From NCBI GenBank assembly GCA_050331735.1, contig JBHJGN010000039.1:39624-103623 (forward strand): a stretch of DNA of 64,000 bases. Direction: 5' to 3'. Within the stretch, counting starts at the first letter, position 1; every line of letters begins with the position of its first letter. The notes under the pieces are model-generated. The model ran no database searches. It was not told the DNA's origin and saw nothing but the letters and a program-made list of their open reading frames with translations. The DNA comes from Cyanophyceae cyanobacterium (lineage in GTDB: Bacteria > Cyanobacteriota > Cyanobacteriia > Cyanobacteriales > JBHJGN01). Shown here one piece after another: positions 1 to 64,000 of the stretch. A program made the translations under genes and the position numbers.

Positions 1-1071
1 TAATCTGCCTCCATTGCCCGTTGCTCCGGTCGCCACATCGGTAAATAGTCCACTGACGAAGGGAATAGCAGCAGTGCCAACAATCTCTACTGTTGCCGAT
101 GCCCTCACTATCACAGTTTCTCCAGCATCGCTCCCGAGAGTTTCTGACAACAGCGCTGAACCATCAGCAAGACTAACGCGCCGTCCCTGCACCTGAATTG
201 GTCCGCCTCCACTGCCGCTTGTATCGAGAGAAGCGGCTTGGGAGAGAATAATATCCTGGAAGCTACTGATATTGTCATAGTTCACTTCCCAGCCTCGGTC
301 AGCTTGGTTAAGCTGCACTACCCCCGGTTCACCAACGCTTCCTAACTCAATTCGCCCAGATGCGGCGGTTAAGTTGCCCCCTTCTAAAAAAATATCGCCA
401 CCCACCAGCGCTAAGGTTTGACCGGGCTGTACCTGAAGCCCAGCGGGTCTGTTATCTCTCACAACAGCAGAATTTTGCGGATCGGGGTTGAGACTCAGAA
501 AATTTCCTGGACCTTGGACCCGAATTTCTCCAGACTGCGAACCGTACTGTAAACCAACGGGAACATTGAGTTCTAGAAGAGGTGGGACTTGGGGATCGAC
601 CGCACTAAACTCCTGAGCGTTGGGAAATAGGAAGCTATTGGCCGTACTGCCAATCAACGAACCGCCGATATTGAGAGCCGCGTTAGGACCAAAGACAATG
701 CCGCTAGGGTTGATCAAAAAGAGACTCGCTGCTCCATTGGCGCGAATCAAGCCGTCAATAGTAGAAACGGAACCTCCCGTAACGCGGCTGATAATATTTT
801 CAATGGTGGCGGCATTGTCAAAGAAGGCTGTATTGCCAGTTTGAACAGAAAACTGCTCAAAGCTATGGAAGAGATTGCTGCCAACTTTAGTGCCGCCGGT
901 AATGTTGCTCGTATTACCGTCAGGAGTTACAACGGTATTTTCAGTAAGTGTATTATCGGGAACGATTTGGGCAGATGCAATTGGAGGCACTATCAGCAGA
1001 AAGAAAATAGAGAAGAGATTTGCTTTGCTTTGGTTGAGCTGTTGCTTGAAAAAGCAAGCGATGCTATTCAT
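1..1071 (-). CDS. Filamentous haemagglutinin N-terminal (TPS) domain exoprotein, runs off the window start
   Basis: Absent from the ORF track. Manual translation from ATG 1071 (GGAG just upstream): MNSIACFF...PPIASAQIVPDNTL...ITGGTKVGSNLFHSFEQFSV...ENIISRVTGGSVSTIDGLIRANGAASLFLINPSGIVFGPNAALNIGGS, the typical cyanobacterial haemagglutination-activity domain with an NPxG motif. Confidence 0.93.
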   Translation of the reverse strand, partial: MNSIACFFKQQLNQSKANLFSIFFLLIVPPIASAQIVPDNTLTENTVVTPDGNTSNITGGTKVGSNLFHSFEQFSVQTGNTAFFDNAATIENIISRVTGGSVSTIDGLIRANGAASLFLINPSGIVFGPNAALNIGGSLIGSTANSFLFPNAQEFSAVDPQVPPLLELNVPVGLQYGSQSGEIRVQGPGNFLSLNPDPQNSAVVRDNRPAGLQVQPGQTLALVGGDIFLEGGNLTAASGRIELGSVGEPGVVQLNQADRGWEVNYDNISSFQDIILSQAASLDTSGSGGGPIQVQGRRVSLADGSALLSETLGSDAGETVIVRASATVEIVGTAAIPFVSGLFTDVATGATGNGGRL

Positions 1072-1142
1072 CTACGCTCCGAGCAATAATGAACGACTTT
1101 TCTATCCATATAAGGATAGCTGCACAATGACTCTTGCGAACA

Positions 1143-2660
1143 TTATTTTTGACGACGACCTTTGATAAAAAAGGCCAGACGGAGCAAGACTAACCCCGAT
1201 AACCAGCCAACGGTAGTTGATGGTCCTGGCACCGCTGCCGTTCCGGCTGGATCACCTTGCTCAACTTCCTGCCAGAGCCAATGCTGCCACATGGCTCCCT
1301 GCCACCAGCCTGTAGTTCCACTGCTGGCTGGTGTACTTTCCCTCCATCCCCATTCGTAGATTAAACTTTCTTCAATCATCTCCTCGATCTCTGCGTCCCG
1401 GTTTTGAGAGAGAAGCTGAGCGGCTTCTCCGGGATTTTCTTCCAGCCACTCAACCGTCACTCCTAATGCAGCGGCTAACTCCTCCTTGGCCTGCTCTTTC
1501 AGGAGCCACCAGTCCTCCGGGGTTTCTGACCCAATATCCCAACCGAGCACGTCCATTGCCTGTCGATCGAGAGCGAAGAGATCCCTTTTCTGACCAACCC
1601 GAATTAGTGGGTCCATAATCCCTAAAGGATTATCCTGTAATTTCCAGTGACTTCCTTGATACCCATCACCGTCCTGTCCGGTTGAAAATTCTGCCAGCCA
1701 TGTCTTGCCACTGTCTATGGAAAAGAATTTTTGTCCTCCAATAGAGAGATCGTTATGCTGCCGTGCGGCACTTTCTGGAGAATAGCGGAATAGGTCTAGA
1801 GCGTTGGTATAGTCGAGGGTGCCAAGATTGGCATAGCGATTCTTTTTACTGTAGTTATCGTCGTCATCGTCATCATCGTCATCGTCGTCGTCGTCATCAT
1901 CGTCATAATCTTCAAAGTGTTCACTCTCGATATCTGATAGGGCAGCTATCCATGCTGGAGAATCAACTCCACTGGCAAAGCCAAGAGTATGACCGATCTC
2001 ATGAAGCGCGACGCTGACAAAATCTACTTGGTTATCAGCAACATTTACGTCCTGGTAATAATAGTTCCAGTCATAGGACGAGTCTGCTAGGTCATTGAAG
2101 ACGATGTAGCCATCTAACTCTCCGCTATCTTCTGCGAGCATTCTCACCGACTTTGCATTGGCACGAGTCAGATTCAGCCTGTGAGTTTTTTTAAGCTTAT
2201 AACCATTAGCCGTTGCTTGAAACCCTTGATGGTTTTGATTGTTGTCATCGTCATCGTCATCGTCGTCATCGTCGTCGTCATCACTAGCTTTGTGCGAGGA
2301 CATATGGTTAATAGCCTCCCAGTCGCTGTAAGAGGAGGCATCTTGCGCGAGCCGCTTCCAGTAATTCTGATATTTCTGCTTGGGCTTCATTCCAGGTAAA
2401 GCTCCGCCAACAACACTATCTGGAAGTTCACTCGTCGTTTCCACATGAATATTGACAGTGACCTGATCGCTCAGATACGATGACCATATACTACCCGCTA
2501 TTTCCATTCCCAACATCTGCTCTAAAGTAGTGCCTGAGCCATAGGTAAAGTTGAACTGCACTGCCTGAGCCGGAGAGCGACTAGCAATCATCCCTGTAAT
2601 TAGCCCAAGGAGAGGCAAGAACGTTTTTTGACGAGTAGCGCTAGCTACGATGCTTTTCAT
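1143..2660 (-). CDS. Secreted zincin metalloprotease (NF038122-like) with two poly-Asp tracts and a PEP-CTERM-like tail
   Basis: Signal peptide ending AQA; HEIGHTLG zinc motif; SHW and GIMDP Met-turn region; C-terminal AVPGPS + hydrophobic helix + RRQK. Confidence 0.85.
   Translation of the reverse strand: MKSIVASATRQKTFLPLLGLITGMIASRSPAQAVQFNFTYGSGTTLEQMLGMEIAGSIWSSYLSDQVTVNIHVETTSELPDSVVGGALPGMKPKQKYQNYWKRLAQDASSYSDWEAINHMSSHKASDDDDDDDDDDDDDNNQNHQGFQATANGYKLKKTHRLNLTRANAKSVRMLAEDSGELDGYIVFNDLADSSYDWNYYYQDVNVADNQVDFVSVALHEIGHTLGFASGVDSPAWIAALSDIESEHFEDYDDDDDDDDDDDDDDDDNYSKKNRYANLGTLDYTNALDLFRYSPESAARQHNDLSIGGQKFFSIDSGKTWLAEFSTGQDGDGYQGSHWKLQDNPLGIMDPLIRVGQKRDLFALDRQAMDVLGWDIGSETPEDWWLLKEQAKEELAAALGVTVEWLEENPGEAAQLLSQNRDAEIEEMIEESLIYEWGWRESTPASSGTTGWWQGAMWQHWLWQEVEQGDPAGTAAVPGPSTTVGWLSGLVLLRLAFFIKGRRQK
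1857..1904 (-). repeat. Poly-Asp tract 2 (16 mixed GAT/GAC codons)
   Basis: ATC/GTC triplet run on + strand. Confidence 0.95.
2244..2282 (-). repeat. Poly-Asp tract 1 (13 mixed GAT/GAC codons)
   Basis: ATC/GTC triplet run on + strand. Confidence 0.95.
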
Positions 2661-3567
2661 TGGTTTCGAGATCCACGGTGAGCAGTTGATTCACGGCTGG
2701 ATGTGATTGAGAGCAGAGTGCTGTTGAGGCCGCTGGCAGGCTACCAAGATTTGGCGGGCTCAGTCTGGCGAACTAATAGTGTTCTCCGGTTGTCAGCTCA
2801 TTACTGATAGTGGCGGAAGACAAATACAAGCTGCATAAACCTGCTTTCTCGACATCCGTTTTCCAGAATTGTTACTTTTCTAGTTAAGAATTACACGATC
2901 CGGTTCTCTTTTGTCGAGTTGCGCTCGTCCTCACTGTTCTGATGATGCTTTTGTCGTTGAACCAAGCAGAAAAAACAGAAAGCTCTCTCCAGGAAAGAGA
3001 TGAGGCAAATTACAGGCACAGGTTAACTCTACAGTCCGGTCATCAGGCTTTGTGGTTGTCAATTTGTCAAAGCCGTAATTTGTTTCCCAAAGTCAAGCTG
3101 GGAGAAGAAAACCAGCAAAAGTAATATTGTAGAAACATGATAGTCACTAAAATTTTGCTTGGGGCAACTTTTTTTTGCACTGGCAGCTCAGCAACAAGCA
3201 AGGAATGGAGGCGAGCATCTCCCTAGCCAGCCGGTAGTAGTCGCGGGTGCTGCCACACAGGTCAACAGCTACTATGCCTAACGCTGTACCAAGCTTTCCA
3301 ATAGCTTTATCCAAAAAGCCAACTTTTGCTAGTCTGAGAGACTGCCTGAGCCTAAATAGCGGCTTCTACTCTTAACCGTACTAACAGAGCTCCTGCTTCT
3401 GCACCCCGTTTCAAACTGCTCACATTTATTGTTTGTTAATCACGCTGGAAAAGAGTTCTGAGCAAAATATCTCTAAGAGTATTAGAATCTGAAAGTTTCG
3501 AGCGTGTTATGCTGGCAACGCTAAATTAGGTAGAATTCTAGAGAAATTTGATTAAGGCAGGTTGATA

Positions 3568-5034
3568 ATGTCAAAAACCCTCTTAGTTGTTGACGATGAA
3601 CAGGAATTTGCTCAAATCATAGTAGATACTTTTCAACAAGAAGTTGAGCAAGGATTAAAAATTGAGTCTGTCCACAGCGGGACTCAAGCCTGGAACAGAA
3701 TCGACACAGAACCAACAACGATTAAGGGCGTATTAATTGATCTGGTGGTTCCTGAACTAGAAGAGGGTTTAACTTTAATTGAAAAATTGGAAAAAAACTA
3801 TCCCAATATTAAATATGTTGTTTACTCAGCTCAAGTTTCTATTGAAGAGTATGTTAAGCACTTCAAAAATCACAAGAATCTGATTGCCTGTATTGACAAA
3901 GGAAAAGTTTCTACAAAAGAGGTTAAAAATTTAATTAGAGAAGATTTAGCAATTCCTGCACCCCAAGCTACTAAAAAGTTTGACTATGATACTCTCGATT
4001 CGGTAACTACCCAGTTTTTACGCCAACAAGCCGTTAGAATTCGGGGACTGATTAGACAAAACATCCTAGAAATTGGTTTAAGCTTACTTGAAGTTAAGCA
4101 AAAGTTAAAGCACGGAAACTTTATTAACTGGATTGAAAGTGAGTTTTACTGGAGCTACTCTTTAGCCTACAAGTTTATGCGGGTCGCTGAGGCTTTCCCC
4201 AAAAAGTACACATCTGTAAACTTTACAGATTTGCAGTTTGCCCCTTCAGCTCTGTATCTTCTAGCTGCTGTTTCTGTTCCAGAAGCTGCCAGGGATGAAG
4301 CTGTATCCCGCGCGCAAGCGGGTGAAGATATCACCTATTCAACTGCTCAGGAAATTAAGCGCAAGTACGTTAGCGAGTCTGACAAAACCCCGTTGAAAGA
4401 GACAAAACCGAAAGAAGAACTCTCTACTCTCCTGCTGCCGTCAGTTCCAGCCGCAGACAGGGAACTCAAGGATGAGACAACTGCATTATGGTCATCAGAA
4501 GCGAAGGAGGCTCCTGCTCAACCTACCAGAGAGAGGGCCACTCCGCCACCTCAGTTGGAAATTGTTAATGTTAAACTCAAAACAAAAGCCTCTCCCAAAA
4601 TTCAAGACTCTGATATGTGGTGGCAGCTAGATCGTCACACCCTTTACTGGGGAAGTCCAGGTTCGTTACGATTTGTCGAGCGTCTTCCTCAAAACATTGC
4701 TTTGAGTCTAGCTTTCCCGCCGCATCGAAATTGGGTTTTGGAACAACCAATAGCCGCTAACTCATCGTTGGCGCTCTACCGGGGCTACGAAGATGAGGCT
4801 CCAGATCTCTTCCGGCAGATGATTGAGCGAGCGCTAGAGCTGTATACAGAAGCGGGCGATTTGGTGGTTTTTTCGTACCTTCCCGATCCAGAATTGCTAA
4901 GATTGGTGGATACCCTCGACTGTTGCTGTTACATAGCCGAGCCTCGTTGGGCGCGTTGCCAGGAAGCGATCGCAGTTTGGCAAGCACAAGGAGGAACAGT
5001 GCAAAGAGCTAGCAATAGCGATGAGCAATCTTGA
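3568..5034 (+). CDS. Receiver domain + DUF3102 + degenerate DNA-methyltransferase-like C-terminal domain protein
   Basis: LLVVDDE...VLID receiver; ILEIGLSLLEVKQKLKHGNFINWIESEF...AYKFMRVAE...FAPSALYLLAA is DUF3102-like; C-terminal WQLDRH...LAFPP...GDLVVF. Confidence 0.75.
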   Translation: MSKTLLVVDDEQEFAQIIVDTFQQEVEQGLKIESVHSGTQAWNRIDTEPTTIKGVLIDLVVPELEEGLTLIEKLEKNYPNIKYVVYSAQVSIEEYVKHFKNHKNLIACIDKGKVSTKEVKNLIREDLAIPAPQATKKFDYDTLDSVTTQFLRQQAVRIRGLIRQNILEIGLSLLEVKQKLKHGNFINWIESEFYWSYSLAYKFMRVAEAFPKKYTSVNFTDLQFAPSALYLLAAVSVPEAARDEAVSRAQAGEDITYSTAQEIKRKYVSESDKTPLKETKPKEELSTLLLPSVPAADRELKDETTALWSSEAKEAPAQPTRERATPPPQLEIVNVKLKTKASPKIQDSDMWWQLDRHTLYWGSPGSLRFVERLPQNIALSLAFPPHRNWVLEQPIAANSSLALYRGYEDEAPDLFRQMIERALELYTEAGDLVVFSYLPDPELLRLVDTLDCCCYIAEPRWARCQEAIAVWQAQGGTVQRASNSDEQS

Positions 5035-5107
5035 AACTTTTTTGCAGCGCTTCAGCCTGTCATGGTGCTGACCGTCAAGCAGTTCACTTTTTGAGGAGCC
5101 GTAACTC

Positions 5108-5389
5108 ATGATTTCAACGAAACCGACTATTTTAGTAACTGGTGAAATTGACCATCTCGGCATTCACAGCGTTCAGTCATTGCAAAATGAAGGCTACGAC
5201 ATGGTTGTTCTGGGTAGCTTAGTACATAACTATCGCGCCCCAATTGAAAGTATGCTAAAAGCCAAGCTAGTTGGAGGAGATGCCGATAATTGGACAACCT
5301 TTAGTTGTTTGTGGATGATCTACTGCATCGCGGCGATTATGCATTTTGAGGAAAAGAAGTTTTGCTCTTTAATGATTTTTGTTAAGTAA
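5108..5389 (+). pseudogene. galE: Degraded 5' fragment of UDP-glucose 4-epimerase
   Basis: KPTILVTG...GYDMVVL.SLV...KAKLV.GD...IAAIMHF follows the cyanobacterial GalE N-terminus, but the GGAGYIG nucleotide-binding motif reads GEIDHLG and the ORF ends at 93 aa. Confidence 0.7.
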
Positions 5390-5791
5390 ACAGTAAACTG
5401 CTGTGCAAAGTTATGTCAGGACGGATTAGCTTTTTATTCTTAAGGAGCAAGTAGCAGATGGCAATCTATGAGGTTGTCCTAATCTTGCTCTGTATATAGC
5501 ATCTCTCACATTTGTGAGATATACCTCTAAGCCCTAATTTTTGGGGATGGGCTGGGAAAGCATTCGGTGCTTTCTCTAGACTCTGCTTGATTGTTGATTA
5601 TTCCCGCCATAATGTCTGGCATTTCTTACTAAAGTGAGAACTACACCCTATTTTCAGGAACAGCGCATCTGAATACATTGCTGCTGTTATAGCATCAGCG
5701 ATTACAGTGACAGAGTATTCGCAAAGGGAGTGTTGCATACCGAGCTAGCCTCTACTACTATCAAGGCGGTAATTTCCACTCAGTTTTGGCA

Positions 5792-6442
5792 ATGCTCTCC
5801 GCTATTTTGTTCGATCTAGACGGAACGCTTACTAACACCGATCCGCTTCACTTTGCCACCTGGCAAGAGGTTCTCGCCGAGTTAGGTCTTTCTATTGATC
5901 GGACGTTTTACGATCAGCGGATTTCTGGACGGCTAAATTCGGCGATCGTACAAGATATTCTCCCAAAGCTTAAGCCAGAAGCAGGAATGCAGGTTGCTGA
6001 CGATAAAGAACGGCGTTTTCGCCAGCAAAGTCATCAGCTACAGCCGTTACCCGGTTTAGCAGAGTTGCTTCAGTGGGTGGCCTCTCGTCAGCTCAAACAG
6101 GCAGTGGTGACGAACGCACCCCGCGCCAATGCTCAGTTTATGCTGGAAGCCCTCCAGCTAACCGCCGCTTTTCCGACCGTTGTTTTAGCCGAAGAAGCCG
6201 CGCAGGGCAAACCCGATCCCGCTCCTTATCAGCTCGCCTTATCTCGCTTAGGCGTAACGTGTGAAGAGGCGATCGCTTTTGAAGACTCTCCCTCGGGCGT
6301 TCGTTCTGCGGTAGGTGCCGGACTATCGACGATTGGGGTCGCTTCAACCCACGTCCCCACTCATCTTCAAGACGCGGGAGCGGCGATGGTCATTACCGAT
6401 TTTACGGAGCCGAAGCTCTGGGAATGGCTGGCCAAGCTGTAG
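5792..6442 (+). CDS. HAD-superfamily hydrolase (subfamily IA)
   Basis: FDLDGT motif I, VTN, KPDP, FEDS motifs. Confidence 0.93.
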   Translation: MLSAILFDLDGTLTNTDPLHFATWQEVLAELGLSIDRTFYDQRISGRLNSAIVQDILPKLKPEAGMQVADDKERRFRQQSHQLQPLPGLAELLQWVASRQLKQAVVTNAPRANAQFMLEALQLTAAFPTVVLAEEAAQGKPDPAPYQLALSRLGVTCEEAIAFEDSPSGVRSAVGAGLSTIGVASTHVPTHLQDAGAAMVITDFTEPKLWEWLAKL

Positions 6443-6450
6443 GAATTGAC

Positions 6451-7698
6451 CTAAGTAGAGGACGAATTGTCATCCCGGCTGCTCGTTGATTGCCGATGAT
6501 TAGGCATTTTCTGACGATGCCAAGCTTCTATCGCAGTTTGATGAACGGTCAACCACGGAACTCCATGCTGTCGAGCTAATTGGGCACAATCTTCGTACTC
6601 TGGATGGACATTCATCACTCTATGCGGCTCCCCCTGACTCGCTACCTTGATTCGTACCGTACCGTATCCTGTCTCTACCGACTGAATTTCCCGCTGGAGA
6701 ATGGAGCGCTGCTGCATCGAACGTCTAATGCCGAGCGTCGTTGTCTCCCTAAACAACACCGCTTCACAGGCGGTTACTTTCTCAGGCGGACAGATTACGG
6801 TCAGTAACGTTCCCAGTCGAGACTTCTTCATAGCGATCGCGCTTGTAAATACGTCGAGAGCGCCAGAGCGAAATAGCACTGCTAACGCATAGGCGATCGC
6901 CTGGGGACTGGCATCATCAATTTGGGTCTCCAGCACCGCCACTTCCTGCTGGACGAATGAGGTAGCTTCTGTCCCTAGCCAGAGCCGGAGAAGATTCGGC
7001 AGCGCTAGCTGAGCGGTTCCTGCCCCTAGGCCGATACGCTCAAGGGTCAGAGGCGGAGGCGCTCCAAAACGAGTGGCGAGGGTTGTAGCGATCGCTGCTC
7101 CGGTGGGCGTGACTAACTCTTTTTCAATCCCATTGCTGTAGACGGGCACCTGACGCATTTCCCACAGCTTCAGCACTGCCGGAACCGGGACGGGCAAACG
7201 ACCATGAGCCACCCTCACCATGCCTCCGCCAGTCGGGAGAGGCGAGCAGTGCAGTTCGTCAATTCCTAGCCAGTCTAACCCTAGACAAGTGCCCACAATA
7301 TCGACAATGGCATCCGTGGCCCCCACTTCATGAAAATGCACCTTCTCTGGAGCAATACCGTGGACGGCTCCTTCGGCAATGGCAAGCTGACGAAAGACCT
7401 GTAAACTCCACCGCAAGGCTCTTGGCGGTAGAGATGTTGCTTGAATGAGCTGCTCGATGTTCGGTAGATGCCTAGCAGGAAAGTGGCGATCGTCCTTCAG
7501 GACATCTACATGCACCTTGGTGGCGGCTTGCCCGTTGCGATGCACTGTTTCTGCCCAAAGATGATACTCCTGCTCAATAGAGAGCTGACGAAGCTGCTCG
7601 CTCAAATACTCTAATGGTACCCCCACATCCACCAGAGCCCCTAAACACATATCTCCGGCAATTCCGGTCGGGCATTCTAAATAAGCAATCTTCTTCAT
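6451..7698 (-). CDS. larC: Nickel pincer cofactor biosynthesis protein LarC
   Basis: [54 protein letters not shown]. Confidence 0.95.
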
Positions 7699-7857
7699 TC
7701 CTATAAAGCCGTGCCTCCGGCGCGAATTGGTTTGCCACTGAATTTGACGGTCGCCTTCTACTTTAATCTCTCTCCGGGACCAACTGGTTAACAGAGCCTC
7801 TGCCCAAACCGTTCAACCCTCCTTTCCTATCGAGCAATGCTTAAATGATTGGCTGCT

Positions 7858-7892
7858 ATCCTCACAAATTCCTCATATTCTTAGCTTAATCT
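7858..7892 (+). promoter_or_regulatory. L-box-like direct repeat + -10 (site A), towards the di-heme pair
   Basis: ATCCTCA-CAAA-TTCCTCA, 11 nt, TAATCT. Confidence 0.75.
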
Positions 7893-8052
7893 GTGTTGTT
7901 ATTGAGCATTGCTGAAAGAAGCCCGCTCGAAATTGATAATTACTAACAAACTTACAATTAACTGCCCTGATCGTTTGCTAGCCAGCCACACCGTCATCGA
8001 AATCAAAGATGATTTTGTCTAATCTTAATATCGTTTAGTCTCCGGATCTAAA

Positions 8053-9552
8053 ATGAGTGACGCGCACAAGAGCGATCGCCAACCCAAATTCTTAGGGATG
8101 ACTCGCAAAATACTTGTTACTGCCGCCGTCTTCCTGACCGTCATTGCCCTGTGGCTGACCTGGCCTTTTTTGACCAATCGCGGCCCCGTTTACTACGCCG
8201 ACATCGACGAACATTTTCGCTACGGCTCAGTCGGAGGCGAAAATACAGACGGGATTCCCTACTGGTTATGGAAAGCTTTGCCCGTGGTGTTCGCGGATAA
8301 GCTGCCTGGGGAGGGCTGGACCTCCCTAGGCTTCATTCAAGAACCAGACCACGAGCTACCGATTGGCTTTGCTAAATCGACCCGTACTATTGGTCTGGAT
8401 GTGGTGACCCAGAACTGCGCCACCTGCCACGTCAGTACGCTGCGGGAAACCCCCGAGTCGCAGCCAGCGATCGTCTCGACGATGCCCGCCAATACCGTCA
8501 ATCTTCAGGCTTATATTCAGTTTCTCATTAATGCCGCCATTGACGAACGTTTCACCGCCAGCCAGATTATGCCCACCATCGCCGCGATGGGAGCAAATCT
8601 GAATCCGCTGGAGAAGCTAGTTTACAAGTATTTTGCCATTCCCCAAACGCGGGATGCCCTGCTGCGGGAACGGCACGACCTGACGTTTATGGAAAAGCAG
8701 TCTTCCTATGGACCGGGGCGAGTGGATACGTTTACAACGTATAAAACTCGTCGCTTCGGGTTTCCCGCCGACGAACTGCCTCCAGAAGAACTCAACGGCA
8801 TTGCCGATTTTCCCAGCATCTGGAATCAGGAACCTCGGCAGGGTCTATATCTGCACTGGGACGGCAACAATAACGACCCGGATGAGCGCAATCGCACCGC
8901 CGCCCTAGCGCTCGTCGCTCCGGCAACCCTGGATTTCGATTCGCTGTTTCGCCTCCAGGAATGGTTAAATGAGGTGCCGCCGCCCGAATACCCCTACAGG
9001 ATTGATGCCGCCCTCGCGGCGCGGGGCCAGCCCATTTTTGAGGCTCAGTGCGCAAGCTGTCACGATATTCTCCATCGTCCCGACAAATCGGATTTAGAAA
9101 CCGTCACCCCCATCGACCAAATCGGAACAGACCGAGGACGGTTAGATTCCTACACCTACGATCTGGCCTCTAATCAATATTTAATCTTTAGCGGGATCGA
9201 GTATCGAGGAGAAGATAAGCGCTTTCGGCACTACCGCAAAACCAATGGCTACGCCAACGCCCCTTTAGATGGAATTTGGCTGCGTGCCCCCTATTTGCAC
9301 AATGGGTCTGTGCCCACCCTCCGAGACTTACTGGAGAAACCTGAGGCTCGCCCAAAAACTTTTTTCCGCGGCTATGACGTATACGACAAAAGAAATGTTG
9401 GCTTTATCAGTACTGTCCCCGCAGAGGACGGCAAGCCATTTTTCAAATATGACACCTCCTTGCCAGGTAACGGCAATGGCGGTCATCTGTTTGGAACCGA
9501 CCTCTCCGCCGAGGATAAAGAGGCTCTCCTTGAATACCTCAAAACGCAGTAG
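8053..9552 (+). CDS. Membrane-anchored di-heme c-type cytochrome, RoxA/CcP-MauG-like (copy 1)
   Basis: N-terminal TM helix; CATCH and CASCH; LDGIWLRAPYLHNGSVPTL; GNGNGGH. Confidence 0.85.
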   Translation: MSDAHKSDRQPKFLGMTRKILVTAAVFLTVIALWLTWPFLTNRGPVYYADIDEHFRYGSVGGENTDGIPYWLWKALPVVFADKLPGEGWTSLGFIQEPDHELPIGFAKSTRTIGLDVVTQNCATCHVSTLRETPESQPAIVSTMPANTVNLQAYIQFLINAAIDERFTASQIMPTIAAMGANLNPLEKLVYKYFAIPQTRDALLRERHDLTFMEKQSSYGPGRVDTFTTYKTRRFGFPADELPPEELNGIADFPSIWNQEPRQGLYLHWDGNNNDPDERNRTAALALVAPATLDFDSLFRLQEWLNEVPPPEYPYRIDAALAARGQPIFEAQCASCHDILHRPDKSDLETVTPIDQIGTDRGRLDSYTYDLASNQYLIFSGIEYRGEDKRFRHYRKTNGYANAPLDGIWLRAPYLHNGSVPTLRDLLEKPEARPKTFFRGYDVYDKRNVGFISTVPAEDGKPFFKYDTSLPGNGNGGHLFGTDLSAEDKEALLEYLKTQ

Positions 9553-9582
9553 ACTGCTCGACGCTCGCGCAAAGGTAACGTA

Positions 9583-11055
9583 ATGTTTGTGATTCAGCTT
9601 AAGCTTCGGAAAACCACTCTCATTGCCCTGGTGCTAGCCTTCCTGTTGGCGATCGCCGGGGTGGCCTATTACGGCTGGCAGGGCGTATATCGGCAAAAAC
9701 CGTTGACCGTCTACGAATCTCCCGAAGAGCATTTCAAATACGGCTCCATTGGTACTGAGTCCGTCAGCGGGATTCCGTTTTGGATTTGGGTCGTGTTACC
9801 CCGCCTGTTTCCAGAAAAACTACCGGGTCCGGGTGGCTACACTTCTTTAGGATTGACCTGGGAACCGGGTTACGAAATGCCCGTAGGGTTTACCAAAGAA
9901 ACTATCGGCGTTCCTCGGGTCGGCCTGAACTGTGCCGCCTGCCACGTCGGGACGCTTAGAAACACCGTCACTGAAAGTCCGACCTTTTTATTAGGCGCTC
10001 CCAGCACCACCTTCGACAGTCAGCGCTACGCCCGATTCCTCTTTGACTGCGCCAGCGATCCTCGCTTTAACGCCAACTTCATCCTGCCGGAGATCACCGA
10101 CAATATCCCTCTTTCTCTAGGAGAGAAGTTACTGTACCGCTTCGCCATCATTCCTGCCACCAAGCAAGCGCTGCTCAAACAGCGGGCCGCTTTGGCCTAC
10201 ATCGACAGTCAACCGGATTGGGGTCCAGGACGCACAGACATGAATCCCTTGAAAATAGGGGTCTTGGGTTTACCGAACGATGGTTCTGTTGGCAGTACCG
10301 ACGTGATGGCGGTTTGGAATGAAGCGGCTCATGCAGAATTTTACAAGCATAGCGATGGGTTGACCCCAGACCTACACGAATCGGTGTTGAGCAGTGCCTT
10401 GGGGACGGGAACAACTCTGCAAGCAGTGAATCTGGAGAGCTTGAAACGGGTTGAAAACTGGATGCGTCAGGCTACCCCACCCCCCTACCCTTACCCGATC
10501 GATGCAGACATGGCAGCACGAGGCAAAGTAGTATTTGAAAGTACTTGCGCCACTTGTCATAGTTACAGCGGTGCGCGAACCGGAACGGTGATTCCTCTAA
10601 GCGAAGTGAACACCGATCCTAACCGCGCCAACCACTGGACTCCAGAAGCGGCTGAGGGTTTTCGTCGTTATCCCAACGAAGAATCAGAGCTTTTTGCCAA
10701 CTTTCAGGACACCGATGGCTACACGGCAGTTCCTTTAGATGGGGTTTGGGCGCGATCGCCCTACCTCCATAACGGCTCTGTACCGACTCTAGCGGCATTA
10801 CTGACAGATCCGGCAGACCGTCCGCCGACGTTTTACCGCAGCTTTGACCTGTACGATCCGCAACAGGTCGGGTTCATCTCCAATGGAGAGGAGGCGCACA
10901 AATCCGGCTATCTGTTTGATACGCGCATAGTCGGCAACAGCAACCAGGGGCATTCCTACGGCACTGAACTTGAAGCTCGCGATCAGCAAGCCCTAATTGA
11001 GTATCTAAAAACTTTATCGGCCATCGGAAGAAAGCGCATCCCTAGCAAAGGCTAA
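9583..11055 (+). CDS. Membrane-anchored di-heme c-type cytochrome, RoxA/CcP-MauG-like (copy 2)
   Basis: N-terminal TM helix; CAACH and CATCH; LDGVWARSPYLHNGSVPTL; GNSNQGH; colinear with copy 1. Confidence 0.85.
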   Translation: MFVIQLKLRKTTLIALVLAFLLAIAGVAYYGWQGVYRQKPLTVYESPEEHFKYGSIGTESVSGIPFWIWVVLPRLFPEKLPGPGGYTSLGLTWEPGYEMPVGFTKETIGVPRVGLNCAACHVGTLRNTVTESPTFLLGAPSTTFDSQRYARFLFDCASDPRFNANFILPEITDNIPLSLGEKLLYRFAIIPATKQALLKQRAALAYIDSQPDWGPGRTDMNPLKIGVLGLPNDGSVGSTDVMAVWNEAAHAEFYKHSDGLTPDLHESVLSSALGTGTTLQAVNLESLKRVENWMRQATPPPYPYPIDADMAARGKVVFESTCATCHSYSGARTGTVIPLSEVNTDPNRANHWTPEAAEGFRRYPNEESELFANFQDTDGYTAVPLDGVWARSPYLHNGSVPTLAALLTDPADRPPTFYRSFDLYDPQQVGFISNGEEAHKSGYLFDTRIVGNSNQGHSYGTELEARDQQALIEYLKTLSAIGRKRIPSKG

Positions 11056-11107
11056 ACCCTTGACCCTTTCCCCCTTCCCCTTTCCCCTGACTAGCTACTG
11101 TATTACT

Positions 11108-12388
11108 TCACTGTTCACTGTTAAGAGTACCGCTGGCTTGTTCGACAAGATCGGCAGCGCGATCGACACCACCAGCACGGGCGATCGCCTGCTGCATCTG
11201 CTTGGCCTGCTCGCGGTAAGTGCGATCGCTCAACACCTGCTGAACGGCACTCCGCAGTACTGGAACGCTCAACTGAGCGAGAGGCACGGCGACTCCCGCT
11301 CCCGTTCTAGCTAGACGAGCGGCAATTCCGGGTTGTTCGCTGGTAATGGGAATCGCCACTAGCGGCACTCCACGACTCAATGCGCCGAGAACGGTATTCA
11401 TGCCGGCATGAGTAATAACGAGACTGGCCTTTTCAATCAACTGTTGATGAGGGGCATAGGGGACAACCAGCGGCTCTCCAGGGAGAGCTGGTTCTGGCTT
11501 TTGTCGCTGGGGATCTCCGAGAGAAATGACTAGTTGGGCCTCTACATCGGCACACGCGGTGGCAATTGTCTCAAAGATCGACCAGTTTTGATTTTGGAGC
11601 GTTCCCAGAGAAGCGTAAATCAGCGTCTCTGTCAGTTTATGCCAGGGGAAAGCCAGAGATGAGTCAGAAACGGGTTCTCTGCCCGATGGTTCCTGTAACG
11701 GACCCGTATAGTGAAAGTGGTGTGGGAGTTTCTCTCTGGGGAAATCAAACTCTGAGGGAAGCTGGCAGATTTGTAAGAGCGGCGAATACAGAGCGTTAGG
11801 ATTGCGGTACGGCGGCAGATGCCACTCTTGGCGCTGCTGATTAATTACCGTGAGGATTGGCTGACGCAGGCGGGCAATTAACAAATTACCCAGGCGGTTA
11901 CGCCAGTGCGCCCAAGGAGTAGAGCGATACTGCCAGTGGGTAAAGTAGGGAGGAACTCCGGGTTCTCGATTTGTCAACAGGGCATTGCAGACGGTGATAA
12001 AGGGAAGATTTAACCGTTCGGCAATGCTTCCTCCTGCCAGAGTAATCTGATCGACCAGCAACGCCTCCACGCCTGCCGATGTTAAAGCCGTTGGCGCTTC
12101 CTGAAACAGCATAACGGTTTCCTGGCGCAGCCAATCGATGATAAATTTGAGTCCGGCTACGCCGCTTAACTGGCCCAACTGCTTGTATCTTTGCTCGACA
12201 GAGCCAGCCGGAAATGCCGCTTCTCCCAGCAGGCAAAAATTCAGGCCAGCATTTTTTACCTTTGGCTCTACGTCTGGCACTCCCAAGAGCGTCACCGTGT
12301 GTCCGCGCCTCTGCAATTCCCGACCCAAAGCGCACATAGGATTAAGATGGCCAATAGCTGGAGGACAGAGAATGCCGAAGCGAGTCAT
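11108..12388 (-). CDS. GT1/MGT-family glycosyltransferase (CrtX-like)
   Basis: MTRFGILCPPAIGHLNPM; YASLGTLQ; ITHAGMNT...EQPG UDP-sugar signature. Start moved to ATG 12388. Confidence 0.9.
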   Translation of the reverse strand: MTRFGILCPPAIGHLNPMCALGRELQRRGHTVTLLGVPDVEPKVKNAGLNFCLLGEAAFPAGSVEQRYKQLGQLSGVAGLKFIIDWLRQETVMLFQEAPTALTSAGVEALLVDQITLAGGSIAERLNLPFITVCNALLTNREPGVPPYFTHWQYRSTPWAHWRNRLGNLLIARLRQPILTVINQQRQEWHLPPYRNPNALYSPLLQICQLPSEFDFPREKLPHHFHYTGPLQEPSGREPVSDSSLAFPWHKLTETLIYASLGTLQNQNWSIFETIATACADVEAQLVISLGDPQRQKPEPALPGEPLVVPYAPHQQLIEKASLVITHAGMNTVLGALSRGVPLVAIPITSEQPGIAARLARTGAGVAVPLAQLSVPVLRSAVQQVLSDRTYREQAKQMQQAIARAGGVDRAADLVEQASGTLNSEQ

Positions 12389-12573
12389 GAGCAGTAAGAG
12401 CGAGAACAAAGAATGCTGAGAACAGCAGCACAGATTACTCTGGTTTATGGATCTAAGTATAGAGGAATAGACGTTACCGAGCCTAATTTTTTAAACATCC
12501 CTGGCTACTTCAGCGAGAGCAACCTTACTGAGGTGATGCTTAACATTTGAGCCATTCCGCTGTTTTCACGCTC

Positions 12574-12750
12574 TTACAGTTCTCGTTCTTTCTTTTCTTG
12601 ATCTTGCTGAATTTTATAAGGAGGATTCGCTACATAATTTCCATAGTAGAGACTAAACTGCCAAAATCTTTGCAGAAAGTGCAGAGCTTTATCTTTGATG
12701 CTAGTTTGTTTCTGAAGTGGATAGTGTAATTTAGAACTTGTTCTCAGCAT
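12574..12750 (-). CDS. Small hypothetical protein (58 aa), possible truncated paralog of 12885..13175
   Basis: GAGGAG before ATG 12750; LQRFWQFSL..PYKIQQ weakly resembles LNALWQALL..EPRVWQ. Confidence 0.45.
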   Translation of the reverse strand: MLRTSSKLHYPLQKQTSIKDKALHFLQRFWQFSLYYGNYVANPPYKIQQDQEKKEREL

Positions 12751-12884
12751 TTGTTTTCTCCTCGTTTGTTTGGTTGGATTAATTGAAGCAAACACTAACT
12801 TGGTAGCAATCGAATGTCTAACTTTGAAAAAAGAATAGTTCGTTCAGGTAAAGTCTTTTTCCGGCTTGAAGTACAAGGTTTTTC

Positions 12885-13175
12885 CTACAAATAGTAGCGC
12901 TCGTCAAACCAAATTCTGACCTCTTGCTCGGAACTAAAAGTTGCAGTGCAGCTAGTTGCCGGATCGTAAACAAACCAACGGGTGTTGCCCTGGCGATCGC
13001 ACTTTTGCCAAACCCTCGGCTCGTTACTTTTGACGGTAGCGTATAGCAAAGCCTGCCAAAGCGCATTCAACAGCCGACTATTTTTGAAGCCATTGACCGC
13101 TTGTTTAACAAGAGAGGCTTGGTTTTTCTCTGCTTCTGTTCTTGCAAGAGTTACAGGGACAATAGCATTTTTCAT
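12885..13175 (-). CDS. Conserved cyanobacterial hypothetical protein divergent from MocR regulator
   Basis: AGGAGG RBS; EPRVWQK.DR.G...W.VYDP.T.....F.SE.EVR.W...RYY pattern recalled from small cyanobacterial proteins. Confidence 0.8.
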   Translation of the reverse strand: MKNAIVPVTLARTEAEKNQASLVKQAVNGFKNSRLLNALWQALLYATVKSNEPRVWQKCDRQGNTRWFVYDPATSCTATFSSEQEVRIWFDERYYL

Positions 13176-13423
13176 TTCTACCTCCTTTTGAAATTTTTGC
13201 TCTTAAAAAGATTCAAGCATCATCTGATATTATTGTGAACTTGAAAGCTGTATCCACCTAAAGAAATAATTTTGTACTTATTCTTTTGCTGCTTTCAAAA
13301 CTTATATTTTTAGCTTAATGATTCGTAATGCAGGCTGCAAAGCAACTTGTTCATCTTCAAGATGAATAAAATTCATACATCGCTCTAGTTATTTTTGAAT
13401 CATCTATTACTACCGTCCTCTAA

Positions 13424-13525
13424 ACTGCCCAAAAAGAGAAGGTACAAAAGAAAAATCTTTTGCTAGTACAGTGACAAACTTCTTAAACTGTTCTAGATGA
13501 AATTAACCAAACTGTACCGGGCAGT
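13424..13525. promoter_or_regulatory. Candidate MocR/GntR operator array (ACTGYHC direct and inverted heptamers)
   Basis: ACTGCCC 13424, GTACAGT 13466, ACTGTTC 13487, ACTGTAC 13511, GGGCAGT 13519 in the divergent intergenic region. Confidence 0.55.
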
Positions 13526-13575
13526 GGCAGAGGCGATCGCTTACTATAGCGATTAGCTACCGGAGGAATACACCC

Positions 13576-15033
13576 GTGAGGATTCCGATTGACCGTCATG
13601 CCACCCAGCCAGTTTATCTGCAAATTCGTGATCGCCTCAGCCGTTTAATTAGATCGGGAGCGCTCAAAACCGGAGAGCGCCTGCCTTCCATTCGTGCCCT
13701 CGCCTCAAGCACTCAAGTCAACAAACTGACCGTTATTGAAGCCTACAGCGTTCTGGAAGCAGATGGCTTAATTCACGCTCGCAAAGGAGCAGGTTACTTC
13801 GTTAATCAAGAGATTGGAAATAGCCAACCTAAATCCAACTTTGCGCCAGCCCAAGAAGTGATTATTCCGCAGCAGCGCAGCCTGTCTTTCTACGATATGT
13901 ACCAGCTCTCGATGCAGGCTAAAAGCCAGCCGGGAATGATCAACTTCAATACCGGATTTCCCGTCTCCAGCGGCTTAGAAGACCTCCAGCGCCACGCTAG
14001 ACGAGCCATGAAACAGGTCAACCATGCGCTGTTTGACTACGACTTTCCCCAAGGACAGCTCGTACTGCGCCAGCAGATTGCGCAAATGCTCGTTCAAATT
14101 GGCCTGGTGGTTTCTCCTGAAGACTTAATTATTACTAACGGTTCCAAACAAGGGCTGTCTCTGGTGCTGAACTACTATCTTCAGCAAGGAGACTGGGTAA
14201 TTACGGAAAGTCCCTCCTATTACGGAGCCTTAGAAATTATTGAAGACATTGGAGCCAAAATTATTGGCATTCCCATGCAGGATTCGGGAATCAATCTAGA
14301 GCTTTTGGAGCAATATCTCCAGGAGTATCGCCCCAAGCTGATTTTCACCGTTACGACTTTACAGAACCCCACCGGAATTACCACCGGAATTACGCACCGC
14401 AAGCAACTATTAGCCTTAGCGCAAAAATATCGCTGTCTCATCCTAGAAGATAACGCTTACGAAGGCTTGAACTTTGACCCCGTACCTCCACCGATTAAAG
14501 CTCTCGACCGCAGCGATTCTGTGATCTATACGGGCACATTTTCTAAAACCCTCATGCCGGGTTTGCGGGTAGGATATTTAGTCGCCACCGGGAAGCATTA
14601 TCGTCCGCTAGTCGAGCAAAAATTACGGCACGATCTGCACGTTTCGACGGTTTCCCAGGCAATTGTGAGCGAGTACTTGGCCTCTGGACACTACCGCCAC
14701 CGCCTCAACTATTTACGAACCAGCAATCGACGCAGCCGCAATGCCATGCTCCAGGCTCTAGAACAGCATTTTCCCGCTGAGGCCACCTGGACCATTCCCA
14801 ATGGAGGTCTATTTCTATGGGTGCAGCTACCGCCCCAGGTGCAGATGATGGAGATTTGCCATCAGGCGATCGCCGAAAAGGTTCTCATCTATCCCGGTGT
14901 AGCCTTTTTCCCCGGACAAGGAGGTTACAACGCACTGCGCTTAAATTTCTCTCATCCCCCGGAAGTAATTGAGCGGGGCATTGCGATTTTGGGCCAGATT
15001 CTCAAGCAACATTTAATCAGAACTGCATCGTGA
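13576..15033 (+). CDS. MocR/GabR-type GntR regulator with PLP-dependent aminotransferase domain
   Basis: GntR wHTH (LPSIRALA...TVIEAYSVLEADGLI); QNPTG, EDNAY, TFSKTLMPGLRVGY. Confidence 0.95.
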   Translation: MRIPIDRHATQPVYLQIRDRLSRLIRSGALKTGERLPSIRALASSTQVNKLTVIEAYSVLEADGLIHARKGAGYFVNQEIGNSQPKSNFAPAQEVIIPQQRSLSFYDMYQLSMQAKSQPGMINFNTGFPVSSGLEDLQRHARRAMKQVNHALFDYDFPQGQLVLRQQIAQMLVQIGLVVSPEDLIITNGSKQGLSLVLNYYLQQGDWVITESPSYYGALEIIEDIGAKIIGIPMQDSGINLELLEQYLQEYRPKLIFTVTTLQNPTGITTGITHRKQLLALAQKYRCLILEDNAYEGLNFDPVPPPIKALDRSDSVIYTGTFSKTLMPGLRVGYLVATGKHYRPLVEQKLRHDLHVSTVSQAIVSEYLASGHYRHRLNYLRTSNRRSRNAMLQALEQHFPAEATWTIPNGGLFLWVQLPPQVQMMEICHQAIAEKVLIYPGVAFFPGQGGYNALRLNFSHPPEVIERGIAILGQILKQHLIRTAS

Positions 15034-15287
15034 GGCAGTAAGTTTAAACGTTTGTAAACTTTGCCGAGCTTGCATAAGCAACACCTCAAAAATCAGAGTT
15101 AAACACAGAAGCAATTGTTAAGCAAACATTGTTTATGGGGAATTTTATTGCTGAACTTTTATCTAGTCCAGCAGCAATAAAAGCCTTATATAGTTTGCCA
15201 GAAAATCTCCATCAACTTTCTGTTGCTATCAGAAAAAGAGCAATCCTTTTCTGTTGTTTACTAATGAATTTATTGAGGAAATTTTTC

Positions 15288-16970
15288 ATGACCCAACATG
15301 ATGTGCCAATGCGGGACTTTGAAGGTCGGCGGCAAGAAGCGCTCGTTAAACGGAAACAGACGCTCGACGATGCCTTCAATGCCTTTGTCACTTCGCCTCC
15401 CCCAACTAATGGAGACGAAGAACTCTTTAAGCAACTTGGCTTCCCAGGGTTTGCTTCCTTCACCAAAGCTCTCGCTCACAGTCCCATCGGACTCGTAGAG
15501 CAGTCGTCTTACGAGTCTCTGCTGACGGCTATTCAAGCGGAAACCCAGCAAACCTTCGAGAGCGTTCAGCTCGGTGGCGGAGTGCGCCTGCTTGTCAATC
15601 CGCTTAATGCTTACTCATTTCAGCTCATTGGCGACGACTCCAACGGCTCGCGCATGGCAGCAGCTCCCAAATTTGCTAGCCGCAACACAGCCGTTGATAT
15701 GGTCGAGCGCTACTGGATGGCGCTGTGCCGAGATATCCGCTTCGACCAATATAACAACAGCCCGCTGATCGCTGCTGCCTGCAAGGATCTCAACAACCTG
15801 GGGTTCGCGCAGGAATTTGGCTTCGAGTGCTCGCCGGACACCATCTTTCGAGGACCGTACGAGGGCTGCGATGTCGGACCGCACGTATCGCAGTTCCTGC
15901 TGCAAAATTTTCAGTTTGGCAATCAGCCGATTCAGCAGCTCCAGCGCTACCCCAGAGAAGGTCTCGATTACATGACAGATTTCGAGACCTGGAGCAAAGT
16001 GAACAACGGAGATATCGATCCAACGGGTTCCGACATCATCGACGGAACGCGCCACATCATCACGCTGCGGGATGCCGGACAATGGGTGCATATCGACTTT
16101 CCCCACCAGTCAGGTTTGTGGGCAACCATTATTCTCCTCGGACTGCGCACTCTGGGAGTGCAAATCTCGAATGCCAGTCCCTATGCCAATGGAGCCATCA
16201 CAACGGCTGAACCCTTTGGAAGTCTCGGCGGTCCAGACATTACCATTCACGCCGGACTGGCCGGGGTCTATGGCCTGAAACATGCATGGTTCCAAAAGTG
16301 GTGCGTCCATCGTCGTCTGCGGCCAGAAGTGTACGCGCAGCGCCTAGAGCTGTTCCGATGCGGAAAGCTGGGGTCATCGGGTAGCCCCTTGAATGATGAG
16401 AAATTCAATCATCTTTTCGGGGATGGTACAGACGTTTGGCGAAAAACCGAGGTGCTCGACCGCATCCTCGAACATAACAAACAGCAGAATGTGTCCCAGA
16501 GTCGTGGAGATCGAGAGGGGACTTGGCTCCTGCCGATGGCGTTCCCAGAAGGTTCTCCCACTCATCCTGCCTATCCCGGCGGTCATTCTGCCTTCGTCGC
16601 TGCGGCGGCCACGATCGCTAAAGCCTTTTTTGCCGACCGTGAGTTTCCCAATCCGAAAGTGCCTAGCGATAATGGCCAGAAACTCGTCGATTACGCGGGC
16701 CCAAAGCTGACCGTTCATGGCGAACTCAATAAACTGATTGCGAACGTCACGCTGTTCCGCGACGGAGCTGGTATGCACTGGCGGACGGACGGAACGGCCT
16801 CCGGTCCTAATGCTGGTGCTGCTCGTCCTGGTGTCGGCATCGAGACCGGCGGCAATCTCCTCGGCGAGAAAATGGCCGTCAGTATGCTGCGCGACCTCAA
16901 ATGCACCTATCGAGAAGAGGTCGGCCCCTTTAAGTTCCGGAGCATCAGCGGCAACCCGATCGCGATCTAA
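15288..16970 (+). CDS. Vanadium-dependent haloperoxidase (algal/cyanobacterial VBPO-like)
   Basis: WFQKWCVHRRLRPE, PEGSPTHPAYPGGH, RDGAGMHWRTD vanadate-site motifs; GAGG before ATG 15288. Confidence 0.9.
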   Translation: MTQHDVPMRDFEGRRQEALVKRKQTLDDAFNAFVTSPPPTNGDEELFKQLGFPGFASFTKALAHSPIGLVEQSSYESLLTAIQAETQQTFESVQLGGGVRLLVNPLNAYSFQLIGDDSNGSRMAAAPKFASRNTAVDMVERYWMALCRDIRFDQYNNSPLIAAACKDLNNLGFAQEFGFECSPDTIFRGPYEGCDVGPHVSQFLLQNFQFGNQPIQQLQRYPREGLDYMTDFETWSKVNNGDIDPTGSDIIDGTRHIITLRDAGQWVHIDFPHQSGLWATIILLGLRTLGVQISNASPYANGAITTAEPFGSLGGPDITIHAGLAGVYGLKHAWFQKWCVHRRLRPEVYAQRLELFRCGKLGSSGSPLNDEKFNHLFGDGTDVWRKTEVLDRILEHNKQQNVSQSRGDREGTWLLPMAFPEGSPTHPAYPGGHSAFVAAAATIAKAFFADREFPNPKVPSDNGQKLVDYAGPKLTVHGELNKLIANVTLFRDGAGMHWRTDGTASGPNAGAARPGVGIETGGNLLGEKMAVSMLRDLKCTYREEVGPFKFRSISGNPIAI

Positions 16971-17105
16971 TACCATTTACCGAAAGTAGTCAGATAGTTC
17001 CTTAAACTAACCAAGCATTGGAGGTTCAAGGGCAAAGAGCTGCTGTGCGTCCCTTTCCCCTTTCCCCCAACTCATCAAGTCTCCTATTACTTTTTCTAAT
17101 TGGTA
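16971..17105. mobile_element. MITE copy 1 (TACC...GGTA ends, TAA target duplication)
   Basis: Imperfect TIRs TACCATTTACCGAAAGTA / TACTTTTTCTAATTGGTA; TAA on both sides; nearly identical to 63859-64000. Confidence 0.85.
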
Positions 17106-17199
17106 TAAGAGCGAATGTAGCAGGCACGACGAAGGGAAGGGATGAGTGGGGGAAAGGGAGCTAGAGAACCGGGGCGGTCGAACCGCTAACTCCCGTCTC

Positions 17200-18117
17200 C
17201 TACAGCTCAATCGTTCCCTCACTCACCAGGACCGATTGACCACCCACCTGAACGGAGACAATTTCTCCGGCTCTTTTCTCTGCCTGGATATTGAGGATGC
17301 TGGGTCGGCCCATTTCAAAGCCCTGCTCTACAGTCCAGCGGAGCGTTCCGTCCGTCGCTGAGTGACGAACGCCTAAATATCCGGCAAAGGCTGTGGCAGC
17401 CGCTCCGGTGGCGGGATCTTCTTCAATTCCCATTGCCGGGGCAAACATGCGCGATCGCACATCGGACCCGTGACGCTCCGGGTCGAAGCAAAACACGTAT
17501 AGATGCGGTGCCCAAAAAGATTTTAAATGGTGATGCCACTGTTCGCGGTTGACCGCTGCTTGGCCGAGAGCCGTGCGATCGCGCACTGGCACAAATAGAA
17601 ACGGAACGCCACAGGAAACCGCTGCCAGACTCCATTCTCCAGTGAGGATGTTGTCTGATGTCAGCGAAAGCATTGAGGCTAAGGTAGCAGAATCCGGCGG
17701 TTGAGGACCAAATTCGGGCAGTTTAGCCGCTTTTAGAGCAGCAGATACAGGCTGGCCAGCCTGCGAACGAATGGTTACCTGAATTGGGCCCACTTCCTCT
17801 TCAAAAATGACCGTAGTTTGGTCTGCCGTTAGGGAAATTGCGCCAATAGTTGCTAAAACATGAGCCGTTCCGAGAGTCGGATGCCCAGCAAATGGTAGCT
17901 CTGTCCCCGGCGTAAAAATTCGGAGTCGCTTCGTATGGCGAGAATCTGCGGGCGGCAGCACAAACGCGGTTTCTGAAAGGTTAAATTCCTTGGCGAGCTT
18001 CTGCATTAGCTCATCATTAAGACCCTGGGCATCGGGAAATACGGCCAGCGGGTTGCCGCCAAAGATTGTGTTGGTAAATACGTCCGCCGTGTAAAACTGA
18101 TACTGCGTCATCGTCAC
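17200..18117 (-). CDS. PhzF-family isomerase/epimerase
   Basis: DVFT...[39 protein letters not shown]. Confidence 0.95.
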
Positions 18118-18137
18118 TTCCTTTTCGAGGCGCTAGC

Positions 18138-18566
18138 TTAAAAGCCCACAGGAAGCAGAGCTTTCTGTTTGGTTCCCTGAACAATGGTGCTCGCAGAATT
18201 AACAATGCCATTGGGCATAATTACCTTGCTGAGGTCAGCGCCGCCAAGCAAAGCACCGCTCAGATTGGCTCCCAATAAGTTAGCATAGCCCAATTCAGCC
18301 CCTCGGAGATCGGCTTCTGTCAGATTAGCACCGCGCAAATCGGCTCTGTACAGGTTGGCAACCGATAAATCGACGCCTTGTAGATGAGCCCGAGCAAGAT
18401 TCGCTTCAGCCAAATCAGCGCCTTCAAGCATCGCAAAACTAAGCTCGGCATGGCTTAGGTTAATCCCTGGCAATTCTACCCAGCTCAGGGTGCGATCGCT
18501 TAAATCAATGCCGATAAAGTGGCGTTCTCCGGCAGCATATCTTTTCAGCAGTTCTTGCGTTTCCAT
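18138..18566 (-). CDS. Pentapeptide repeat protein
   Basis: METQELLKRYAAGERHF followed by A(D/N)LxxA repeats, ending MPNG; GGAGG before ATG 18566. Confidence 0.9.
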   Translation of the reverse strand: METQELLKRYAAGERHFIGIDLSDRTLSWVELPGINLSHAELSFAMLEGADLAEANLARAHLQGVDLSVANLYRADLRGANLTEADLRGAELGYANLLGANLSGALLGGADLSKVIMPNGIVNSASTIVQGTKQKALLPVGF

Positions 18567-18777
18567 GCGTCCCTCCTTCTCGGTAGTCTTTAGAATAGAA
18601 GGCAATAGAGAGAAACTGGAGAAGATTAATCGGGAACGACTCTCCTCGTTGCGGCATGGCTGCATCGGAAATGTCGTTTGTGGTTAGTCGTCCAAAAGCT
18701 CGTTGTTCCATCCACCGGGTATCAGTAGGCATTCATCTCGTCCAAATAGAAACAAAACCTCATAAAAGCGAACCCCA

Positions 18778-21700
18778 ATGAACTCAATTGCTGGCTACAG
18801 GCTGACTGAAGTGCTTCTGGAGAGTCCGACAACTCTTGTCTATCGTGCTTTCGGAGAGTCGCAGCCAACCACAGCAATTGTTAAAATTCTCAAGCCCGAT
18901 CGCTCGACAGCCCCACTTGCTCGCCTGCGACAGGAATATCAACTCCTGCAATCTTTAGCCATAGAAGGCGTGGTGCACCCCCTCGCTTTCGCAAGATATC
19001 AAAACAGTTGGGCCTTAATTTTATCAGATCCAGGAGGACAACCGCTGAAGCAGGCGATCGCCGCCTCGCTTTCCTTGGCCAGCTTTTTGCACATCGCGAT
19101 GCAGCTCACGGCAACGCTGGCGCAGCTTCATCAGCGCAATATTATTCATCAAAGTATTAACGCCCACACGATTTTATGCGATCGCCACCATCATCAGGTG
19201 GCAATGATTGATTTTAGTAGAGCATTACGCTCTCAAGATCGGGTTGTCAAACCTCCTGAGCCCCTCGAAGGTCTGGCTTATCTGTCTCCAGAACAAACCG
19301 GGAGAATGAATCGTGCGATTGACTATCGCACCGACTTTTATTCTTTGGGAATTACCTTTTATGAAATGCTCACTGGCCAGCTTCCTTTTCAAGCAAAGGA
19401 TGCTTTGGAACTGATTCACTGCCATCTGGCGCAAACCCCCGTCTCGCCCCACAAAATTAACGACCAGATTCCTCAAGTCGTTTCAGATATTGTCGTCAAG
19501 CTATTAGCTAAAACGGCTGAAGCAAGATATCAAAGCGCCCTCGGGTTAAAAGCCGACCTAGAAAACTGCCTACACCAACTGCAAACCAAGGGAAAAATCG
19601 AGAATCTTAAGATTGGTCAGCTCGATTTATCCAGTCAATTCAACATTGTTCAGAAGCTTTATGGACGCGAACCAGAAGTGGCTACCCTCCTCGCTGCCTT
19701 TGAGCGCGTTAGCCTGGGTGATTCTGAAATGCTGCTGGTCAGCGGTTATTCAGGCGTTGGCAAATCTTCTTTAGTTAATGAGGTCCGTCAATCTATCCTT
19801 CGCCAGCAGGGGTATTTTATTGCTGGCAAGTTTGACCAGTTCAAGCGCAACATTCCCTACTCCGCTATTATTCAAGCTTTTCAAGAACTAATCCGCAATC
19901 TCCTCACCCAAAGCCAGGAAAGCATAGCCGTATGGCAAGCCAAGTTATTAGGGGCTCTTGGGGCTAACGCTCAAGTAATTATTGATGTCATTCCAGAGCT
20001 AGAGCTGATTATCGGCTCTCAGCCCCCGGTTCCTCCCTTGGGACCAACGGAAAACCAAAATCGATTCAATCGTCTGTTTCAACAGTTTATTCGTCTGTTT
20101 TGCCGCCGAGAACAGCCACTGGTCCTGTTTTTAGATGATTTGCAGTGGGCCGATTCTGCTTCTCTCAAGCTCATTCAATTGTTAATCAGCGATCGTCGCC
20201 GTCACTTACTCATTTTAGGCGCGTATCGAGATAACGAAGTCAACGCCACCCATCCGCTGATGTTAACTTTGTCAGAGCTAAAAAATCCTCAGCATATTCA
20301 CCAGATAGTTCTTCAGCCATTGCAGGTCGAGCACGTTAATCAATTAATTAGCGAGACCCTCCACACTCCTCCTCAACAAACCCAACCGTTAGCTGAACTG
20401 CTGTTTGAAAAAACTCAGGGGAATCCCTTCTTCTTAACTCAGTTGCTTAAGTCCCTTCATCGAGAAAAGTTAACCTTCAATTTCAGTAAAGGTTGCTGGC
20501 AGTGGAATATTGAACAGCTTAAAACGATTAACATCACCGATAATGTCGTTGCTTTAATGATTGAGCGGCTGCAACAGTTATCTCTAAAGACGCAGCATCT
20601 TTTAAAGCTAGCCGCCTGTATTGGTAACAAATTTACCCTAGACATTTTAAGCGTCGTTTATCAGCAACCTTTGTTAGCTTCAGCAGAATTAGGGGAAGCT
20701 TTGCAGTCTGGCTTGATTGCTACCGTAGACGAAGCCTATAACCTGCTGGCGATTGGCGGTCCCCAAACGGAATTATTAGCGAGCCGAGTAACCTACAAAT
20801 TTTTACACGACCGAGTGCAGCAAGCAGCCTATTCTCTGATTGCCGATTCTCAGAAGAAAGCCACTCACCTAAAAATTGGGCAACTGTTGCTGACAAATAC
20901 GGCTCCTGAAGAACGAGCCGAAAACATATTTGCTTTAGTTAATCACCTCAATTACGGCATTGAGCTATTGAAGACTGACGCCGAAAAGCTGGAGCTAGCT
21001 GAGCTAAACCTGATCGCCGGACGGAAAGCCAAAGCAGCGACCGCCTATGAACCAGCGCTTCGCTACCTGAGCGTTGGGTTAGAGTGTTTGCCAGTCGATA
21101 GCTGGCAGCATCAGTACGAGTTGACCTTGGCACTTCACGAATCAGCCATTGAATCAGCCTACCTCAGCGGCAACTTTGAGCAAATGGAGCAATGGGCAGC
21201 GGTCATTCGGCAACAGGCTAAATCCCCGGTCGATCAGCTCAAAGTTTTTGAATTCAAAATTCAAGCCTGCATGGCGCAGGTCAAACAACGAGAAGCGGTC
21301 AAAATTGGGCTACAAGGATTGGAGTTGCTGGGCCTGAAGCTGCCAGAATCGCCCGCTCCTGCCGATATTGAGCAAGCTCTCAGCCAAACAGCAACTCATC
21401 TGGCGGGGAAAAATATTGCCGATTTAGTCGATTATCCCCCGATGACGGAGACAGATAAGCTCGCCGCCATGCAGATGCTCATTAATCTGGGGTCTCCAAC
21501 TTATCAAGCTGCCCCAGCCCTGTTTCCGCTGGTAATCTGCAAACAAGTCAATTTATCGCTGACCGATGGGAATTCCCCTTTTTCTGCCTATAGCTATGCC
21601 TGCTACGGCGTGATTCTCAATGGAATCGTCGAGGATAGTGAATCGGCTTATCAATTTGGTCAGTTAGCCCTCAGTTTAGTCGAACGGTTCAATGCCTTAG

Positions 21701-24696
21701 CGCTTCAGACCAGCGTATTCTTCGTAACGGGGGCGTGTACAATGCATGGCAAAGTGCATGCGCGGGAAACACTCCCCCTCCTCCAGGAGGGTTACTCCAG
21801 TGGCGTTAACAACGGTCACTTTGAATATGGGGGCTATGCCGCCATGCAGAAATGCCAGTATTCCTACTACATTGGTCAGGAACTGCCTAAGCTGAAGCGA
21901 GCAATAGCCACGACTAGTCAGGCTCTCGCTCAGCTCAAGCAAGAAAATGCCTGGAGCTGGAATCAGATCTTTCATCAGTCTGTGCTGAATCTGCTTCAGC
22001 CCGGTGAGGCTCCCTGCTGTTTACAAGGGGAAGCCTACAATGAAGCACAAGCACTACCGCTGCTGCAAGCAGCTAACGATCGCACCGGACTGCACTACTT
22101 TTACTTAAATAAACTCATCCTCTGTTATTTGTTTCAGGACTATCAACAGGCTTTAGCCAATGCCGCTCAAGCCGAGCAGTATTTGGATGGAGTGAAAGCA
22201 TTTCTGGCTGTTCCCGTATTTTATTTCTATGACTCGCTCGCTCAGCTAGCCTGCTATTCATCCGCCTCCCCGACGCATCAGGCAGACATCCTCAGCAAGG
22301 TGCAAACGAACCAGGAAAAAATGCACAGATGGGCGGTTCATGCTCCCATGAATTTTCAGCATAAGTACGAACTGATAGAAGCGGAAAGGGCACGGGTACT
22401 AGGACAATACTGGCAAGCAATGGAATCCTATGACCGCGCCATTGCTCTTGCTAAAGAGCAGGGCTATATCCAAGAAGAAGCCCTAGCCGCGGAACTAGCC
22501 GCCCAATTTTATATTTCCCTCGGCAAAGACCGGTTTGCCAAAGAGTATTTAAGTGAAGCCTATGATGGTTATGTCCGTTGGGGGGCAACGGCCAAAGTCC
22601 GACATTTAGAACGGTATTCCGATCCGTTGGCTGGGGTACGGCAGCGAGAGACTCAAACCCACCCTGCTCCGGCAAGCGGAAATCATTCCCAAGCCCTCGA
22701 CTTAGCCACCGTCATCAAAGCATCTCAGGTGCTTTCTAGCGAAATTGTTTTGCATAAACTGGTCACGAAGCTGATGCAGATCGTCCTCGAAAATGCGGGG
22801 GCGCAAGCGGGACTTTTGCTCCTCGAAAAGGGGGGACTGCAAATTGAAGCCTATGGTGCTGTTAGTGACGAGGGCATTGCCGTCGAGCCGCCTCGCGAAT
22901 CAGGCTCTAGCAACCAGCCTCCGTATCCAGCCACTGTTGTTAATTATGTGGCGAGAACCCACAAGGCAGTTGTGCTCAACGATGCCTCAAGAGAGGAGAC
23001 TTTTAACGATGACTATATCAGTTGCTATCGTCCCCAATCGATTTTGTGCTTGCCCATCTTGCATCAAGGGAAGCTGACGGGAATTCTGTATCTCGAAAAT
23101 AACTTGACGGTGGGAGCCTTTACGCCAGAGCGATTGGAAGTGTTGCAGTTACTTGCCTCTCAAGCGGCGATCGCCATTGAAAATGCTCGCCTCTATGCTT
23201 CCCAAGAAGAGGTCAATCTTACCTTAGAAGCGAAAGTCACCGAACGAACGCGGCAGCTTCAGGAGAAAAACCAGCATCTCCAGCAGGAGATCCGCGAACG
23301 GCAGCGGGCCGAAGCGGCAGCAGAGTCTGCTAACCGCGCCAAAAGCCAATTCTTAGCCAACATGAGTCACGAACTCCGCACCCCCCTCAACGGGATCTTA
23401 GGATATGCCCAAATTCTCCAGAAAGAACCGGTGACTGAGCGGCAACAGCATGGTTTGGGCGTCATTCACCGCTGTGGCGAACACCTGCTCACTCTGATCA
23501 ACGATGTCCTAGACCTGTCTAAAATCGAAGCCCAAAAAATGGAGCTGCATCTTAGTGATGTGCTCCTGCCCTACTTTTTACAAACGATTGTTGAAGTGTG
23601 CCGTATTCGGGCCCAACAAAAGGGCATTGAGCTAATTTACACTCCCCTAGCTTCGCTACCGACTGTGATTCGTGCCGATGAAAAACGGTTACGGCAGGTG
23701 TTGATGAACCTACTGAGCAATGCCATCAAGTTTACCGACACAGGCAGCGTCACCTTCACCGTAGACCCTCGCCAGGGACTGAGATTTGCGGTCCAAGATA
23801 CGGGCATTGGCATTGCTGCCGACCAACGAGAGGCCATTTTTGAGCCCTTTCAGCAAGTCGGGGAACGCAGCCACCAAACAGAAGGAACGGGATTAGGACT
23901 CGCCATTAGCCGTCAACTCGTGCATCTAATGGGCGGCGAACTCCAGGTCAATAGCATTCTCGGGCAAGGCAGCGTCTTCGAGTTTGCGCTTGAGCTAACC
24001 GCAGTTAAGCAGGGGCACGAGCAGCTCACCCCGATCCAGAAGATTACGGGCTTCCAGGGACCGAAAAAAATCCTGGTGATCGATGACCAGTGGGCCAATC
24101 GCTCTGTTTTGGTTCATCTGCTGGAGCCTTTGGGGTTTGAGATGGCTGAAGCCGTTAACGGCTTGGAGGGGGTGGCTAAGGCCCGGGAGTTTCGCCCTGA
24201 GCTGATTTTGATAGATTTAATCATGCCAGAGATGGATGGCTTTGAAACCACTCAGCAGTTAAGAAAGATTCCAGAACTAGCAGGGGTGGTCATTATTGCC
24301 ATTTCAGCAAGCGTATTCGATGGCGATCGCGAGCACAGTCTCCAGGTCGGCTGCAATGATTTTCTCCCCAAACCATTGCGGGAAGAGGCTCTGCTCGAAA
24401 AACTCCAGCTCCATCTCGGACTAGAATGGATCTACGCAGAGGACCGGGCTACCGAGATTAGACTTGCTGCTGATGCCCCGCTGATCGTTCCTCCCGCCGA
24501 GGAAATTGCGGCTCTACTCGATTTAGCGATGAGAGGCGACCTCAGAGGCATGATCGCGCGAGTCGATCGACTCGAGGAGCACGAGCGGCACTGGGAGCCG
24601 TTCGCAGCTCATCTGCGTCAGCTAGCTAAAGAGTTTAAGGGCAAACAAATTCGAGAATTGTTGAAACGATCTCTAAGAGGCAGTGATGAGGGTTGA
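18778..24696 (+). CDS. Ser/Thr-kinase-like + AAA ATPase + GAF + histidine kinase + receiver hybrid sensor
   Basis: YLSPEQTGRMN; Walker A GYSGVGKS; LDDLQWAD; GAF YLENN; H-box MSHELRTPL; NAIKFT; GTGLGL; C-terminal REC. Confidence 0.95.
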   Translation: MNSIAGYRLTEVLLESPTTLVYRAFGESQPTTAIVKILKPDRSTAPLARLRQEYQLLQSLAIEGVVHPLAFARYQNSWALILSDPGGQPLKQAIAASLSLASFLHIAMQLTATLAQLHQRNIIHQSINAHTILCDRHHHQVAMIDFSRALRSQDRVVKPPEPLEGLAYLSPEQTGRMNRAIDYRTDFYSLGITFYEMLTGQLPFQAKDALELIHCHLAQTPVSPHKINDQIPQVVSDIVVKLLAKTAEARYQSALGLKADLENCLHQLQTKGKIENLKIGQLDLSSQFNIVQKLYGREPEVATLLAAFERVSLGDSEMLLVSGYSGVGKSSLVNEVRQSILRQQGYFIAGKFDQFKRNIPYSAIIQAFQELIRNLLTQSQESIAVWQAKLLGALGANAQVIIDVIPELELIIGSQPPVPPLGPTENQNRFNRLFQQFIRLFCRREQPLVLFLDDLQWADSASLKLIQLLISDRRRHLLILGAYRDNEVNATHPLMLTLSELKNPQHIHQIVLQPLQVEHVNQLISETLHTPPQQTQPLAELLFEKTQGNPFFLTQLLKSLHREKLTFNFSKGCWQWNIEQLKTINITDNVVALMIERLQQLSLKTQHLLKLAACIGNKFTLDILSVVYQQPLLASAELGEALQSGLIATVDEAYNLLAIGGPQTELLASRVTYKFLHDRVQQAAYSLIADSQKKATHLKIGQLLLTNTAPEERAENIFALVNHLNYGIELLKTDAEKLELAELNLIAGRKAKAATAYEPALRYLSVGLECLPVDSWQHQYELTLALHESAIESAYLSGNFEQMEQWAAVIRQQAKSPVDQLKVFEFKIQACMAQVKQREAVKIGLQGLELLGLKLPESPAPADIEQALSQTATHLAGKNIADLVDYPPMTETDKLAAMQMLINLGSPTYQAAPALFPLVICKQVNLSLTDGNSPFSAYSYACYGVILNGIVEDSESAYQFGQLALSLVERFNALALQTSVFFVTGACTMHGKVHARETLPLLQEGYSSGVNNGHFEYGGYAAMQKCQYSYYIGQELPKLKRAIATTSQALAQLKQENAWSWNQIFHQSVLNLLQPGEAPCCLQGEAYNEAQALPLLQAANDRTGLHYFYLNKLILCYLFQDYQQALANAAQAEQYLDGVKAFLAVPVFYFYDSLAQLACYSSASPTHQADILSKVQTNQEKMHRWAVHAPMNFQHKYELIEAERARVLGQYWQAMESYDRAIALAKEQGYIQEEALAAELAAQFYISLGKDRFAKEYLSEAYDGYVRWGATAKVRHLERYSDPLAGVRQRETQTHPAPASGNHSQALDLATVIKASQVLSSEIVLHKLVTKLMQIVLENAGAQAGLLLLEKGGLQIEAYGAVSDEGIAVEPPRESGSSNQPPYPATVVNYVARTHKAVVLNDASREETFNDDYISCYRPQSILCLPILHQGKLTGILYLENNLTVGAFTPERLEVLQLLASQAAIAIENARLYASQEEVNLTLEAKVTERTRQLQEKNQHLQQEIRERQRAEAAAESANRAKSQFLANMSHELRTPLNGILGYAQILQKEPVTERQQHGLGVIHRCGEHLLTLINDVLDLSKIEAQKMELHLSDVLLPYFLQTIVEVCRIRAQQKGIELIYTPLASLPTVIRADEKRLRQVLMNLLSNAIKFTDTGSVTFTVDPRQGLRFAVQDTGIGIAADQREAIFEPFQQVGERSHQTEGTGLGLAISRQLVHLMGGELQVNSILGQGSVFEFALELTAVKQGHEQLTPIQKITGFQGPKKILVIDDQWANRSVLVHLLEPLGFEMAEAVNGLEGVAKAREFRPELILIDLIMPEMDGFETTQQLRKIPELAGVVIIAISASVFDGDREHSLQVGCNDFLPKPLREEALLEKLQLHLGLEWIYAEDRATEIRLAADAPLIVPPAEEIAALLDLAMRGDLRGMIARVDRLEEHERHWEPFAAHLRQLAKEFKGKQIRELLKRSLRGSDEG

Positions 24697-27022
24697 TACT
24701 CCTGACAAAAACGTGATTCTAATCGTTGATGACACTCCCACTAACTTAGAAATGCTGCTCGATTTTTTGGAACATTCTGGCTTTAAAGTGGTGGTGTCAG
24801 AAGAAGGAGAAAGCGCCATCGAACTGGCAGAATATGCCCCACCGGATCTGATTCTGTTAGACATTCTCATGCCGGGAATCGACGGGTTTGAAACGTGCCG
24901 TCGCTTGAAAAGGCGGCCAGCCACGCAGGATATTCCAATTATTTTTATGACGGCGTTAAGCGATCGCCTCAATAGAGTGAAAGGGTTAAATCTGGGGGCA
25001 GTAGACTACATTACCAAGCCGTTAGAGCATGAAGAGGTGTTAGCCCGCGTGAACATTCATCTCCGGCTTCAGAACCTTACGAAAAAACTCAGCCAGCAAA
25101 ATGCCCATCTCCAGCAGGAGATCGAGCGCCGCCAACAGGCCCAATCTGAAAGAGAACACGCTTTTCGAGCACTACAGCAGAGTGAAGCGCGGTTCAGACA
25201 GCTCGTCGAATCCAACGTCATTGGCATTATCTGCTCAGAGCTAAACGGTCAGATTACCGAAGCCAACGATGCCTTTCTTAAGCTGGTGGGCTACGACCGC
25301 GCTGCCCTAGAAAGCGGAGCGCTGCGGTGGGAGGCGATGACTCCTTCTAGCTACCGCCCGCTGGAGCAAGCGGCGCTCTCTCAACTGCGCCACTCAGGAA
25401 TTTGTAACCCCTTTGAAAAAGAATTGATCGGCCAAGACGGCAGCCGCGTTCCCGTGATGATTGGGGGAGTTCTCCTCGACGGAACCCAAGACGTCATCAG
25501 CTTTGTCCTCGATCTCAGAGAGCATAAGCAGGCCCAGCAGAAGATCTTTGAGCAAGCCGCCCTGCTCAATATTGCCACCGATGCCATTATCGTGCGAGAG
25601 CTGAACGGAACCATCCGGTTTTGGAACCGCGGAGCCGAACGGCTGTACGGCTGGCAAGCGGGGGAGGCGCTCGGCCAGAACGCCGATGAGCTGCTGTATC
25701 GAGACCCCCTCCCCGATATTCAGACTCGTCTGGCCGCCGCTGGTTCCTGGCAGGGCGAACTCCATCAGGTGACTAAATCAGGAAAAGCGATTACGGTTTC
25801 TAGCCGCTGGACCCTGGTGCGCGACGACCAAGGGCAACCCACTGCAATCCTCGTTGTCAACACCGACATTACCGAAAAGAAACAGCTTGAGGCGCAGTTT
25901 TTTCGCGCTCAGCGTCTCGAGAGTCTCGGGACTCTCGCCAGCGGCATTGCCCACGATTTCAACAATATCCTTACCCCAATGCTGGCCGTGGCTCAACTGC
26001 TGCCGTTAAAGCTGACCAACCTAGACCACCAGAGTCAGGAACTGCTGAACATTCTAGAAAGCAGCGCGAGGCGGGGAGCGGCGTTGGTTAAGCAGATTCT
26101 CTCCTTTGCCCGCGAAGACGAAGGCAAAAAACATTGCGTTCAGGTCAGACACCTGCTGTCGGAAGTGGGGCAAATTGCCCAACAGACCTTTCCCAAATCC
26201 ATTGAAGTCGTTCAAGAGATAGCGACCAAAGAGCTGTGGACCGTCTGGGCTGATGCCACGCAACTGCATCAGGTGTTGATGAATCTCTGCGTTAATGCTC
26301 GCGATGCCATGCCCGCCGGCGGAACGCTGACGATTGCGGCGGACAATATCTTTATTAACGAAGACGATGCCTCCAGCGATCTCGATGCTCGCGTCGGTCC
26401 CTATCTTGTTATTAGCATCATCGATACCGGAACGGGCATTCGCCCCGAAATTTTAGAGAGAATCTTTGAGCCATTTTTTACCACCAAAGAGCTCGGGCAG
26501 GGAACCGGACTCGGTCTATCTACGGTGCTGGGGATTGTCAAAAGTCACGGTGGCTTCCTCAAAGTGTCTAGCGAACTCGGACGCACCGAGTTCAAGCTCT
26601 ATTTACCAGCCAGCGAAGGCCCCCAAACGCAGCCAGCAGAAGACCTCGACTTGCTTAGAGGACAGGGGGAGTTAGTGCTGGTTGTCGATGACGAACGGGC
26701 CATTCGGGAAACGACTCAAACCGTGTTGGAAAGATATGGCTATAGCGTCATGACCGCGCCGAATGGCCGGGAGGCGATCGCCCTCTATGCTCAGCACCCC
26801 CACATCGCGGTGGTGTTGATGGATATGATGATGCCAGCAATGGATGGCTTAACCACCATCCGCGCCCTACACAACATCAATCCGCAGCTCAAGATTATTT
26901 CTACCAGTGGCTTAGCCGCCAACAAAAAGGCCGCTGAAGCAGCAGGCGTGTCTATCAATGCTTTTTTACCAAAGCCCTACACGGCTAAGGAATTGTTAGA
27001 TAGCCTGAGAAAGCAGCTCTGA
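24686..27022 (+). CDS. Hybrid histidine kinase REC-PAS-PAS-HisKA-HATPase-REC
   Basis: LLDILMP; two PAS; GIAHDFNN; NARDAM; FFTTK GTGLGL; LMDMMMP; overlaps the upstream stop. Confidence 0.95.
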   Translation: MRVDTPDKNVILIVDDTPTNLEMLLDFLEHSGFKVVVSEEGESAIELAEYAPPDLILLDILMPGIDGFETCRRLKRRPATQDIPIIFMTALSDRLNRVKGLNLGAVDYITKPLEHEEVLARVNIHLRLQNLTKKLSQQNAHLQQEIERRQQAQSEREHAFRALQQSEARFRQLVESNVIGIICSELNGQITEANDAFLKLVGYDRAALESGALRWEAMTPSSYRPLEQAALSQLRHSGICNPFEKELIGQDGSRVPVMIGGVLLDGTQDVISFVLDLREHKQAQQKIFEQAALLNIATDAIIVRELNGTIRFWNRGAERLYGWQAGEALGQNADELLYRDPLPDIQTRLAAAGSWQGELHQVTKSGKAITVSSRWTLVRDDQGQPTAILVVNTDITEKKQLEAQFFRAQRLESLGTLASGIAHDFNNILTPMLAVAQLLPLKLTNLDHQSQELLNILESSARRGAALVKQILSFAREDEGKKHCVQVRHLLSEVGQIAQQTFPKSIEVVQEIATKELWTVWADATQLHQVLMNLCVNARDAMPAGGTLTIAADNIFINEDDASSDLDARVGPYLVISIIDTGTGIRPEILERIFEPFFTTKELGQGTGLGLSTVLGIVKSHGGFLKVSSELGRTEFKLYLPASEGPQTQPAEDLDLLRGQGELVLVVDDERAIRETTQTVLERYGYSVMTAPNGREAIALYAQHPHIAVVLMDMMMPAMDGLTTIRALHNINPQLKIISTSGLAANKKAAEAAGVSINAFLPKPYTAKELLDSLRKQL

Positions 27023-27123
27023 GCGCGAGGTTAAGGCCAAAGACAGACGGTCGTTTTTGCCTTTTAAACTGGAAGGATTGTTGTAAGGTAAATATGGGTC
27101 AGAGCGAGCACTAGGAGTAGTCG

Positions 27124-28944
27124 ATGAGAATTTTGTTAGTAGATGACGACAAACTGCTCATGAACGCTCTGGCTGAACGGCTGATGAAAGAGCACTATGT
27201 CGTAGATGTGGTCACGACAGGAGAAGAGGCGTGGAATTATCTGGCTGTTTTGACCTACGATCTGGCCGTGCTAGACGTGATGCTGCCGGATGAGAATGGC
27301 GTGAACCTGTGCCAGCGACTGCGGGCCCAGGGCTATAACCTACCGATTCTGTTGTTAACGGCTCGCCGCACTCGCGAAGAAATTGTTCAAGGACTCAACG
27401 CCGGGGCTGATGATTATGTGGTGAAGCCCTTCGATTTTAACGAACTGGCCGCCCGCATCCGCGCCCTGCTGCGGCGAGAACGCCAGGCGCTCCCGCCGAT
27501 CCTCGCCTGGGGCGAGCTGAGGCTTGACACCAATACCTGTGAGGCTACCTACGCGCAGCAGCCTCTGTCGTTAACGCCGAAGGAGTACGAACTGCTGGAA
27601 CTCTTTTTACGCCATCCTACGCGCGTTTACAATCCCGATACCATCATCGAAAGTCTTTGGTCGCTGGAAAATCCCCCGGGGGAGGAGGCGGTCAGAACCC
27701 ATATCAAAGGAGTGCGCCACAAGCTCAAACAGGTGGGCGCGCCCCGGGATCTGATTAAAACAGTGTACGGCATTGGCTATCGGTTAAAGCCAGAAGACCA
27801 ATCGGCCTCAACCGCTGCCTCAGAAGCGCGGGCTTCAGCCAGCCAAAATGCTAAAACCTTAGCCGCGGTTGCTCGCACCTGGGAACAGTTTAAGGGAGCC
27901 ATGACAGAGAGACTGAATATTTTAGAGCAGGCAGCCCAATCCCTGGCCCACGACCGTTTGAGCCGTAACCTTCACGAGCAAGCGATCGCCGCCGCCCATA
28001 AACTCGCTGGTTCCCTGGGCAGCTTTGGCTTTCCCGAAGGGTCCACGCTAGCTAGAGAGCTCGAGGAGATGCTGCGTACTGATGTCTCTTCCCGGCAAGC
28101 ATCGCAAGTGGGCGAAACGGTTAAGGCCCTAGAGCGCGTTCTGGAGCGCCGACCTTTCGAGATCCCCCCTCATCACCCCCTGCTGCTGATTGTGAACGAC
28201 GATGCGGCGAGCGCTCACCAGTGGGCCGCGCAAGCCGCCGAAGCCGGTCTGCGCAGCGCCATTGCCTCCTCAACCCAGGCTCAGGATTTAATCCGGCGGG
28301 AGCGTCCGGCGGCGGTTTTGCTTCAGCTTGCTAGCGCCCCGGTTCCCCCAGCCCCAGGGTCTTCTGCTTCAGAAGAACTAGCGCTCCTCGCCCACCTGCA
28401 CCATCAGCTACCCAGATTACCCATTGTTGTGGTGACCGAGGAAGAAGATGCTGCTAAACGCTTAGAAATCGTTCGTCAAGGAGCGCGCATCTTGTTGACT
28501 CCCCCCGTCACCCCAGTCGGAGCGGTCCAAGCCGTCACTAGTGTGTTAAAACGCTCTGGGGCTGGTGCAAAGGTAATGATTGTTGATGACGACGAGCAGA
28601 TTTTGGCGGGACTCCAGGCGGCTTTGGCTCCCTGGGGATTTCAACTCACGACCCTCGCCAATCCCCAGCGGTTTTGGGAGGTGCTGGCAGAGACGGCTCC
28701 AGATTTACTGGTGCTAGACGTAGAAATGCCGGAGGTAAATGGTATCGAGCTGTGCCAGGTTCTGAGAAGCGAGCCGCGCTGGAGCCGCTTGCCGGTGCTA
28801 TTTTTGACCGTTCACCAGGATGCTGCCACTCAATATCAGGCGTTTGCCATCGGGGCTGATGATTACGTCACCAAACCAGTCATGGGCGTGGAGTTAGCCA
28901 ACCGCATCCTCAATCGCCTGGAGCGATCGCGCCTGCTTGCCTAG
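27124..28944 (+). CDS. RcaC-like response regulator (REC-OmpR wHTH-Hpt-pseudoREC-REC)
   Basis: VLDVMLP; LTPKEYELL...VRTHIKGVRHKL...IKTVYGIGYRL; Hpt AAHKLAGSLG; C-terminal VLDVEMP. Confidence 0.92.
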   Translation: MRILLVDDDKLLMNALAERLMKEHYVVDVVTTGEEAWNYLAVLTYDLAVLDVMLPDENGVNLCQRLRAQGYNLPILLLTARRTREEIVQGLNAGADDYVVKPFDFNELAARIRALLRRERQALPPILAWGELRLDTNTCEATYAQQPLSLTPKEYELLELFLRHPTRVYNPDTIIESLWSLENPPGEEAVRTHIKGVRHKLKQVGAPRDLIKTVYGIGYRLKPEDQSASTAASEARASASQNAKTLAAVARTWEQFKGAMTERLNILEQAAQSLAHDRLSRNLHEQAIAAAHKLAGSLGSFGFPEGSTLARELEEMLRTDVSSRQASQVGETVKALERVLERRPFEIPPHHPLLLIVNDDAASAHQWAAQAAEAGLRSAIASSTQAQDLIRRERPAAVLLQLASAPVPPAPGSSASEELALLAHLHHQLPRLPIVVVTEEEDAAKRLEIVRQGARILLTPPVTPVGAVQAVTSVLKRSGAGAKVMIVDDDEQILAGLQAALAPWGFQLTTLANPQRFWEVLAETAPDLLVLDVEMPEVNGIELCQVLRSEPRWSRLPVLFLTVHQDAATQYQAFAIGADDYVTKPVMGVELANRILNRLERSRLLA

Positions 28945-28959
28945 TCCCGGCTTTGCCCC

Positions 28960-29352
28960 CTAGGCTAAGTGCTGCGGACAGTAACCCAGTCCCCGAATAA
29001 ATTGTTGCCGAAACGCTTCAATATCCGCTCGCCCCGGCAAACCGTGGGAAATCACCACAACCCGATAGCGCCTCATGACCAGAGTCGGGCAGTCTCCCAC
29101 TTCTAAATCTCTTAGCACCAGCCGCACCTGTTCAGAGGGCTGAGCCGGAAAGCCCAGTTCATTCAAAAACGCCCAAAAGTCTCCGTCTTGCTCGAGCGGC
29201 AAGGGAAAGCGCAGCTTGATTCTCACCAGCCAGCGGTCAACGTCGTGAATAACGCTCATAAAGGCAACCGGAAGGTCCGGGCGGCTTTCTAAATACTCGA
29301 TCAGCCTCAGGGTGAGGCTGGCATTGGCGAAGCAATGTAGGTAGTCCATCAT
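28960..29352 (-). CDS. Conserved cyanobacterial hypothetical protein
   Basis: ANASLTLR...GDF.AFLNELG...VMRRY.V..SHG...IEAFRQQF.RGLGYCP, a pattern I recall from cyanobacteria; GAGGAG RBS. Confidence 0.85.
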   Translation of the reverse strand: MMDYLHCFANASLTLRLIEYLESRPDLPVAFMSVIHDVDRWLVRIKLRFPLPLEQDGDFWAFLNELGFPAQPSEQVRLVLRDLEVGDCPTLVMRRYRVVVISHGLPGRADIEAFRQQFIRGLGYCPQHLA

Positions 29353-29664
29353 TTAAGCTCCTCGAACTTGAAGCAATTCCTCCTCAGTAGACGTTGAAAG
29401 GTCCAGCCGATGGCGGTAACCGCGTTCGTCTCCTGGCTATCTGCGTCTCACTCGATTAACAGTAGCCTTCTTAGAAAATCGAGAAGAAGCGGTGTCGGTC
29501 GGTAGAGGCGATCGCCAGCAGCCCACAGATGTATGGTCAAGGATAGTCATGGGAATAGCTCTTCCAAAACACTAGCAGATAACAACTGAAACAACCGCTG
29601 CTCGGCGAGAGTCAATCCAGCTCGCCTACACTCCGACTAGCTACTTTAAGCGAGCTCAATTAAA

Positions 29665-29699
29665 ACAATACTCAAGGAATTTGAGGATCTTGTGAGGAC
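29665..29699 (-). promoter_or_regulatory. L-box-like direct repeat + -10 (site B), towards 29352
   Basis: Minus strand GTCCTCA-CAAG-ATCCTCA, 11 nt, TATTGT. Confidence 0.75.
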
Positions 29700-29920
29700 G
29701 ACTGATTGAGTCGGTTGATTGGGAAAATAGTCTATGGTTGAGGAGGGAACACCCCCGGTTCGGTTGCTCCCCTTGTCACTCGATTTAATAAAATTGGGAT
29801 AGCTGCGTCAGCTCGCGTTGTCAAGATTTGCGCTCAAAACCTCGCCGACGGCTAACCCTCAGTTCTGAGCCTCAGACGATCGACCTTTAAAGCCAGCAAA
29901 CCTTTCTTGCAGGAGTCCCC

Positions 29921-32900
29921 ATGCAGTCGAGACGCTTTCTTTCCTCGCTCGCTCTAGACCAGATCATTGATCCTAATCCCCTGATTGTGACTCCTGATAC
30001 AGCGGTGCTAGCGGTCCTTGACCAGATGAGTCAGGTACGCGGAAGCGCCTGTCAGCTTACTTCTGAGCGTATTCAACCAGAGCGTACCTCCCCAACCCAG
30101 GCTAGCTGTGCTCTGGTGATGGAGCAAGGGCAGCTCGTCGGATTATTTACGGAGCGGGATTTAGTCAGGCTAGCGGCTACGTCCAGTCCCCTCGATACGG
30201 CTACAATGGCCGAGGTGATGACTCGTTCTGTCATTACTTTATCGGCGGCAGCAGCCCAAAATGTGGCGGCGCTGCTGGCGGCTTTTCGCGCCCATCGGAT
30301 TCGCCACTTACCGATTGTGGAGCGAGGACAGGTGCTTGGTATCGTTACCCCGGCCAGTATTCGGGCGGCCCTTCAGCCGCTCAACTTTCTCAGACTGAAG
30401 CAGGTCGGCGATGTCATGGTGACCGATGTGGTGCAGGCTGCCGGGACAGCATCGGTTTTACACCTGGCTCAGTTGATGAGTGAAGAGCGCGTGAGCTGTG
30501 TGGTGATTACGGAAGAACGGTTCGACGCTAGCTCAGTTAATGAGGGGGAGAGAAGCCGTTGGCGTCGAACGGGGACAGGGGAAAGGGAAATCTGTCCCTC
30601 CGGGACGGGGACAGGGGAAAGGGGAACAGGGAGAGAAAGTCAACAGCGCTCGCTCCCTGTGGGCATTATTACGGAGCGGGATATCGTTCAGTTTCAAACT
30701 TTGGGACTGAATTTAGCTCAGGTCCGGGCGCAGGCGGTGATGAGTACGCCTCTGTTTCCGGTGCAGCCCCGAGATTCCCTGTGGAGCGCTCATCAACAAA
30801 TGCTGTCGCGCCACGTGCGGCGTTTGGTGGTGACGGACGAAGGGAAATTGGTCGGTTTGATTACCCAATCTAGCCTGCTCCAGGTTCTTGACCCGGTGGA
30901 GCTGTTGGGGGATCTCGATCAGCTCCAGCAGGTGTTAGACAACCGCAACCGCGAACTTCAGGATACGAATCAGCAGTTGCGCCAGGAAATGGCCCAGCGG
31001 AAAAGTTTAGAGGCGGACTTGAGAGAGACGAACGCTGCTCTAGAGGAGCAAGTTGGGGTCACTGCCGCTCAGCTTGTTAAAACCAATGCGTCTTTAAGAG
31101 ATTCAGAAGCTCGCTACCGCCAGCTATTTGAGAGTAATCCCCATCCCATGTGGGTCTATGACCGAGACACCCTCGCGTTTCTGACCGTGAATGCGGCGGC
31201 GATCGCTCACTACGGCTACTCCCGCGCTGAGTTTTTGCACATGACCCTCCGGGATATTCGTCCTCCCGAGGCGATTCCGGCCCTGGAAGCCAATATTGCC
31301 CGAGTCACGGACGGCATTGATGAAGCGGGCATTTGGCAACATCTCAAAAAAGACGGCACAGCGATCGCGGTCGAAATTACCTCCCATACCCTAACCTGGC
31401 AAGGCAGACGGGCGGAGATGGTGTTAGCCCACGACGTGACGGCCAGAGTTCAGGCAGAAGCGGCCCTCCGGCAGAAAACCCAAGCGCTAGAGCACTACAG
31501 CAGCAGTCTCAAAAAACTGCACCGCATCAGCACCACCACCTACCCAGATTTTGACACTTTATTTGCCGATTACCTCCATACCGGGAGCGAAATTCTGGGC
31601 CTGTCCACCGGAATCATTTCCGCCGTCAGCCAGCAGACCTACACCATTCGCGCCGTTCGTTCCCCCTTAAATTTTTTGGTCCCCGGAATGGAAATAGCCT
31701 TAGCAGACACCTACTGTGCTGCCGCTGTCGCCGAGCACCGCACCTTAACCTATCCCCACGTTAGCCAGTTGCCAGCCCTGCGGACGCATCCGGCTCATCA
31801 AAATTGGCGGCTAGAGTCCTACATCGGCACTCCCATCTACGTAAAAGGTCAAATTTACGGCACCCTCTGTTTCGCGGATACGGCAGCGAGACCCCCATTG
31901 GCGTCTTATGAAACAGAAATCCTTGAGTTGATGGCTCAAAGCCTGGGACGACTGATCGCGGCAGCTCATTTAGAAACCCAGCGACAGCAGGCAGAGCAAG
32001 CAACCCAAGCCGCTCTCCAGTCGGCTCAAAATAGCGAAAATCGGCTGCGAACAATTATTGATACCGAACCCGAGTGCGTCAAGCTGGTTGATGCGGAGGG
32101 TCGCTTGCTCGACATCAATCCGGCAGGACTCGCCACGATCGAGGCAGAGAGTTTAGCGCAAGTGGCAGAGCGCTCGGTTTACTCTCTGATTGTGCCCAAA
32201 TATCGGCGGGCCTTTCAAGATCTTAATCAGAAGGTTTGCCAGGGTCACAGAGGAACCCTCGAGTTTGAAATTGTCGGCTATCTTGGCACTCGCCGCTGGC
32301 TCGAAACCCATGCCTCTCCTCTCTGGGACGACGCGAATCAGCGATTTATTCAGCTAGCCGTTACCCGCGATATCACCGAGCGCAAGCGCTCGGAAGCGGC
32401 TTTGCGAGACAGCGAAGCCCGCTACCGCCGTTTATCGAAAAAACTACAGTCGATTACCGCTAACGCTCCTATCTATATCTACGAACTGGATCGTCAGGGA
32501 CAGATTGTGTTTGCCAATCGCACCTACGCAGGCGTGACCCCAGCACAGGTGCTCGGCACCTTGCTGACCGACTGGTTTCCCCAGGAGCAGCGCCCGTCTA
32601 TGGCCTCAGCCGTCGAGCAGGCGTTTCGCTCTCGGCAGGTTCAGGAGCTTGAGTATGCCATTCCCAATCCCCAGGGGGAAATCCGCTCCTATTTAGCGCA
32701 GATCGCGCCAATTACCACCAATGCCCATGTAGAGAGCGCGGTGCTCATCGCTACCGATACGACTGAACGCCGGAGGGCCGAGCAGGAGCTAGAACGCTTC
32801 TTCGCCCTTTCCGTTGACCTGCTCTGCATTGCAGATTTTAACGGCTATTTTCAGCGTCTCAATCCCGCTTTTGAGCAGACCTTGGGATGGACGGACCAGG

Positions 32901-35257
32901 AGCTGCGCTCGCTGCCGTTTTTAGAATTTGTTCATCCAGGCGACTGGGCCGCCACCGTCGCTGCCGTCGAGCAGCTTGCTAGCGGCGAGCAGGTAGTGGC
33001 GTTTGAAAATCGCTATTGCACCGCTGACGGGGACTATCGCTGGCTGCTGTGGTCCGCCGCTCCCTCCCAATCAGAAAAACTCATCTATGCGGTGGCGCGG
33101 GATATCACCGACCGCAAACAGATAGAGCTTGCCCTCCAGCAAGAGCGAGACTTCTCCACTGCCGTATTAGACACCGTGGGGGCTCTCGTGGTCGTGCTCG
33201 ATCGTCAGGGGCAGATCGTGCGCTTTAACCGCACCTGCGAGGCCGTTACTGGTTACTCGTTTGAGGAGGTTCGAGGACACCCGGTGTGGGAAATGTTGCT
33301 TCCAGAAGAACAGCCAAGCGTCCAGGCCGTATTTTCCCGGTTGCTTACGGGACAGTTTCAGAATCAGTACGAGAACATTTGGGTCAGGAAGACGGGAGAG
33401 CGTCGCCGGATTTCCTGGTCCAACACCGCTTTGACCGACGAACACGGGGCGGTAGATTACGTGATTGCCACTGGAATCGATATTACCGAACAACGACAGG
33501 CTCAAGAGAAGCTAGAGCGCTCCTACCGACAGGCTCAGCTCCTAGCCCAGGTGACCCGGGAAATTCGTAACTCTTTGGAGTTGACAGACATTCTCCAGAC
33601 GACGGTGAGCGAAGTTCAAAATTTGCTGGCGTGCGATCGCGTGCTCATCTACCAAATTCTTCCCGACGGAACGGGCAAAACCATTAGCGAAGTAGTTTTA
33701 CCCGAATACCCGGCGATTCTGGGAACTGCCTTTTCAGAAGAAGTGTTCCCTGAAGACTGCCGCGAGGAATATCGTCAGGGCCGCGTCAGAGCGATCGCCG
33801 ATGTGGAGGCTCCCAATATTAATCTCCCTGACTGTTTAGTTGAATTTATGGAGCAGTGGAGCGTTAAAGCAAAGCTGGTGGTTCCCATCTTGCAGCTCAA
33901 AAATCCGCCGGAGCTCCCTCCGGCAGACGATTCGAGCAAGCTCAATTCTGCTCAATCTCCGGAGGCCTCCGCTCAACACGAACTGTGGGGACTGTTGATT
34001 GCCCATCAGTGTAGTCGTTCCCGCCAGTGGGAAACCCTAGAAATTGATCTGCTTCAGCAGCTCGGAGATCAAATTGGCGTAGCGCTCTCCCAAGCTCAGA
34101 TTCTCGATCGCCTGGAGGAACTGGTTGCTCAGCGTACCTCCCAACTGCGGGCAGCCAATCTTGAGCTCCAGGCAGAAGTCAGCGTTCGCGCCAGCGCTGA
34201 ACAGGCCCTGCGTCGCTCCGAAACCCAGCTCCGCCTGATTACCGATGCGCTTCCGGTACTGATTTCCTACGTAGATGCCCAGCAGCGCTATCGCTTCGTG
34301 AATCAAACCTATGAAGAGTGGTTTGGACGATCTCGCTTTCAGATCGAAGGACGACAGGTCTGCGAACTCGTTGGCGAAGAGGCGTACCAGCAGATCCAAA
34401 CCTACATCAACACGGCCCTCTCCGGTCAGCCTGTGCTTTTTGAAACCGAAGTGCCCTTCAAAAAGAGTACTCTCTGGGTAAGCGGAACCTACGTGCCCGA
34501 TTTTGGCGAGGGCGGCGAGGTCAAGGGGTTTTTTGCTTTGATTAGCGACATTAGCAACCTTAAAGCGATGCAGCAGATGAAAAGCGAATTTATCTCCGTT
34601 GTCAGCCACGAACTGCGTACGCCGCTGACATCTATTCACGGCTCCTTAAAGCTGCTGTCTACAGGGCGGCTGGGCAGTCTGACCGCACCGGGTCAAGAAA
34701 TGCTCGCGATCGCTCTTAAAAATACCGAACGTCTGACGCGCCTAGTCAGCGATATTCTCGACCTCGAGCGCATTGAATCTGGCAAGGTCAATCTCAGTCC
34801 CCTCGTGTGTGACGCAGCGGACCTGCTGAGGCAGGCCGTGGAAGCGATGGTGGGCCTAGCTCGTGCTGAGGATATTACTCTGACCATCGCTCCTGTTTCC
34901 GCCCCAGTATGGGCCGATCCCGATGGCGTTGTTCAGATCCTCACCAATCTGATTAGTAATGCCATTAAGTTTTCGCCTTCTGGCAGTACCGTATGGCTAA
35001 CAGCCACAGAGCAAGAGCAAGAGGTTCTGTTTCAGGTCAAAGACCAGGGACGGGGCATTCCCGCCGACAAGCTAGACAGCATCTTTGAACGGTTTCAGCA
35101 GGTTGATGCCTCCGACTCTCGCTCCAAAGGAGGAACGGGATTGGGGCTAGCTATTTGTCAAGAAATCGTGCGGCGGCATGGCGGACGGATCTGGGCAGAA
35201 AGTATCCTCGGGGAGGGCAGCACGTTCTCGTTTACGCTCCCCGCTGCTCAGCGGTAA
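29921..35257 (+). CDS. Sensor histidine kinase: CBS x4, multiple PAS, GAF, RcaE-type green/red cyanobacteriochrome GAF, PAS, HisKA, HATPase
   Basis: CBS motifs (LVGLFTERD, IRHLPIV); bilin GAF EEVFP...Y...DCLVEF...KAKLVVP...LWGLLIAH; VSHELRTPL; NAIKFS; GTGLGL. Confidence 0.93.
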   Translation: MQSRRFLSSLALDQIIDPNPLIVTPDTAVLAVLDQMSQVRGSACQLTSERIQPERTSPTQASCALVMEQGQLVGLFTERDLVRLAATSSPLDTATMAEVMTRSVITLSAAAAQNVAALLAAFRAHRIRHLPIVERGQVLGIVTPASIRAALQPLNFLRLKQVGDVMVTDVVQAAGTASVLHLAQLMSEERVSCVVITEERFDASSVNEGERSRWRRTGTGEREICPSGTGTGERGTGRESQQRSLPVGIITERDIVQFQTLGLNLAQVRAQAVMSTPLFPVQPRDSLWSAHQQMLSRHVRRLVVTDEGKLVGLITQSSLLQVLDPVELLGDLDQLQQVLDNRNRELQDTNQQLRQEMAQRKSLEADLRETNAALEEQVGVTAAQLVKTNASLRDSEARYRQLFESNPHPMWVYDRDTLAFLTVNAAAIAHYGYSRAEFLHMTLRDIRPPEAIPALEANIARVTDGIDEAGIWQHLKKDGTAIAVEITSHTLTWQGRRAEMVLAHDVTARVQAEAALRQKTQALEHYSSSLKKLHRISTTTYPDFDTLFADYLHTGSEILGLSTGIISAVSQQTYTIRAVRSPLNFLVPGMEIALADTYCAAAVAEHRTLTYPHVSQLPALRTHPAHQNWRLESYIGTPIYVKGQIYGTLCFADTAARPPLASYETEILELMAQSLGRLIAAAHLETQRQQAEQATQAALQSAQNSENRLRTIIDTEPECVKLVDAEGRLLDINPAGLATIEAESLAQVAERSVYSLIVPKYRRAFQDLNQKVCQGHRGTLEFEIVGYLGTRRWLETHASPLWDDANQRFIQLAVTRDITERKRSEAALRDSEARYRRLSKKLQSITANAPIYIYELDRQGQIVFANRTYAGVTPAQVLGTLLTDWFPQEQRPSMASAVEQAFRSRQVQELEYAIPNPQGEIRSYLAQIAPITTNAHVESAVLIATDTTERRRAEQELERFFALSVDLLCIADFNGYFQRLNPAFEQTLGWTDQELRSLPFLEFVHPGDWAATVAAVEQLASGEQVVAFENRYCTADGDYRWLLWSAAPSQSEKLIYAVARDITDRKQIELALQQERDFSTAVLDTVGALVVVLDRQGQIVRFNRTCEAVTGYSFEEVRGHPVWEMLLPEEQPSVQAVFSRLLTGQFQNQYENIWVRKTGERRRISWSNTALTDEHGAVDYVIATGIDITEQRQAQEKLERSYRQAQLLAQVTREIRNSLELTDILQTTVSEVQNLLACDRVLIYQILPDGTGKTISEVVLPEYPAILGTAFSEEVFPEDCREEYRQGRVRAIADVEAPNINLPDCLVEFMEQWSVKAKLVVPILQLKNPPELPPADDSSKLNSAQSPEASAQHELWGLLIAHQCSRSRQWETLEIDLLQQLGDQIGVALSQAQILDRLEELVAQRTSQLRAANLELQAEVSVRASAEQALRRSETQLRLITDALPVLISYVDAQQRYRFVNQTYEEWFGRSRFQIEGRQVCELVGEEAYQQIQTYINTALSGQPVLFETEVPFKKSTLWVSGTYVPDFGEGGEVKGFFALISDISNLKAMQQMKSEFISVVSHELRTPLTSIHGSLKLLSTGRLGSLTAPGQEMLAIALKNTERLTRLVSDILDLERIESGKVNLSPLVCDAADLLRQAVEAMVGLARAEDITLTIAPVSAPVWADPDGVVQILTNLISNAIKFSPSGSTVWLTATEQEQEVLFQVKDQGRGIPADKLDSIFERFQQVDASDSRSKGGTGLGLAICQEIVRRHGGRIWAESILGEGSTFSFTLPAAQR
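30567..30635 (+). repeat. In-frame GGGGAAA/hairpin mini-repeat inside a CBS domain
   Basis: GGGGAAAGGGAAATCTGTCCCTCCGGGACGGGGA is identical to the reverse complement of ~58703-58736. Confidence 0.85.
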
Positions 35258-35292
35258 GGAAATTAATCCCTATGAAAATATCCCATTGGTAT

Positions 35293-35327
35293 ATCCTCAC
35301 AAGTTCCTCAAAATTCATGGCTAAGAT
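35293..35327 (+). promoter_or_regulatory. L-box-like direct repeat + -10 (site C), towards pseudo-RcaF
   Basis: ATCCTCA-CAAG-TTCCTCA, 11 nt, TAAGAT. Confidence 0.78.
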
Positions 35328-35636
35328 AGTAAAAATTTGGTAAAGGATTAACGGGGGAAAGTGAGGAGTTTGGGGTGGGGAAGTCGAGTACTGGGTCAAC
35401 AGTTAGAGTGTTTTTTCTGCCGACCGACATCCGCTAGCAAAGGAAGCGAGTGAGATGCCGAGTTGTTTCGCATCAGCGGGCATCAGACTGCATCAGTAAC
35501 AACGAACCATGAATTGCTCACCCGAGCGGGTACAATTAACGATTAACGCCTCGCTTTTAGCTCTCTCCTCGCAGCATGTCACTCATTAAGCAGATTTAAC
35601 AGGTGCAACAGAGTTAAGCATCAAAGAGAGGAAGGT

Positions 35637-36023
35637 ATGTGTGCAGAAGACGAGCGGCGCATTTTGATTATCAGTAGCTCGACTGATATTCAGCGGATTT
35701 TACGGTTGAGTTTAGAAATGTCGGTCGATTGGTCTATTATTACTGTTGGTTCCGTAAGCGAAGGACTCGCTCTAGCGGCAGCGGCCCCGCCTCACGTGAT
35801 TTTACTAGATGCTAATTTATCAGATATAGATGCCCTCACTGCGCTGCAAACCTTAAGAAACGCTCCCGCTACTCAACCCAGTCGAGTGATTGTGCTTGCC
35901 TCAAGAGTCCGCTTGTCTCAACAGCGTCAGTTCAGCCAAATGGGAGCGGTGGCCGTAATTTCCGACCCGTTTAACTCTGCTAACTTGGCTCAGCAAATTG
36001 CGATCGCTCTCGGCTGGCTGTAA
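35637..36023 (+). CDS. Single-domain receiver, degenerate RcaF-like
   Basis: Colinear with 43858..44253 but ISSS replaces IDDD and SDPF replaces AKPF; phospho-Asp (LLD) kept. Confidence 0.85.
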   Translation: MCAEDERRILIISSSTDIQRILRLSLEMSVDWSIITVGSVSEGLALAAAAPPHVILLDANLSDIDALTALQTLRNAPATQPSRVIVLASRVRLSQQRQFSQMGAVAVISDPFNSANLAQQIAIALGWL

Positions 36024-36220
36024 ATGCGATCGCCCGTTGTCGGCTGTAGCGGTTTTCCTTCTCGCTTTTGCTCGCAAAGAGAGACCAGAACTAGCGCATT
36101 TCTTTCAAAAATAAACTCGCTATAGTCAGCCAGATCGTCGATTCCCAGTAGGGTGAGTAAAATTTCAGAGGCTAGCCAAACGACCCCCCTAGCCAAGGAA
36201 AATTTCCAAGTTTTGTTCAT
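35990..36220 (-). CDS. Small conserved cyanobacterial membrane protein
   Basis: WLASEILLTLLGIDDLADYSEFIFE motif; GAGG before ATG. Confidence 0.7.
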   Translation of the reverse strand: MNKTWKFSLARGVVWLASEILLTLLGIDDLADYSEFIFERNALVLVSLCEQKREGKPLQPTTGDRIYSQPRAIAIC

Positions 36221-36259
36221 TGAGCCTCACTTTTATGTTGCAATTTGTCTTCAATACCC

Positions 36260-36727
36260 CTAATAACTTGTTAGTAAAACGGCCTCCATCAACAGACCAT
36301 CTTCTGGTGCTATTGCCTCGAATAATGCTGCTTGAGCTTCGGGTTTAATGAGCATTGTATTGGTGGGAGTGATACTGAAATCTTTTCCCGGAACAAACCC
36401 CTGTTTGATCAGCGTGTACGATGCCAGAAAAACGAGGTCTTTCAGGAGCTGATGGTAGGACTGCAATTGAGAGAGCGCTTTCAAAGCCCAGCGGCAAATA
36501 TCTGGGTCAGTTTCTGAAAGCTGAATGGCCGCCACCGTCATTACATTGGTAGTGTAAGCAGAACCCATAAGCGCAATCAGGGTTTCCTCACACCGCTTAA
36601 CAATTTCTTGATTCTGTAGTTTTAAAGCCCCAATGATTAGAGTGACGCAGAGATCGAACTTTTCTGGGTTATTTATTGCGTACATCTTGCTACTTAGTAT
36701 TCGGACTATATCCAGAGCAGAAGACAA
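36260..36727 (-). CDS. Hypothetical protein (start uncertain)
   Basis: 155-aa ORF co-oriented with neighbours; L...GF.PGKDFS motif. Confidence 0.6.
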   Translation of the reverse strand: MSSALDIVRILSSKMYAINNPEKFDLCVTLIIGALKLQNQEIVKRCEETLIALMGSAYTTNVMTVAAIQLSETDPDICRWALKALSQLQSYHQLLKDLVFLASYTLIKQGFVPGKDFSITPTNTMLIKPEAQAALFEAIAPEDGLLMEAVLLTSY

Positions 36728-36845
36728 GAGCTAAGGGTTAACAATTAAATGTTTAGCTGTTTACTAAACAAGGTTTCAGGGTGCTACTTCTGTATGGATC
36801 TTTTGAGCTGCTGGGATTTTTACATAAAGCGCGTTCGTTGTTTTT

Positions 36846-37058
36846 CTACTTTAGATTTGGCAGCAAAACCCAGCCTTCACGCCTCAGCTTTTGATACGTC
36901 GCATATCCTTGAGAAGCACCAGGAACTTGATGGTCGGGAACTGCTAATTCTGGAAAAGCGGTATAGGGCTGCCACGATTGCTGGGGATGTGTTCTGAGAT
37001 GTAAAATTTTGGTTTTGTCAGTTTTACTAATTGGGAGCCAACTCATTTGATGATGCAT
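36846..37058 (-). CDS. Conserved cyanobacterial hypothetical protein (~70 aa)
   Basis: ILHLR..P...W.PYT..P..AVPD.....S.G.ATYQKL...GW.L pattern. Confidence 0.75.
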   Translation of the reverse strand: MHHQMSWLPISKTDKTKILHLRTHPQQSWQPYTAFPELAVPDHQVPGASQGYATYQKLRREGWVLLPNLK

Positions 37059-37110
37059 TACTATTGCTGGATAGACGATTTTGGATTGTTAGATTTGCTT
37101 GTTTGGCGAA

Positions 37111-37200
37111 CTAAATAGCTAAAGAATAAGCAAATAAGATCAGGCCAATGCCGGTAATTAAACTACCGAGAATCGGCAAGATTTGTAGGTTGAGAATCAT
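37111..37200 (-). CDS. Putative 29-aa single-TM peptide
   Basis: MILNLQILPILGSLITGIGLILFAYSLAI*; ATGA overlap with the upstream ORF. Confidence 0.45.
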   Translation of the reverse strand: MILNLQILPILGSLITGIGLILFAYSLAI

Positions 37201-37322
37201 GATGCTTTAGAGTTACCAATGGTAATAACGGTTAACAGCAGAAACAACATTAGAATTAGCAGTAGCAGCACTGCTCCCTCGGCGTAAATAAAAACTAAAC
37301 TAGACCAAAGATTAAGTGTCAT
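37197..37322 (-). CDS. Putative 41-aa single-TM peptide
   Basis: MTLNLWSSLVFIYAEGAVLLLLILMLFLLLTVITIGNSKAS*; its TGA overlaps the next ATG. Confidence 0.45.
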   Translation of the reverse strand: MTLNLWSSLVFIYAEGAVLLLLILMLFLLLTVITIGNSKAS

Positions 37323-37799
37323 GAGCTTTTAAACAGAAAATAATCGGAAGTGTGATGCTGCTTGCTGTCACACAACGCGAGCACCGCTGAACTAATTCGC
37401 TTCTATTCTTGAAATTACGGGGAGAAAATGAAGAACTGCTGAAGATTGTCCTGTTGTTTGTTTTCTGTGATTGTCAGCCGTCGTTCGAGAGTCGGCAGTT
37501 TGAGCGTTTTTTCTGCCTTCCTCCTGATTCTGGCTCGGTTTTCCTTTACAGAAGTTCAAAATGATTAAAATCATTTAATAAACAGAGACAATCGTAAAGA
37601 GTATTACTAGAGTAGGAACATCTTGACGAAGTAACGGCAACCTGAAACGGCAAATTCAGGACGAGGGCAGGGACAATTGGTTCAGCCAACCGTTTTTTGA
37701 GGCAGAAACGGGCACTTGAGTTTTAGATGACTCTGATTTACGACGGAGGCATCTGAAACCGTTGGTCAAGCAGCACAGAGCAAGAAGCATGAGGCTGCC

Positions 37800-40103
37800 A
37801 TGAAAATTTTGTTAGTAGAAGATGATGAGCTGGTCGTTCAAGAACTGGGTTCAGCTCTCCAAAACCAGCACTATGCTGTTGACGTAGCGAAAGACGGACA
37901 GGAGGGGTGGGAACTGGGGTCAGCCGGAACCTACGATTTAGTGTTGCTGGATGTGATGCTTCCAAAAATGAACGGCATCGAGCTGTGTCAGCAGTTGCGA
38001 TCGCAGGGAGTCCAAACTCCGATTCTGTTGATGACGGCTCAGGACACCAACACCGACGAGATTATTGGGTTGGATGCCGGGGCGGATGACTACGTGACCA
38101 AGCCTTTGAATTTTCGAGTGTTGCTGGCCCGCATCCGGGCTTTACTGCGTCGCGGACAGACCGAATTGGCTCCGTTACTGACCTGGGGCGATCTCTGCCT
38201 CGATCCGAGTACCTGTGATGTTACCTACCGCAATCAGCTACTCCACCTCACTCCCAAGGAGTATGGCTTGCTAGAGCTGTTTCTGCGCAATCCCCAGCGG
38301 GTTTATAGCCGCAGCGTCATTCTCGACCATCTGTGGACCCTGGAGGCATCGCCGGGAGAGGAAACCGTTACCGCTCACATCAAGGGGCTGCGGCAAAAAT
38401 TAAAGGCCGCAGGCATCGCAGATCCCATCGAAACCGTCTACGGCATTGGCTACCGCCTTAAGCCCACCCCGCAGGCGGCAGCTTCTGCGCAGCATCAAGC
38501 CCTGCCGCTCAGTTCCCAAGAGGCGCAGCAGCAGGTCCAAGCAAAAGTTTCGACAGTTTGGGAACGAGTGCAGGAGAAGCTGAGTCAACGGGTGACCGCC
38601 ATCGAAGAGGCAACGACTGTTCTCCTCAAATCTCGGCTGAGCCGCCAGCAGCGTCTTCAGGCTCAGCAGGCAGCCCATAAACTCGCGGGGTCTCTGGGGA
38701 TGTTTGACCTCGACGAAGGCTCGCGGCTCGCGCGAGAAATTGAGCAGTTATTGCAACAGCGGTCCCTCAGCAACCCCCAAAGGCGGCAGCTCACTCACTT
38801 AATTGGAGCTCTACGACAAGAGCTACAGCGGACGACGAGCACGCTGAGCGCTGAATCTCCGCCCTCTCCAGCACTGCTGATCGTTAGTGAAGACCTGAGC
38901 TTTGCCCAGGAATTAGCAGCCGTCGCTCAAGGGAAGGGGTTAGACTCTCAGATCCTGTCTGATCTCGTTGAAACGAGAGCCTGGGTGGCCGTTCATCCTC
39001 CTGAAGTCGTGTTCCTCGACCTTGGCGGTGAGAGCGAATTCAACGCTGCTCAACTCGCCTTACTCGAAGAGCTGAAAGCATCAACGCCTCCCGTTCCGGT
39101 GCTCGTTTCTGGTCCCAACGGCATCCTCAACCGCGTCCAGGTTGCTCGCCTGGGCGGACGACGGTTTTTACCGAAGCCCGTCTCATCGGCTCAGGTGCTA
39201 GAAACGATCGCCCAAGTGCTCCAGCAAACGCGCTACCATACAGCCACCATTGCCGTCGTAGACGACGATCCGCAGATTCTGCTGGCCCTGCGGCACCTGC
39301 TCCAGCCGTGGGGCATCAAGCTGATCGCTCTTGATGCGCTGCAATTTTGGGAGCGGTTAGGCAGCATACCGCTCGATCTGCTGATTCTGGACGTAGAAAT
39401 GCCCCAGATCAGCGGACTGGAACTGTGCCAGCTCGTGCGGAACGACCCGCGCTGGACCGATCTGCCCGTGCTGTTTCTGACGGCTCATACCGATGCCCAA
39501 ACGATGCAGCAAGTGTTTGCGGCGGGAGCCGACGACTTTGTGACGAAACCGATCGTCGGTCCTGAATTAGTCACTCGGATTCTCAATCGGCTCGAGCGCT
39601 CGTCCTTAGTTCGCCGCCAAACTCAGCTCGATCCGTTAACGGGTCTGGCTAATTATCGCTGCTCCCATCAGGAACTCACGCGGCTGCTGGACATGGCCCA
39701 TCGTGATCGCCAACCGCTATGCTTTAGCGTCCTGCACCTCGAGCGCCTCCAGCAGATCAACGAGGAGCACGGCCACGGGCTTGCCGACCAAGCCCTCAGA
39801 CAGTTCGGTTACTTGCTGCGGCAGACCTTTCAAAGCGAAGACCTGGTGGCTCGCTGGGGGGGAGCAGAGTTTGTCATCGGTATGTACGCGATGACAGAAC
39901 GCGATGGTGTCCAGCGTCTCTTAGACGTGAAGAACAAGCTCTCTCAAGTGTCTCTCCCGCTCACCTTTAAGGCGGGAGTGGTGCAGTATCCGCAGGACGG
40001 CCCTGACTTGCAGTCCCTGTATCACCAGGCCTTCACCCGGCTGCAGCACCAAGCTCCAGCCAGCAACCCCATTCGTACTCGGCCCCCGTCAAATTCCCCA
40101 TGA
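37800..40103 (+). CDS. RcaC-like response regulator (REC-wHTH-Hpt-REC-REC) with degenerate GGDEF domain
   Basis: LLDVMLP; LTPKEYGLL...IETVYGIGYRL; AAHKLAGSLG; ILDVEMP; DPLTGLAN...ARWGGAEF. Confidence 0.92.
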   Translation: MKILLVEDDELVVQELGSALQNQHYAVDVAKDGQEGWELGSAGTYDLVLLDVMLPKMNGIELCQQLRSQGVQTPILLMTAQDTNTDEIIGLDAGADDYVTKPLNFRVLLARIRALLRRGQTELAPLLTWGDLCLDPSTCDVTYRNQLLHLTPKEYGLLELFLRNPQRVYSRSVILDHLWTLEASPGEETVTAHIKGLRQKLKAAGIADPIETVYGIGYRLKPTPQAAASAQHQALPLSSQEAQQQVQAKVSTVWERVQEKLSQRVTAIEEATTVLLKSRLSRQQRLQAQQAAHKLAGSLGMFDLDEGSRLAREIEQLLQQRSLSNPQRRQLTHLIGALRQELQRTTSTLSAESPPSPALLIVSEDLSFAQELAAVAQGKGLDSQILSDLVETRAWVAVHPPEVVFLDLGGESEFNAAQLALLEELKASTPPVPVLVSGPNGILNRVQVARLGGRRFLPKPVSSAQVLETIAQVLQQTRYHTATIAVVDDDPQILLALRHLLQPWGIKLIALDALQFWERLGSIPLDLLILDVEMPQISGLELCQLVRNDPRWTDLPVLFLTAHTDAQTMQQVFAAGADDFVTKPIVGPELVTRILNRLERSSLVRRQTQLDPLTGLANYRCSHQELTRLLDMAHRDRQPLCFSVLHLERLQQINEEHGHGLADQALRQFGYLLRQTFQSEDLVARWGGAEFVIGMYAMTERDGVQRLLDVKNKLSQVSLPLTFKAGVVQYPQDGPDLQSLYHQAFTRLQHQAPASNPIRTRPPSNSP

Positions 40104-43100
40104 TGCCTGACCCTAGCAACGAACCAGCCAGACTCAAAGCCCTCCACCGCTATCGCGTTTTAGATACCCTGCCGGAAACCGCCTTTGACGATCTCACCCG
40201 GCTGGCCGCCTCCATCTGCCAGACGCCGATCGCCTTAGTGAGCTTAGTAGACAAAGAGCGACAGTGGTTTAAATCGAAAGTGGGCCTGGAGGCAGCGGAA
40301 ACGCCCCGCGAAGTCGCTTTTTGTGCTCAGGCGATCACGAACCCCAGAGAAGCCTGTGTTGTTCCAGATGCCCGGGAGGAGCAGCGTTTTGCCACCAACC
40401 CGCTTGTTCTCGACGGACCGAAAATTCGCTTTTATGCCGGAGTTCCCCTGGTCACTCCGGAAGGCTATGCCTTGGGAACTCTCTGCGTCATCGATACCAA
40501 ACCGCGCACCATTGCCGCTGAGCAGCTCAGCGCCCTCAAGGCTCTAGCGCGCCAGGTGATGACTCAACTGGAACTGCGCCGCCAGACCTTGGAAGCCGAA
40601 GCTGCTCGCGCTCAAGTCACGAACATTTTAGAGAGCATCACGGATGGTTTTTTTGCCCTCGATACCCACTGGCGGTTTACCTACATTAACCGTCAGGCAG
40701 AGTCACTGCTCCAGAGAAGTCGGGAAGAACTCGTGGGCCAAAATATTTGGGAGATCTTTCCAGAAGCCGTCGAAACCAACTTTTACCGGGAGTACCAGCG
40801 GGCGATCGCTGAGGGGGTGAGCGTTGACTTTGCGGAATTTTATCCGCCCCTCAACACCTGGTATGAAGTTCACGCCTATCCTTCTTCAGAGGGACTGTCG
40901 GTCTATTTTCAGGACGTCACTGAGCGCAAACAGATGGAGTTAGCGATGCGGCAGCAGTCGGCAGCGCTGGCAAACTTCAGTACTCATCTTAAGCATCTCC
41001 ATCGCATTAATATCACCACCTACGCCAGTTTTGAGGCTCTCTTCGCCGACAGTTTAGCAACCGGATGTACGATTCTGGGGCTGTCAACGGGAATTATTAG
41101 CCAAATTACCGACCAGACCTATACAATCCGGGCGGTGAGGTCGCCGCTAGCTCTGTCAGCGGGAGCAGAATTTGAGCTACAGAACACCTACTGCGCTGCC
41201 GTAGTCAGAGAACGCCGCACGATCGCCTATACGCAGGTGGGCACCAGTGACCTGCAAAGGCATCCGGTATACCACACTCTCGGCTTAGAAGCCTACATCG
41301 GGGCCCCAATTTGGGTCAACGGGGAAATCTACGGAACGCTGAATTTCTCGTCAACAGAGCCAAAATCCAGCGGTTTTGAGCCCCACGAACGGGAATTGAT
41401 TGAACTCATGGCCCAAAGCATTGGTCGGTTTATTGCGGCAGACCAAGCAGACACCGAGCGTCAGCAGATGATCGCCGAACTCCGACGAACCAATCAGCGC
41501 GTCCAGCTATTTGCCGATGTAGCGCTCAAAATCCGCCGCTCCCTGAAGCTTGAGGAGATATTGGAGACGACGGTGACCGAGGTACAGCAGTTTTTGAGGT
41601 GCGATCGCGTGATTATTTTTCAGCTCCAAAGAAACGGCAGTGGCAGAGTGGTCAGAGAAGCGTTGGTGCCCGGATGTCCGGCCATTCTCGGTCAGGATAT
41701 CGACGACCCCTGCTTTCGCAGCGAATACATGGACAAGTATCGCCAAGGACGCACCAGCGCGATCACCGATCTCGAGCAGGCCGACCTGGAAGAGTGCCAC
41801 AAAGAACTGCTTCAGCAGTTTGCCACCCGCGCCAATTTAGTCGTGCCGATTCTGCACCATGAAGAGCTGTGGGGCTTACTGATCGCTCATCAGTGCTACC
41901 GCCCTCGGCAGTGGAGAGATTCCGAAATTGAGTTTCTCCAGCTCCTCGCCAACCAGCTTGGCATTGCTCTCGGGCAAAGTCAGCTCGTGGTCGCTCTCCA
42001 GGAGAGCGAACAGCGATTTCGCCTGCTAGCCGATAGTGCCCCGGTCCTGCTGTGGATGACGGGAACCGAGCACCAAGCAACGTTTTTCAATCAAACCTGG
42101 CTCAACTTTAGCGGACAACCTCTGGCTCAAGCGCTGGCCAGCGGTTGGGCAGCAGGCATTCATCCCGACGACCGCGAGCGCTGCCAGGAGACGTATTCAG
42201 CCGCTGTTGAGCGCCACGAGAGCTTTACCCTAGAGTATCGCCGCCAGTCCAACCGAGAGTATCGCTGGGTGCTAGATACAGGAGTGCCGCGACTGACCCC
42301 AGACGGCAGCTTTGCCGGCTACATCGGTTCCTGTATCGATATTAGCGATCGCCGCGAAGTGGAACAGCTCAAAGATGAGTTTGTGTCGGTTGTCAGTCAC
42401 GAACTACGGACCCCCCTCACGTCGATTGGTGGCGCCTTAGATTTGCTCGCTAGCGGAGTGCTGCACACCCAACCCCAGCGGGCACAAAGGATGCTGCAAA
42501 TTGCTGTCAACAATACAGATCGGCTGGTGCGCTTGATCAACGACATTCTCGATATTGAACGAATCGAGTCCGGCAAAGTGATGATGAGTAAACAGGGTGG
42601 CAACGTCTCGGACCTGCTCGATAGCGCCGTCGCCACCGTGAGCGAGCTAGCCGAGAATGCGGGAGTGACCCTCCAGGTGTCTACGCTCTCGGCGCGACTA
42701 TGGGTCGATCCAGACCGCATCATTCAGGTACTGACCAACTTACTCAGTAACGCGATCAAATTTTCCGACCCGGGCTCAACCGTATGGCTAACGGCCTCCC
42801 GTGTCTGTGGCTCGACGGCTAACCGCTCGCCAGCAGAGAGCGAACCCATGATTTTGTTTCAAGTCTGCGACCAAGGACGAGGCATTCCCGCCGATCAGCT
42901 CGAAACCATTTTTGGTCGCTTTCAGCAGGTGGATGCGTCTGATTCGCGCCGGCGGGGCGGCACCGGCTTAGGACTCGCGATTTGTCGCAGTATTGTGCAG
43001 CACCACGACGGTCAGATCTGGGCAGAAAGTACCTTCGGAGAGGGCAGCACCTTTTTCTTTACTCTGCCGGTTTTACAGGAAGAAGCGCCGGCAAGCGTCA

Positions 43101-43861
43101 ATTCAGGCCCGCTAGTGCTCGTTTGCGATGACGACCCTTCCTTACGAACTGTGGTGCAAACCCTGCTCGAACAGCAAAATTACCAAGTCGTTGCCGTGGC
43201 CTCGGGCCGAGAAGCGATCGCCCAGGCTACCGCGCTGACCCCCGATGTGATTTTGCTAAATTTGCTCATGCCGGAAATGAACGGCTGGGAAACCCTGTCT
43301 GTTCTCAAAGCCCAGTCAGAAACCGCCTCAATTCCTGTGGTAATTTTTAGTGGGCTGATGCCCGATGCCAGAGAGCAGCATCCAGAAATCAGCGATTGGA
43401 TCGTGAAGCCAGCCGAGCAACAGCGCCTCTGTCAGGCGTTAGAGGCGCTGCTCCAGCCTCCGCAAAATCTCAAGGTGCTGATCGTCGAAGACGACCCCGA
43501 TTTAGCTCAGGTGCTGGTGGCCCTGTTCGACCGTCACGGCATTCAGACTCTCCGGGCGCGAACGGGACGGGAAGCACTTCAGCTCAGTCAACGCTTTATG
43601 CCCAACTTGCTGGTGCTTGACCTAAGCTTGCCAGACTACGATGGCTTTGCGGTGGTCGATTGGCTCCGGCAGCACAATCGCCTGTGGCGACTTCCGCTTG
43701 TGGTTTACACCGCGAAAGATTTAGAGGCCTCTGAACGAGAGCGCCTACAGCTCGGACACACGCTCTTTTTCACCAAAGGACGCATCACCCCTGAAGAATT
43801 TGAACAGCGAGTGATTCGCTTACTGGGCCGACTGATGAGCAAGCGAGGAGAAGACCGATGA
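40100..43861 (+). CDS. Hybrid histidine kinase GAF-PAS-GAF-DXCF cyanobacteriochrome GAF-PAS-HisKA-HATPase-REC-REC
   Basis: DDPCF and ECH cysteines; RANLVVP, LWGLLIAH; VSHELRTPL; first REC has Asp->Asn (LLNLLMP); ATGA overlap. Confidence 0.93.
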   Translation: MMPDPSNEPARLKALHRYRVLDTLPETAFDDLTRLAASICQTPIALVSLVDKERQWFKSKVGLEAAETPREVAFCAQAITNPREACVVPDAREEQRFATNPLVLDGPKIRFYAGVPLVTPEGYALGTLCVIDTKPRTIAAEQLSALKALARQVMTQLELRRQTLEAEAARAQVTNILESITDGFFALDTHWRFTYINRQAESLLQRSREELVGQNIWEIFPEAVETNFYREYQRAIAEGVSVDFAEFYPPLNTWYEVHAYPSSEGLSVYFQDVTERKQMELAMRQQSAALANFSTHLKHLHRINITTYASFEALFADSLATGCTILGLSTGIISQITDQTYTIRAVRSPLALSAGAEFELQNTYCAAVVRERRTIAYTQVGTSDLQRHPVYHTLGLEAYIGAPIWVNGEIYGTLNFSSTEPKSSGFEPHERELIELMAQSIGRFIAADQADTERQQMIAELRRTNQRVQLFADVALKIRRSLKLEEILETTVTEVQQFLRCDRVIIFQLQRNGSGRVVREALVPGCPAILGQDIDDPCFRSEYMDKYRQGRTSAITDLEQADLEECHKELLQQFATRANLVVPILHHEELWGLLIAHQCYRPRQWRDSEIEFLQLLANQLGIALGQSQLVVALQESEQRFRLLADSAPVLLWMTGTEHQATFFNQTWLNFSGQPLAQALASGWAAGIHPDDRERCQETYSAAVERHESFTLEYRRQSNREYRWVLDTGVPRLTPDGSFAGYIGSCIDISDRREVEQLKDEFVSVVSHELRTPLTSIGGALDLLASGVLHTQPQRAQRMLQIAVNNTDRLVRLINDILDIERIESGKVMMSKQGGNVSDLLDSAVATVSELAENAGVTLQVSTLSARLWVDPDRIIQVLTNLLSNAIKFSDPGSTVWLTASRVCGSTANRSPAESEPMILFQVCDQGRGIPADQLETIFGRFQQVDASDSRRRGGTGLGLAICRSIVQHHDGQIWAESTFGEGSTFFFTLPVLQEEAPASVNSGPLVLVCDDDPSLRTVVQTLLEQQNYQVVAVASGREAIAQATALTPDVILLNLLMPEMNGWETLSVLKAQSETASIPVVIFSGLMPDAREQHPEISDWIVKPAEQQRLCQALEALLQPPQNLKVLIVEDDPDLAQVLVALFDRHGIQTLRARTGREALQLSQRFMPNLLVLDLSLPDYDGFAVVDWLRQHNRLWRLPLVVYTAKDLEASERERLQLGHTLFFTKGRITPEEFEQRVIRLLGRLMSKRGEDR

Positions 43862-44253
43862 CGAAGCGCATCTTAGTCATTGATGATGATGAAGACATTC
43901 GCGAGGTGGCTCAGGTCGCTCTAGAAGTCGTTGGTGGGTGGGAGGTACTGGTCACGAGTTCCGGTGCGGCAGGGCTGCGTTTAGCCGCCGCTCAGCAGCC
44001 GGATGCGATTCTTCTAGACGTAATGATGCCCGATCTTGACGGCATTGCCACCTTTCAACGGCTCCAGAGCAATCCAGCAACGCAGCAGATTCCCGTCATT
44101 TTACTGACAGCTAAAGTGCAGCCTGCCGATCAGCGTAAATTTGCTCAGCTAGACGTGGTAGCGACCATTGCTAAACCGTTCAAGACCATGCTACTCGCTC
44201 ACCAGGTCGCGAAGATACTGGGCTGGAGCGACGCTGAATCCTTGTCACGGTGA
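43858..44253 (+). CDS. Single-domain response regulator, RcaF-like
   Basis: IDDD, LLDVMMP, LLTAK, AKPF; ATGA overlap with the kinase. Confidence 0.93.
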   Translation: MTKRILVIDDDEDIREVAQVALEVVGGWEVLVTSSGAAGLRLAAAQQPDAILLDVMMPDLDGIATFQRLQSNPATQQIPVILLTAKVQPADQRKFAQLDVVATIAKPFKTMLLAHQVAKILGWSDAESLSR

Positions 44254-44288
44254 TTGTCTTGCTGTTTGGAGACGTGTAGCCCCCCAAT

Positions 44289-44756
44289 TTACTGCACAAT
44301 CAACACCGAACAGTCAGCATGATGAACCACATAGCTACTGACGCTGCCTAATAACACTTCTGATAAACCTCGACGGCCTCGACGACCAAGCACGATGACC
44401 GCTGCTCCCCAGTGGCGAGCTTGTTCGCAGATCCGCGCACCGGGAGAGCCGACCGGAGATTTCAGTTCTGCCACAATTCCGCAGGACAGTGCCTGTTGAC
44501 GATAATCTTCAAGCCACTGTCGGACTTGCTCAAGATCCTTTTGCAGACTTTCATGACGCAGACCTGGCCCCGGTGTCATTTTAATATCCCCTAACGTTCC
44601 AACCCCAAACAGGGGCTGCGCCCGTTCGGCGTCCCAATCAAGGCAGTGAAAGAGCAGCATTTTACTGGTTGGGGCAGAGGCAATTTCTAAGGCTTGTTTA
44701 AAAACGATGGGCGATCGCTCAGAACGATCTAACGCGACCAAAATTTTGTCAAACAT
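44289..44756 (-). CDS. Universal stress protein
   Basis: KILVALD...IVLGRRGRRGLSEVLLGSVSSYVVHHADCSVLIV. Confidence 0.95.
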   Translation of the reverse strand: MFDKILVALDRSERSPIVFKQALEIASAPTSKMLLFHCLDWDAERAQPLFGVGTLGDIKMTPGPGLRHESLQKDLEQVRQWLEDYRQQALSCGIVAELKSPVGSPGARICEQARHWGAAVIVLGRRGRRGLSEVLLGSVSSYVVHHADCSVLIVQ

Positions 44757-44783
44757 CGGTTCTTTCCCTGTAAAAGTCTACAG

Positions 44784-45326
44784 CTAGCAGTGATCGTCTC
44801 TAATCCTGCCGTCTGGCATAACGGTGTGGCAAAACTTGGCTTCGCTGAGATCGGCATTGTCTAGACACGCATGGCGGAGGTTCGCTTGACGCAGATTGGC
44901 CCACACCATCTGAGCGTGAGCTAAATCGGCCCACTGCAAATCCGCTCCATCCAGATTGGCATGACGGAGATCGGCTCTTTCGAGTTTGGCTTCGCACAGA
45001 TCGGCGCGTACGAGACTCGCCCGATGCAGATTGGCCCGACTCAGTTCAGTTTGAGAGAGAATGGCCCCATTTAAAAACGCCTGCTCGAGATTCGCTTTTT
45101 TCAGATGGGATTGATACAAATTCGCTTCAGACAGATTGGCTTCACGAAGCTGGCACCTGTCCAGATTGGCCTGACGCAAACTGGCCTGAGACAGATTGAT
45201 GCCCTGTAAATTGGTTCCCTTGAGCTCAGCCCGATCAAAGTTTCTGTTCCCTAGACAATACTGTTCCCGGAGTTGCTCCGCCTGCTGGTTTTTCCACAGA
45301 TTGAGCTGAATCGGTTTTCGTTTCAT
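44784..45326 (-). CDS. Pentapeptide repeat protein
   Basis: Many A(N/D)LxxA repeats, ending MPDG. Confidence 0.93.
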   Translation of the reverse strand: MKRKPIQLNLWKNQQAEQLREQYCLGNRNFDRAELKGTNLQGINLSQASLRQANLDRCQLREANLSEANLYQSHLKKANLEQAFLNGAILSQTELSRANLHRASLVRADLCEAKLERADLRHANLDGADLQWADLAHAQMVWANLRQANLRHACLDNADLSEAKFCHTVMPDGRIRDDHC

Positions 45327-45329
45327 TCG

Positions 45330-47771
45330 CTAGCAAACCTCCTGACGATTGAGTAAAACACAGCTTAATGCCTGCTCTAGCCGCTCGCAGAAGACAAATT
45401 CCATCTGCTCTCGGACATCTGGGGGCACATCAATGATGTCTGTTTCGTTGTGTCGAGGCAGAAGCACTCGCCTAATCCCCGCTCGACGAGCCGCTAAGAC
45501 CTTTTCTCGGACGCCGCCAATGGGCAAAATTTCTCCACTGAGGTTGATTTCTCCGGTCATGGCGGTATCGGTGCGCACGGGCTGGTTCATCAGCCGCGAG
45601 GCGATCGCCACGGCCATCGTCACTCCTGCCGACGGTCCATCCTTGGGAATGGCTCCAGCAGGAACGTGGAGGTGCAGCCCGTTATCCCTAAACAGCTTGG
45701 CATTAATTCGGAGGGCGGTCGCTTGGGACCAAATGTAGGAACGGGCAATCTGGGCCGACTCCTGCATCACGGCTCCCAACTGCCCCGTGAGGGTGAGGTC
45801 TTTCCCCTGGGGCAGCAGTACGGCTTCTACAAACAGGATCTCTCCGCCTTGATGGGTCCAGGCCAGTCCGGTAGCCACTCCCGGCTGGATCACGCGGCGG
45901 CGCTCTTCTCGTCGGAACTGGCGCGGACCGAGGAGTTCCTCAAGCTGTTCTGGATGGAGGCAGGTGGGCTCGGTGAGGCCCTGAGCATAGCGAACCGCCA
46001 CCTTGCGGCACAGGGTTCCTAGCTGCTGCTCTAGTTTGCGGACTCCAGCCTCGCGAGTATAGAATTCGACGATCACTCGCAGGGTTTCGGGGGAGAGGGA
46101 CAGCGCTTCGGGGGGCAAGCCCGCCTTGTCTACTTGACGCGGAAGAAGATATTGGTGGGCGATCGCCATTTTTTCCTGGTCAGAATACCCGGAGAGCTCG
46201 ATAATCTCCAGTCGATCCAGCAGCGGCGGAGGGACATTGCCTAAATTATTAGCAGTCGCAATGAAGAGAATCTGCGAGAGATCGAACTCTAGATCTAGAT
46301 AAAGATCGCGGAAGCTGTGATTTTGCTGCGGGTCAAGAATCTCCAGTAACGCTGCTGCCGGATCGCCGCGATAGTCTAGGCCCACTTTGTCCAGTTCATC
46401 GAGCAGGAGTACTGGGTTTTTCACTCCGGCTCGATGCAGAGCCTGTACAATCCGACCCGGCATGGCGCCAATATAGGTTCGACGATGACCGCGCAGTTCG
46501 GCTTCATCGTGCAGTCCCCCCAAGCTAATGCGCTCAAACGGACGACCTAAAGCGCGAGCAATCGACTGCCCCAGGCTTGTTTTTCCCACTCCTGGCGGTC
46601 CCGTAAAGCAGAGGACAGTTCCCACCGTGTAGGATGGGCTGATGCTGCCTGCGGTCGATGGTTGGCTCGTCTGCCGCTGGAAGCGGAGCTTGAAAGTGGC
46701 GATGTGTTCGATAATGCGGTCTTTAATTTTTTTCAGCCCGTAATGGTCAGCTTCGAGCACCGCTCTGGCGTTGTCTAAATCGAGGTTGTCCTCGACAAGA
46801 TGGTGCCACGGCATTTCTAGGAGCCAGTCCAGGTAGGTGCGAATCACTCCCCCTTCAGCAGAGGCGCTGCCGACGCTCTCGAGACGAGCTAATTCTCGCT
46901 CGGCCTGCTTTTGGGGAGCGGCTGGCAAGTCTGTCTCAGTCAGGCGCGATCGCAATTCGGCGAGCTCTTGGCTGCCTGGGTCGGCTTCCCCTAGTTCCTC
47001 CTGAATTGTTTTTAACTGCTGCCGCAGGAAAAATTCTTTCTGCTGCTGGTTAATTTCCTTTTTCGTTTCTCCGAGAATTTCCCCCTGGAGACGCTGAATT
47101 TCGACCTCGCTTTGGAAAAGTGTTAACACGCGACGCAACAGCAACTCCAGGTCATCTTCCTCCAGCACAGCCTGCAGGTGTGGGGTTTCTGGCTGTAGCA
47201 GGGTCGCCGTCTGGTAAGCGAGCTTGAGCGGGTCATCACTGTGCCTTAAAAATTCTAGGATTTCTGCCGGAAACTGAGGATGCAGGGACGCCGCTTCCTG
47301 CCACAGGGACTTAATCGCCTGACTCAATGCTTCAATTTCTCGAGCGGTCACTGTTTCCGCCGTCAGCGCCGGGAGCCGTTGAAAACTAGCCACGTAGGTA
47401 GGAGACGTTTGCCGGAGTTCTGCAATACTGACTCGCTCTACCCCTTCGACGATGAGCTGAATCGGACCAATGGGCAGCCGCACCAGTTTGTGGACAACGG
47501 CGAGGGTGGCCACTGGATAAAGGTCTTTCAGGCTTTCTACTGCAACAGTCTCATCGTGCAGCTTCCGAGCCACTTCTGGACGAACAGCCGCAACGATAAG
47601 CTGCTTGGGCTCGGTTAACATCGCTGATTCAGCTACAGCCACCGAGCGCGGCTGTCCGGCTAAAACGGGCAGCGTAATCCCCGGGAAGAGAACGACGTTG
47701 TGAAGCGGCAGCAAAAGACCCGTTTCTAGGCGCTCTCGTTTTTTGAAGAATCGGGGAAGAGTATGCCCCAT
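45330..47771 (-). CDS. lon: ATP-dependent Lon protease (LonA, full length)
   Basis: LON N-domain; GPPGVGKT; GHRRTYIGAMPG; LDELDK; PKDGPSAG catalytic Ser; GGVREK catalytic Lys; AGGAG before ATG 47771. Confidence 0.96.
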   Translation of the reverse strand: MGHTLPRFFKKRERLETGLLLPLHNVVLFPGITLPVLAGQPRSVAVAESAMLTEPKQLIVAAVRPEVARKLHDETVAVESLKDLYPVATLAVVHKLVRLPIGPIQLIVEGVERVSIAELRQTSPTYVASFQRLPALTAETVTAREIEALSQAIKSLWQEAASLHPQFPAEILEFLRHSDDPLKLAYQTATLLQPETPHLQAVLEEDDLELLLRRVLTLFQSEVEIQRLQGEILGETKKEINQQQKEFFLRQQLKTIQEELGEADPGSQELAELRSRLTETDLPAAPQKQAERELARLESVGSASAEGGVIRTYLDWLLEMPWHHLVEDNLDLDNARAVLEADHYGLKKIKDRIIEHIATFKLRFQRQTSQPSTAGSISPSYTVGTVLCFTGPPGVGKTSLGQSIARALGRPFERISLGGLHDEAELRGHRRTYIGAMPGRIVQALHRAGVKNPVLLLDELDKVGLDYRGDPAAALLEILDPQQNHSFRDLYLDLEFDLSQILFIATANNLGNVPPPLLDRLEIIELSGYSDQEKMAIAHQYLLPRQVDKAGLPPEALSLSPETLRVIVEFYTREAGVRKLEQQLGTLCRKVAVRYAQGLTEPTCLHPEQLEELLGPRQFRREERRRVIQPGVATGLAWTHQGGEILFVEAVLLPQGKDLTLTGQLGAVMQESAQIARSYIWSQATALRINAKLFRDNGLHLHVPAGAIPKDGPSAGVTMAVAIASRLMNQPVRTDTAMTGEINLSGEILPIGGVREKVLAARRAGIRRVLLPRHNETDIIDVPPDVREQMEFVFCERLEQALSCVLLNRQEVC

Positions 47772-47797
47772 GACTGTTGCTCCTGGTTTGGAGGTTA

Positions 47798-47953
47798 TAC
47801 CGTTTATCAAAAGTAGTTAGAGAGTTCCCCAAACTCTCAAAGAGTTGGCAGTTAACCGGGAAAAACTGGCATCCTTTTCCCCTTCCCCTTTTCCCGTTCC
47901 GACAGGAACTATTTCCCCCAATTAACCAATCTCATTACTTTTTCTAATTGGTA
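47798..47953. mobile_element. MITE copy 2 (diverged; TTA target duplication) just upstream of lon
   Basis: TACCGTTTATCAAAAGTAG ... TACTTTTCTAATTGGTA-like ends flanked by TTA/TTA; contains a GTTCC-GACA-GGAAC hairpin unit. Confidence 0.8.
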
Positions 47954-48126
47954 TTAGGTGTCAGCCCAGCAGAAGATGACGATTGTTTAAACTGCTGCGT
48001 TGCCTCTCGAGCACAGGGGAACTTGAGTGCTTGAGGGGGATCGGGACGACGAGGCGATCGCGCCAACGTCGTTCCTTTGACTCAACGAATGGAACCAGCC
48101 GACTACTATCAACTCGCTCTGTTTTC

Positions 48127-48161
48127 AGGATAGGAAAAAAGTTTGAGGAACTTGTGAGGAA
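48127..48161 (-). promoter_or_regulatory. L-box-like direct repeat + -10 (site D), towards lon operon
   Basis: Minus strand TTCCTCA-CAAG-TTCCTCA, 11 nt, TATCCT. Confidence 0.78.
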
Positions 48162-48439
48162 CGATCTAACTCGGCGCAGATTTTTAGTCTTTCAGACTGT
48201 TACCAGTTGCTGTTTTCTGCACCAGGCTTGAGGACTCATTTGCACCGGATCGAAAGGACTACTTAATGGGGGTGTATCGCTCAAATCTAAACGTTCTACA
48301 TCTGCTACCTTCATCCCGTAATACAAAGCCGTCGCAAAAATATCGATTCGTTTAGCAACTTCCCCTTGATAACTACTAGAGCGATACTCTTCGTTCTGCG
48401 CTGACTAATTCCCAGGCCCTATCAGTCAACCGGTTTAGC

Positions 48440-48474
48440 TTACTCACAACTTCCTCATATTCTTTTTCTAGGCT
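48440..48474 (+). promoter_or_regulatory. L-box-like direct repeat + -10 (site E), towards heme peroxidase
   Basis: TTACTCA-CAAC-TTCCTCA, 11 nt, TAGGCT. Confidence 0.7.
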
Positions 48475-48760
48475 ATATGTATAGAAAAATACAGACAAAA
48501 TAGTTCTGATGGTATCTATTTGCTGAACGTGTTTTAAGTCATCTGGGAATGGTGCAACGCTTGCATAGATCCTGGTTACCAATACCTACAAGATTAATAG
48601 CTGGAGTTTGGTCGCGCAGAACCCATCTATAGAGGAAAACTCAGATGTTTATACGCCCCGCCCGTTGTCTGACGGCAGGGTTCCTGTAACCTTCACCCAA
48701 GGCGACGGGGAAGCCCGCTCCTCACAGAAGATGCTGCTTCACCAATGACTCAGAACGTAC

Positions 48761-48794
48761 AATCCCCCGGATGCGCACCGTGGGGATGAGTTAA
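48761..48794 (+). mobile_element. IS200/IS605-type right-end-like hairpin (orphan)
   Basis: AATCCCCCGG-ATGCGCA-CCGTGGGGATGAGTTAA; related copy at 52153-52185 on the minus strand. Confidence 0.5.
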
Positions 48795-48839
48795 ACACCT
48801 AATCCTTTCGCTAGCAAGGGTACTCTTGCTATCTCAGCC

Positions 48840-51419
48840 ATGATTGAAGTAAGAACAATAGACGGCTCTGAAAATAATCAGCTTAATCCTTCTTGGGGAG
48901 AAGCGAACACGCAGCTACTGCGGCTGACCTCGCCTGCTTACCAGGATGGACACTCGGTCCCGCGCGGAGGCGACCCCAGTACGCTGCCCAGCCCGCGAGC
49001 CATTAGCAATGCCGTAGCTCAGCAACCTGGTTCGATTACCAATGCGATTAACGCAAGCGATTGGCTTTGGCAGTGGGGACAATTTATCGACCACGACCTC
49101 GATTTAATAACAGTCGCTGAGCCGAAGGAGCCTTTCAATATTCCCGTTCCTCAAGGCGATCGCTTTTTCGATCCGGATGGAACGGGCCATCAAGAAATTC
49201 CCCTCAACCGCTCTGTGTCTGAGAGCGATGCAGACGGAGTGCGTCAGCAGCTCAATGAAATTACGGCCTACATCGATGCCTCGATGGTGTACGGCTCTGA
49301 TGAAGAACGAGCCGACTTTTTGCGAGCTAACGACGGAACGGGGAAACTCAAAGTCAGCGACGATAACCTCCTGCCGTTCAACACGGCTCAATTGCCCAAT
49401 GACGGGGGAGACGATGCCAATCTGTTTATTGCGGGCGATGTTCGCGCCAACGAACAGGTTGGCCTCACCGCTGTTCATACCCTGTTTGTCCGGGAACATA
49501 ATCGCCTTGCCGCAGAAATTGCGGCTGATCCCGAACTGGCTCAGAAAGCGACAGCGGCAGATCTTAGCGAGGAAGACTATATTTACCAAACAGCCCGCAA
49601 GCTTGTTGGAGCCCAGATACAGGCCATCACCTACAATGAGTTTTTGCCTCTGTTGCTTGGCAATACTGCTCTTGAGCCTTACGACGGCTACGATGCCACC
49701 GTCAATGCGAGCATCGGTAATGAATTTTCCACCGCTGCCTACCGGGTGGGACATACCATGCTCTCGCCCAATCTTTTACGCATCAGCGATGATGGAACGG
49801 ATGCGGGCAGTATCGAGCTGAAAAACGCCTTTTTTAATCCTCAGCTCATTAGAGACGAGGGCATCGACACTCTGCTCTACGGACTCGCCTCTCAGCCGGC
49901 TCAGGCCATTGATCCTTTCATTGTGGATGATGTCCGCAATTTCCTGTTTGGTCCTCCCGGCTCAGGGGGGTTCGATCTGGCAGCGCTTAACATTCAGCGG
50001 GGACGAGATCACGGTCTTCCCAGCTATAATGAGGTGCGCCAGGGTCTCGGTTTAGAAGCGGTTGACAGCTTTGACGAGCTTACGAGCGAGCCGTCGATCG
50101 CTGCCAAACTAGCGAGTGTTTACCACAGCGTCGAGGAAGTTGACCTGTGGGTAGGCGGACTCGCCGAAGATGCCGTCAGCGGTAGCTTAGTCGGAGAAAC
50201 CTTCCAGGAGCTCCTGGTCGATCAATTCTCGCGGTTGCGGGACGGCGATCGCTTTTTCTATCTCAACGATTCCGATGTCCGCACTTTTGCTCCCGATATC
50301 GAAAGCACGACTCTCTCCCAGATTATTCAACGCAATACCCCGACGGGTTTTACCATCCAAGAGCAGGCTTTTCTGGTGCCGGAGCTTGCTGTAGAGTTTG
50401 TTGACAGTGACGGCGAAACGCTGGAATATGCTGTCACGCTGTCGGATGTTAGCAGCGCGATTGTGACAGTAGACTACCGCACCACCGCTGGCACCGCGAC
50501 TGCCGGAGAAGACTATACTGCCGTCAGCGGTTCTCTGCGCTTTGATCCGGGAGAAACCACTCAGATAGTTACCGTTAATCTGAGCAACGACTCGGTACTC
50601 AACGATAACGCCACGGTCTTCTTAGCTCTCAGCAACGCTAGTCAGCAAGCCATTGCTCAGGAATTGGCGGTCTCTAGACCCACGGTGGCTCGCGAAATTA
50701 GTGGGAGTGCTGCTGACGACTTTCTCAAAGGACACTTCGGTAGCGACTCGCTGGCGGGATTGGACGGCGATGACCGACTCTTTGGTAAGGGGGACGATGA
50801 CTTTCTCCGTGGCGGCAATGGCGATGATACCCTCAAGGGGGGTTGGGGCAATGATACTCAACTCGGCGATGACGGTAACGACCAGCTCAAGGGCAATTCT
50901 GGTCACGATACCCAGCTTGGTGGCGCTGGCAATGATACCCTCAAAGGGGGCTGGGGCCATGATACTCAACTCGGCGGCGATGGCAACGACCAGCTCAGGG
51001 GCAATTCTGGTCACGATACCCAGCTTGGTGGCGCTGGCAATGACACCCTCAAAGGGGGCTGGGGCCATGATACGTTGACGGGGGCTGGCGCACTCGGCGT
51101 TGGGGAAATCGACGAGCTTATTGGCAATAGCGGTAACGATACTTTTGTGTTGGGAGATGCAGACAGCGTTTTTTACGCCGGCCAAGGCATTTTTGACTAT
51201 GCTTTGCTCTCCGACTTCCGCGCCAACCGAGATACCATTCAGCTTCACGGTCTGAAGGAAAACTACGTGCTCGGTGCTGCTGAGGCTGGCTTACCCAAGG
51301 GAACTGGTTTGTACTTGGATGTAGACGGCTCTCAAAGCCTAACCCTGGGCACTGACGAGCTCATTGCTGTTTCTACTCGAACGATCTCTAATTTTGAGAG
51401 CGGATTTGTGTTCGTTTAA
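48840..51419 (+). CDS. Heme peroxidase (peroxidase-cyclooxygenase superfamily) + Calx-beta + RTX repeats
   Basis: RTIDGSENN; WGQFIDHDLD; GDVRANEQ; YRVGHTML; NIQRGRDHG; RLRDGDRF; Calx-beta (GTATAGEDY); GGxGND nonapeptides. Confidence 0.94.
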   Translation: MIEVRTIDGSENNQLNPSWGEANTQLLRLTSPAYQDGHSVPRGGDPSTLPSPRAISNAVAQQPGSITNAINASDWLWQWGQFIDHDLDLITVAEPKEPFNIPVPQGDRFFDPDGTGHQEIPLNRSVSESDADGVRQQLNEITAYIDASMVYGSDEERADFLRANDGTGKLKVSDDNLLPFNTAQLPNDGGDDANLFIAGDVRANEQVGLTAVHTLFVREHNRLAAEIAADPELAQKATAADLSEEDYIYQTARKLVGAQIQAITYNEFLPLLLGNTALEPYDGYDATVNASIGNEFSTAAYRVGHTMLSPNLLRISDDGTDAGSIELKNAFFNPQLIRDEGIDTLLYGLASQPAQAIDPFIVDDVRNFLFGPPGSGGFDLAALNIQRGRDHGLPSYNEVRQGLGLEAVDSFDELTSEPSIAAKLASVYHSVEEVDLWVGGLAEDAVSGSLVGETFQELLVDQFSRLRDGDRFFYLNDSDVRTFAPDIESTTLSQIIQRNTPTGFTIQEQAFLVPELAVEFVDSDGETLEYAVTLSDVSSAIVTVDYRTTAGTATAGEDYTAVSGSLRFDPGETTQIVTVNLSNDSVLNDNATVFLALSNASQQAIAQELAVSRPTVAREISGSAADDFLKGHFGSDSLAGLDGDDRLFGKGDDDFLRGGNGDDTLKGGWGNDTQLGDDGNDQLKGNSGHDTQLGGAGNDTLKGGWGHDTQLGGDGNDQLRGNSGHDTQLGGAGNDTLKGGWGHDTLTGAGALGVGEIDELIGNSGNDTFVLGDADSVFYAGQGIFDYALLSDFRANRDTIQLHGLKENYVLGAAEAGLPKGTGLYLDVDGSQSLTLGTDELIAVSTRTISNFESGFVFV
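50820..51075 (+). repeat. 108-bp tandem repeat (about 2.4 copies) encoding RTX nonapeptides
   Basis: Units start at 50820, 50928 and 51036 with near-identical DNA. Confidence 0.9.
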
Positions 51420-51594
51420 CTTTAGTAGAGTGGCGCTTAGCTTGTGGCAACGCCGTTACATCATCTCCTAATGTAGATGCTACACAAGTAGAGGAAATTG
51501 AAACCTTTCCCCTTTTCCCCGACTACGCATCGATCATTTCACTTTCTAGAATTGGGCGATGCTGATTCTTAGTTCTTCATAAAGATACAAAAGT

Positions 51595-51619
51595 AAAAGC
51601 CTTGCCTAGCAAGGCTTTT
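51595..51619. terminator. Bidirectional intrinsic terminator between peroxidase and hsp20
   Basis: AAAAGCCTTGC-CTA-GCAAGGCTTTT between convergent genes. Confidence 0.75.
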
Positions 51620-51703
51620 GCCGCATCCAATTGAGTTTGTTTTCCCATATTATTCGCTTAAGCTTAACCCGAACAAACTGTTCTCAATTAAGCGGATTGA
51701 TGA

Positions 51704-52027
51704 TTAATTTTGCTCTCGCTTAGGAATGATAACGATGAGGACACCGTTGATTAATTCTGCCTGTGCTTGCTCGGGTTGAATGGGGATCTCGATCGGAACA
51801 TGACACTGAAGACGGCCATAATGAAACTCTGAAGGAATAATTTCTTTCTCCGTTGGTTTGAATTGAGGATGAACTCCAGTAATAGATACCGAATCGGAAG
51901 TGACGTGAACATTCAAGTGCTTGCGCTCAACCCCGGGTACTTCTGCCTTGAGAATAAGAGTAGTATCAGTTTCGTTAAATTCAATTGCTGGACACCAGGT
52001 AGGCTCGTGTGTCATAACTACTGCCAT
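51704..52027 (-). CDS. Short Hsp20/alpha-crystallin protein
   Basis: WCPAIE..ET....ILKAEVPG...SEFHYG...AELINGVL. Confidence 0.88.
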   Translation of the reverse strand: MAVVMTHEPTWCPAIEFNETDTTLILKAEVPGVERKHLNVHVTSDSVSITGVHPQFKPTEKEIIPSEFHYGRLQCHVPIEIPIQPEQAQAELINGVLIVIIPKREQN

Positions 52028-52092
52028 AAAAGCTGCTTTCCTTGCTTGTGGTAATCGCCAGACATTAATTTGACTTGCTTGGCTTTCCTTTT

Positions 52093-52127
52093 AAAGTAAA
52101 GAAAGATTTTGAGGAACTTGTGAGGAA
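52093..52127 (-). promoter_or_regulatory. L-box-like direct repeat + -10 (site F), towards hsp20
   Basis: Minus strand TTCCTCA-CAAG-TTCCTCA, 11 nt, TACTTT. Confidence 0.8.
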
Positions 52128-52152
52128 AAGAATTTAGCTGAGCTACCTGTAA

Positions 52153-52185
52153 TTAACTCATGCCCACGCATAAGTACGGGGGATT
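52153..52185 (-). mobile_element. IS200/IS605-type right-end-like hairpin (orphan, copy 2)
   Basis: Minus strand AATCCCCCGTACTTATGCGTGGGCATGAGTTAA. Confidence 0.45.
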
Positions 52186-52349
52186 TCGTGTTATCAGTCC
52201 TTATCTGAAATCGCTTAGCATTGACGACAGATGTCAGCAAGGAGGCAGGGGGCAGCAGAGAGCAACCCTGCGCCTTTCTATTTTCCCCTCCCCCTTGCCC
52301 TCAATCCTCCGCTCTCTTGTCTGTAGAAAAAAGAACAAAGAGCCTAAAC

Positions 52350-52979
52350 TTAATCAGCCTCCCAGGTCCACGGATCGTAACGTTCTATTGTTTCTGCTTC
52401 TGGATTGACTTGGCAGTATTCCTCAAAGCCAGTTTTGTCTAAATTTTCTGCTTTGCGGTGGGCGGCCTCTGCCTGTAGTTCTTCCACAATATCCCAAGCC
52501 GCAGCGCATTCTGGCGAGTCTATTCCTTTCTGAGCACAGATTTTCCGGGCTTCTGCAATTTCTTGCTTAATTCTGCTTTCAAGAATTGGTGCCGATGGCT
52601 GTTCGACGAAGTTACTCCTCAGCAAGATGTCCGTGACTGAAATCACTCCTAACAGCGTTCCTTGAATAATCGGCGCTCTGCGAATCCCAGTATTGGCGAA
52701 TAGTCGCGCTACGCTTTCAATATTGAGGTCAGGGTTAACCACAATGCAGGGCTTAGTCATAATGTCGCAAACGCGTACCTGATGAGGATCTTTCCCAAAG
52801 GCCGCCACTTTATAGATAATGTCTGTTTCGGTCACGATTCCGTAGCTGTCGTTCTCGTTGAGCCGATTAACAATTAGAGATCTTAGGCCATTATTCCGCA
52901 TCAGGTTCACCGCTTCAGCAACGGTAGCAAAGCTGCGAATAGTGATGACCTTTTTCGACATAATATCTGCTGCTTTCAT
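52350..52979 (-). CDS. CBS-CP12 fusion protein
   Basis: Two CBS domains (GIVTETDI, IMTKPCI), then CP12 core C.....SPECAAAWDIVEELQAE and FEEYC..NPEA. Confidence 0.93.
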   Translation of the reverse strand: MKAADIMSKKVITIRSFATVAEAVNLMRNNGLRSLIVNRLNENDSYGIVTETDIIYKVAAFGKDPHQVRVCDIMTKPCIVVNPDLNIESVARLFANTGIRRAPIIQGTLLGVISVTDILLRSNFVEQPSAPILESRIKQEIAEARKICAQKGIDSPECAAAWDIVEELQAEAAHRKAENLDKTGFEEYCQVNPEAETIERYDPWTWEAD

Positions 52980-53224
52980 GTTTATTTCTTGAATCAATAT
53001 CTCTCTAGCCGCTACACCAGACATTATAAATAGCGGACGGTTTCAAACCAGTGCTAGTCTCGTTGGGGTTGAGCTGATTAAGCAGAGGAGCGGCTGAACC
53101 CTCAATCGTCACGACATCTGTCATTCTCACCCTTAGCCGATAGTAAAAGCTTTCCCCGCCGTTGGACAGAAGGAGGCGCTCTTCAAATGAGGTACAATTA
53201 GAATGTAGAAAATAGGAGAAGCCT

Positions 53225-53773
53225 TTGAGAAGGTCTAGAAGAAGCAAGCCAAGAAAGCCATTTAGGCAACCAGACAAACACTGCATTAACAAAAATATTA
53301 GAGCTGACCAAGTTAGAGTCATCGACGACAGCGGACAGCAAGTTGGCGTCAAACCGCTGCAAGAAGCATTGGTGCTAGCTAGAGAAGCGGAATTAGATTT
53401 GGTTGAAGTTGCTCCCGAGGCTTCACCCCCAGTTTGCAAGCTGATTGACTATGGAAAGTTCAAATACCGCCTGCAAAAGAGAGAAGCAGAAGCCAAGAAA
53501 AAGCAAACTGACAATACCGTTAAAGAGTTAAAAGTTAGATATTGTACAGATAGCGGCGACCTCAATACCAAGCTCAAGCACGCTCGCAAGTTTTTAGCGA
53601 ATGGTTGTAAAGTAAAGTTCTCGATGAGGTTTAGGGGACGAGAACGCGCCTTTGTGAATCTGGGTCGAGAAAAATTAGAGCAGATTGTTCAGCAGCTTTC
53701 TGACGTTGCTAACCTAGATGAACTCAGTTCTCAAAGTAAAAGCCAAATGCATGCTTTGCTAACGCCTAATTAA
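53225..53773 (+). CDS. infC: Translation initiation factor IF-3
   Basis: IN..IRA..VRVID, LDLVEV...PPVCKL.DYGKFKY, VKELK, FRGRE; TTG start after AGGAG. Confidence 0.93.
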   Translation: MRRSRRSKPRKPFRQPDKHCINKNIRADQVRVIDDSGQQVGVKPLQEALVLAREAELDLVEVAPEASPPVCKLIDYGKFKYRLQKREAEAKKKQTDNTVKELKVRYCTDSGDLNTKLKHARKFLANGCKVKFSMRFRGRERAFVNLGREKLEQIVQQLSDVANLDELSSQSKSQMHALLTPN

Positions 53774-53798
53774 GTCAAAAACTATCTTCAGCAAGCAC

Positions 53799-53827
53799 AA
53801 AACCGTTCTTAGGAGAACGGTTTTTTT
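53799..53827 (+). terminator. Intrinsic terminator after infC
   Basis: AAAACCGTTCT-TAGG-AGAACGGTTTT plus T run. Confidence 0.85.
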
Positions 53828-54136
53828 AGTGGGTCGAGGCGGCAATATGAAAACAAATTCTGAAAAGTAAAGCTATCAATGCATAGAGAGGATAAGGGGG
53901 AACGGTTTTAGCGCCCTCTTTATCCGTGTCGTATTTTCAGTGGGAAATGGAATAACATCTAGAATCAGAACTAGAGTGTAGGCCTTTTTTGCTGGCGCGA
54001 TCGCTGCCTGAATATCGTTGAACAAGCCGAGCTTTTCATTTGTGGTTGCGCCCACTCTTTGAGAAGGCTAAACTGCGCCGGATAGATCGTGAGCCTCGCT
54101 GCCGTAAGGGACAGTTGAACCGCTTGATCAAACCGA

Positions 54137-55252
54137 TCATTCCCTCTGCGGCTCTACCGAATCCTGATCATCCGATTCGTTCTTGTGGAGATGATTGTAG
54201 GCGGCTTCTGTAGCGACTCTGCCTCTAGGTGTACGGTTGATAAAGCCAATTTGCAATAAATAAGGTTCGTAGACATCCTCAATGGTTTTGGCATCTTCTC
54301 CGGTGGCGGCGGCGAGGGCTTCTAACCCCACAGGACCGCCCCGAAACTGCTCCATCATCGTGGTTAATACCAAGCGATCCGTCCAGTCTAAGCCTTGAGC
54401 ATCAACGTTAAACATATCTAGCGCTTGGGCGGCAAGTTCTTGGGTAATGGTCTCTGAGTTTTTGACCTGAGCGTAGTCCCGAACTCGTCTCAGCAGACGA
54501 TTGGCAATGCGGGGGGTTCCTCGAGAGCGACGGGCAATTTCTTCGGCTCCCTCTTGGGTCATGGGCGCTTTGAGGATTTCGGCAGAGCGCTGGACAATGA
54601 GCGTCAGTTCGTCCGGTTCGTAGAAGCGCAGCCGCTGAATGATGCCGAAACGATCGCGCAACGGAGACGTAAGCGACCCAATCTTAGTTGTGGCTCCCAC
54701 CAGCGTAAAGGGTGGCAGGGGAATACTGCGGGTTCTGGCACTTTGTCCTTTGCCGATGGTAATATCTAGTCTGCCGTCTTCCATCGCTGGATAGAGCAAC
54801 TCCTCTGTCATGCGGTTGAGGCGATGGATTTCGTCAATAAACAGAATATCTCCGGGCTTAAGGTTAATCAACAGTCCGGTGATATCTCGGGGTCGCTCTA
54901 GGGCCGGAGCCGCTGTAATTTTACAGTTGACCTCCATCTCTGCTGCCAGAATCAGGGACATGGTCGTTTTGCCTAGGCCTGGAGGACCGTAGAGTAAGAT
55001 ATGGTCGAGGGACTCTTTCCTGGCTTTAGCGGCTTCAATAGCAATTGCCAGGTACTCTTTGAGAGCTTTTTGCCCGATGTAGTCTGCTAGCCGACGCGGA
55101 CGAATGGGGTCTTCGCTATTGTCTGTTTCGTCGAGGGCAGCGGTTGCCAGCAGCAGCCCCTCATCCTCGGCTTGGGGGCGAGGGCGGCGATTCCGTTTTG
55201 CTTTTGAGGTGGGGAAGAGATTGAGTTGGTCAGAAGATCTTTTGATGGCCAT
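54137..55252 (-). CDS. ruvB: Holliday junction branch migration helicase RuvB
   Basis: [55 protein letters not shown]. Confidence 0.98.
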
Positions 55253-55336
55253 TACGCGGAATTGAGTAAATGTTCCCTATTTGATCACGTCGTTTTGTTA
55301 ACTTTATTAATAAGCCTACAGTCTAGTAATTGTGCA

Positions 55337-56113
55337 ATGTTAGCTAAACGAATCTTACCGTGTCTGGATGTGAAGGCTGGACGGGTTGTTAAAGGAATTA
55401 ACTTTGTTGACCTCAAGGATGCTGGCAATCCGGTCGAACTAGCGAAGGTTTACAACGAGGCCGGGGCAGATGAGCTGGTCTTTCTAGATATTACGGCGAC
55501 TCACGAAGACCGGGATATTATTCTTGACGTGGTTTATCAGACAGCCGAACAGGTATTTATTCCGCTGACGGTCGGTGGCGGTATTCAATCCTTAGAGAAT
55601 ATTAAAAGTTTATTAAGAGCGGGGGCGGATAAAGTCAGCATTAATTCGGCTGCCGTTCGGAACCCAGATTTTGTTAATCGAGCCAGCGATCGCTTTGGAA
55701 AACAGTGTATCGTCGTAGCAATCGATGCTAGACGGCGCAAGGATTCCGGCAATCCTGGTTGGGATGTCTACGTGCGTGGAGGCCGGGAAAATACTGGACG
55801 GGATGCGGTAGCCTGGGCCAAAGAAGTGGAGCAGCGAGGGGCTGGGGAGCTGTTAATTACCAGTATGGATGCCGACGGAACCCAGGCAGGATACGATTTA
55901 GAGCTGACCAGCACCATCGCTGGTCAGGGAGAAATTCCGGTCGTTGCCTCTGGGGGAGCCGGGAACTGCCAGCACATTTACGAGGCCCTTACTTCGGGGG
56001 GGGCTGAAGCAGCGCTCTTAGCTTCCCTACTGCATTACGGGCAGTTGTCTGTTGCTGAAGTAAAAGGCTATCTTCAGGAGCGACAGGTTCCTGTCCGGCC
56101 TCTGTTTAGTTAG
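55337..56113 (+). CDS. hisF: Imidazole glycerol phosphate synthase subunit HisF
   Basis: [44 protein letters not shown]. Confidence 0.98.
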
Positions 56114-56201
56114 TAAATTTAACCTATTTTCGAGAGCAAATAGGGCCTCGCTCCCAGCCGAGTGTATATTAAAATAGATAAAGATTTACATTTTTTAAAA
56201 A

Positions 56202-56408
56202 ATGTTAGTAACAATATTAATTTTTGATGTTGCCCTTGTGGCGTGGTCACTGCACTTGATGCAGTCAGCTTTTGACAAGCAAGAATTTTCGCTGATGCTA
56301 GCAGGGACGCTAGTTGCTCTTTCCGCTGCCGCGATGATGGTGGTTTACTTTCTAATGAATCACTGCTTGGCGTATTTGTCTCAGCCAGCTTACTTACCCT
56401 ATCCCTAA
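56202..56408 (+). CDS. Small hypothetical membrane protein
   Basis: Two hydrophobic segments; LVAWSLHLM...EFSLMLAG. Confidence 0.7.
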   Translation: MLVTILIFDVALVAWSLHLMQSAFDKQEFSLMLAGTLVALSAAAMMVVYFLMNHCLAYLSQPAYLPYP

Positions 56409-56467
56409 AAGCATTTTTGGCTTGACCAAGATAAGCAGATTAAGCTATTGTAATAAATGCGCAACAA

Positions 56468-56540
56468 GGGGTTATAGCTCAGTTGGTAGAGCACCTCAAT
56501 GGCATTGAGGGGGTCAGCGGTTCGAATCCGCTTAGCTCCA
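56468..56540 (+). tRNA. tRNA-Ala (anticodon GGC)
   Basis: GGGGTTA acceptor; AGCTCAGTTGGTAGAGC D arm; CCTCA-ATGGCAT-TGAGG anticodon arm; GGTTCGAATCC; upstream TTGACC-N18-TATTGT. Confidence 0.97.
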
Positions 56541-56841
56541 TCTCCTTAGAGCGGCAGCTATTGCTGGAAGCATTATAATTCCGTGACGGCAAAAATCTGA
56601 TTCCAATGACGGATCAAGCTGTGGCGAGGAGCAGACGGATACACTTTTACCGATAAGTAGAGTATCTCGATTGCTTGATGTTGATATTTCCTCTGTTGTC
56701 AAATGATATCCAGAACACTTCTTGCTATCACACCTACATAGCATAATATCCAGAAAGGTTCTCGATATTGCCGATAATTTAGGCTGCAAACTGTTCCAAA
56801 TACAGCTAGGCTTGGTGGAATCAGTCTTGAGGGATTACAAA

Positions 56842-57325
56842 ATGCCAGGTCAAAACATCGGTTTAATCCAAAGTCTCTTCCAAAGTCGCTTAAACACGCA
56901 TTACGGCTGATATGCTTCCTTTCGGCACACAAATTGCTTTCACCTGCAATCAACCACGCAACTTTGCTCTGTGGTGTGACGGCCAGCCTGCTAATAATCT
57001 AGATCCAGACGTCGCATCTCTTAGGCAGGCATACGAGCATATAGCGAACACCAAAGAGCTTCTTTCAGGCATTAACGTTGAAGACGAAAAGCTAGCTGAG
57101 GTGACGCGCATTGACTTAGGTCAGAACCTCTGCGCTGAGCTGTCTGGGAGCGCCTATGTGGATGACTTTCTGATTCCCAACCTCTACTTCCATCTGGTCA
57201 CGGCTTACGATATTCTTCGCATGGCGGGTGTACCAATTGGAAAACGGGATTACATGATGCACTTAGTGCCCTTCGTCACGACATCAAAAATCGGGTTTCC
57301 GAATTCCCCATCTTCAGAGGAGTGA
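56842..57325 (+). pseudogene. DUF1993-family gene with internal deletion and frameshift
   Basis: GAGGG + ATG 56842 gives MPGQNIGLIQSLFQSRLNT and stops at 56910; another frame resumes RITADMLPFGTQI...PNLYFHLVTAYDILRMAGVPIGKRDY. Confidence 0.7.
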
Positions 57326-57400
57326 CTCAGAAACCCGGCTATCTAACTTTAATGTACTACCCTGGTTTGCCTCGCGATGTAGCCGACCTAACTCAGGTAA

Positions 57401-57838
57401 TTAGCCCACGTTAACCTTAACGACTTTGTTCTTCTCTTCTTCAGCTTTGGGTAGAGTGAGATTGAGGATGCCGTCTTTATATTCAGCGTTGACGCTGTTA
57501 TTTTGAATGCGTGTCGGGAGAGAAATGACGCGACGGAAGCTGCCATAGCGGAATTCACTGCGGGTCATGCCTTTTTCTTCTGTTTTAGTTTCTTCTTTGC
57601 GCTCGCCGCTAATAGCGATCGCTTCAGCAGAAACCTGAATGTCAAGATCCTTGGCATCCATCCCTGGAACTTCCAGCTTGAGATGAATTGCTTCAGGGGT
57701 TTCTTCCATTTCCGCCGCTGGTACAAAAGCCGCACCGAGTTCTTCGGTATTTGTTGAGGATAAGCCATCAAATAAACGGTTCATGTCTCTCTGTAGGCGA
57801 GTCATTTCTTGGAAAGGTTCCCAACGAATTAAAGCCAT
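57401..57838 (-). CDS. hspA: Hsp20 small heat-shock protein
   Basis: MALIRWEPF...RSEFRYGSFRRVI...AEYKDGILNLTLPK. Confidence 0.93.
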   Translation of the reverse strand: MALIRWEPFQEMTRLQRDMNRLFDGLSSTNTEELGAAFVPAAEMEETPEAIHLKLEVPGMDAKDLDIQVSAEAIAISGERKEETKTEEKGMTRSEFRYGSFRRVISLPTRIQNNSVNAEYKDGILNLTLPKAEEEKNKVVKVNVG

Positions 57839-57940
57839 AATTACTACCTCCTAGTTGCTTCAATTATTAGTTTAGTCAGTGATTCATTAAATAACGTTCG
57901 GCTACCTAGAAAATCGATTTCTTTATTGCCGAACAGCTAT

Positions 57941-58375
57941 TTAGCCAACATTAACCTTAACCACTTTGTTTTTTTCTTCTGCTGCTTTGGGCAGAGTTAG
58001 ATGAAGAATTCCGTCTTTGTACTCGGCGGTAACATCTGTATTCTGTACGCGCACAGGCAGGGAAATAACCCGACGGAAGCTGCCATAGCGGAACTCGCTA
58101 CGCTTAGTGCCTTCACTATCAGTACGAGAAACCGACTTACGCTCGCCGCTAATAGAAACTGCCTCAGCAGAAACCTGAATGTCGATATTTTGAGCATCCA
58201 TCCCCGGAACTTCCAGCTTCAGCAGGATTGCTTCAGGCGTATCAGTCATTTCTGCTGCGGGGACAAAAGCGGCTCTGTCCCTTTTTTGTTCAGGGGATAA
58301 ACTCTCAAAAAGACGATTCATGTCTCTTTGTAGGCTATTCATTTCTTGAAAAGGTTCCCAGCGCATTAAAGCCAT
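57941..58375 (-). CDS. hspA: Hsp20 small heat-shock protein (tandem paralog)
   Basis: MALMRWEPF...; GGAGG before ATG 58375; highly similar to 57401..57838. Confidence 0.93.
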   Translation of the reverse strand: MALMRWEPFQEMNSLQRDMNRLFESLSPEQKRDRAAFVPAAEMTDTPEAILLKLEVPGMDAQNIDIQVSAEAVSISGERKSVSRTDSEGTKRSEFRYGSFRRVISLPVRVQNTDVTAEYKDGILHLTLPKAAEEKNKVVKVNVG

Positions 58376-58509
58376 GTTTGTGCCCTCCAAAACTTGGTTG
58401 ATGAGATACGGATCAGAGAGTTTTTATTAGGATTAATTTTAGTTATGTGAGTGATTGAAATTAAATTCAACTCACACTAATAGTTATATAACAACCTCGT
58501 AAAAAGGTA

Positions 58510-58549
58510 GTTCGGTTTTACCCCCTCTCCAAGTTGAGGTTTACCGACT
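58510..58549. promoter_or_regulatory. K-box/Rre1-like inverted sites upstream of the hspA pair
   Basis: GTTCGGTTTTACC on + and AGTCGG-TAAA-CCTCAA on -, close to the K-box GTTCGG-NNAN-CCNNAC. Confidence 0.5.
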
Positions 58550-58567
58550 GAAAGCGGCTTTCGCGCT

Positions 58568-58790
58568 CGGGAAAAGGGGAAAGCGCCACAGGCGCGGGGA
58601 AAAGCAAAGGGGAAGGGGAAAGCGCCACAGGCGCGGGGAAAAGGGCAAAGGGGAAGGGGAAAAGGGATGAATTATATAGCTTGTTCCTTAACCCTGTGTT
58701 CTTTCCCCGTCCCGGAGGGACAGATTTCCCTTTCCCCGTTCCGCCAGGAACAATTTTCCCTTTCCCCGTCCCGGAGGGACAGATTTCCCG
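58568..58790. repeat. Cluster of GGGGAAA heptamer repeats with embedded hairpin units
   Basis: Two GCGCC-ACA-GGCGC units on +, then three ~29-bp units (GTCCC-GGA-GGGAC twice, GTTCC-GCCA-GGAAC once) in the opposite orientation. Confidence 0.85.
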
Positions 58791-58792
58791 CG

Positions 58793-59764
58793 CTAACGGC
58801 GCTTCCCCTTCGTATAAGGAACTCCCAAAGCAGCGGGTGCTTCACTGCGCTTAGTGCGCTGTAGCAAAACGAGCAGCGTGAGGATGTAGGGCAACATGAG
58901 CAGAAACTCGTAGGGCAAGTCATCTGTGCCAAAGGCTTGAATGCGATATTGAAAAGCGTCGGCTAACCCAAACAACAAAGCCCCAAACAGTGCCCTTCCT
59001 GGTCGCCAGCGGGCAAAAAAGACGAGCGCTACGGCAATCCAGCCTCTTCCTGCCGTCACCCCTTCGCGAAACAGATAAAGCTGGGCTACCGTGAGAACGG
59101 CTCCCCCCAAACCCACGAGCGCTGTTCCGAGCAGCAGACTGGTATAGCGAGTACGCTTGACGCTAATTCCGGATGTTTCCGCCGCCGCCGGGTTTTCGCC
59201 GACTGCTCGAATTTGCAGACCCCAGTTGGTGCGAAACAGCAGCAGCCAGCAGCTCAATACTAATAGAAGGCTGATGTACACCATAATGTTATGGGAAAAC
59301 AGCACTTCTCCCAACACCGGAATCTGAGATAGTCCTGGAATGGGCCAGGCTTTTAATCCTTCAATCCGCGCCGTCATCGAAGCAAACTGCTGGCGGTAAA
59401 GGTAAGTCGTTAGTCCCTGTCCAAACAGAACCAGCGTGACCCCGGCAACCACCTGGTCGGCTTTGAATGTCACCGTCATGATCGCCATTAGTAGCCCCAT
59501 CAGCATCCCGGCACCTACGCCAGCGCCTAAACCAATCCAGGCACCCGCTAGCGGAAGTCCGGCACCGTGTTCAATGGCGTGAGCAACCATAAACCCTGCC
59601 AGTCCACCGACTAGCATGACCCCTTCTAAGCCGAGATTAAGAATGCCAGCTCGCTCGGTAATAATTTCGCCAATCACCGCGAGCAGTACTGGTACAGCGA
59701 GACGAATGCCAGCGGCAATTAGAGAAATGAGAAAGCTCCCGGTCAGAATTTGTTCCCACGGCAT
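58793..59764 (-). CDS. ABC transporter permease (nucleoside/sugar, CUT2-type)
   Basis: ERAGILNLGLEG; GLQIRAVGENP.AA...GISV; AGRGWIAVA; LPYILTL. Confidence 0.92.
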   Translation of the reverse strand: MPWEQILTGSFLISLIAAGIRLAVPVLLAVIGEIITERAGILNLGLEGVMLVGGLAGFMVAHAIEHGAGLPLAGAWIGLGAGVGAGMLMGLLMAIMTVTFKADQVVAGVTLVLFGQGLTTYLYRQQFASMTARIEGLKAWPIPGLSQIPVLGEVLFSHNIMVYISLLLVLSCWLLLFRTNWGLQIRAVGENPAAAETSGISVKRTRYTSLLLGTALVGLGGAVLTVAQLYLFREGVTAGRGWIAVALVFFARWRPGRALFGALLFGLADAFQYRIQAFGTDDLPYEFLLMLPYILTLLVLLQRTKRSEAPAALGVPYTKGKRR

Positions 59765-59863
59765 AACTAGTAGAGATTGGGAATTAGCGAGTGGAGATTT
59801 AATGGCGGAAACACTACCCAGTGTAGTCTGATTAAGATGTAGTGAGGTTGGATTTGAGTAGCA

Positions 59864-60406
59864 ATGATGTCATCAACTTTTCATAGTTCAAGTATCAGTT
59901 CCTTGGAGGACTGGATGCACATTGCCCCTGAAAACACAGAATGGGTCGATGGGGAACTGGTAGAAAAGAACGGTATGACCTTAAAGCATAGTCGGATACA
60001 GGCTAAACTAGCTACCTACTGGAAAAACTACCTCAATTCTAGTCAGCAGGGAGGAGAAGTCTATACAGAAGTGCCCTGTCGCACCCAACAGCAAGGTCGT
60101 CGTCCTGATGTTGCCTATCTAACTCCCGAATTAGTGGCTCAATACGGCGAGGAGGCGGTACTGCCCCAAAGTTTTCCCTTGAGTGCTGAGATTGTTTCTC
60201 CGACTGACTTGGCAGAAGAGGTGATTGCTAAAGCCAGAGAATATTTACAGTCTGGCGGTGAGGAAGTGTGGCTCGTATTTCCTGAGAATCGCTGGATTAT
60301 TGTTGTCACGCAGGAAGCAAGAACAATTTTTGTATCTGGTGAGGTTGCTAGCACTCAAAAGGTTTTACCAGGCTTTACAGTAGCCGTGGATGAATTAGTG
60401 GGGTAG
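59864..60406 (+). CDS. Uma2-family (DUF820) endonuclease-like protein
   Basis: E.VDGEL, H, RRPDVAY, AEIVSPTD, K..EYL..G..EVWLV.P, VLPGF. Confidence 0.92.
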   Translation: MMSSTFHSSSISSLEDWMHIAPENTEWVDGELVEKNGMTLKHSRIQAKLATYWKNYLNSSQQGGEVYTEVPCRTQQQGRRPDVAYLTPELVAQYGEEAVLPQSFPLSAEIVSPTDLAEEVIAKAREYLQSGGEEVWLVFPENRWIIVVTQEARTIFVSGEVASTQKVLPGFTVAVDELVG

Positions 60407-60524
60407 GGTGGCGATCGCCGCGCTGAGAGACTGTCGTTAATTGTTCGTGGTTCCTTGCTTCTGGCTTTATTTATAACAATTGTTTGATATAATATAAACA
60501 GTACAAGATTAAACACCGCAACCG

Positions 60525-61136
60525 ATGCCGAAAATTGTTGACCACGATCGCTACCGCCACGAACTGCTGATGAAGTGCTTCGATCTGTTTGCCCAAAAGG
60601 GCTACGGGTCGGTGACGATGCGGCAGATTGCGGTGGAGCTTGGCGTTTCGACGGGAACACTGTATCACTACTTTCCCAGTAAAGAGGCGCTGTTTGTGCA
60701 GCTTATCGAGGAAATTACCGAACAGGATATTCTTAAAGCGAATGAGATTGCAGCAGGAGAAACCATCGCAGAGCGCATCCGAGCGCTCAGTCAATTCTTA
60801 CAAGAGAACGAAGACTACTTCCTCAAGCAAATTTTTCTCTGTATCAATTTTTTTCAGCAGCAGGATTTAGCCCAAGAGCCACTGCTAGAAGCGCTTAAGC
60901 GTTCTAATCGACGCTACCAAAAAGCAATTGTTGAGTATCTGGGCCTCGAAAATCGAGCGATCGCCAATCACGTTGCCTGTCTTTTTGATGGTCTAATTTC
61001 TTACCGAGCCTTCGATCCGGACTTAATGTCGTTTTCAGAACAAACAGAACTCCTCGCCCAACTGTTATCTGTTTATTTAGAGAAGCAGCAGTTACTAACA
61101 TCATCTCTGGAAAGTCAAGCGACCGATGCAGGGTAG
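60525..61136 (+). CDS. TetR/AcrR-family transcriptional regulator
   Basis: MPKIVDH...LFAQKGY...TMRQIA..LGVSTGTLYHYFPSKEALF. Confidence 0.95.
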   Translation: MPKIVDHDRYRHELLMKCFDLFAQKGYGSVTMRQIAVELGVSTGTLYHYFPSKEALFVQLIEEITEQDILKANEIAAGETIAERIRALSQFLQENEDYFLKQIFLCINFFQQQDLAQEPLLEALKRSNRRYQKAIVEYLGLENRAIANHVACLFDGLISYRAFDPDLMSFSEQTELLAQLLSVYLEKQQLLTSSLESQATDAG

Positions 61137-61198
61137 GGGAAAAAGGGGAAATAGTTCCGATCGGAACGGGGAAAGGGTAAGGGGGAAAGGGGAAGGGC
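61136..61198 (+). repeat. GGGGAAA heptamers with GTTCC-GATC-GGAAC hairpin unit
   Basis: Same unit family as at 30567, 47880, 58700 and 63700. Confidence 0.75.
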
Positions 61199-61265
61199 TT
61201 CAGCTCTCTTTGGTTTGTGTGGCATCACTATTAAGAAATGACATAACATCATCGGGGAAAAATAC

Positions 61266-62453
61266 ATGATCGTGTTGAAAAAAGCGAACCGTTGGCTAAT
61301 CGGTCTTTTAATCACTGTTCCTGCCCTCGCTGGCGCAGTGAGCCTGTGGATGACGCTAGAAAACGAGAGGAGTCCGTCTTCTCCAGCAGAGGTGGCTCCC
61401 CCTCAAAAAGTCACCGCTTTAGGACGCTTAGAGCCGCAATCAGAAGTGATTCATCTGTTTGCCCCCCTAGCCCTCGATGGTGATCGCGTAGCTCAACTCC
61501 TGGTTAAGCAGGGGGACTGGGTAGAGGCCAATCAAGTGGTTGCTATTCTTGAAAGTCGTGCTCGCCTCCAGGCAGAATTCGCTGAAGCGCAAAAAGCGGT
61601 GCGGGTGGCGCAGGCAAAGCTAGCGCAGGTCAAGGCAGGAGCCAAAACGGGAGAGATCGAGGCCCAGAGGGCGGCGATCTCTCGTTTAGAAGCAGAACAA
61701 CGCACCGAAATTGAGGCTCAACGAGCTAATATCTCTCGCCTAGCAACTCAGCTTGCCAATGCAGAGATAGAACACCAGCGGCATCACACCCTGTATCAAC
61801 AGGGAGCCATTTCCGCTTCGCTGCGAGACAGCAAACGCACGGAGTATCTTACCAGTGAGCAGCAGCTTGCTGAAGCCCAGGCGACTCTCAAGCGCATCCA
61901 AACCGCCAAGCAACAAGAACTCAATCAAGCCAGAGCCACTTTGGACCACATTGCTGAAGTTCGTCCTGTGGATGTGGAAGTCGCTCAAACAGAAATTGAA
62001 CAGGCGATCGCTGCTGCTGAGCGAGCTGAAACTGAGCTAGCGCAGGCTTCTGTGCGGTCCCCAGTCGCGGGTCAAGTCCTCAAAATTGAAGCCTATCCGG
62101 GAGAAACGATCGGCGATAACGGTATTGTGCAGCTTGGACAAACCGACCAAATGCAGGCGATCGCAGAAGTTTATCAAACCGATATTCATAAAGTTCGCCC
62201 AGGACAGCGAGCGACAGTGACAGGCAATGGGTTGGCAGACACACTACATGGAACGGTAAACGAGATCGGGCTACAGATAGAGCGGCAAAAGGTGTTTAGC
62301 AATGAACCGGGTGAAAACCTCGACCGCCGTGTAGTTGAAGTCGAAATTCATCTTACTCCTGAAGATAGTCAGCGAGTGGCTGGCTTAACTAATTTACAGG
62401 TTCAGGCCGCTATCTGGCTAGAAGAGGAGCGCCAAGCAACCCACTTGCCCTAA
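61266..62453 (+). CDS. devB: DevB-family ABC exporter membrane fusion protein
   Basis: VTALGRLEP, LLVKQGD, coiled coil, EVRPVDV, AEVYQTDI, DRRVVEV, LTNLQV. Confidence 0.9.
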   Translation: MIVLKKANRWLIGLLITVPALAGAVSLWMTLENERSPSSPAEVAPPQKVTALGRLEPQSEVIHLFAPLALDGDRVAQLLVKQGDWVEANQVVAILESRARLQAEFAEAQKAVRVAQAKLAQVKAGAKTGEIEAQRAAISRLEAEQRTEIEAQRANISRLATQLANAEIEHQRHHTLYQQGAISASLRDSKRTEYLTSEQQLAEAQATLKRIQTAKQQELNQARATLDHIAEVRPVDVEVAQTEIEQAIAAAERAETELAQASVRSPVAGQVLKIEAYPGETIGDNGIVQLGQTDQMQAIAEVYQTDIHKVRPGQRATVTGNGLADTLHGTVNEIGLQIERQKVFSNEPGENLDRRVVEVEIHLTPEDSQRVAGLTNLQVQAAIWLEEERQATHLP

Positions 62454-62490
62454 TTTATAACGATCATTAGATATTAAAGGTATACAAACG

Positions 62491-63663
62491 ATGTTTCGCT
62501 TCCGTAAGACTCCCCTAGCATGGCGATTATTAACCAAACAAAAGGCTCGCTTTGCTGTTGCGATCGCCGGTATTGGCTTTGCAGATATCTTGATGTTTGT
62601 CCAGATGGGTTTTCAAGGTGCGCTGTTTGACGCGGCAACGCAGCCCTATCGCGATCTAGATGCAGACTTAATTATTGCCAATCCTCAGTTTGAAACGCTA
62701 TTTGCGGTGCGCAGTACGCCCAGAGAGAGACTGTACCAGGCGGCGGCGGTAGAGGGGGTCGAGTCAGTCAATCCACTCTATATTGCTTCGGCTCAGTGGC
62801 GCAATCCTCGAACCTGGCAAAGCCGCACGATTTTAGTCTGGGGATTTGACCCAGCGAGTCCAGTGTTTAAAGTCCCAGAAATTAACCAACATTTGCCTCA
62901 AATGCGGCAGCTCAACTCTGTGCTGTTCGATCGCGCCAGTCGGCCCGAATACGGACCTATCGCCGAGTTGTTTGACGACGCGGTGGCCCACCAAGGAACT
63001 CTCGAAGCTCAACTCAATGACAGGAATATTTCCGTGGCTGGTTTGTTTACGATGGGAGCCTCTTTTGCCGCTGACGGGAATGTGGTGGTCAGTGATTCCA
63101 CGTTTATGCGTCTGTTTCCCGACCGCACTCCCGATCAAATCGAAGTCGGCTTAATTCGTCTGCAACCCGGCACGGATGTGGAAGTCGTCCGCCGCCAGTT
63201 AGCCAAGCTGCTACCCGACGATGTGATGATTCTGACTCCTGATGGCTTTGCTGAGGTCGAAAAGAATTACTGGGCCAATGGCACGGGCATTGGCTTCATT
63301 TTTGGGCTGGGAACGACGATCGGATTTATCGTAGGCACCGTGATTGTTTATCAAATCCTCTACTCCGATGTCTCCGACCACCTCAGCGAATTTGCCACCC
63401 TAAAAGCCATGGGATACAGCGATCGCTACCTCCTCACGGTTCTTCTCCAGGAAGCCCTGATCTTAGCAGTGATTGGTTTTCTCCCCAGTCTTGTCTTGGC
63501 GACCGGACTCTATCAAATTGTCTACGGGGCTACCCTACTTCCGGTCGCGATGAAAACCGACCGCGCCATCGCTGTTCTGGTGCTCACGGTGGTCATGTGT
63601 GCCGCTTCAGGGGCCATTGCAATGCAAAAACTGAGGAGTGCCGATCCGGCGGATGTGTTTTAA
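62491..63663 (+). CDS. devC: DevC-family ABC transporter permease
   Basis: PLAW, AGIGFADILMF.Q.GF, GASFAADG, VIVYQILYSDV, EFATLKAMGY, KLRSADPADVF. Confidence 0.93.
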   Translation: MFRFRKTPLAWRLLTKQKARFAVAIAGIGFADILMFVQMGFQGALFDAATQPYRDLDADLIIANPQFETLFAVRSTPRERLYQAAAVEGVESVNPLYIASAQWRNPRTWQSRTILVWGFDPASPVFKVPEINQHLPQMRQLNSVLFDRASRPEYGPIAELFDDAVAHQGTLEAQLNDRNISVAGLFTMGASFAADGNVVVSDSTFMRLFPDRTPDQIEVGLIRLQPGTDVEVVRRQLAKLLPDDVMILTPDGFAEVEKNYWANGTGIGFIFGLGTTIGFIVGTVIVYQILYSDVSDHLSEFATLKAMGYSDRYLLTVLLQEALILAVIGFLPSLVLATGLYQIVYGATLLPVAMKTDRAIAVLVLTVVMCAASGAIAMQKLRSADPADVF

Positions 63664-63858
63664 TAGCAATTCTGAAAAGTGGAGCTACAAATACACAGTT
63701 GGGGAAAAGGGGAAAGGGAATGTCCCTGGCGGGACGGGGAAAGGGGAAATAGTTCCTCCGGAACGGGAAAAGGGGAAAGGGAAGTCTGTCGCGTTTACGA
63801 AGTTCTTCTATAGGAAGCACGGGACGGGTCTAGAACACAGGGCTGAGGAACAAAGTTA
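63664..63858. repeat. Related element / GGGGAAA hairpin repeats starting right after the devC stop
   Basis: TAGCAATTCTGAAAAGT resembles the MITE TIR; contains GTCCC-TGGC-GGGAC and GTTCC-TCC-GGAAC units. Confidence 0.55.
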
Positions 63859-64000
63859 TACCATTTACCGAAAGTAGTCAGATAGTTCCTTAAACTCACC
63901 AAGCATTGGAGGTTCAAGGGCAAAGAGCTGCTGTGCTTCCCTTTCCCCTTGACCCCTTCCCCTTTCCCCCAACTCATCAAGTCTCCTATTACTTTTTCTA
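63859..64000. mobile_element. MITE copy 3 (truncated by window end)
   Basis: Nearly identical to 16971-17105 with extra internal heptamers; left flank TTA. Confidence 0.85.

Follow-up and report, generated by a model that had tools for sequence, protein, structure and literature searches.

A conserved direct-repeat box at about 31 hydrogenase, fermentation and stress promoters of a cyanobacterium, probably an operator for RcaC-type regulators

Introduction

In Escherichia coli, PhoB acts at the pho box, in which a pair of 7-bp direct repeats separated by 4 bp (an 11-bp period) replaces the −35 element and lies about 10–11 nt before the −10 element. The cyanobacterial regulator RcaC has a site of the same repeat format, the L box (TTGCACA-N4-TTGCACA); RcaE, RcaF and RcaC, together with this box, reportedly serve chromatic acclimation in Fremyella diplosiphon, in an account attributed to Li et al. 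in 2008. DosR (DevR) of Mycobacterium tuberculosis, a regulator of the NarL/LuxR type, recognises a palindromic site and works with haem-GAF kinases.

Closer to the present host is Hrr1 of Nostoc flagelliforme, an OmpR-type factor whose H box comprises the 11-nt unit AGGAATTTACM as two direct repeats. According to the available part of its report, Hrr1 has links with RcaF and dark rehydration, has sigB1, cpeR1 and wspA as targets and is mostly confined to Nostoc (PMC13079394). For hox and nifJ in unicellular cyanobacteria, the accessible text of a review lists cyAbrB1/2, LexA, SigE and RpaA as regulators, with ChlR for low oxygen, and names no OmpR/RcaC-type regulator for either (PMC13421787). 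Here we describe a direct-repeat box of a cyanobacterial genome and compare it with these systems.

Results

We analysed a stretch of 64,000 nt (the window) from contig JBHJGN010000039.1 (GCA_050331735.1; 39,624–103,623 of the forward strand). The original prediction, made from the letters of the window, had named six 7+4+7 direct repeats, and a pattern search recovered all of them. WTCCTCA-N4-TTCCTCA matched exactly at four places (7858+, 35293+, 48144− and 52110−) versus none in 100 dinucleotide shuffles, and allowing up to two mismatches raised the count to six by adding 29682− and 48440+. At this tolerance the shuffles had a mean of 0.62 matches and a maximum of 3, and none of the 100 reached six. 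All six repeats were followed at exactly 11 nt by the TANNNT hexamer that had been listed for them, and each faced the gene that had been named, as Pfam confirmed.

On the plus strand, the box with −10 TAATCT at 7858–7892 (31.7 bits) precedes a RoxA-like di-haem pair assigned by Pfam (8053–9552 and 9583–11055), the box with TAAGAT at 35293–35327 (35.8 bits) precedes a degenerate receiver gene (35637–36023), and the box with TAGGCT at 48440–48474 (29.5 bits) precedes a gene for an animal-type haem peroxidase with RTX repeats (48840–51419). On the minus strand, the box with TATTGT at 29665–29699 (34.1 bits) faces a 130-aa gene (28960–29352) that is divergent from a kinase gene (29921–35257). A Pfam search found no family for the 130-aa protein, and the arrangement of box, 130-aa gene and divergent kinase recurs in another genome (G034). 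The minus-strand box with TATCCT at 48127–48161 (34.9 bits) faces genes for Lon (45330–47810), a pentapeptide protein (44784–45326) and a USP (44289–44756), and that with TACTTT at 52093–52127 (36.0 bits) faces hsp20 (51704–52027). A weak seventh box on the minus strand, at 37425–37446 (16.1 bits), also has a correctly spaced −10. For five of the six window promoters, the called start codon is 160–370 nt away. A CBS-CP12 gene (52350–53024, minus strand) adjoins the hsp20 promoter and has no box of its own; separately, the hox cluster on plasmid pREB4 of A. marina has an annotated CP12-domain gene on the 149405-side of hoxH.

The six promoters had been taken to define the regulon, but a scan of the 5.57-Mb genome (99 contigs) with a 22-nt matrix showed it to be larger, with about 31 promoters. 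At 20 bits or more there were 31 sites, compared with none in the reversed/complemented control; at 18 bits or more, 35 compared with 2. Both the intergenic enrichment and the fixed spacing that such a scan was expected to reveal were found: 30 of the 31 sites lie outside every ORF of at least 100 aa, and 25 carry TANNNT at exactly 11 nt past the 18-mer (background, 1.9% per position). Position 31 is A in every site, and a same-strand ORF starts within 600 nt downstream in 29 of the 31. One site (C64:12853) faces no gene.

The sites are clustered and confined to 6 of the 99 contigs, and in A. marina the whole gene set is located on a conjugative plasmid. Both observations would fit a mobile or filler repeat that has spread through the genome and regulates nothing. 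We find this reading scarcely credible, however, as the sites are almost all intergenic and gene-facing and mostly have a −10 at one distance, conservation of the flanks ends beyond about 35 nt, and the same 18-mer precedes the same gene families in different cyanobacterial orders. Random placement and orientation, which the original prediction had named as evidence against itself, is therefore not the pattern in this genome. A dispersed intergenic repeat of the REP, STRR or MITE type was also considered and rejected, being contradicted by the gene-dependent placement and orientation and by the fixed −10 partner.

Across the 31 sites, the box consists of two direct repeats with an 11-bp period (consensus TTCCTCACAAG TTCCTCAAAWT). 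Both repeats are equally conserved, and the dinucleotide CA follows TTCCT in 30 of the 31 sites. In promoters with a −10 TAnnnT, the box has a predicted span of about −42 to −21. Positions 7–12, where a −35 element would be expected at 17-nt spacing, read ACAAGT and hold no recognisable −35 hexamer, and these promoters would need a helper for more than weak activity. Together, the 11-bp repeats, the replaced −35, the fixed −10 distance and the orientation towards the gene support assignment to the OmpR/PhoB-type activator boxes, in agreement with the RcaC-type geometry that had been proposed. The repeat geometry and the class II position are those of the pho box, and a head-to-tail dimer of winged-helix domains would be expected, as for PhoB. 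By contrast, the box sequence and the cyanobacterial host are different, the regulon concerns fermentation and hydrogenase rather than phosphate, and instead of simple REC-wHTH proteins the candidate regulators are relay proteins of four domains.

Two other readings of the same promoter region were weighed. If the box were the operator of a repressor, the regulator would occlude the −35 region and the genes would be expressed on its departure. The box does overlap the polymerase-binding region, and RcaC is described, in the available text of one report, as activating and repressing according to box position (PMC8256508). We nevertheless consider repression improbable: the promoters lack a recognisable −35 and would be weak unaided, and the fixed 11-nt distance and the gene-facing orientation would be needed for activation from −35 but not for repression. 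Still less probable are promoters of a dedicated alternative sigma factor, with the conserved sequence as their upstream element and not as a response-regulator site. On A. marina pREB4 the block of hox and regulator genes includes one gene of the sigma-70 family, and the pREB4 paper, in its accessible part, proposes that gene as a possible controller (PMC8949462). However, the tandem repeat reaches about −42, beyond sigma contacts, its two halves are conserved equally, and no sigma gene occurs among the annotated regulon clusters of this genome.

The core of the regulon, which comprises about 31 promoters, is the bidirectional NiFe hydrogenase hoxEFUYH with its maturation genes, PFOR and fermentation enzymes. 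Behind boxes lie the hydrogenase transcription units USP-hoxE-hoxF, hoxU-hoxY and CBS-x-hoxH; the maturation units hoxW-hypA-hypB, hypF-hypC and DHODH-like-pfkA-hypD-x-hypE (pfkA encoding phosphofructokinase); and the fermentation units PFOR and x-x-ldh (lactate dehydrogenase). Stress units behind boxes include three Hsp20, three USP and x-ftsH, and CBS genes are present too. Phycobiliprotein and linker operons are not the targets of the box, the annotated target genes being hox, hyp, PFOR, USP, Hsp20 and similar. The proposal of a redox/proteostasis regulon rather than a phycobilisome one thus stood in its exclusion of phycobilisome genes, whereas the core proved to be hydrogenase, maturation, PFOR and fermentation. 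Because the box targets outside the window are hox, hyp, PFOR and fermentation genes along with several USP, Hsp20 and CBS genes, the window promoters make up the stress and proteostasis arm of a regulon for hydrogenase and fermentation.

In content this regulon resembles that of DosR, with several USPs, alpha-crystallin/Hsp20, CBS proteins, nitroreductase, phosphofructokinase and ferredoxin-linked enzymes. The likeness, which may extend to joint induction on loss of respiration or oxygen, would be one of functional analogy and not of homology; the regulator type, palindromic site and haem-GAF kinases of DosR set it apart. The targets hoxEFUYH and nifJ, and the physiological question of microoxic or dark induction, are shared with cyAbrB1/2, LexA, SigE, RpaA and ChlR, but none of these is of the OmpR/RcaC type or is associated with the present box in the available text of the review (PMC13421787).

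The box is conserved across many cyanobacterial genera. Of 301 genomes of the order, 66 contain the exact 15-mer (control matches, 2), and the 18-mer with at most one mismatch is present in 5 of 41 genomes (control matches, 0). At least 122 stretches of named genomes carry the box, and 75 of 80 among the matches listed are cyanobacterial. At these named-genome loci, a strict TANNNT stands at the same distance in 69 of 102 sites and, by reading of the listing, TA occupies that −10 position in 92 of 102. The first downstream gene, over 189 distinct proteins, was most often a USP (20), followed by Hsp20 (17), PFOR (11), hoxW (9) and PEP synthase (8).

As had been proposed, the window encodes two regulators with the RcaC domain order according to Pfam. 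Regulator 1 (27124–28944, plus strand, 606 aa) is REC-wHTH(OmpR)-HPt-REC with the recognition helix EEAVRTHIKG; regulator 2 (37800–40103, plus strand, 767 aa) has an added GGDEF domain (REC-wHTH-HPt-REC-GGDEF), is 47% identical to regulator 1 and has the helix EETVTAHIKG. Relay genes surround both. A hybrid kinase (24683–27022, plus strand; REC-PAS-PAS-HK-REC) immediately precedes regulator 1 in the same orientation, and the same-strand row ending in regulator 1 is headed by a 1972-aa Ser/Thr-kinase-AAA-GAF-HK-REC protein (18778–24696, plus strand). Sensor kinase 1 (29921–35257, plus strand, 1778 aa) reads CBS-PAS-GAF-PAS(n)-GAF-PAS-HisKA-HATPase. Its residues 1195–1400 match RcaE (7ckv, E 3e-56) and keep the AHQC chromophore cysteine, and their sequence identifies an RcaE-type cyanobacteriochrome domain. 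Sensor kinase 2 (40100–43861, plus strand) is a PAS-GAF(x3)-PAS-HK-REC-REC hybrid in which one GAF is cyanobacteriochrome-like, and its gene begins just before that of regulator 2 ends. An RcaF-like single receiver (43858–44253, plus strand) is canonical, with all catalytic residues present, and most related loci have this same small gene behind the regulator. The receiver-only protein at 35637–36023 (plus strand) keeps the acceptor Asp and lacks the acidic pair, Thr and Lys, which bears out its description as a pseudo-RcaF; this pseudo-receiver is itself a regulon member, and a homologue stands behind a box in G043. In fused hox-linked regulators, as in that of another genome (G165), a PAS domain matches the haem domains of FixL and DosP with the proximal His aligned. 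A search of the window kinases for haem PAS domains found none, and oxygen sensing in this genome has no direct support.

These genes reproduce the Rca system in several respects: regulators of REC-wHTH-HPt-REC order, an RcaF-like receiver, a kinase with an RcaE-type GAF domain and a 7-4-7 repeat at −35. The repeat here, however, is TTCCTCA rather than TTGCACA, and the L box had no genomic match with 0 or 1 mismatch and two matches in the window at 3 mismatches, which is below chance. Also unlike the Rca system, the box stands before genes of hydrogenase, fermentation and stress response instead of phycobiliprotein genes, the 1778-residue kinase combines CBS with numerous PAS domains, a GGDEF domain closes one of the regulators, and other lineages have regulator and kinase fused into one protein.

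Gene linkage elsewhere favours regulators of RcaC architecture as the most likely binders. In at least 12 other genomes, a box lies about 0.2–1.2 kb from an RcaC-type gene, which is divergent from USP-hoxE-hoxF-hoxU in four (G165, G093, G070 and G006) and from hoxF/hoxU in one (G288); the same spacing is found in G217, G201, G274, G034, G004, G043 and G082. The architecture of regulator 2 is box-linked in G217, G201, G274 and A. marina pREB4, where a 29-bit box stands about 150 nt upstream of the regulator gene and a 33.8-bit box precedes hoxW-hypAB. The helix AVRT(H/Q)IKG is common to regulator 1 and 8 of 11 aligned site-linked regulators, one further having AVRTHIKE; the recognition helix differs in three regulators from site-less genomes, and regulator 2 differs at three of its positions. 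We infer that regulator 1 is the best candidate binder, ahead of regulator 2. Many genomes that lack the exact 15-mer also have the RcaC architecture, which alone is not specific: in families f12 and f15 the 15-mer occurs in 0 of 17 genomes each, yet a homologue at E≤1e-60 is present in 16 of 17 and 17 of 17.

The box and regulon could instead be real and the binder another OmpR-family protein, such as a small Hrr1-type REC-wHTH paralogue, with the RcaC-type genes merely co-travelling or passing phosphate. This genome encodes about 19 OmpR-type regulators, among them three small paralogues (C38:14969, C71:27035 and C69:2918) that are 50–59% identical to regulator 1 over REC-wHTH. Adjacency of regulator and box is missing in many motif-positive genomes, in which no box stands beside a listed regulator (for example, G017, G153, G207 and G277). 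Hrr1 is likewise an OmpR-type factor with 11-nt direct repeats; the available part of its report gives an H box that, read on the other strand, has the TTCCT core and 11-nt period in common with the present box, and an interaction of Hrr1 with RcaF (PMC13079394). Nonetheless, only the TTCCT core is shared: as far as that text goes, the next two bases are KG in the H box, as opposed to the near-invariant CA here. The H box had no site in this genome at 4 or fewer mismatches of 22 (19 at exactly 5 mismatches versus 9 in the control). Moreover, the repeated adjacency concerns RcaC-type genes, including the pREB4 gene with its 29-bit box, and no box stands beside any small paralogue among those sampled, the nearest, in G006, being about 23 kb from a box. 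Binding by such a paralogue therefore seems unlikely.

Discussion

We put at roughly two in three the probability that the box is an OmpR/PhoB-class activator operator of a hydrogenase, fermentation and stress regulon of about 31 promoters, most likely bound by the RcaC-type regulators. As the box takes the place of a missing −35 hexamer in promoters whose −10 is present, RNA polymerase would be brought in by a head-to-tail regulator dimer on the two 11-bp repeats, in the manner of PhoB at the pho box. Multi-sensor kinases may feed the RcaC-type regulators through an RcaF-like receiver, with inputs that would include the RcaE-type cyanobacteriochrome and CBS domains here and FixL-like haem PAS domains in other lineages. 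The signal may be darkness, low oxygen or low energy; that the regulators activate rather than repress is our inference from these arrangements, as is the order of the phosphorelay. Judged from sequence, relay regulators that respond to light and oxygen, and whose genes lie next to boxes, most likely turn these promoters on.

We found no published description of this box. The gene set that it would govern is equipment for fermentation and for survival once photosynthetic oxygen evolution stops.

A genome-wide promoter element

Searching the window for TTCCTCA-N4-TTCCTCA with at most two mismatches returned exactly six sites, at 7858(+), 29682(−), 35293(+), 48144(−), 48440(+) and 52110(−), whereas the shuffles averaged 0.62 matches and never exceeded 3. 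These are the same six repeats that the original prediction had listed. The tighter pattern WTCCTCA-N4-TTCCTCA matched four times in the window versus none in 100 dinucleotide-preserving shuffles. A TANNNT hexamer had been read 11 nt past each 18-mer, and we found it there, in the orientation of the site, in all six cases; the genes named as facing the sites were likewise recovered for all six. The box at 7858(+) precedes two RoxA-like di-haem cytochrome genes, that at 29682(−) a 130-amino-acid protein without a Pfam family, that at 35293(+) a receiver-only protein, that at 48144(−) genes for Lon, a pentapeptide protein and a stress protein (USP), that at 48440(+) an animal-type haem peroxidase with RTX repeats, and that at 52110(−) Hsp20.

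The called start codons lie 160–370 nt downstream of five of these six promoters, which leaves long leaders at 7893–8052, 29353–29664, 35328–35636, 47811–48126 and 48475–48839. A gathering-threshold Rfam scan of the whole window revealed no riboswitch accounting for them, its sole match being a tRNA gene (56468–56540(+)), and a small-ORF search within the leaders gave nothing convincing. The leaders may be regulated 5′ UTRs or reflect mis-called starts. Directly upstream of the first box, and divergent from it, lies a gene for a LarC-type nickel-insertion protein (6451–7698(−)), for which a link to hydrogenase nickel supply is possible.

We scanned the source genome (5.57 Mb in 99 contigs) with a 22-position matrix derived from 19 seed sites. 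Restricting the matrix to the two 11-bp repeats kept the −10 hexamer as an independent test. At 20 bits or more we found 31 sites, compared with none in the reversed and complemented genome; at 18 bits there were 35 and 2, respectively. The 31 sites are confined to six contigs (11 on C9, six each on C39, which carries the window at 39624–103623, and C64, four on C15, and two each on C5 and C32). All but one lie outside any ORF of at least 100 amino acids, the lone exception falling within an hsp20 ORF, at a 5′ end that is probably mis-called, and 29 are followed within 600 nt by an ORF start on the same strand; the site at C64:12853 faces none. TANNNT stands exactly 11 nt past the 18-mer in 25 of the 31, against an intergenic background of 1.9% per position, and the A of the hexamer is present in every one. 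The intergenic placement and fixed spacing anticipated for a genome-wide scan were borne out (30 of 31 and 25 of 31). The consensus at the −35 place, 17 nt upstream of the −10, reads ACAAGT and agrees with TTGACA at one of six positions; the gap between box and −10 is a T-rich tract. The placement of the sites is that of promoters, and their geometry is that of a class II OmpR/PhoB-type promoter, in which repeats one helical turn apart take the place of the −35 element. The pho box has a comparable geometry. The L-box scan described below also gave two intergenic-looking copies (C23:29702 and C56:33316) of another 7-4-7 direct repeat, TTTCACA-N4-TTTCACA, which may be the box of a further OmpR-type regulator.

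The element extends well beyond this genome. Of 41 genomes, five contain the 18-mer with at most one mismatch, namely the source genome and four relatives belonging to other families; there were no control matches. The exact 15-mer TCACAAGTTCCTCAA occurs in 66 of the 301 sampled genomes of the order, with two control matches; it is patchy across families and concentrated in some, for example f7 (14 of 17 genomes) and f18 (11 of 17). A scan of named genomes gave at least 122 stretches. Among the matches listed, 75 of 80 bear cyanobacterial names, including Nostoc, Calothrix, Anabaena, Fischerella, Chlorogloeopsis, Leptolyngbya, Acaryochloris, Chamaesiphon, Pleurocapsa, Xenococcus, Stenomitos, Phormidesmis and others; three are titled ‘uncultured bacterium’, and two are Firmicutes MAGs (L054 and L066) whose sites come without a −10 and look like chance. 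In the loci among the matches listed, a strict TANNNT stands at the same distance in 69 of 102 sites, and by reading of those matches TA occupies the −10 place in 92 of 102, many of the remainder being TATAAN. Taken together, we regard the box as a real, conserved promoter element (probability about 0.95) and very probably as the site of a putative OmpR-class activator.

The box precedes hydrogenase and fermentation genes

We annotated the genes behind the 25 sites outside the window with Pfam and NCBIfam. On C9, boxes precede USP–hoxE–hoxF, hoxU–hoxY, a gene for a metallo-β-lactamase-fold protein, CBS–x–hoxH and hoxW–hypA–hypB (x denoting an intervening gene), as well as hsp20 (followed by an ATPase operon), a further USP, a protein with a C-terminal IF7A-like domain, and x–x–L-lactate dehydrogenase. 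The targets on C64 are pyruvate:ferredoxin oxidoreductase (PFOR, nifJ) and a row comprising DHODH-like, phosphofructokinase, hypD, x and hypE; those on the remaining contigs are hypF–hypC (C32), x–ftsH (C5), and hsp20, a YkuD protein and devBC (C15). On the basis of this annotation, the core of the regulon is made up of the bidirectional hydrogenase together with all its maturation genes, PFOR and the fermentative flow of carbon. USP, Hsp20, CBS and protease genes surround this core, and the six window promoters belong to the periphery. The proposal of a six-promoter redox/proteostasis regulon fits the stress and proteostasis genes of the window but missed both the extent of the regulon, with 31 sites, and its core, which by annotation is hydrogenase and fermentation.

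The ATPase operon on C9 encodes an alternate (N-type) F1Fo enzyme, probably of the Na+ type, on the same strand after the box-driven hsp20 and beside the hox and hyp genes (C9:20535–23202, that is, 535–3202 of the extracted locus L001). The same alternate ATPase is reported to co-vary completely with hox on plasmid pREB4 of Acaryochloris marina (PMC8949462). We also observed that the 170-amino-acid protein with the IF7A-like domain (C9:41442–41954; L002:1442–1954) matches the glutamine-synthetase inactivating factor IF7A at its C terminus (NF052599, E = 1e-24), which hints that nitrogen assimilation is throttled along with a switch to fermentation.

Similar genes recur in other genomes. Among 189 distinct first-downstream proteins, Pfam names gave USP 20 times, Hsp20 17, PFOR 11, hoxW 9, BLH-phosphatase-like 9, PEP synthase 8, a small 60–89-amino-acid family 8 and pentapeptide 4. 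Further targets, each a single case, include glycogen phosphorylase, phosphofructokinase, an acyl-CoA synthetase of ADP-forming type, alternative oxidase, protoglobin and nitroreductase. Homologues of the window's 130-amino-acid protein lie behind sites in two of the sampled genomes (G034 and G300), and one of its degenerate receiver behind a site in G043. Within the same set of 189, we saw neither the di-haem pair nor Lon behind sites of other genomes, and the window haem peroxidase clusters only with an RTX-repeat protein.

RcaC-type proteins are candidate regulators

The box differs at two of seven positions from the L box of chromatic acclimation (TTGCACA-N4-TTGCACA), and no L box with zero or one mismatch occurs in the source genome. 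The nearest described operator is the H box of Hrr1, an OmpR-type factor of Nostoc flagelliforme that is reported in a 2026 paper to interact with RcaF (PMC13079394). It is the basis of the main rival explanation, namely that a different OmpR-family protein, for example one of Hrr1 type, binds the box. The H box consists of two 11-nt repeats, AGGAATTTACM (PMC13079394), and our box shares with it the TTCCT of its other strand and the 11-nt period, but differs in the two near-invariant bases after TTCCT. We found no H-box sites in the source genome, and at strict settings neither L-box nor H-box scans of it gave anything above control.

Two genes in the window encode proteins of RcaC architecture that are 47% identical: regulator 1 (27124–28944(+)), with the RcaC domain order REC–wHTH–HPt–REC, and regulator 2 (37800–40103(+)), which adds a GGDEF domain. 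Because homologues at E ≤ 1e-60 occur in 269 of 301 genomes, this architecture is too common to be diagnostic, and presence/absence profiles against the motif are uninformative. The position of boxes relative to RcaC-type genes, by contrast, is informative. A box lies roughly 0.2–1.2 kb from such a gene in G165, G093, G070, G006, G288, G217, G201, G274, G034, G004, G043 and G082; in G300 the distance is about 5 kb, and in G033 it is 9 kb. By our own rough estimate, some three sites and three such genes per 6 Mb would give adjacency within 2 kb in well under 1% of genomes. By Pfam, the box in G165 and G006 drives USP–hoxE–hoxF(–hoxU) divergently from the regulator gene, and ORF sizes indicate the same layout in G093 and G070. 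The G288 box drives a row with hoxF and hoxU, and here too the regulator gene is divergent. On A. marina pREB4, a REC–wHTH–HPt–REC–GGDEF gene has a 29-bit box some 150 nt upstream, boxes of 33.8 and 17.8 bits precede hoxW–hypA–hypB, and weaker boxes stand ahead of glycogen phosphorylase and nitroreductase. Most of these site-linked loci have a small receiver-only gene after the regulator.

The regulators in G165 (L160) and G006 (L164) have REC–wHTH–HPt–REC fused to PAS–GAF–PAS–HK–REC modules in one chain, with a matching layout by ORF size in G093 (L161) and G070 (L162); the four fused proteins are 1,210–1,770 amino acids long. As predicted from their domains, such proteins would unite a whole phosphorelay and its DNA-binding domain in a single chain. 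In an alignment of 20 REC–wHTH regions, 11 of them from site-linked regulators, the recognition helix AVRT(H/Q)IKG is common to regulator 1 and 8 of the 11. The remaining site-linked helices are AVRTHIKE (G288), AVSTQIKG (a G004 gene) and SVTTHIKD (a G006 gene). Regulator 2 has TVTAHIKG, and three RcaC-type proteins from site-less genomes and three small REC–wHTH paralogues of regulator 1 in the source genome have different helices again. This comparison, from a small sample, places regulator 1 ahead of regulator 2 as candidate binder. Overall, we consider RcaC-type regulators the likely binders of the box. In an uncultured-bacterium MAG, a 37-bit box precedes an RpaB-like REC–wHTH gene (L114:561–1337(−)) that is 79% identical to one in the source genome (C63:13439), so that a cross-link to the RpaB network is possible.

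Sensors and the inferred signal

The original analogy with the Rca system reaches beyond the regulator, as an RcaE-type photosensor domain and an RcaF-type receiver were also found by sequence. A kinase gene (29921–35257) lies between the second and third boxes, and the GAF domain at residues 1195–1400 of its product matches the RcaE cyanobacteriochrome domain (7ckv, E = 3e-56; 8k9o, E = 3e-61). This GAF keeps the AHQC chromophore cysteine motif. One GAF of a second kinase (40100–43861) matches other PDB GAF entries with mostly uninformative titles, which we take to be cyanobacteriochromes. The receiver-only protein behind the third box had been labelled a pseudo-RcaF, aptly so, because the acceptor aspartate is kept but the acidic pair, the conserved threonine and the lysine are missing. 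The G034 locus is laid out like the window, with an RcaC-type gene, a small protein behind a box, a CBS–PAS–GAF kinase and a receiver.

The PAS beside HisKA in the hox-linked fusion regulator of G165 has mostly oxygen-sensing haem proteins as its matches, 13 of 16 being FixL, DosP or E. coli haem-PAS entries, and the proximal histidine is aligned. In the window's kinases, we found no FixL haem-domain matches in the whole of 24683–27022, in the last PAS of 29921–35257 or in the PAS at residues ~1064–1200, which aligned only to the non-haem PAS of DosP. Judging from the sensor-domain content of the kinases and fused regulators, the signal could be light colour or darkness, with oxygen in some lineages and perhaps, through CBS domains, energy state. 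As the physiological trigger, we somewhat favour loss of light and/or oxygen.

Discussion

Our searches of the open literature turned up neither this box nor any RcaC-type regulator of hox; 13–15-mers of the box, on either strand, retrieved no relevant paper from the same literature. In the passages retrieved, a 2026 review of redox regulation names cyAbrB1/2, RpaA, SigE and LexA, mostly from Synechocystis, as regulators of hox and nifJ, and ChlR for low oxygen, and names no OmpR/RcaC-type factor for either (PMC13421787).

The regulon genes, regulators and kinases are physically clustered, with the sites of the source genome on 6 of its 99 contigs. In A. marina, the cluster is on pREB4, a plasmid typed as conjugative (NC_009929.1 125000–174999), and the whole regulon module may be horizontally mobile. 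It is possible, if rather doubtful as a whole, that these observations describe a phylum-wide, horizontally mobile ‘dark/anoxia island’ comprising hydrogenase and its maturation, PFOR, glycolytic and fermentation enzymes, a Na+-type ATPase, USPs, Hsp20s and CBS proteins. One operator and RcaC-type relay regulators would control it, with kinases reading light colour (RcaE-type cyanobacteriochromes), oxygen (FixL-like haem PAS) and energy state (CBS). The chromatic-acclimation Rca system would then have branched off, as a specialised form, from a regulator family that is older and much more widespread and whose main role is the photosynthetic/fermentative switch. If so, the island would correspond in function to the DosR dormancy regulon of mycobacteria.

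The finding bears on the open question of how bidirectional hydrogenase, PFOR and fermentation are induced by darkness and anoxia in filamentous and mat-forming cyanobacteria, outside Synechocystis. It supplies an operator sequence that stands ahead of these genes in many genera, a few candidate regulators whose genes are close by, and candidate sensory inputs in light colour, oxygen and energy. Some proteins of unknown function, namely small ones of 60–140 amino acids and the degenerate receiver, are predicted to be co-regulated, and the element offers a compact inducible promoter for hydrogen-production engineering. For the regulator family itself, it suggests roles of RcaC-type proteins well beyond pigment control.

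Follow-up and report, generated by a model that had tools for sequence, protein, structure and literature searches.

A paralogue of the RcaC/RcaE relay as most likely regulator of hydrogenase and fermentation genes in a cyanobacterium without phycoerythrin genes

Genes and boxes at the locus

The window analyzed here, a 64-kb stretch (64,000 nucleotides) of a cyanobacterial contig, contains two adjacent gene sets, relay 1 with regulator RR1, kinase K1 and pseudo-receiver F1, and relay 2, the triad RR2/K2/F2 (Table 1). All six open reading frames and their domains that had been proposed from the sequence-only reading were recovered, and both gene sets are intact. RR1 has the order REC(D51)-wHTH-Hpt(H292)-degenerate REC-REC(D532), that is, the RcaC architecture REC-wHTH-Hpt-REC-REC with its Asp and His sites, and these domains and phospho-sites bear out that the regulators are RcaC-like. 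Its recognition helix, EEAVRTHIK versus the canonical EATVRSHLR of RcaC in relatives, is not that of RcaC (EEAVRTHIKGVR vs EATVRSHLRRLR), and in our trees RR1 lies in a separate clade. Its closest relative is P0002 (71%). The genome encodes 19 OmpR-type wHTH genes, two of which are RcaC-like, both inside this window. K1 is built from CBS, PAS, GAF, PAS, CBCR-GAF, PAS, HisKA and HATPase domains, its GAF-PAS-kinase core with protochromic triad resembling RcaE and its large N-terminal CBS/PAS/GAF extension setting it apart. Judged from these sequences, relay 1 (RR1 and K1) is a paralogue of RcaC/RcaE.

Unlike the rcaEFC genes of Fremyella diplosiphon, those of relay 1 do not form one operon, because an opposite-strand gene parts RR1 from K1, and F1 has its own box promoter and is itself a box target. 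A gene for a 130-aa protein, syntenic in relatives, is placed between regulator and kinase, and a 155-aa ORF is assigned to neither relay; Atlas searches returned no function for either protein. Rather than an intact rcaF beside the kinase, the adjacent receiver is degenerate, and an intact RcaF-like receiver is found on another contig, C9. F1 is likely a feedback or decoy element and not a relay step, and a similar degenerate, box-preceded receiver occurs in genome G043. The C9 receiver, whose placement is not settled by the receiver tree, is probably the better candidate for this step. The pseudo-RcaF described earlier stands as a degenerate receiver and probably falls as a component of the phosphate path.

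In relay 2, ATGA overlaps couple the three genes. The CBCR GAF of K2 shows the two-Cys DXCF signature (DPCF at 536, CH at 566; C538 and C566), its first REC carries Asn1054 and is not phosphorylatable, and its second keeps D1174; the DXCF kinase in a coupled triad, as first described, is therefore confirmed. RR2 was described as RcaC-like with a GGDEF domain, and the former is correct, but in place of the GG[DE]EF of an active diguanylate cyclase it has the degenerate GGAEF. F2 groups with receivers of orthologous triads, and genomes G010, G029 and G056 carry a conserved RR2/K2/F2 triad separate from relay 1. The RR2 recognition helix, EETVTAHIK, differs from that of RR1 and occurs in 5 of 80 genomes. 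By eye, no shared motif was seen in five regions upstream of RR2-type triads.

Table 1. Features of the two relays and boxes in the window
Feature	Position	Strand	Basis or remark
Box before two di-heme cytochrome c peroxidase-like genes	7859..7875	+	Box scan
RR1, RcaC-paralogous regulator, predicted box binder	27124..28944	+	Pfam, motifs, trees, co-occurrence
Codons of RR1 recognition helix EEAVRTHIK	27682..27708	+	Tree, co-occurrence
130-aa hypothetical protein conserved in cyanobacteria, box-driven	28960..29352	-	Synteny
Box before 130-aa gene	29682..29698	-	Box scan
K1, CBS/PAS/GAF inputs and RcaE-type GAF-PAS-HisKA(H1563)-HATPase	29921..35257	+	Pfam, alignment, trees
K1 green/red-type CBCR GAF	33581..34087	+	Alignment to 8k9o/7ckv
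Box before pseudo-receiver F1	35294..35310	+	Box scan
Pseudo-receiver F1	35637..36023	+	Retains Asp58, lacks acidic pair and Lys
155-aa ORF without family	36260..36727	-	Annotation
RR2, RcaC-like regulator (D51, H293, D531), degenerate GGAEF domain	37800..40103	+	Pfam, motifs, tree
K2, GAF-PAS-GAF-DXCF CBCR GAF-PAS-HK(H767)-REC-REC	40100..43861	+	Pfam, motifs, trees
F2, intact RcaF-like receiver (D54)	43858..44253	+	Receiver tree
Box before Lon-pentapeptide-Usp	48144..48160	-	Pfam, box scan
Box before heme peroxidase gene	48441..48457	+	Pfam, box scan
Box before Hsp20	52110..52126	-	Pfam, box scan

Genome content and known photosensory systems

The near-complete genome holds one copy of cpcBA, one CpcG-type rod-core linker and one rod linker, and no phycoerythrin genes; cpe, pec and pebAB are absent from it. 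Domain annotation finds no phycobiliprotein genes in the window, cpcBA and pcyA being encoded elsewhere in the genome. No canonical L box occurs genome-wide by exact pattern, the window has fewer L-box matches than chance would give (2, with 6.1 expected), and cpc2/cpe/peb targets with L boxes, as in the Rca system, were not found in the genome. Thus the earlier observation of no cpc, cpe or pcyA genes or canonical L boxes in the window is correct, and the lack of a type 3 chromatic acclimation (CA3) output holds genome-wide for cpe genes and L boxes. Because there is one cpcBA, no phycoerythrin gene and no L box, neither relay can run CA3, and classic color acclimation is beyond this cyanobacterium. 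CA3/CA1 output was rejected on genome content, and CcaS/CcaR (CA1/CA2/CA7) on the grounds that the partner is RcaC-type and not a simple OmpR protein, that cpe and pec are absent, and that rod-core and rod linkers number just one each. Within the covered part of one survey (PMC9415938), all 27 RcaE carriers are able to make PEB, unlike this genome, which carries an RcaE-type GAF and is unable to do so. An RcaE-type GAF alone is no predictor of chromatic acclimation.

Since RcaE is nearest to both the GAF and the kinase core of K1, one could take relay 1 for a CA3 system, displaced or left as a relic, with phycobilisome genes as its targets. This is exceedingly improbable and already largely refuted by the gene content given above (cpe, pebAB and L box absent, single cpcBA and CpcG-type linker), by the lack of any box near cpc, apc or pcyA, and by genomes G034 and G043, where canonical rcaEFC and the relay-1 system coexist as separate loci.

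Relay 2 was likewise compared with known systems. In RfpB-RfpA-RfpC (far-red acclimation), RfpA is a phytochrome. K2, unlike RfpA, is a DXCF CBCR, and no far-red cluster was found within the phycobiliprotein set of the genome; the gene order regulator-kinase-receiver is common to both (order as given in the covered part of PMC9415938). DpxA-DpxB-DpxC (teal/yellow sensing) shares with the triad a DXCF-type CBCR GAF and a single-domain receiver alongside. Dpx, in the portion of PMC13492139 covered, comprises a sensor, a single receiver and a hybrid kinase, whereas triad 2 comprises an RcaC-like regulator, a hybrid sensor and a receiver, and Dpx identity was rejected on this operon layout. On this layout, relay 2 counts as a conserved DXCF triad of its own, distinct from Dpx.

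The box and its regulon

The box is a direct repeat, TCCTCACAAGTTCCTCA, followed by 11 nt and TAnnnT, and is present at 34 sites genome-wide. These score at least 25.7 bits, the next-best site reaching 17.1, and column-shuffled matrices gave no matches in nine of ten runs and two in the remaining one. T and A at box positions 29 and 30 occur in 32/34 and 34/34 sites. With an 11-bp direct repeat that covers the -35 region and keeps a fixed distance from the -10 element, the box looks like an OmpR/PhoB-type activated promoter; its geometry is that of the L boxes at cpcB2 in relatives, likewise tandem repeats of 11-bp period next to -10, and 5/7 bases per half-site match the L box. Transcription starts are predicted some 40 nt past the first box base. 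The window has six boxes versus 0.65 expected, a number reached in 0 of 100 shuffles, and the L-box-like motif reported earlier is thus real; a generic promoter/terminator scan gave results near chance. The box heads hox, hyp, nifJ, ldh/ppsA, pfkA, alternate ATPase, Usp and Hsp20 genes. Its regulon is a hydrogenase/fermentation module, which the sequence-only reading had missed, and relay 1 differs from the Rca system in recognition helix and box as well as in these hox, fermentation and stress targets.

Across 401 genomes the box follows the recognition helix of RR1, not that of RR2: at least two boxes occur in 34/36 genomes with the RR1 helix versus 12/365 without, and in 29/31 helix carriers after dropping the five helix-defining genomes, with the proviso that related genomes are not independent and that regulator and boxes co-travel on islands and plasmids. 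In family f7 (n = 46) the box is found in 28/28 helix-positive versus 4/18 helix-negative genomes, and among hox-positive members in 20/20 with the helix versus 2/11 without. The same regulator is often found beside hox clusters in relatives; at 20 fetched regulator loci, a box lies within 20 kb in 12 and hox genes adjoin in 7. Genome G269 has the helix and no box was found in it, and at five syntenic metagenome loci boxes are weak or absent. The regulator on Acaryochloris marina plasmid pREB4 has the same helix and sits, with box-like sites, inside a hydrogenase/Na+-ATPase fermentation module of the same gene set (PMC8949462, in part); the text covered suggests control by a sigma factor and a PAS kinase and does not name an RR1-type regulator or box. 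A variant of the helix is found in the regulator of a Stanieria plasmid, where 8 of the 9 boxes close by share a variant base that 1/34 sites have here. These patterns point to RR1 as very probably the box-binding protein, and genes for hydrogen production and fermentation are most likely under its positive control. Published A. marina low-oxygen data give a mixed picture, box-adjacent genes responding in both directions (log2: hoxE +2.0, D0238 +1.3, D0152 -1.7, D0181 -2.2, D0248 -1.4).

Alternatively, another factor (an Hrr1-type or other OmpR protein, LexA or a sigma factor) might read the box, RR1 being a passenger inherited along with the fermentation island. LexA, cyAbrB1/2, SigE and Rre34 regulate hox and nifJ in Synechocystis, SigE, cyAbrB and LexA controlling both (PMC11368403, part covered), the C-rich TAnnnT -10 element of the box resembles the SigE consensus given there, the Hrr1 H box AGGAATTTACM (PMC13079394, part covered) is partly like the box reverse strand, and 12 helix-negative genomes carry boxes. 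This is nonetheless very improbable: none of these Synechocystis regulators of the same output genes is an RcaC-type multidomain protein or uses the box, which persists with the helix in 8/8 genomes where hoxU is missing and occurs in 2/11 where hoxU is present and the helix absent; the RR1-type helix is kept across separate clades of a regulator tree computed without the helix columns; and on the Stanieria plasmid a changed helix goes with a changed box.

Convergence of both relays on the box regulon, as proposed earlier, would require RR2 to bind the box or K2/F2 to cross-phosphorylate RR1. The relays are adjacent, K1 and K2 have a non-photosensory GAF in common (54%), F2 shares 56% identity with the C9 receiver, and there is genetic interaction between Rca and Dpx in Fremyella (PMC13492139, part covered). 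Against this, the RR2 helix differs and is found in none of the 46 f7 genomes, 28 of which have the RR1-type helix and boxes, the shared GAF recurs in two other kinases of the genome (50-52%), the DHp specificity stretches of K1 and K2 differ, and triad 2 is conserved without relay 1 alongside in the three genomes named above. Convergence is thus unsupported and appears improbable.

Kinase K1 and the proposed mechanism

The CBCR GAF of K1 finds RcaE as best PDB match (E 1e-60) and is sister to RcaE GAFs in the GAF tree (SH-aLRT 98; this tree relied on one alignment, another with incomplete or misaligned rows for three orthologues being left out), as the initial designation of an RcaE-type GAF kinase had it. 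It retains the chromophore Cys1305, equivalents of the RcaE protochromic triad E217, L249 and K261, and those of F214, F219, P220, Y227, R233, F252 and H285, while Y223 in the pocket wall is replaced by Cys (residue roles from the covered part of bioRxiv 10.1101/2020.12.08.414581, numbering mapped by hand). A single-sequence fold of this GAF gave pLDDT 42, and a homologue search among long proteins was dominated by multi-GAF proteins. In relatives, the chromophore Cys is lost in 8/8 orthologous kinase GAFs examined, and 15 of the 20 fetched loci encode fused kinases, which have PAS inputs and no CBCR-like GAF. Light is therefore not the core signal of the relay-1 system, which in relatives is mostly not photosensory, whereas the K1 sensor looks able to see green/red light. 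By analogy with RcaE, its photoactivity and polarity have slightly better than an even chance of being as expected.

These losses, and the replaced Tyr223, also fit a reading in which RR1 runs the fermentation regulon and the K1 GAF is vestigial or minor, the real signal being metabolic (adenylates sensed by CBS and redox state by PAS domains). We consider this unlikely, since the K1 GAF shares 54-63% identity with RcaE GAFs and has a short branch where the Cys-less copies have long ones, its triad is intact, and pcyA is present in the genome.

The best explanation, and a reasonably probable one, is that relay 1 drives the hydrogenase/fermentation module and relay 2 acts independently on other targets. 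In its DHp stretch, TSIHGSL, K1 agrees with kinases that are fused to RR1-type regulators. It would integrate a green/red bilin switch with energy and redox inputs (CBS, PAS, GAF) and, by analogy with RcaE, would be active in red light and in darkness, with green light damping it. After autophosphorylation, phosphate would pass via the C9 receiver to the Hpt and N-terminal receiver of RR1; flow from K1 to RR1 is likely. RR1 would then occupy the tandem box at the -35 region, activating some 34 promoters, those of hox, hyp, nifJ, pfkA, ldh, ppsA, the alternate ATPase, Usp, Hsp20 and proteases, with box-induced F1 feeding back on relay 1, while the two-Cys (DXCF) sensor triad of relay 2 would serve other targets. 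More tentatively, the bilin sensor may directly gate hydrogen and fermentation genes here, and the fermentation relay and the CA3 Rca relay may share a light-sensing ancestor, most lineages having lost the chromophore or fused the kinase and one copy having changed its recognition helix and taken over phycobiliprotein genes. If the K1 GAF works, light color would be tied to hydrogen metabolism, a clue to the origin of CA3.

Induction of the bidirectional hydrogenase and pyruvate:ferredoxin oxidoreductase has so far been explained mainly via global factors from Synechocystis. We found no description of an RR1-type regulator or box in the largely open-access literature searched, and a specific regulator, a predicted binding site and a kinase can now be named for this switching. 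The RR1-type regulator is found in several families, and A. marina, a strain in culture, carries it on a plasmid (AM1_RS34120).

Two gene sets and a promoter element

On sequence evidence, relay 1 is better read as an RcaEFC paralogue for hydrogen and fermentation genes, with green/red input likely working here, and relay 2 as a DXCF triad unrelated to its neighbor; the literature searched contains no description of such a paralogue. The six genes named in the sequence-only reading are all there as stated, and checks of ORFs and domains bear out their anatomy. Regulators RR1 (606 aa) and RR2 (767 aa) share the architecture REC-wHTH-Hpt-REC-REC and keep the expected Asp and His; RR2 ends in a degenerate GGAEF domain. 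The GAF domain of kinase K2 has both DPCF and CH motifs and its first receiver carries Asn for Asp, while receiver F1, next to kinase K1, lacks the acidic pair and Lys. The kinase pair ends 101 bp upstream of RR1 and is read in the same direction; the two may share a transcript, and the pair could add a further phosphate input.

The tandem direct-repeat element TCCTCACAAGTTCCTCA (the box) occurs six times in the window versus 0.65 expected. A matrix seeded on these copies and iterated to convergence gives 34 sites in the genome, of which 33 lie outside long ORFs; they are spread over 7 of 99 contigs, the weakest scoring 25.7 and the next candidate 17.1. TAnnnT follows 11 nt downstream at every site, a layout equal to that of relatives' L-box promoters; cpc, apc and pcyA have no site nearby. 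Transcription units downstream, as predicted from gene order, are Usp-hoxE-hoxF, hoxU-hoxY, CBS-CBS-hoxH, hoxW-hypA-hypB, Hsp20 with the alternate F1F0 ATPase operon, hypF-hypC-adh, nifJ, DHOD-like-pfkA-hypD-hypE, ldh-ppsA, a metallo-beta-lactamase-fold gene, ftsH, infA, Lon, peroxidases and additional Usp and Hsp20 genes (hoxF, hoxH, hoxW, hoxY and hypA being named from position and similarity, with no named family match). The gene set of A. marina pREB4 is matched by the fermentation island. Single box-like sites (TTCACAA-TTTTTCA) adjoining other RcaC-like genes in two genomes suggest that related boxes form a family, with RcaC-like paralogues as their readers.

Features of the window and of other contigs (C, contig of this genome; G, comparison genome; L, fetched locus; contig-less coordinates are window positions)
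Feature	Location	Remark
RR1; K1; F1	27124-28944; 29921-35257; 35637-36023	relay 1
RR2; K2; F2	37800-40103; 40100-43861; 43858-44253	relay 2
LarC-type nickel-insertion gene	6451-7698	adjoins box-bearing genes; no own box
CBS-CP12 gene	52350-53024	likewise; within hox operons in relatives
Tandem di-heme cytochrome c peroxidase-like genes	8053-11055	one box; putative peroxide or oxygen handling within fermentation regulon
Ser/Thr kinase-AAA-GAF-HisKA-REC gene coupled to REC-PAS-HK-REC hybrid	18778-27022	
129-aa protein, no Pfam family, wide among cyanobacteria	28960-29352	box-driven, syntenic with relay; second copy on 110,682-bp contig (P0244)
G-rich heptamer and mini-hairpin, intergenic repeats	58576-58790, 47880-47905	
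Fermentation island	C9:14700-52400 (L001, L002)	split hox genes, alternate (Na+-type) ATPase operon, three Usp genes, P-type ATPase, ldh, ppsA
Intact RcaF-like receiver	C9:42003-42380	inside island
Two large ORFs sharing, at 50-52%, the non-photosensory GAF of K1 and K2	C71:27032-32039, C22:131560-136809	one adjoins OmpR regulator near RcaC-like family
Divergent apcA/apcB-like pair	C97:11020-12100 (L009:2020-3100)	under family cut-offs, distant from apcEAB
Single box-like sites	G004:C1:2026853, G046:C2:40819	
rcaE-rcaF-rcaC-type cluster	G033:C3:52000-56100 (L082)	neither cpc genes nor L box within 20 kb fetched

Pairing of regulator and box

Only two of the 19 OmpR-type genes in the genome are RcaC-like. 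Box-adjacent regulators have in common a recognition helix of RR1 type, E[ED]AVRT[HQ]IK, compared with EATVRSHLR in canonical RcaC and EETVTAHIK in RR2. At least two boxes occur in 34 of 36 genomes with the RR1 helix versus 12 of 365 without it, counts that are non-independent through kinship. More than half of these 401 genomes are distant or small, so that a single family (f7) is the fairer test: boxes are present in 28/28 genomes with the helix versus 4/18 without, and, among those with hoxU, in 20/20 versus 2/11. The 12 genomes with boxes and no RR1 helix are counter-cases. Twenty of the 36 RR1-helix loci were fetched for context; 15 encode a regulator fused to a kinase, a box lies inside the 20 kb in 12, and seven are head-to-head with box-Usp-hox genes. 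On A. marina pREB4 the helix lies within the hox/ATPase module, where boxes are weak to moderate, and on one Stanieria plasmid a variant helix accompanies a variant box in 8/9 sites. Of 80 chosen genomes, 5 have the RR2 helix; of 46 in f7, none does. This, its unlikeness to the RR1 helix, and a K2 DHp stretch unlike that of K1 speak against the earlier proposal that both relays converge on the box regulon.

Kinase, probable light input and ancestry

The DHp stretch of K1 is that of the fused kinases and unlike K2. As here, the regulator in G034 and metagenome locus L157 is followed by the 130-aa gene, the kinase and a receiver; the PAS-kinase part of K1 groups weakly with their kinases (84/79), adjacent to RcaE. 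The island's intact receiver resembles that following the kinase in relatives, although the tree leaves the two without resolved grouping. F1 is preceded by a box of its own, like its counterpart in G043, and this suggests a role in feedback.

The best PDB match of the last K1 GAF is RcaE (E 1e-60). The chromophore Cys and the protochromic-triad residues (a term of the RcaE structure preprint, bioRxiv 10.1101/2020.12.08.414581) are kept, Tyr223 being replaced by Cys. This GAF and those of RcaE are sister groups (98), with 54-63% identity between them versus 40-42% to four full-length syntenic orthologues. Eight orthologous GAFs were examined, from G034, G043 and G308 and from five related metagenome loci, and none has the Cys; the fused forms have no CBCR GAF. 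Therefore, among lineages examined, photosensing appears special to the present one, either kept from an ancestor common with RcaE or regained via domain swap. Red light is the condition in which RcaE is active; its dark state, according to the same preprint, is the green-absorbing form. With GAF-PAS spacing equal to that of four RcaE sequences, K1 would by analogy be active under red light or in darkness, as would fit fermentation. A simple low-oxygen trigger is disfavored because A. marina box-adjacent genes change in both directions under microoxia.

In one tree the RR1 clade is sister to RcaC (96/92). Without helix columns the RR1-type helix falls in three separate groups, one adjoining RcaC (82/98); that RcaC descends from a fermentation regulator is only suggested, because that tree has an unresolved backbone and one RcaC row drops away.

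Relay 2 and phycobilisome genes

The RR2-K2-F2 triad with DXCF GAF recurs in three genomes (G010, G029, G056), and no target was found for it. Its layout differs from that of the Dpx operon (sensor, receiver, hybrid kinase), as given in PMC13492139.

This near-complete genome (99.98%) has no chromatic acclimation output. Its ten matches to phycobiliprotein domains cover cpcB, cpcA, apcA/B/D/F-type genes, ApcE and a further apcA/B-like pair (the names apcD, F and E were assigned by eye from sequences), accompanied by one rod linker, one rod-core linker and a single bilin reductase, pcyA. The search of the remaining genome for canonical L boxes, proposed earlier, returned no exact match to their pattern, which lies upstream of cpcB2 in four of five canonical rca loci of relatives. 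The extra apcA/apcB-like pair has no box upstream and resembles low-light allophycocyanin variants.
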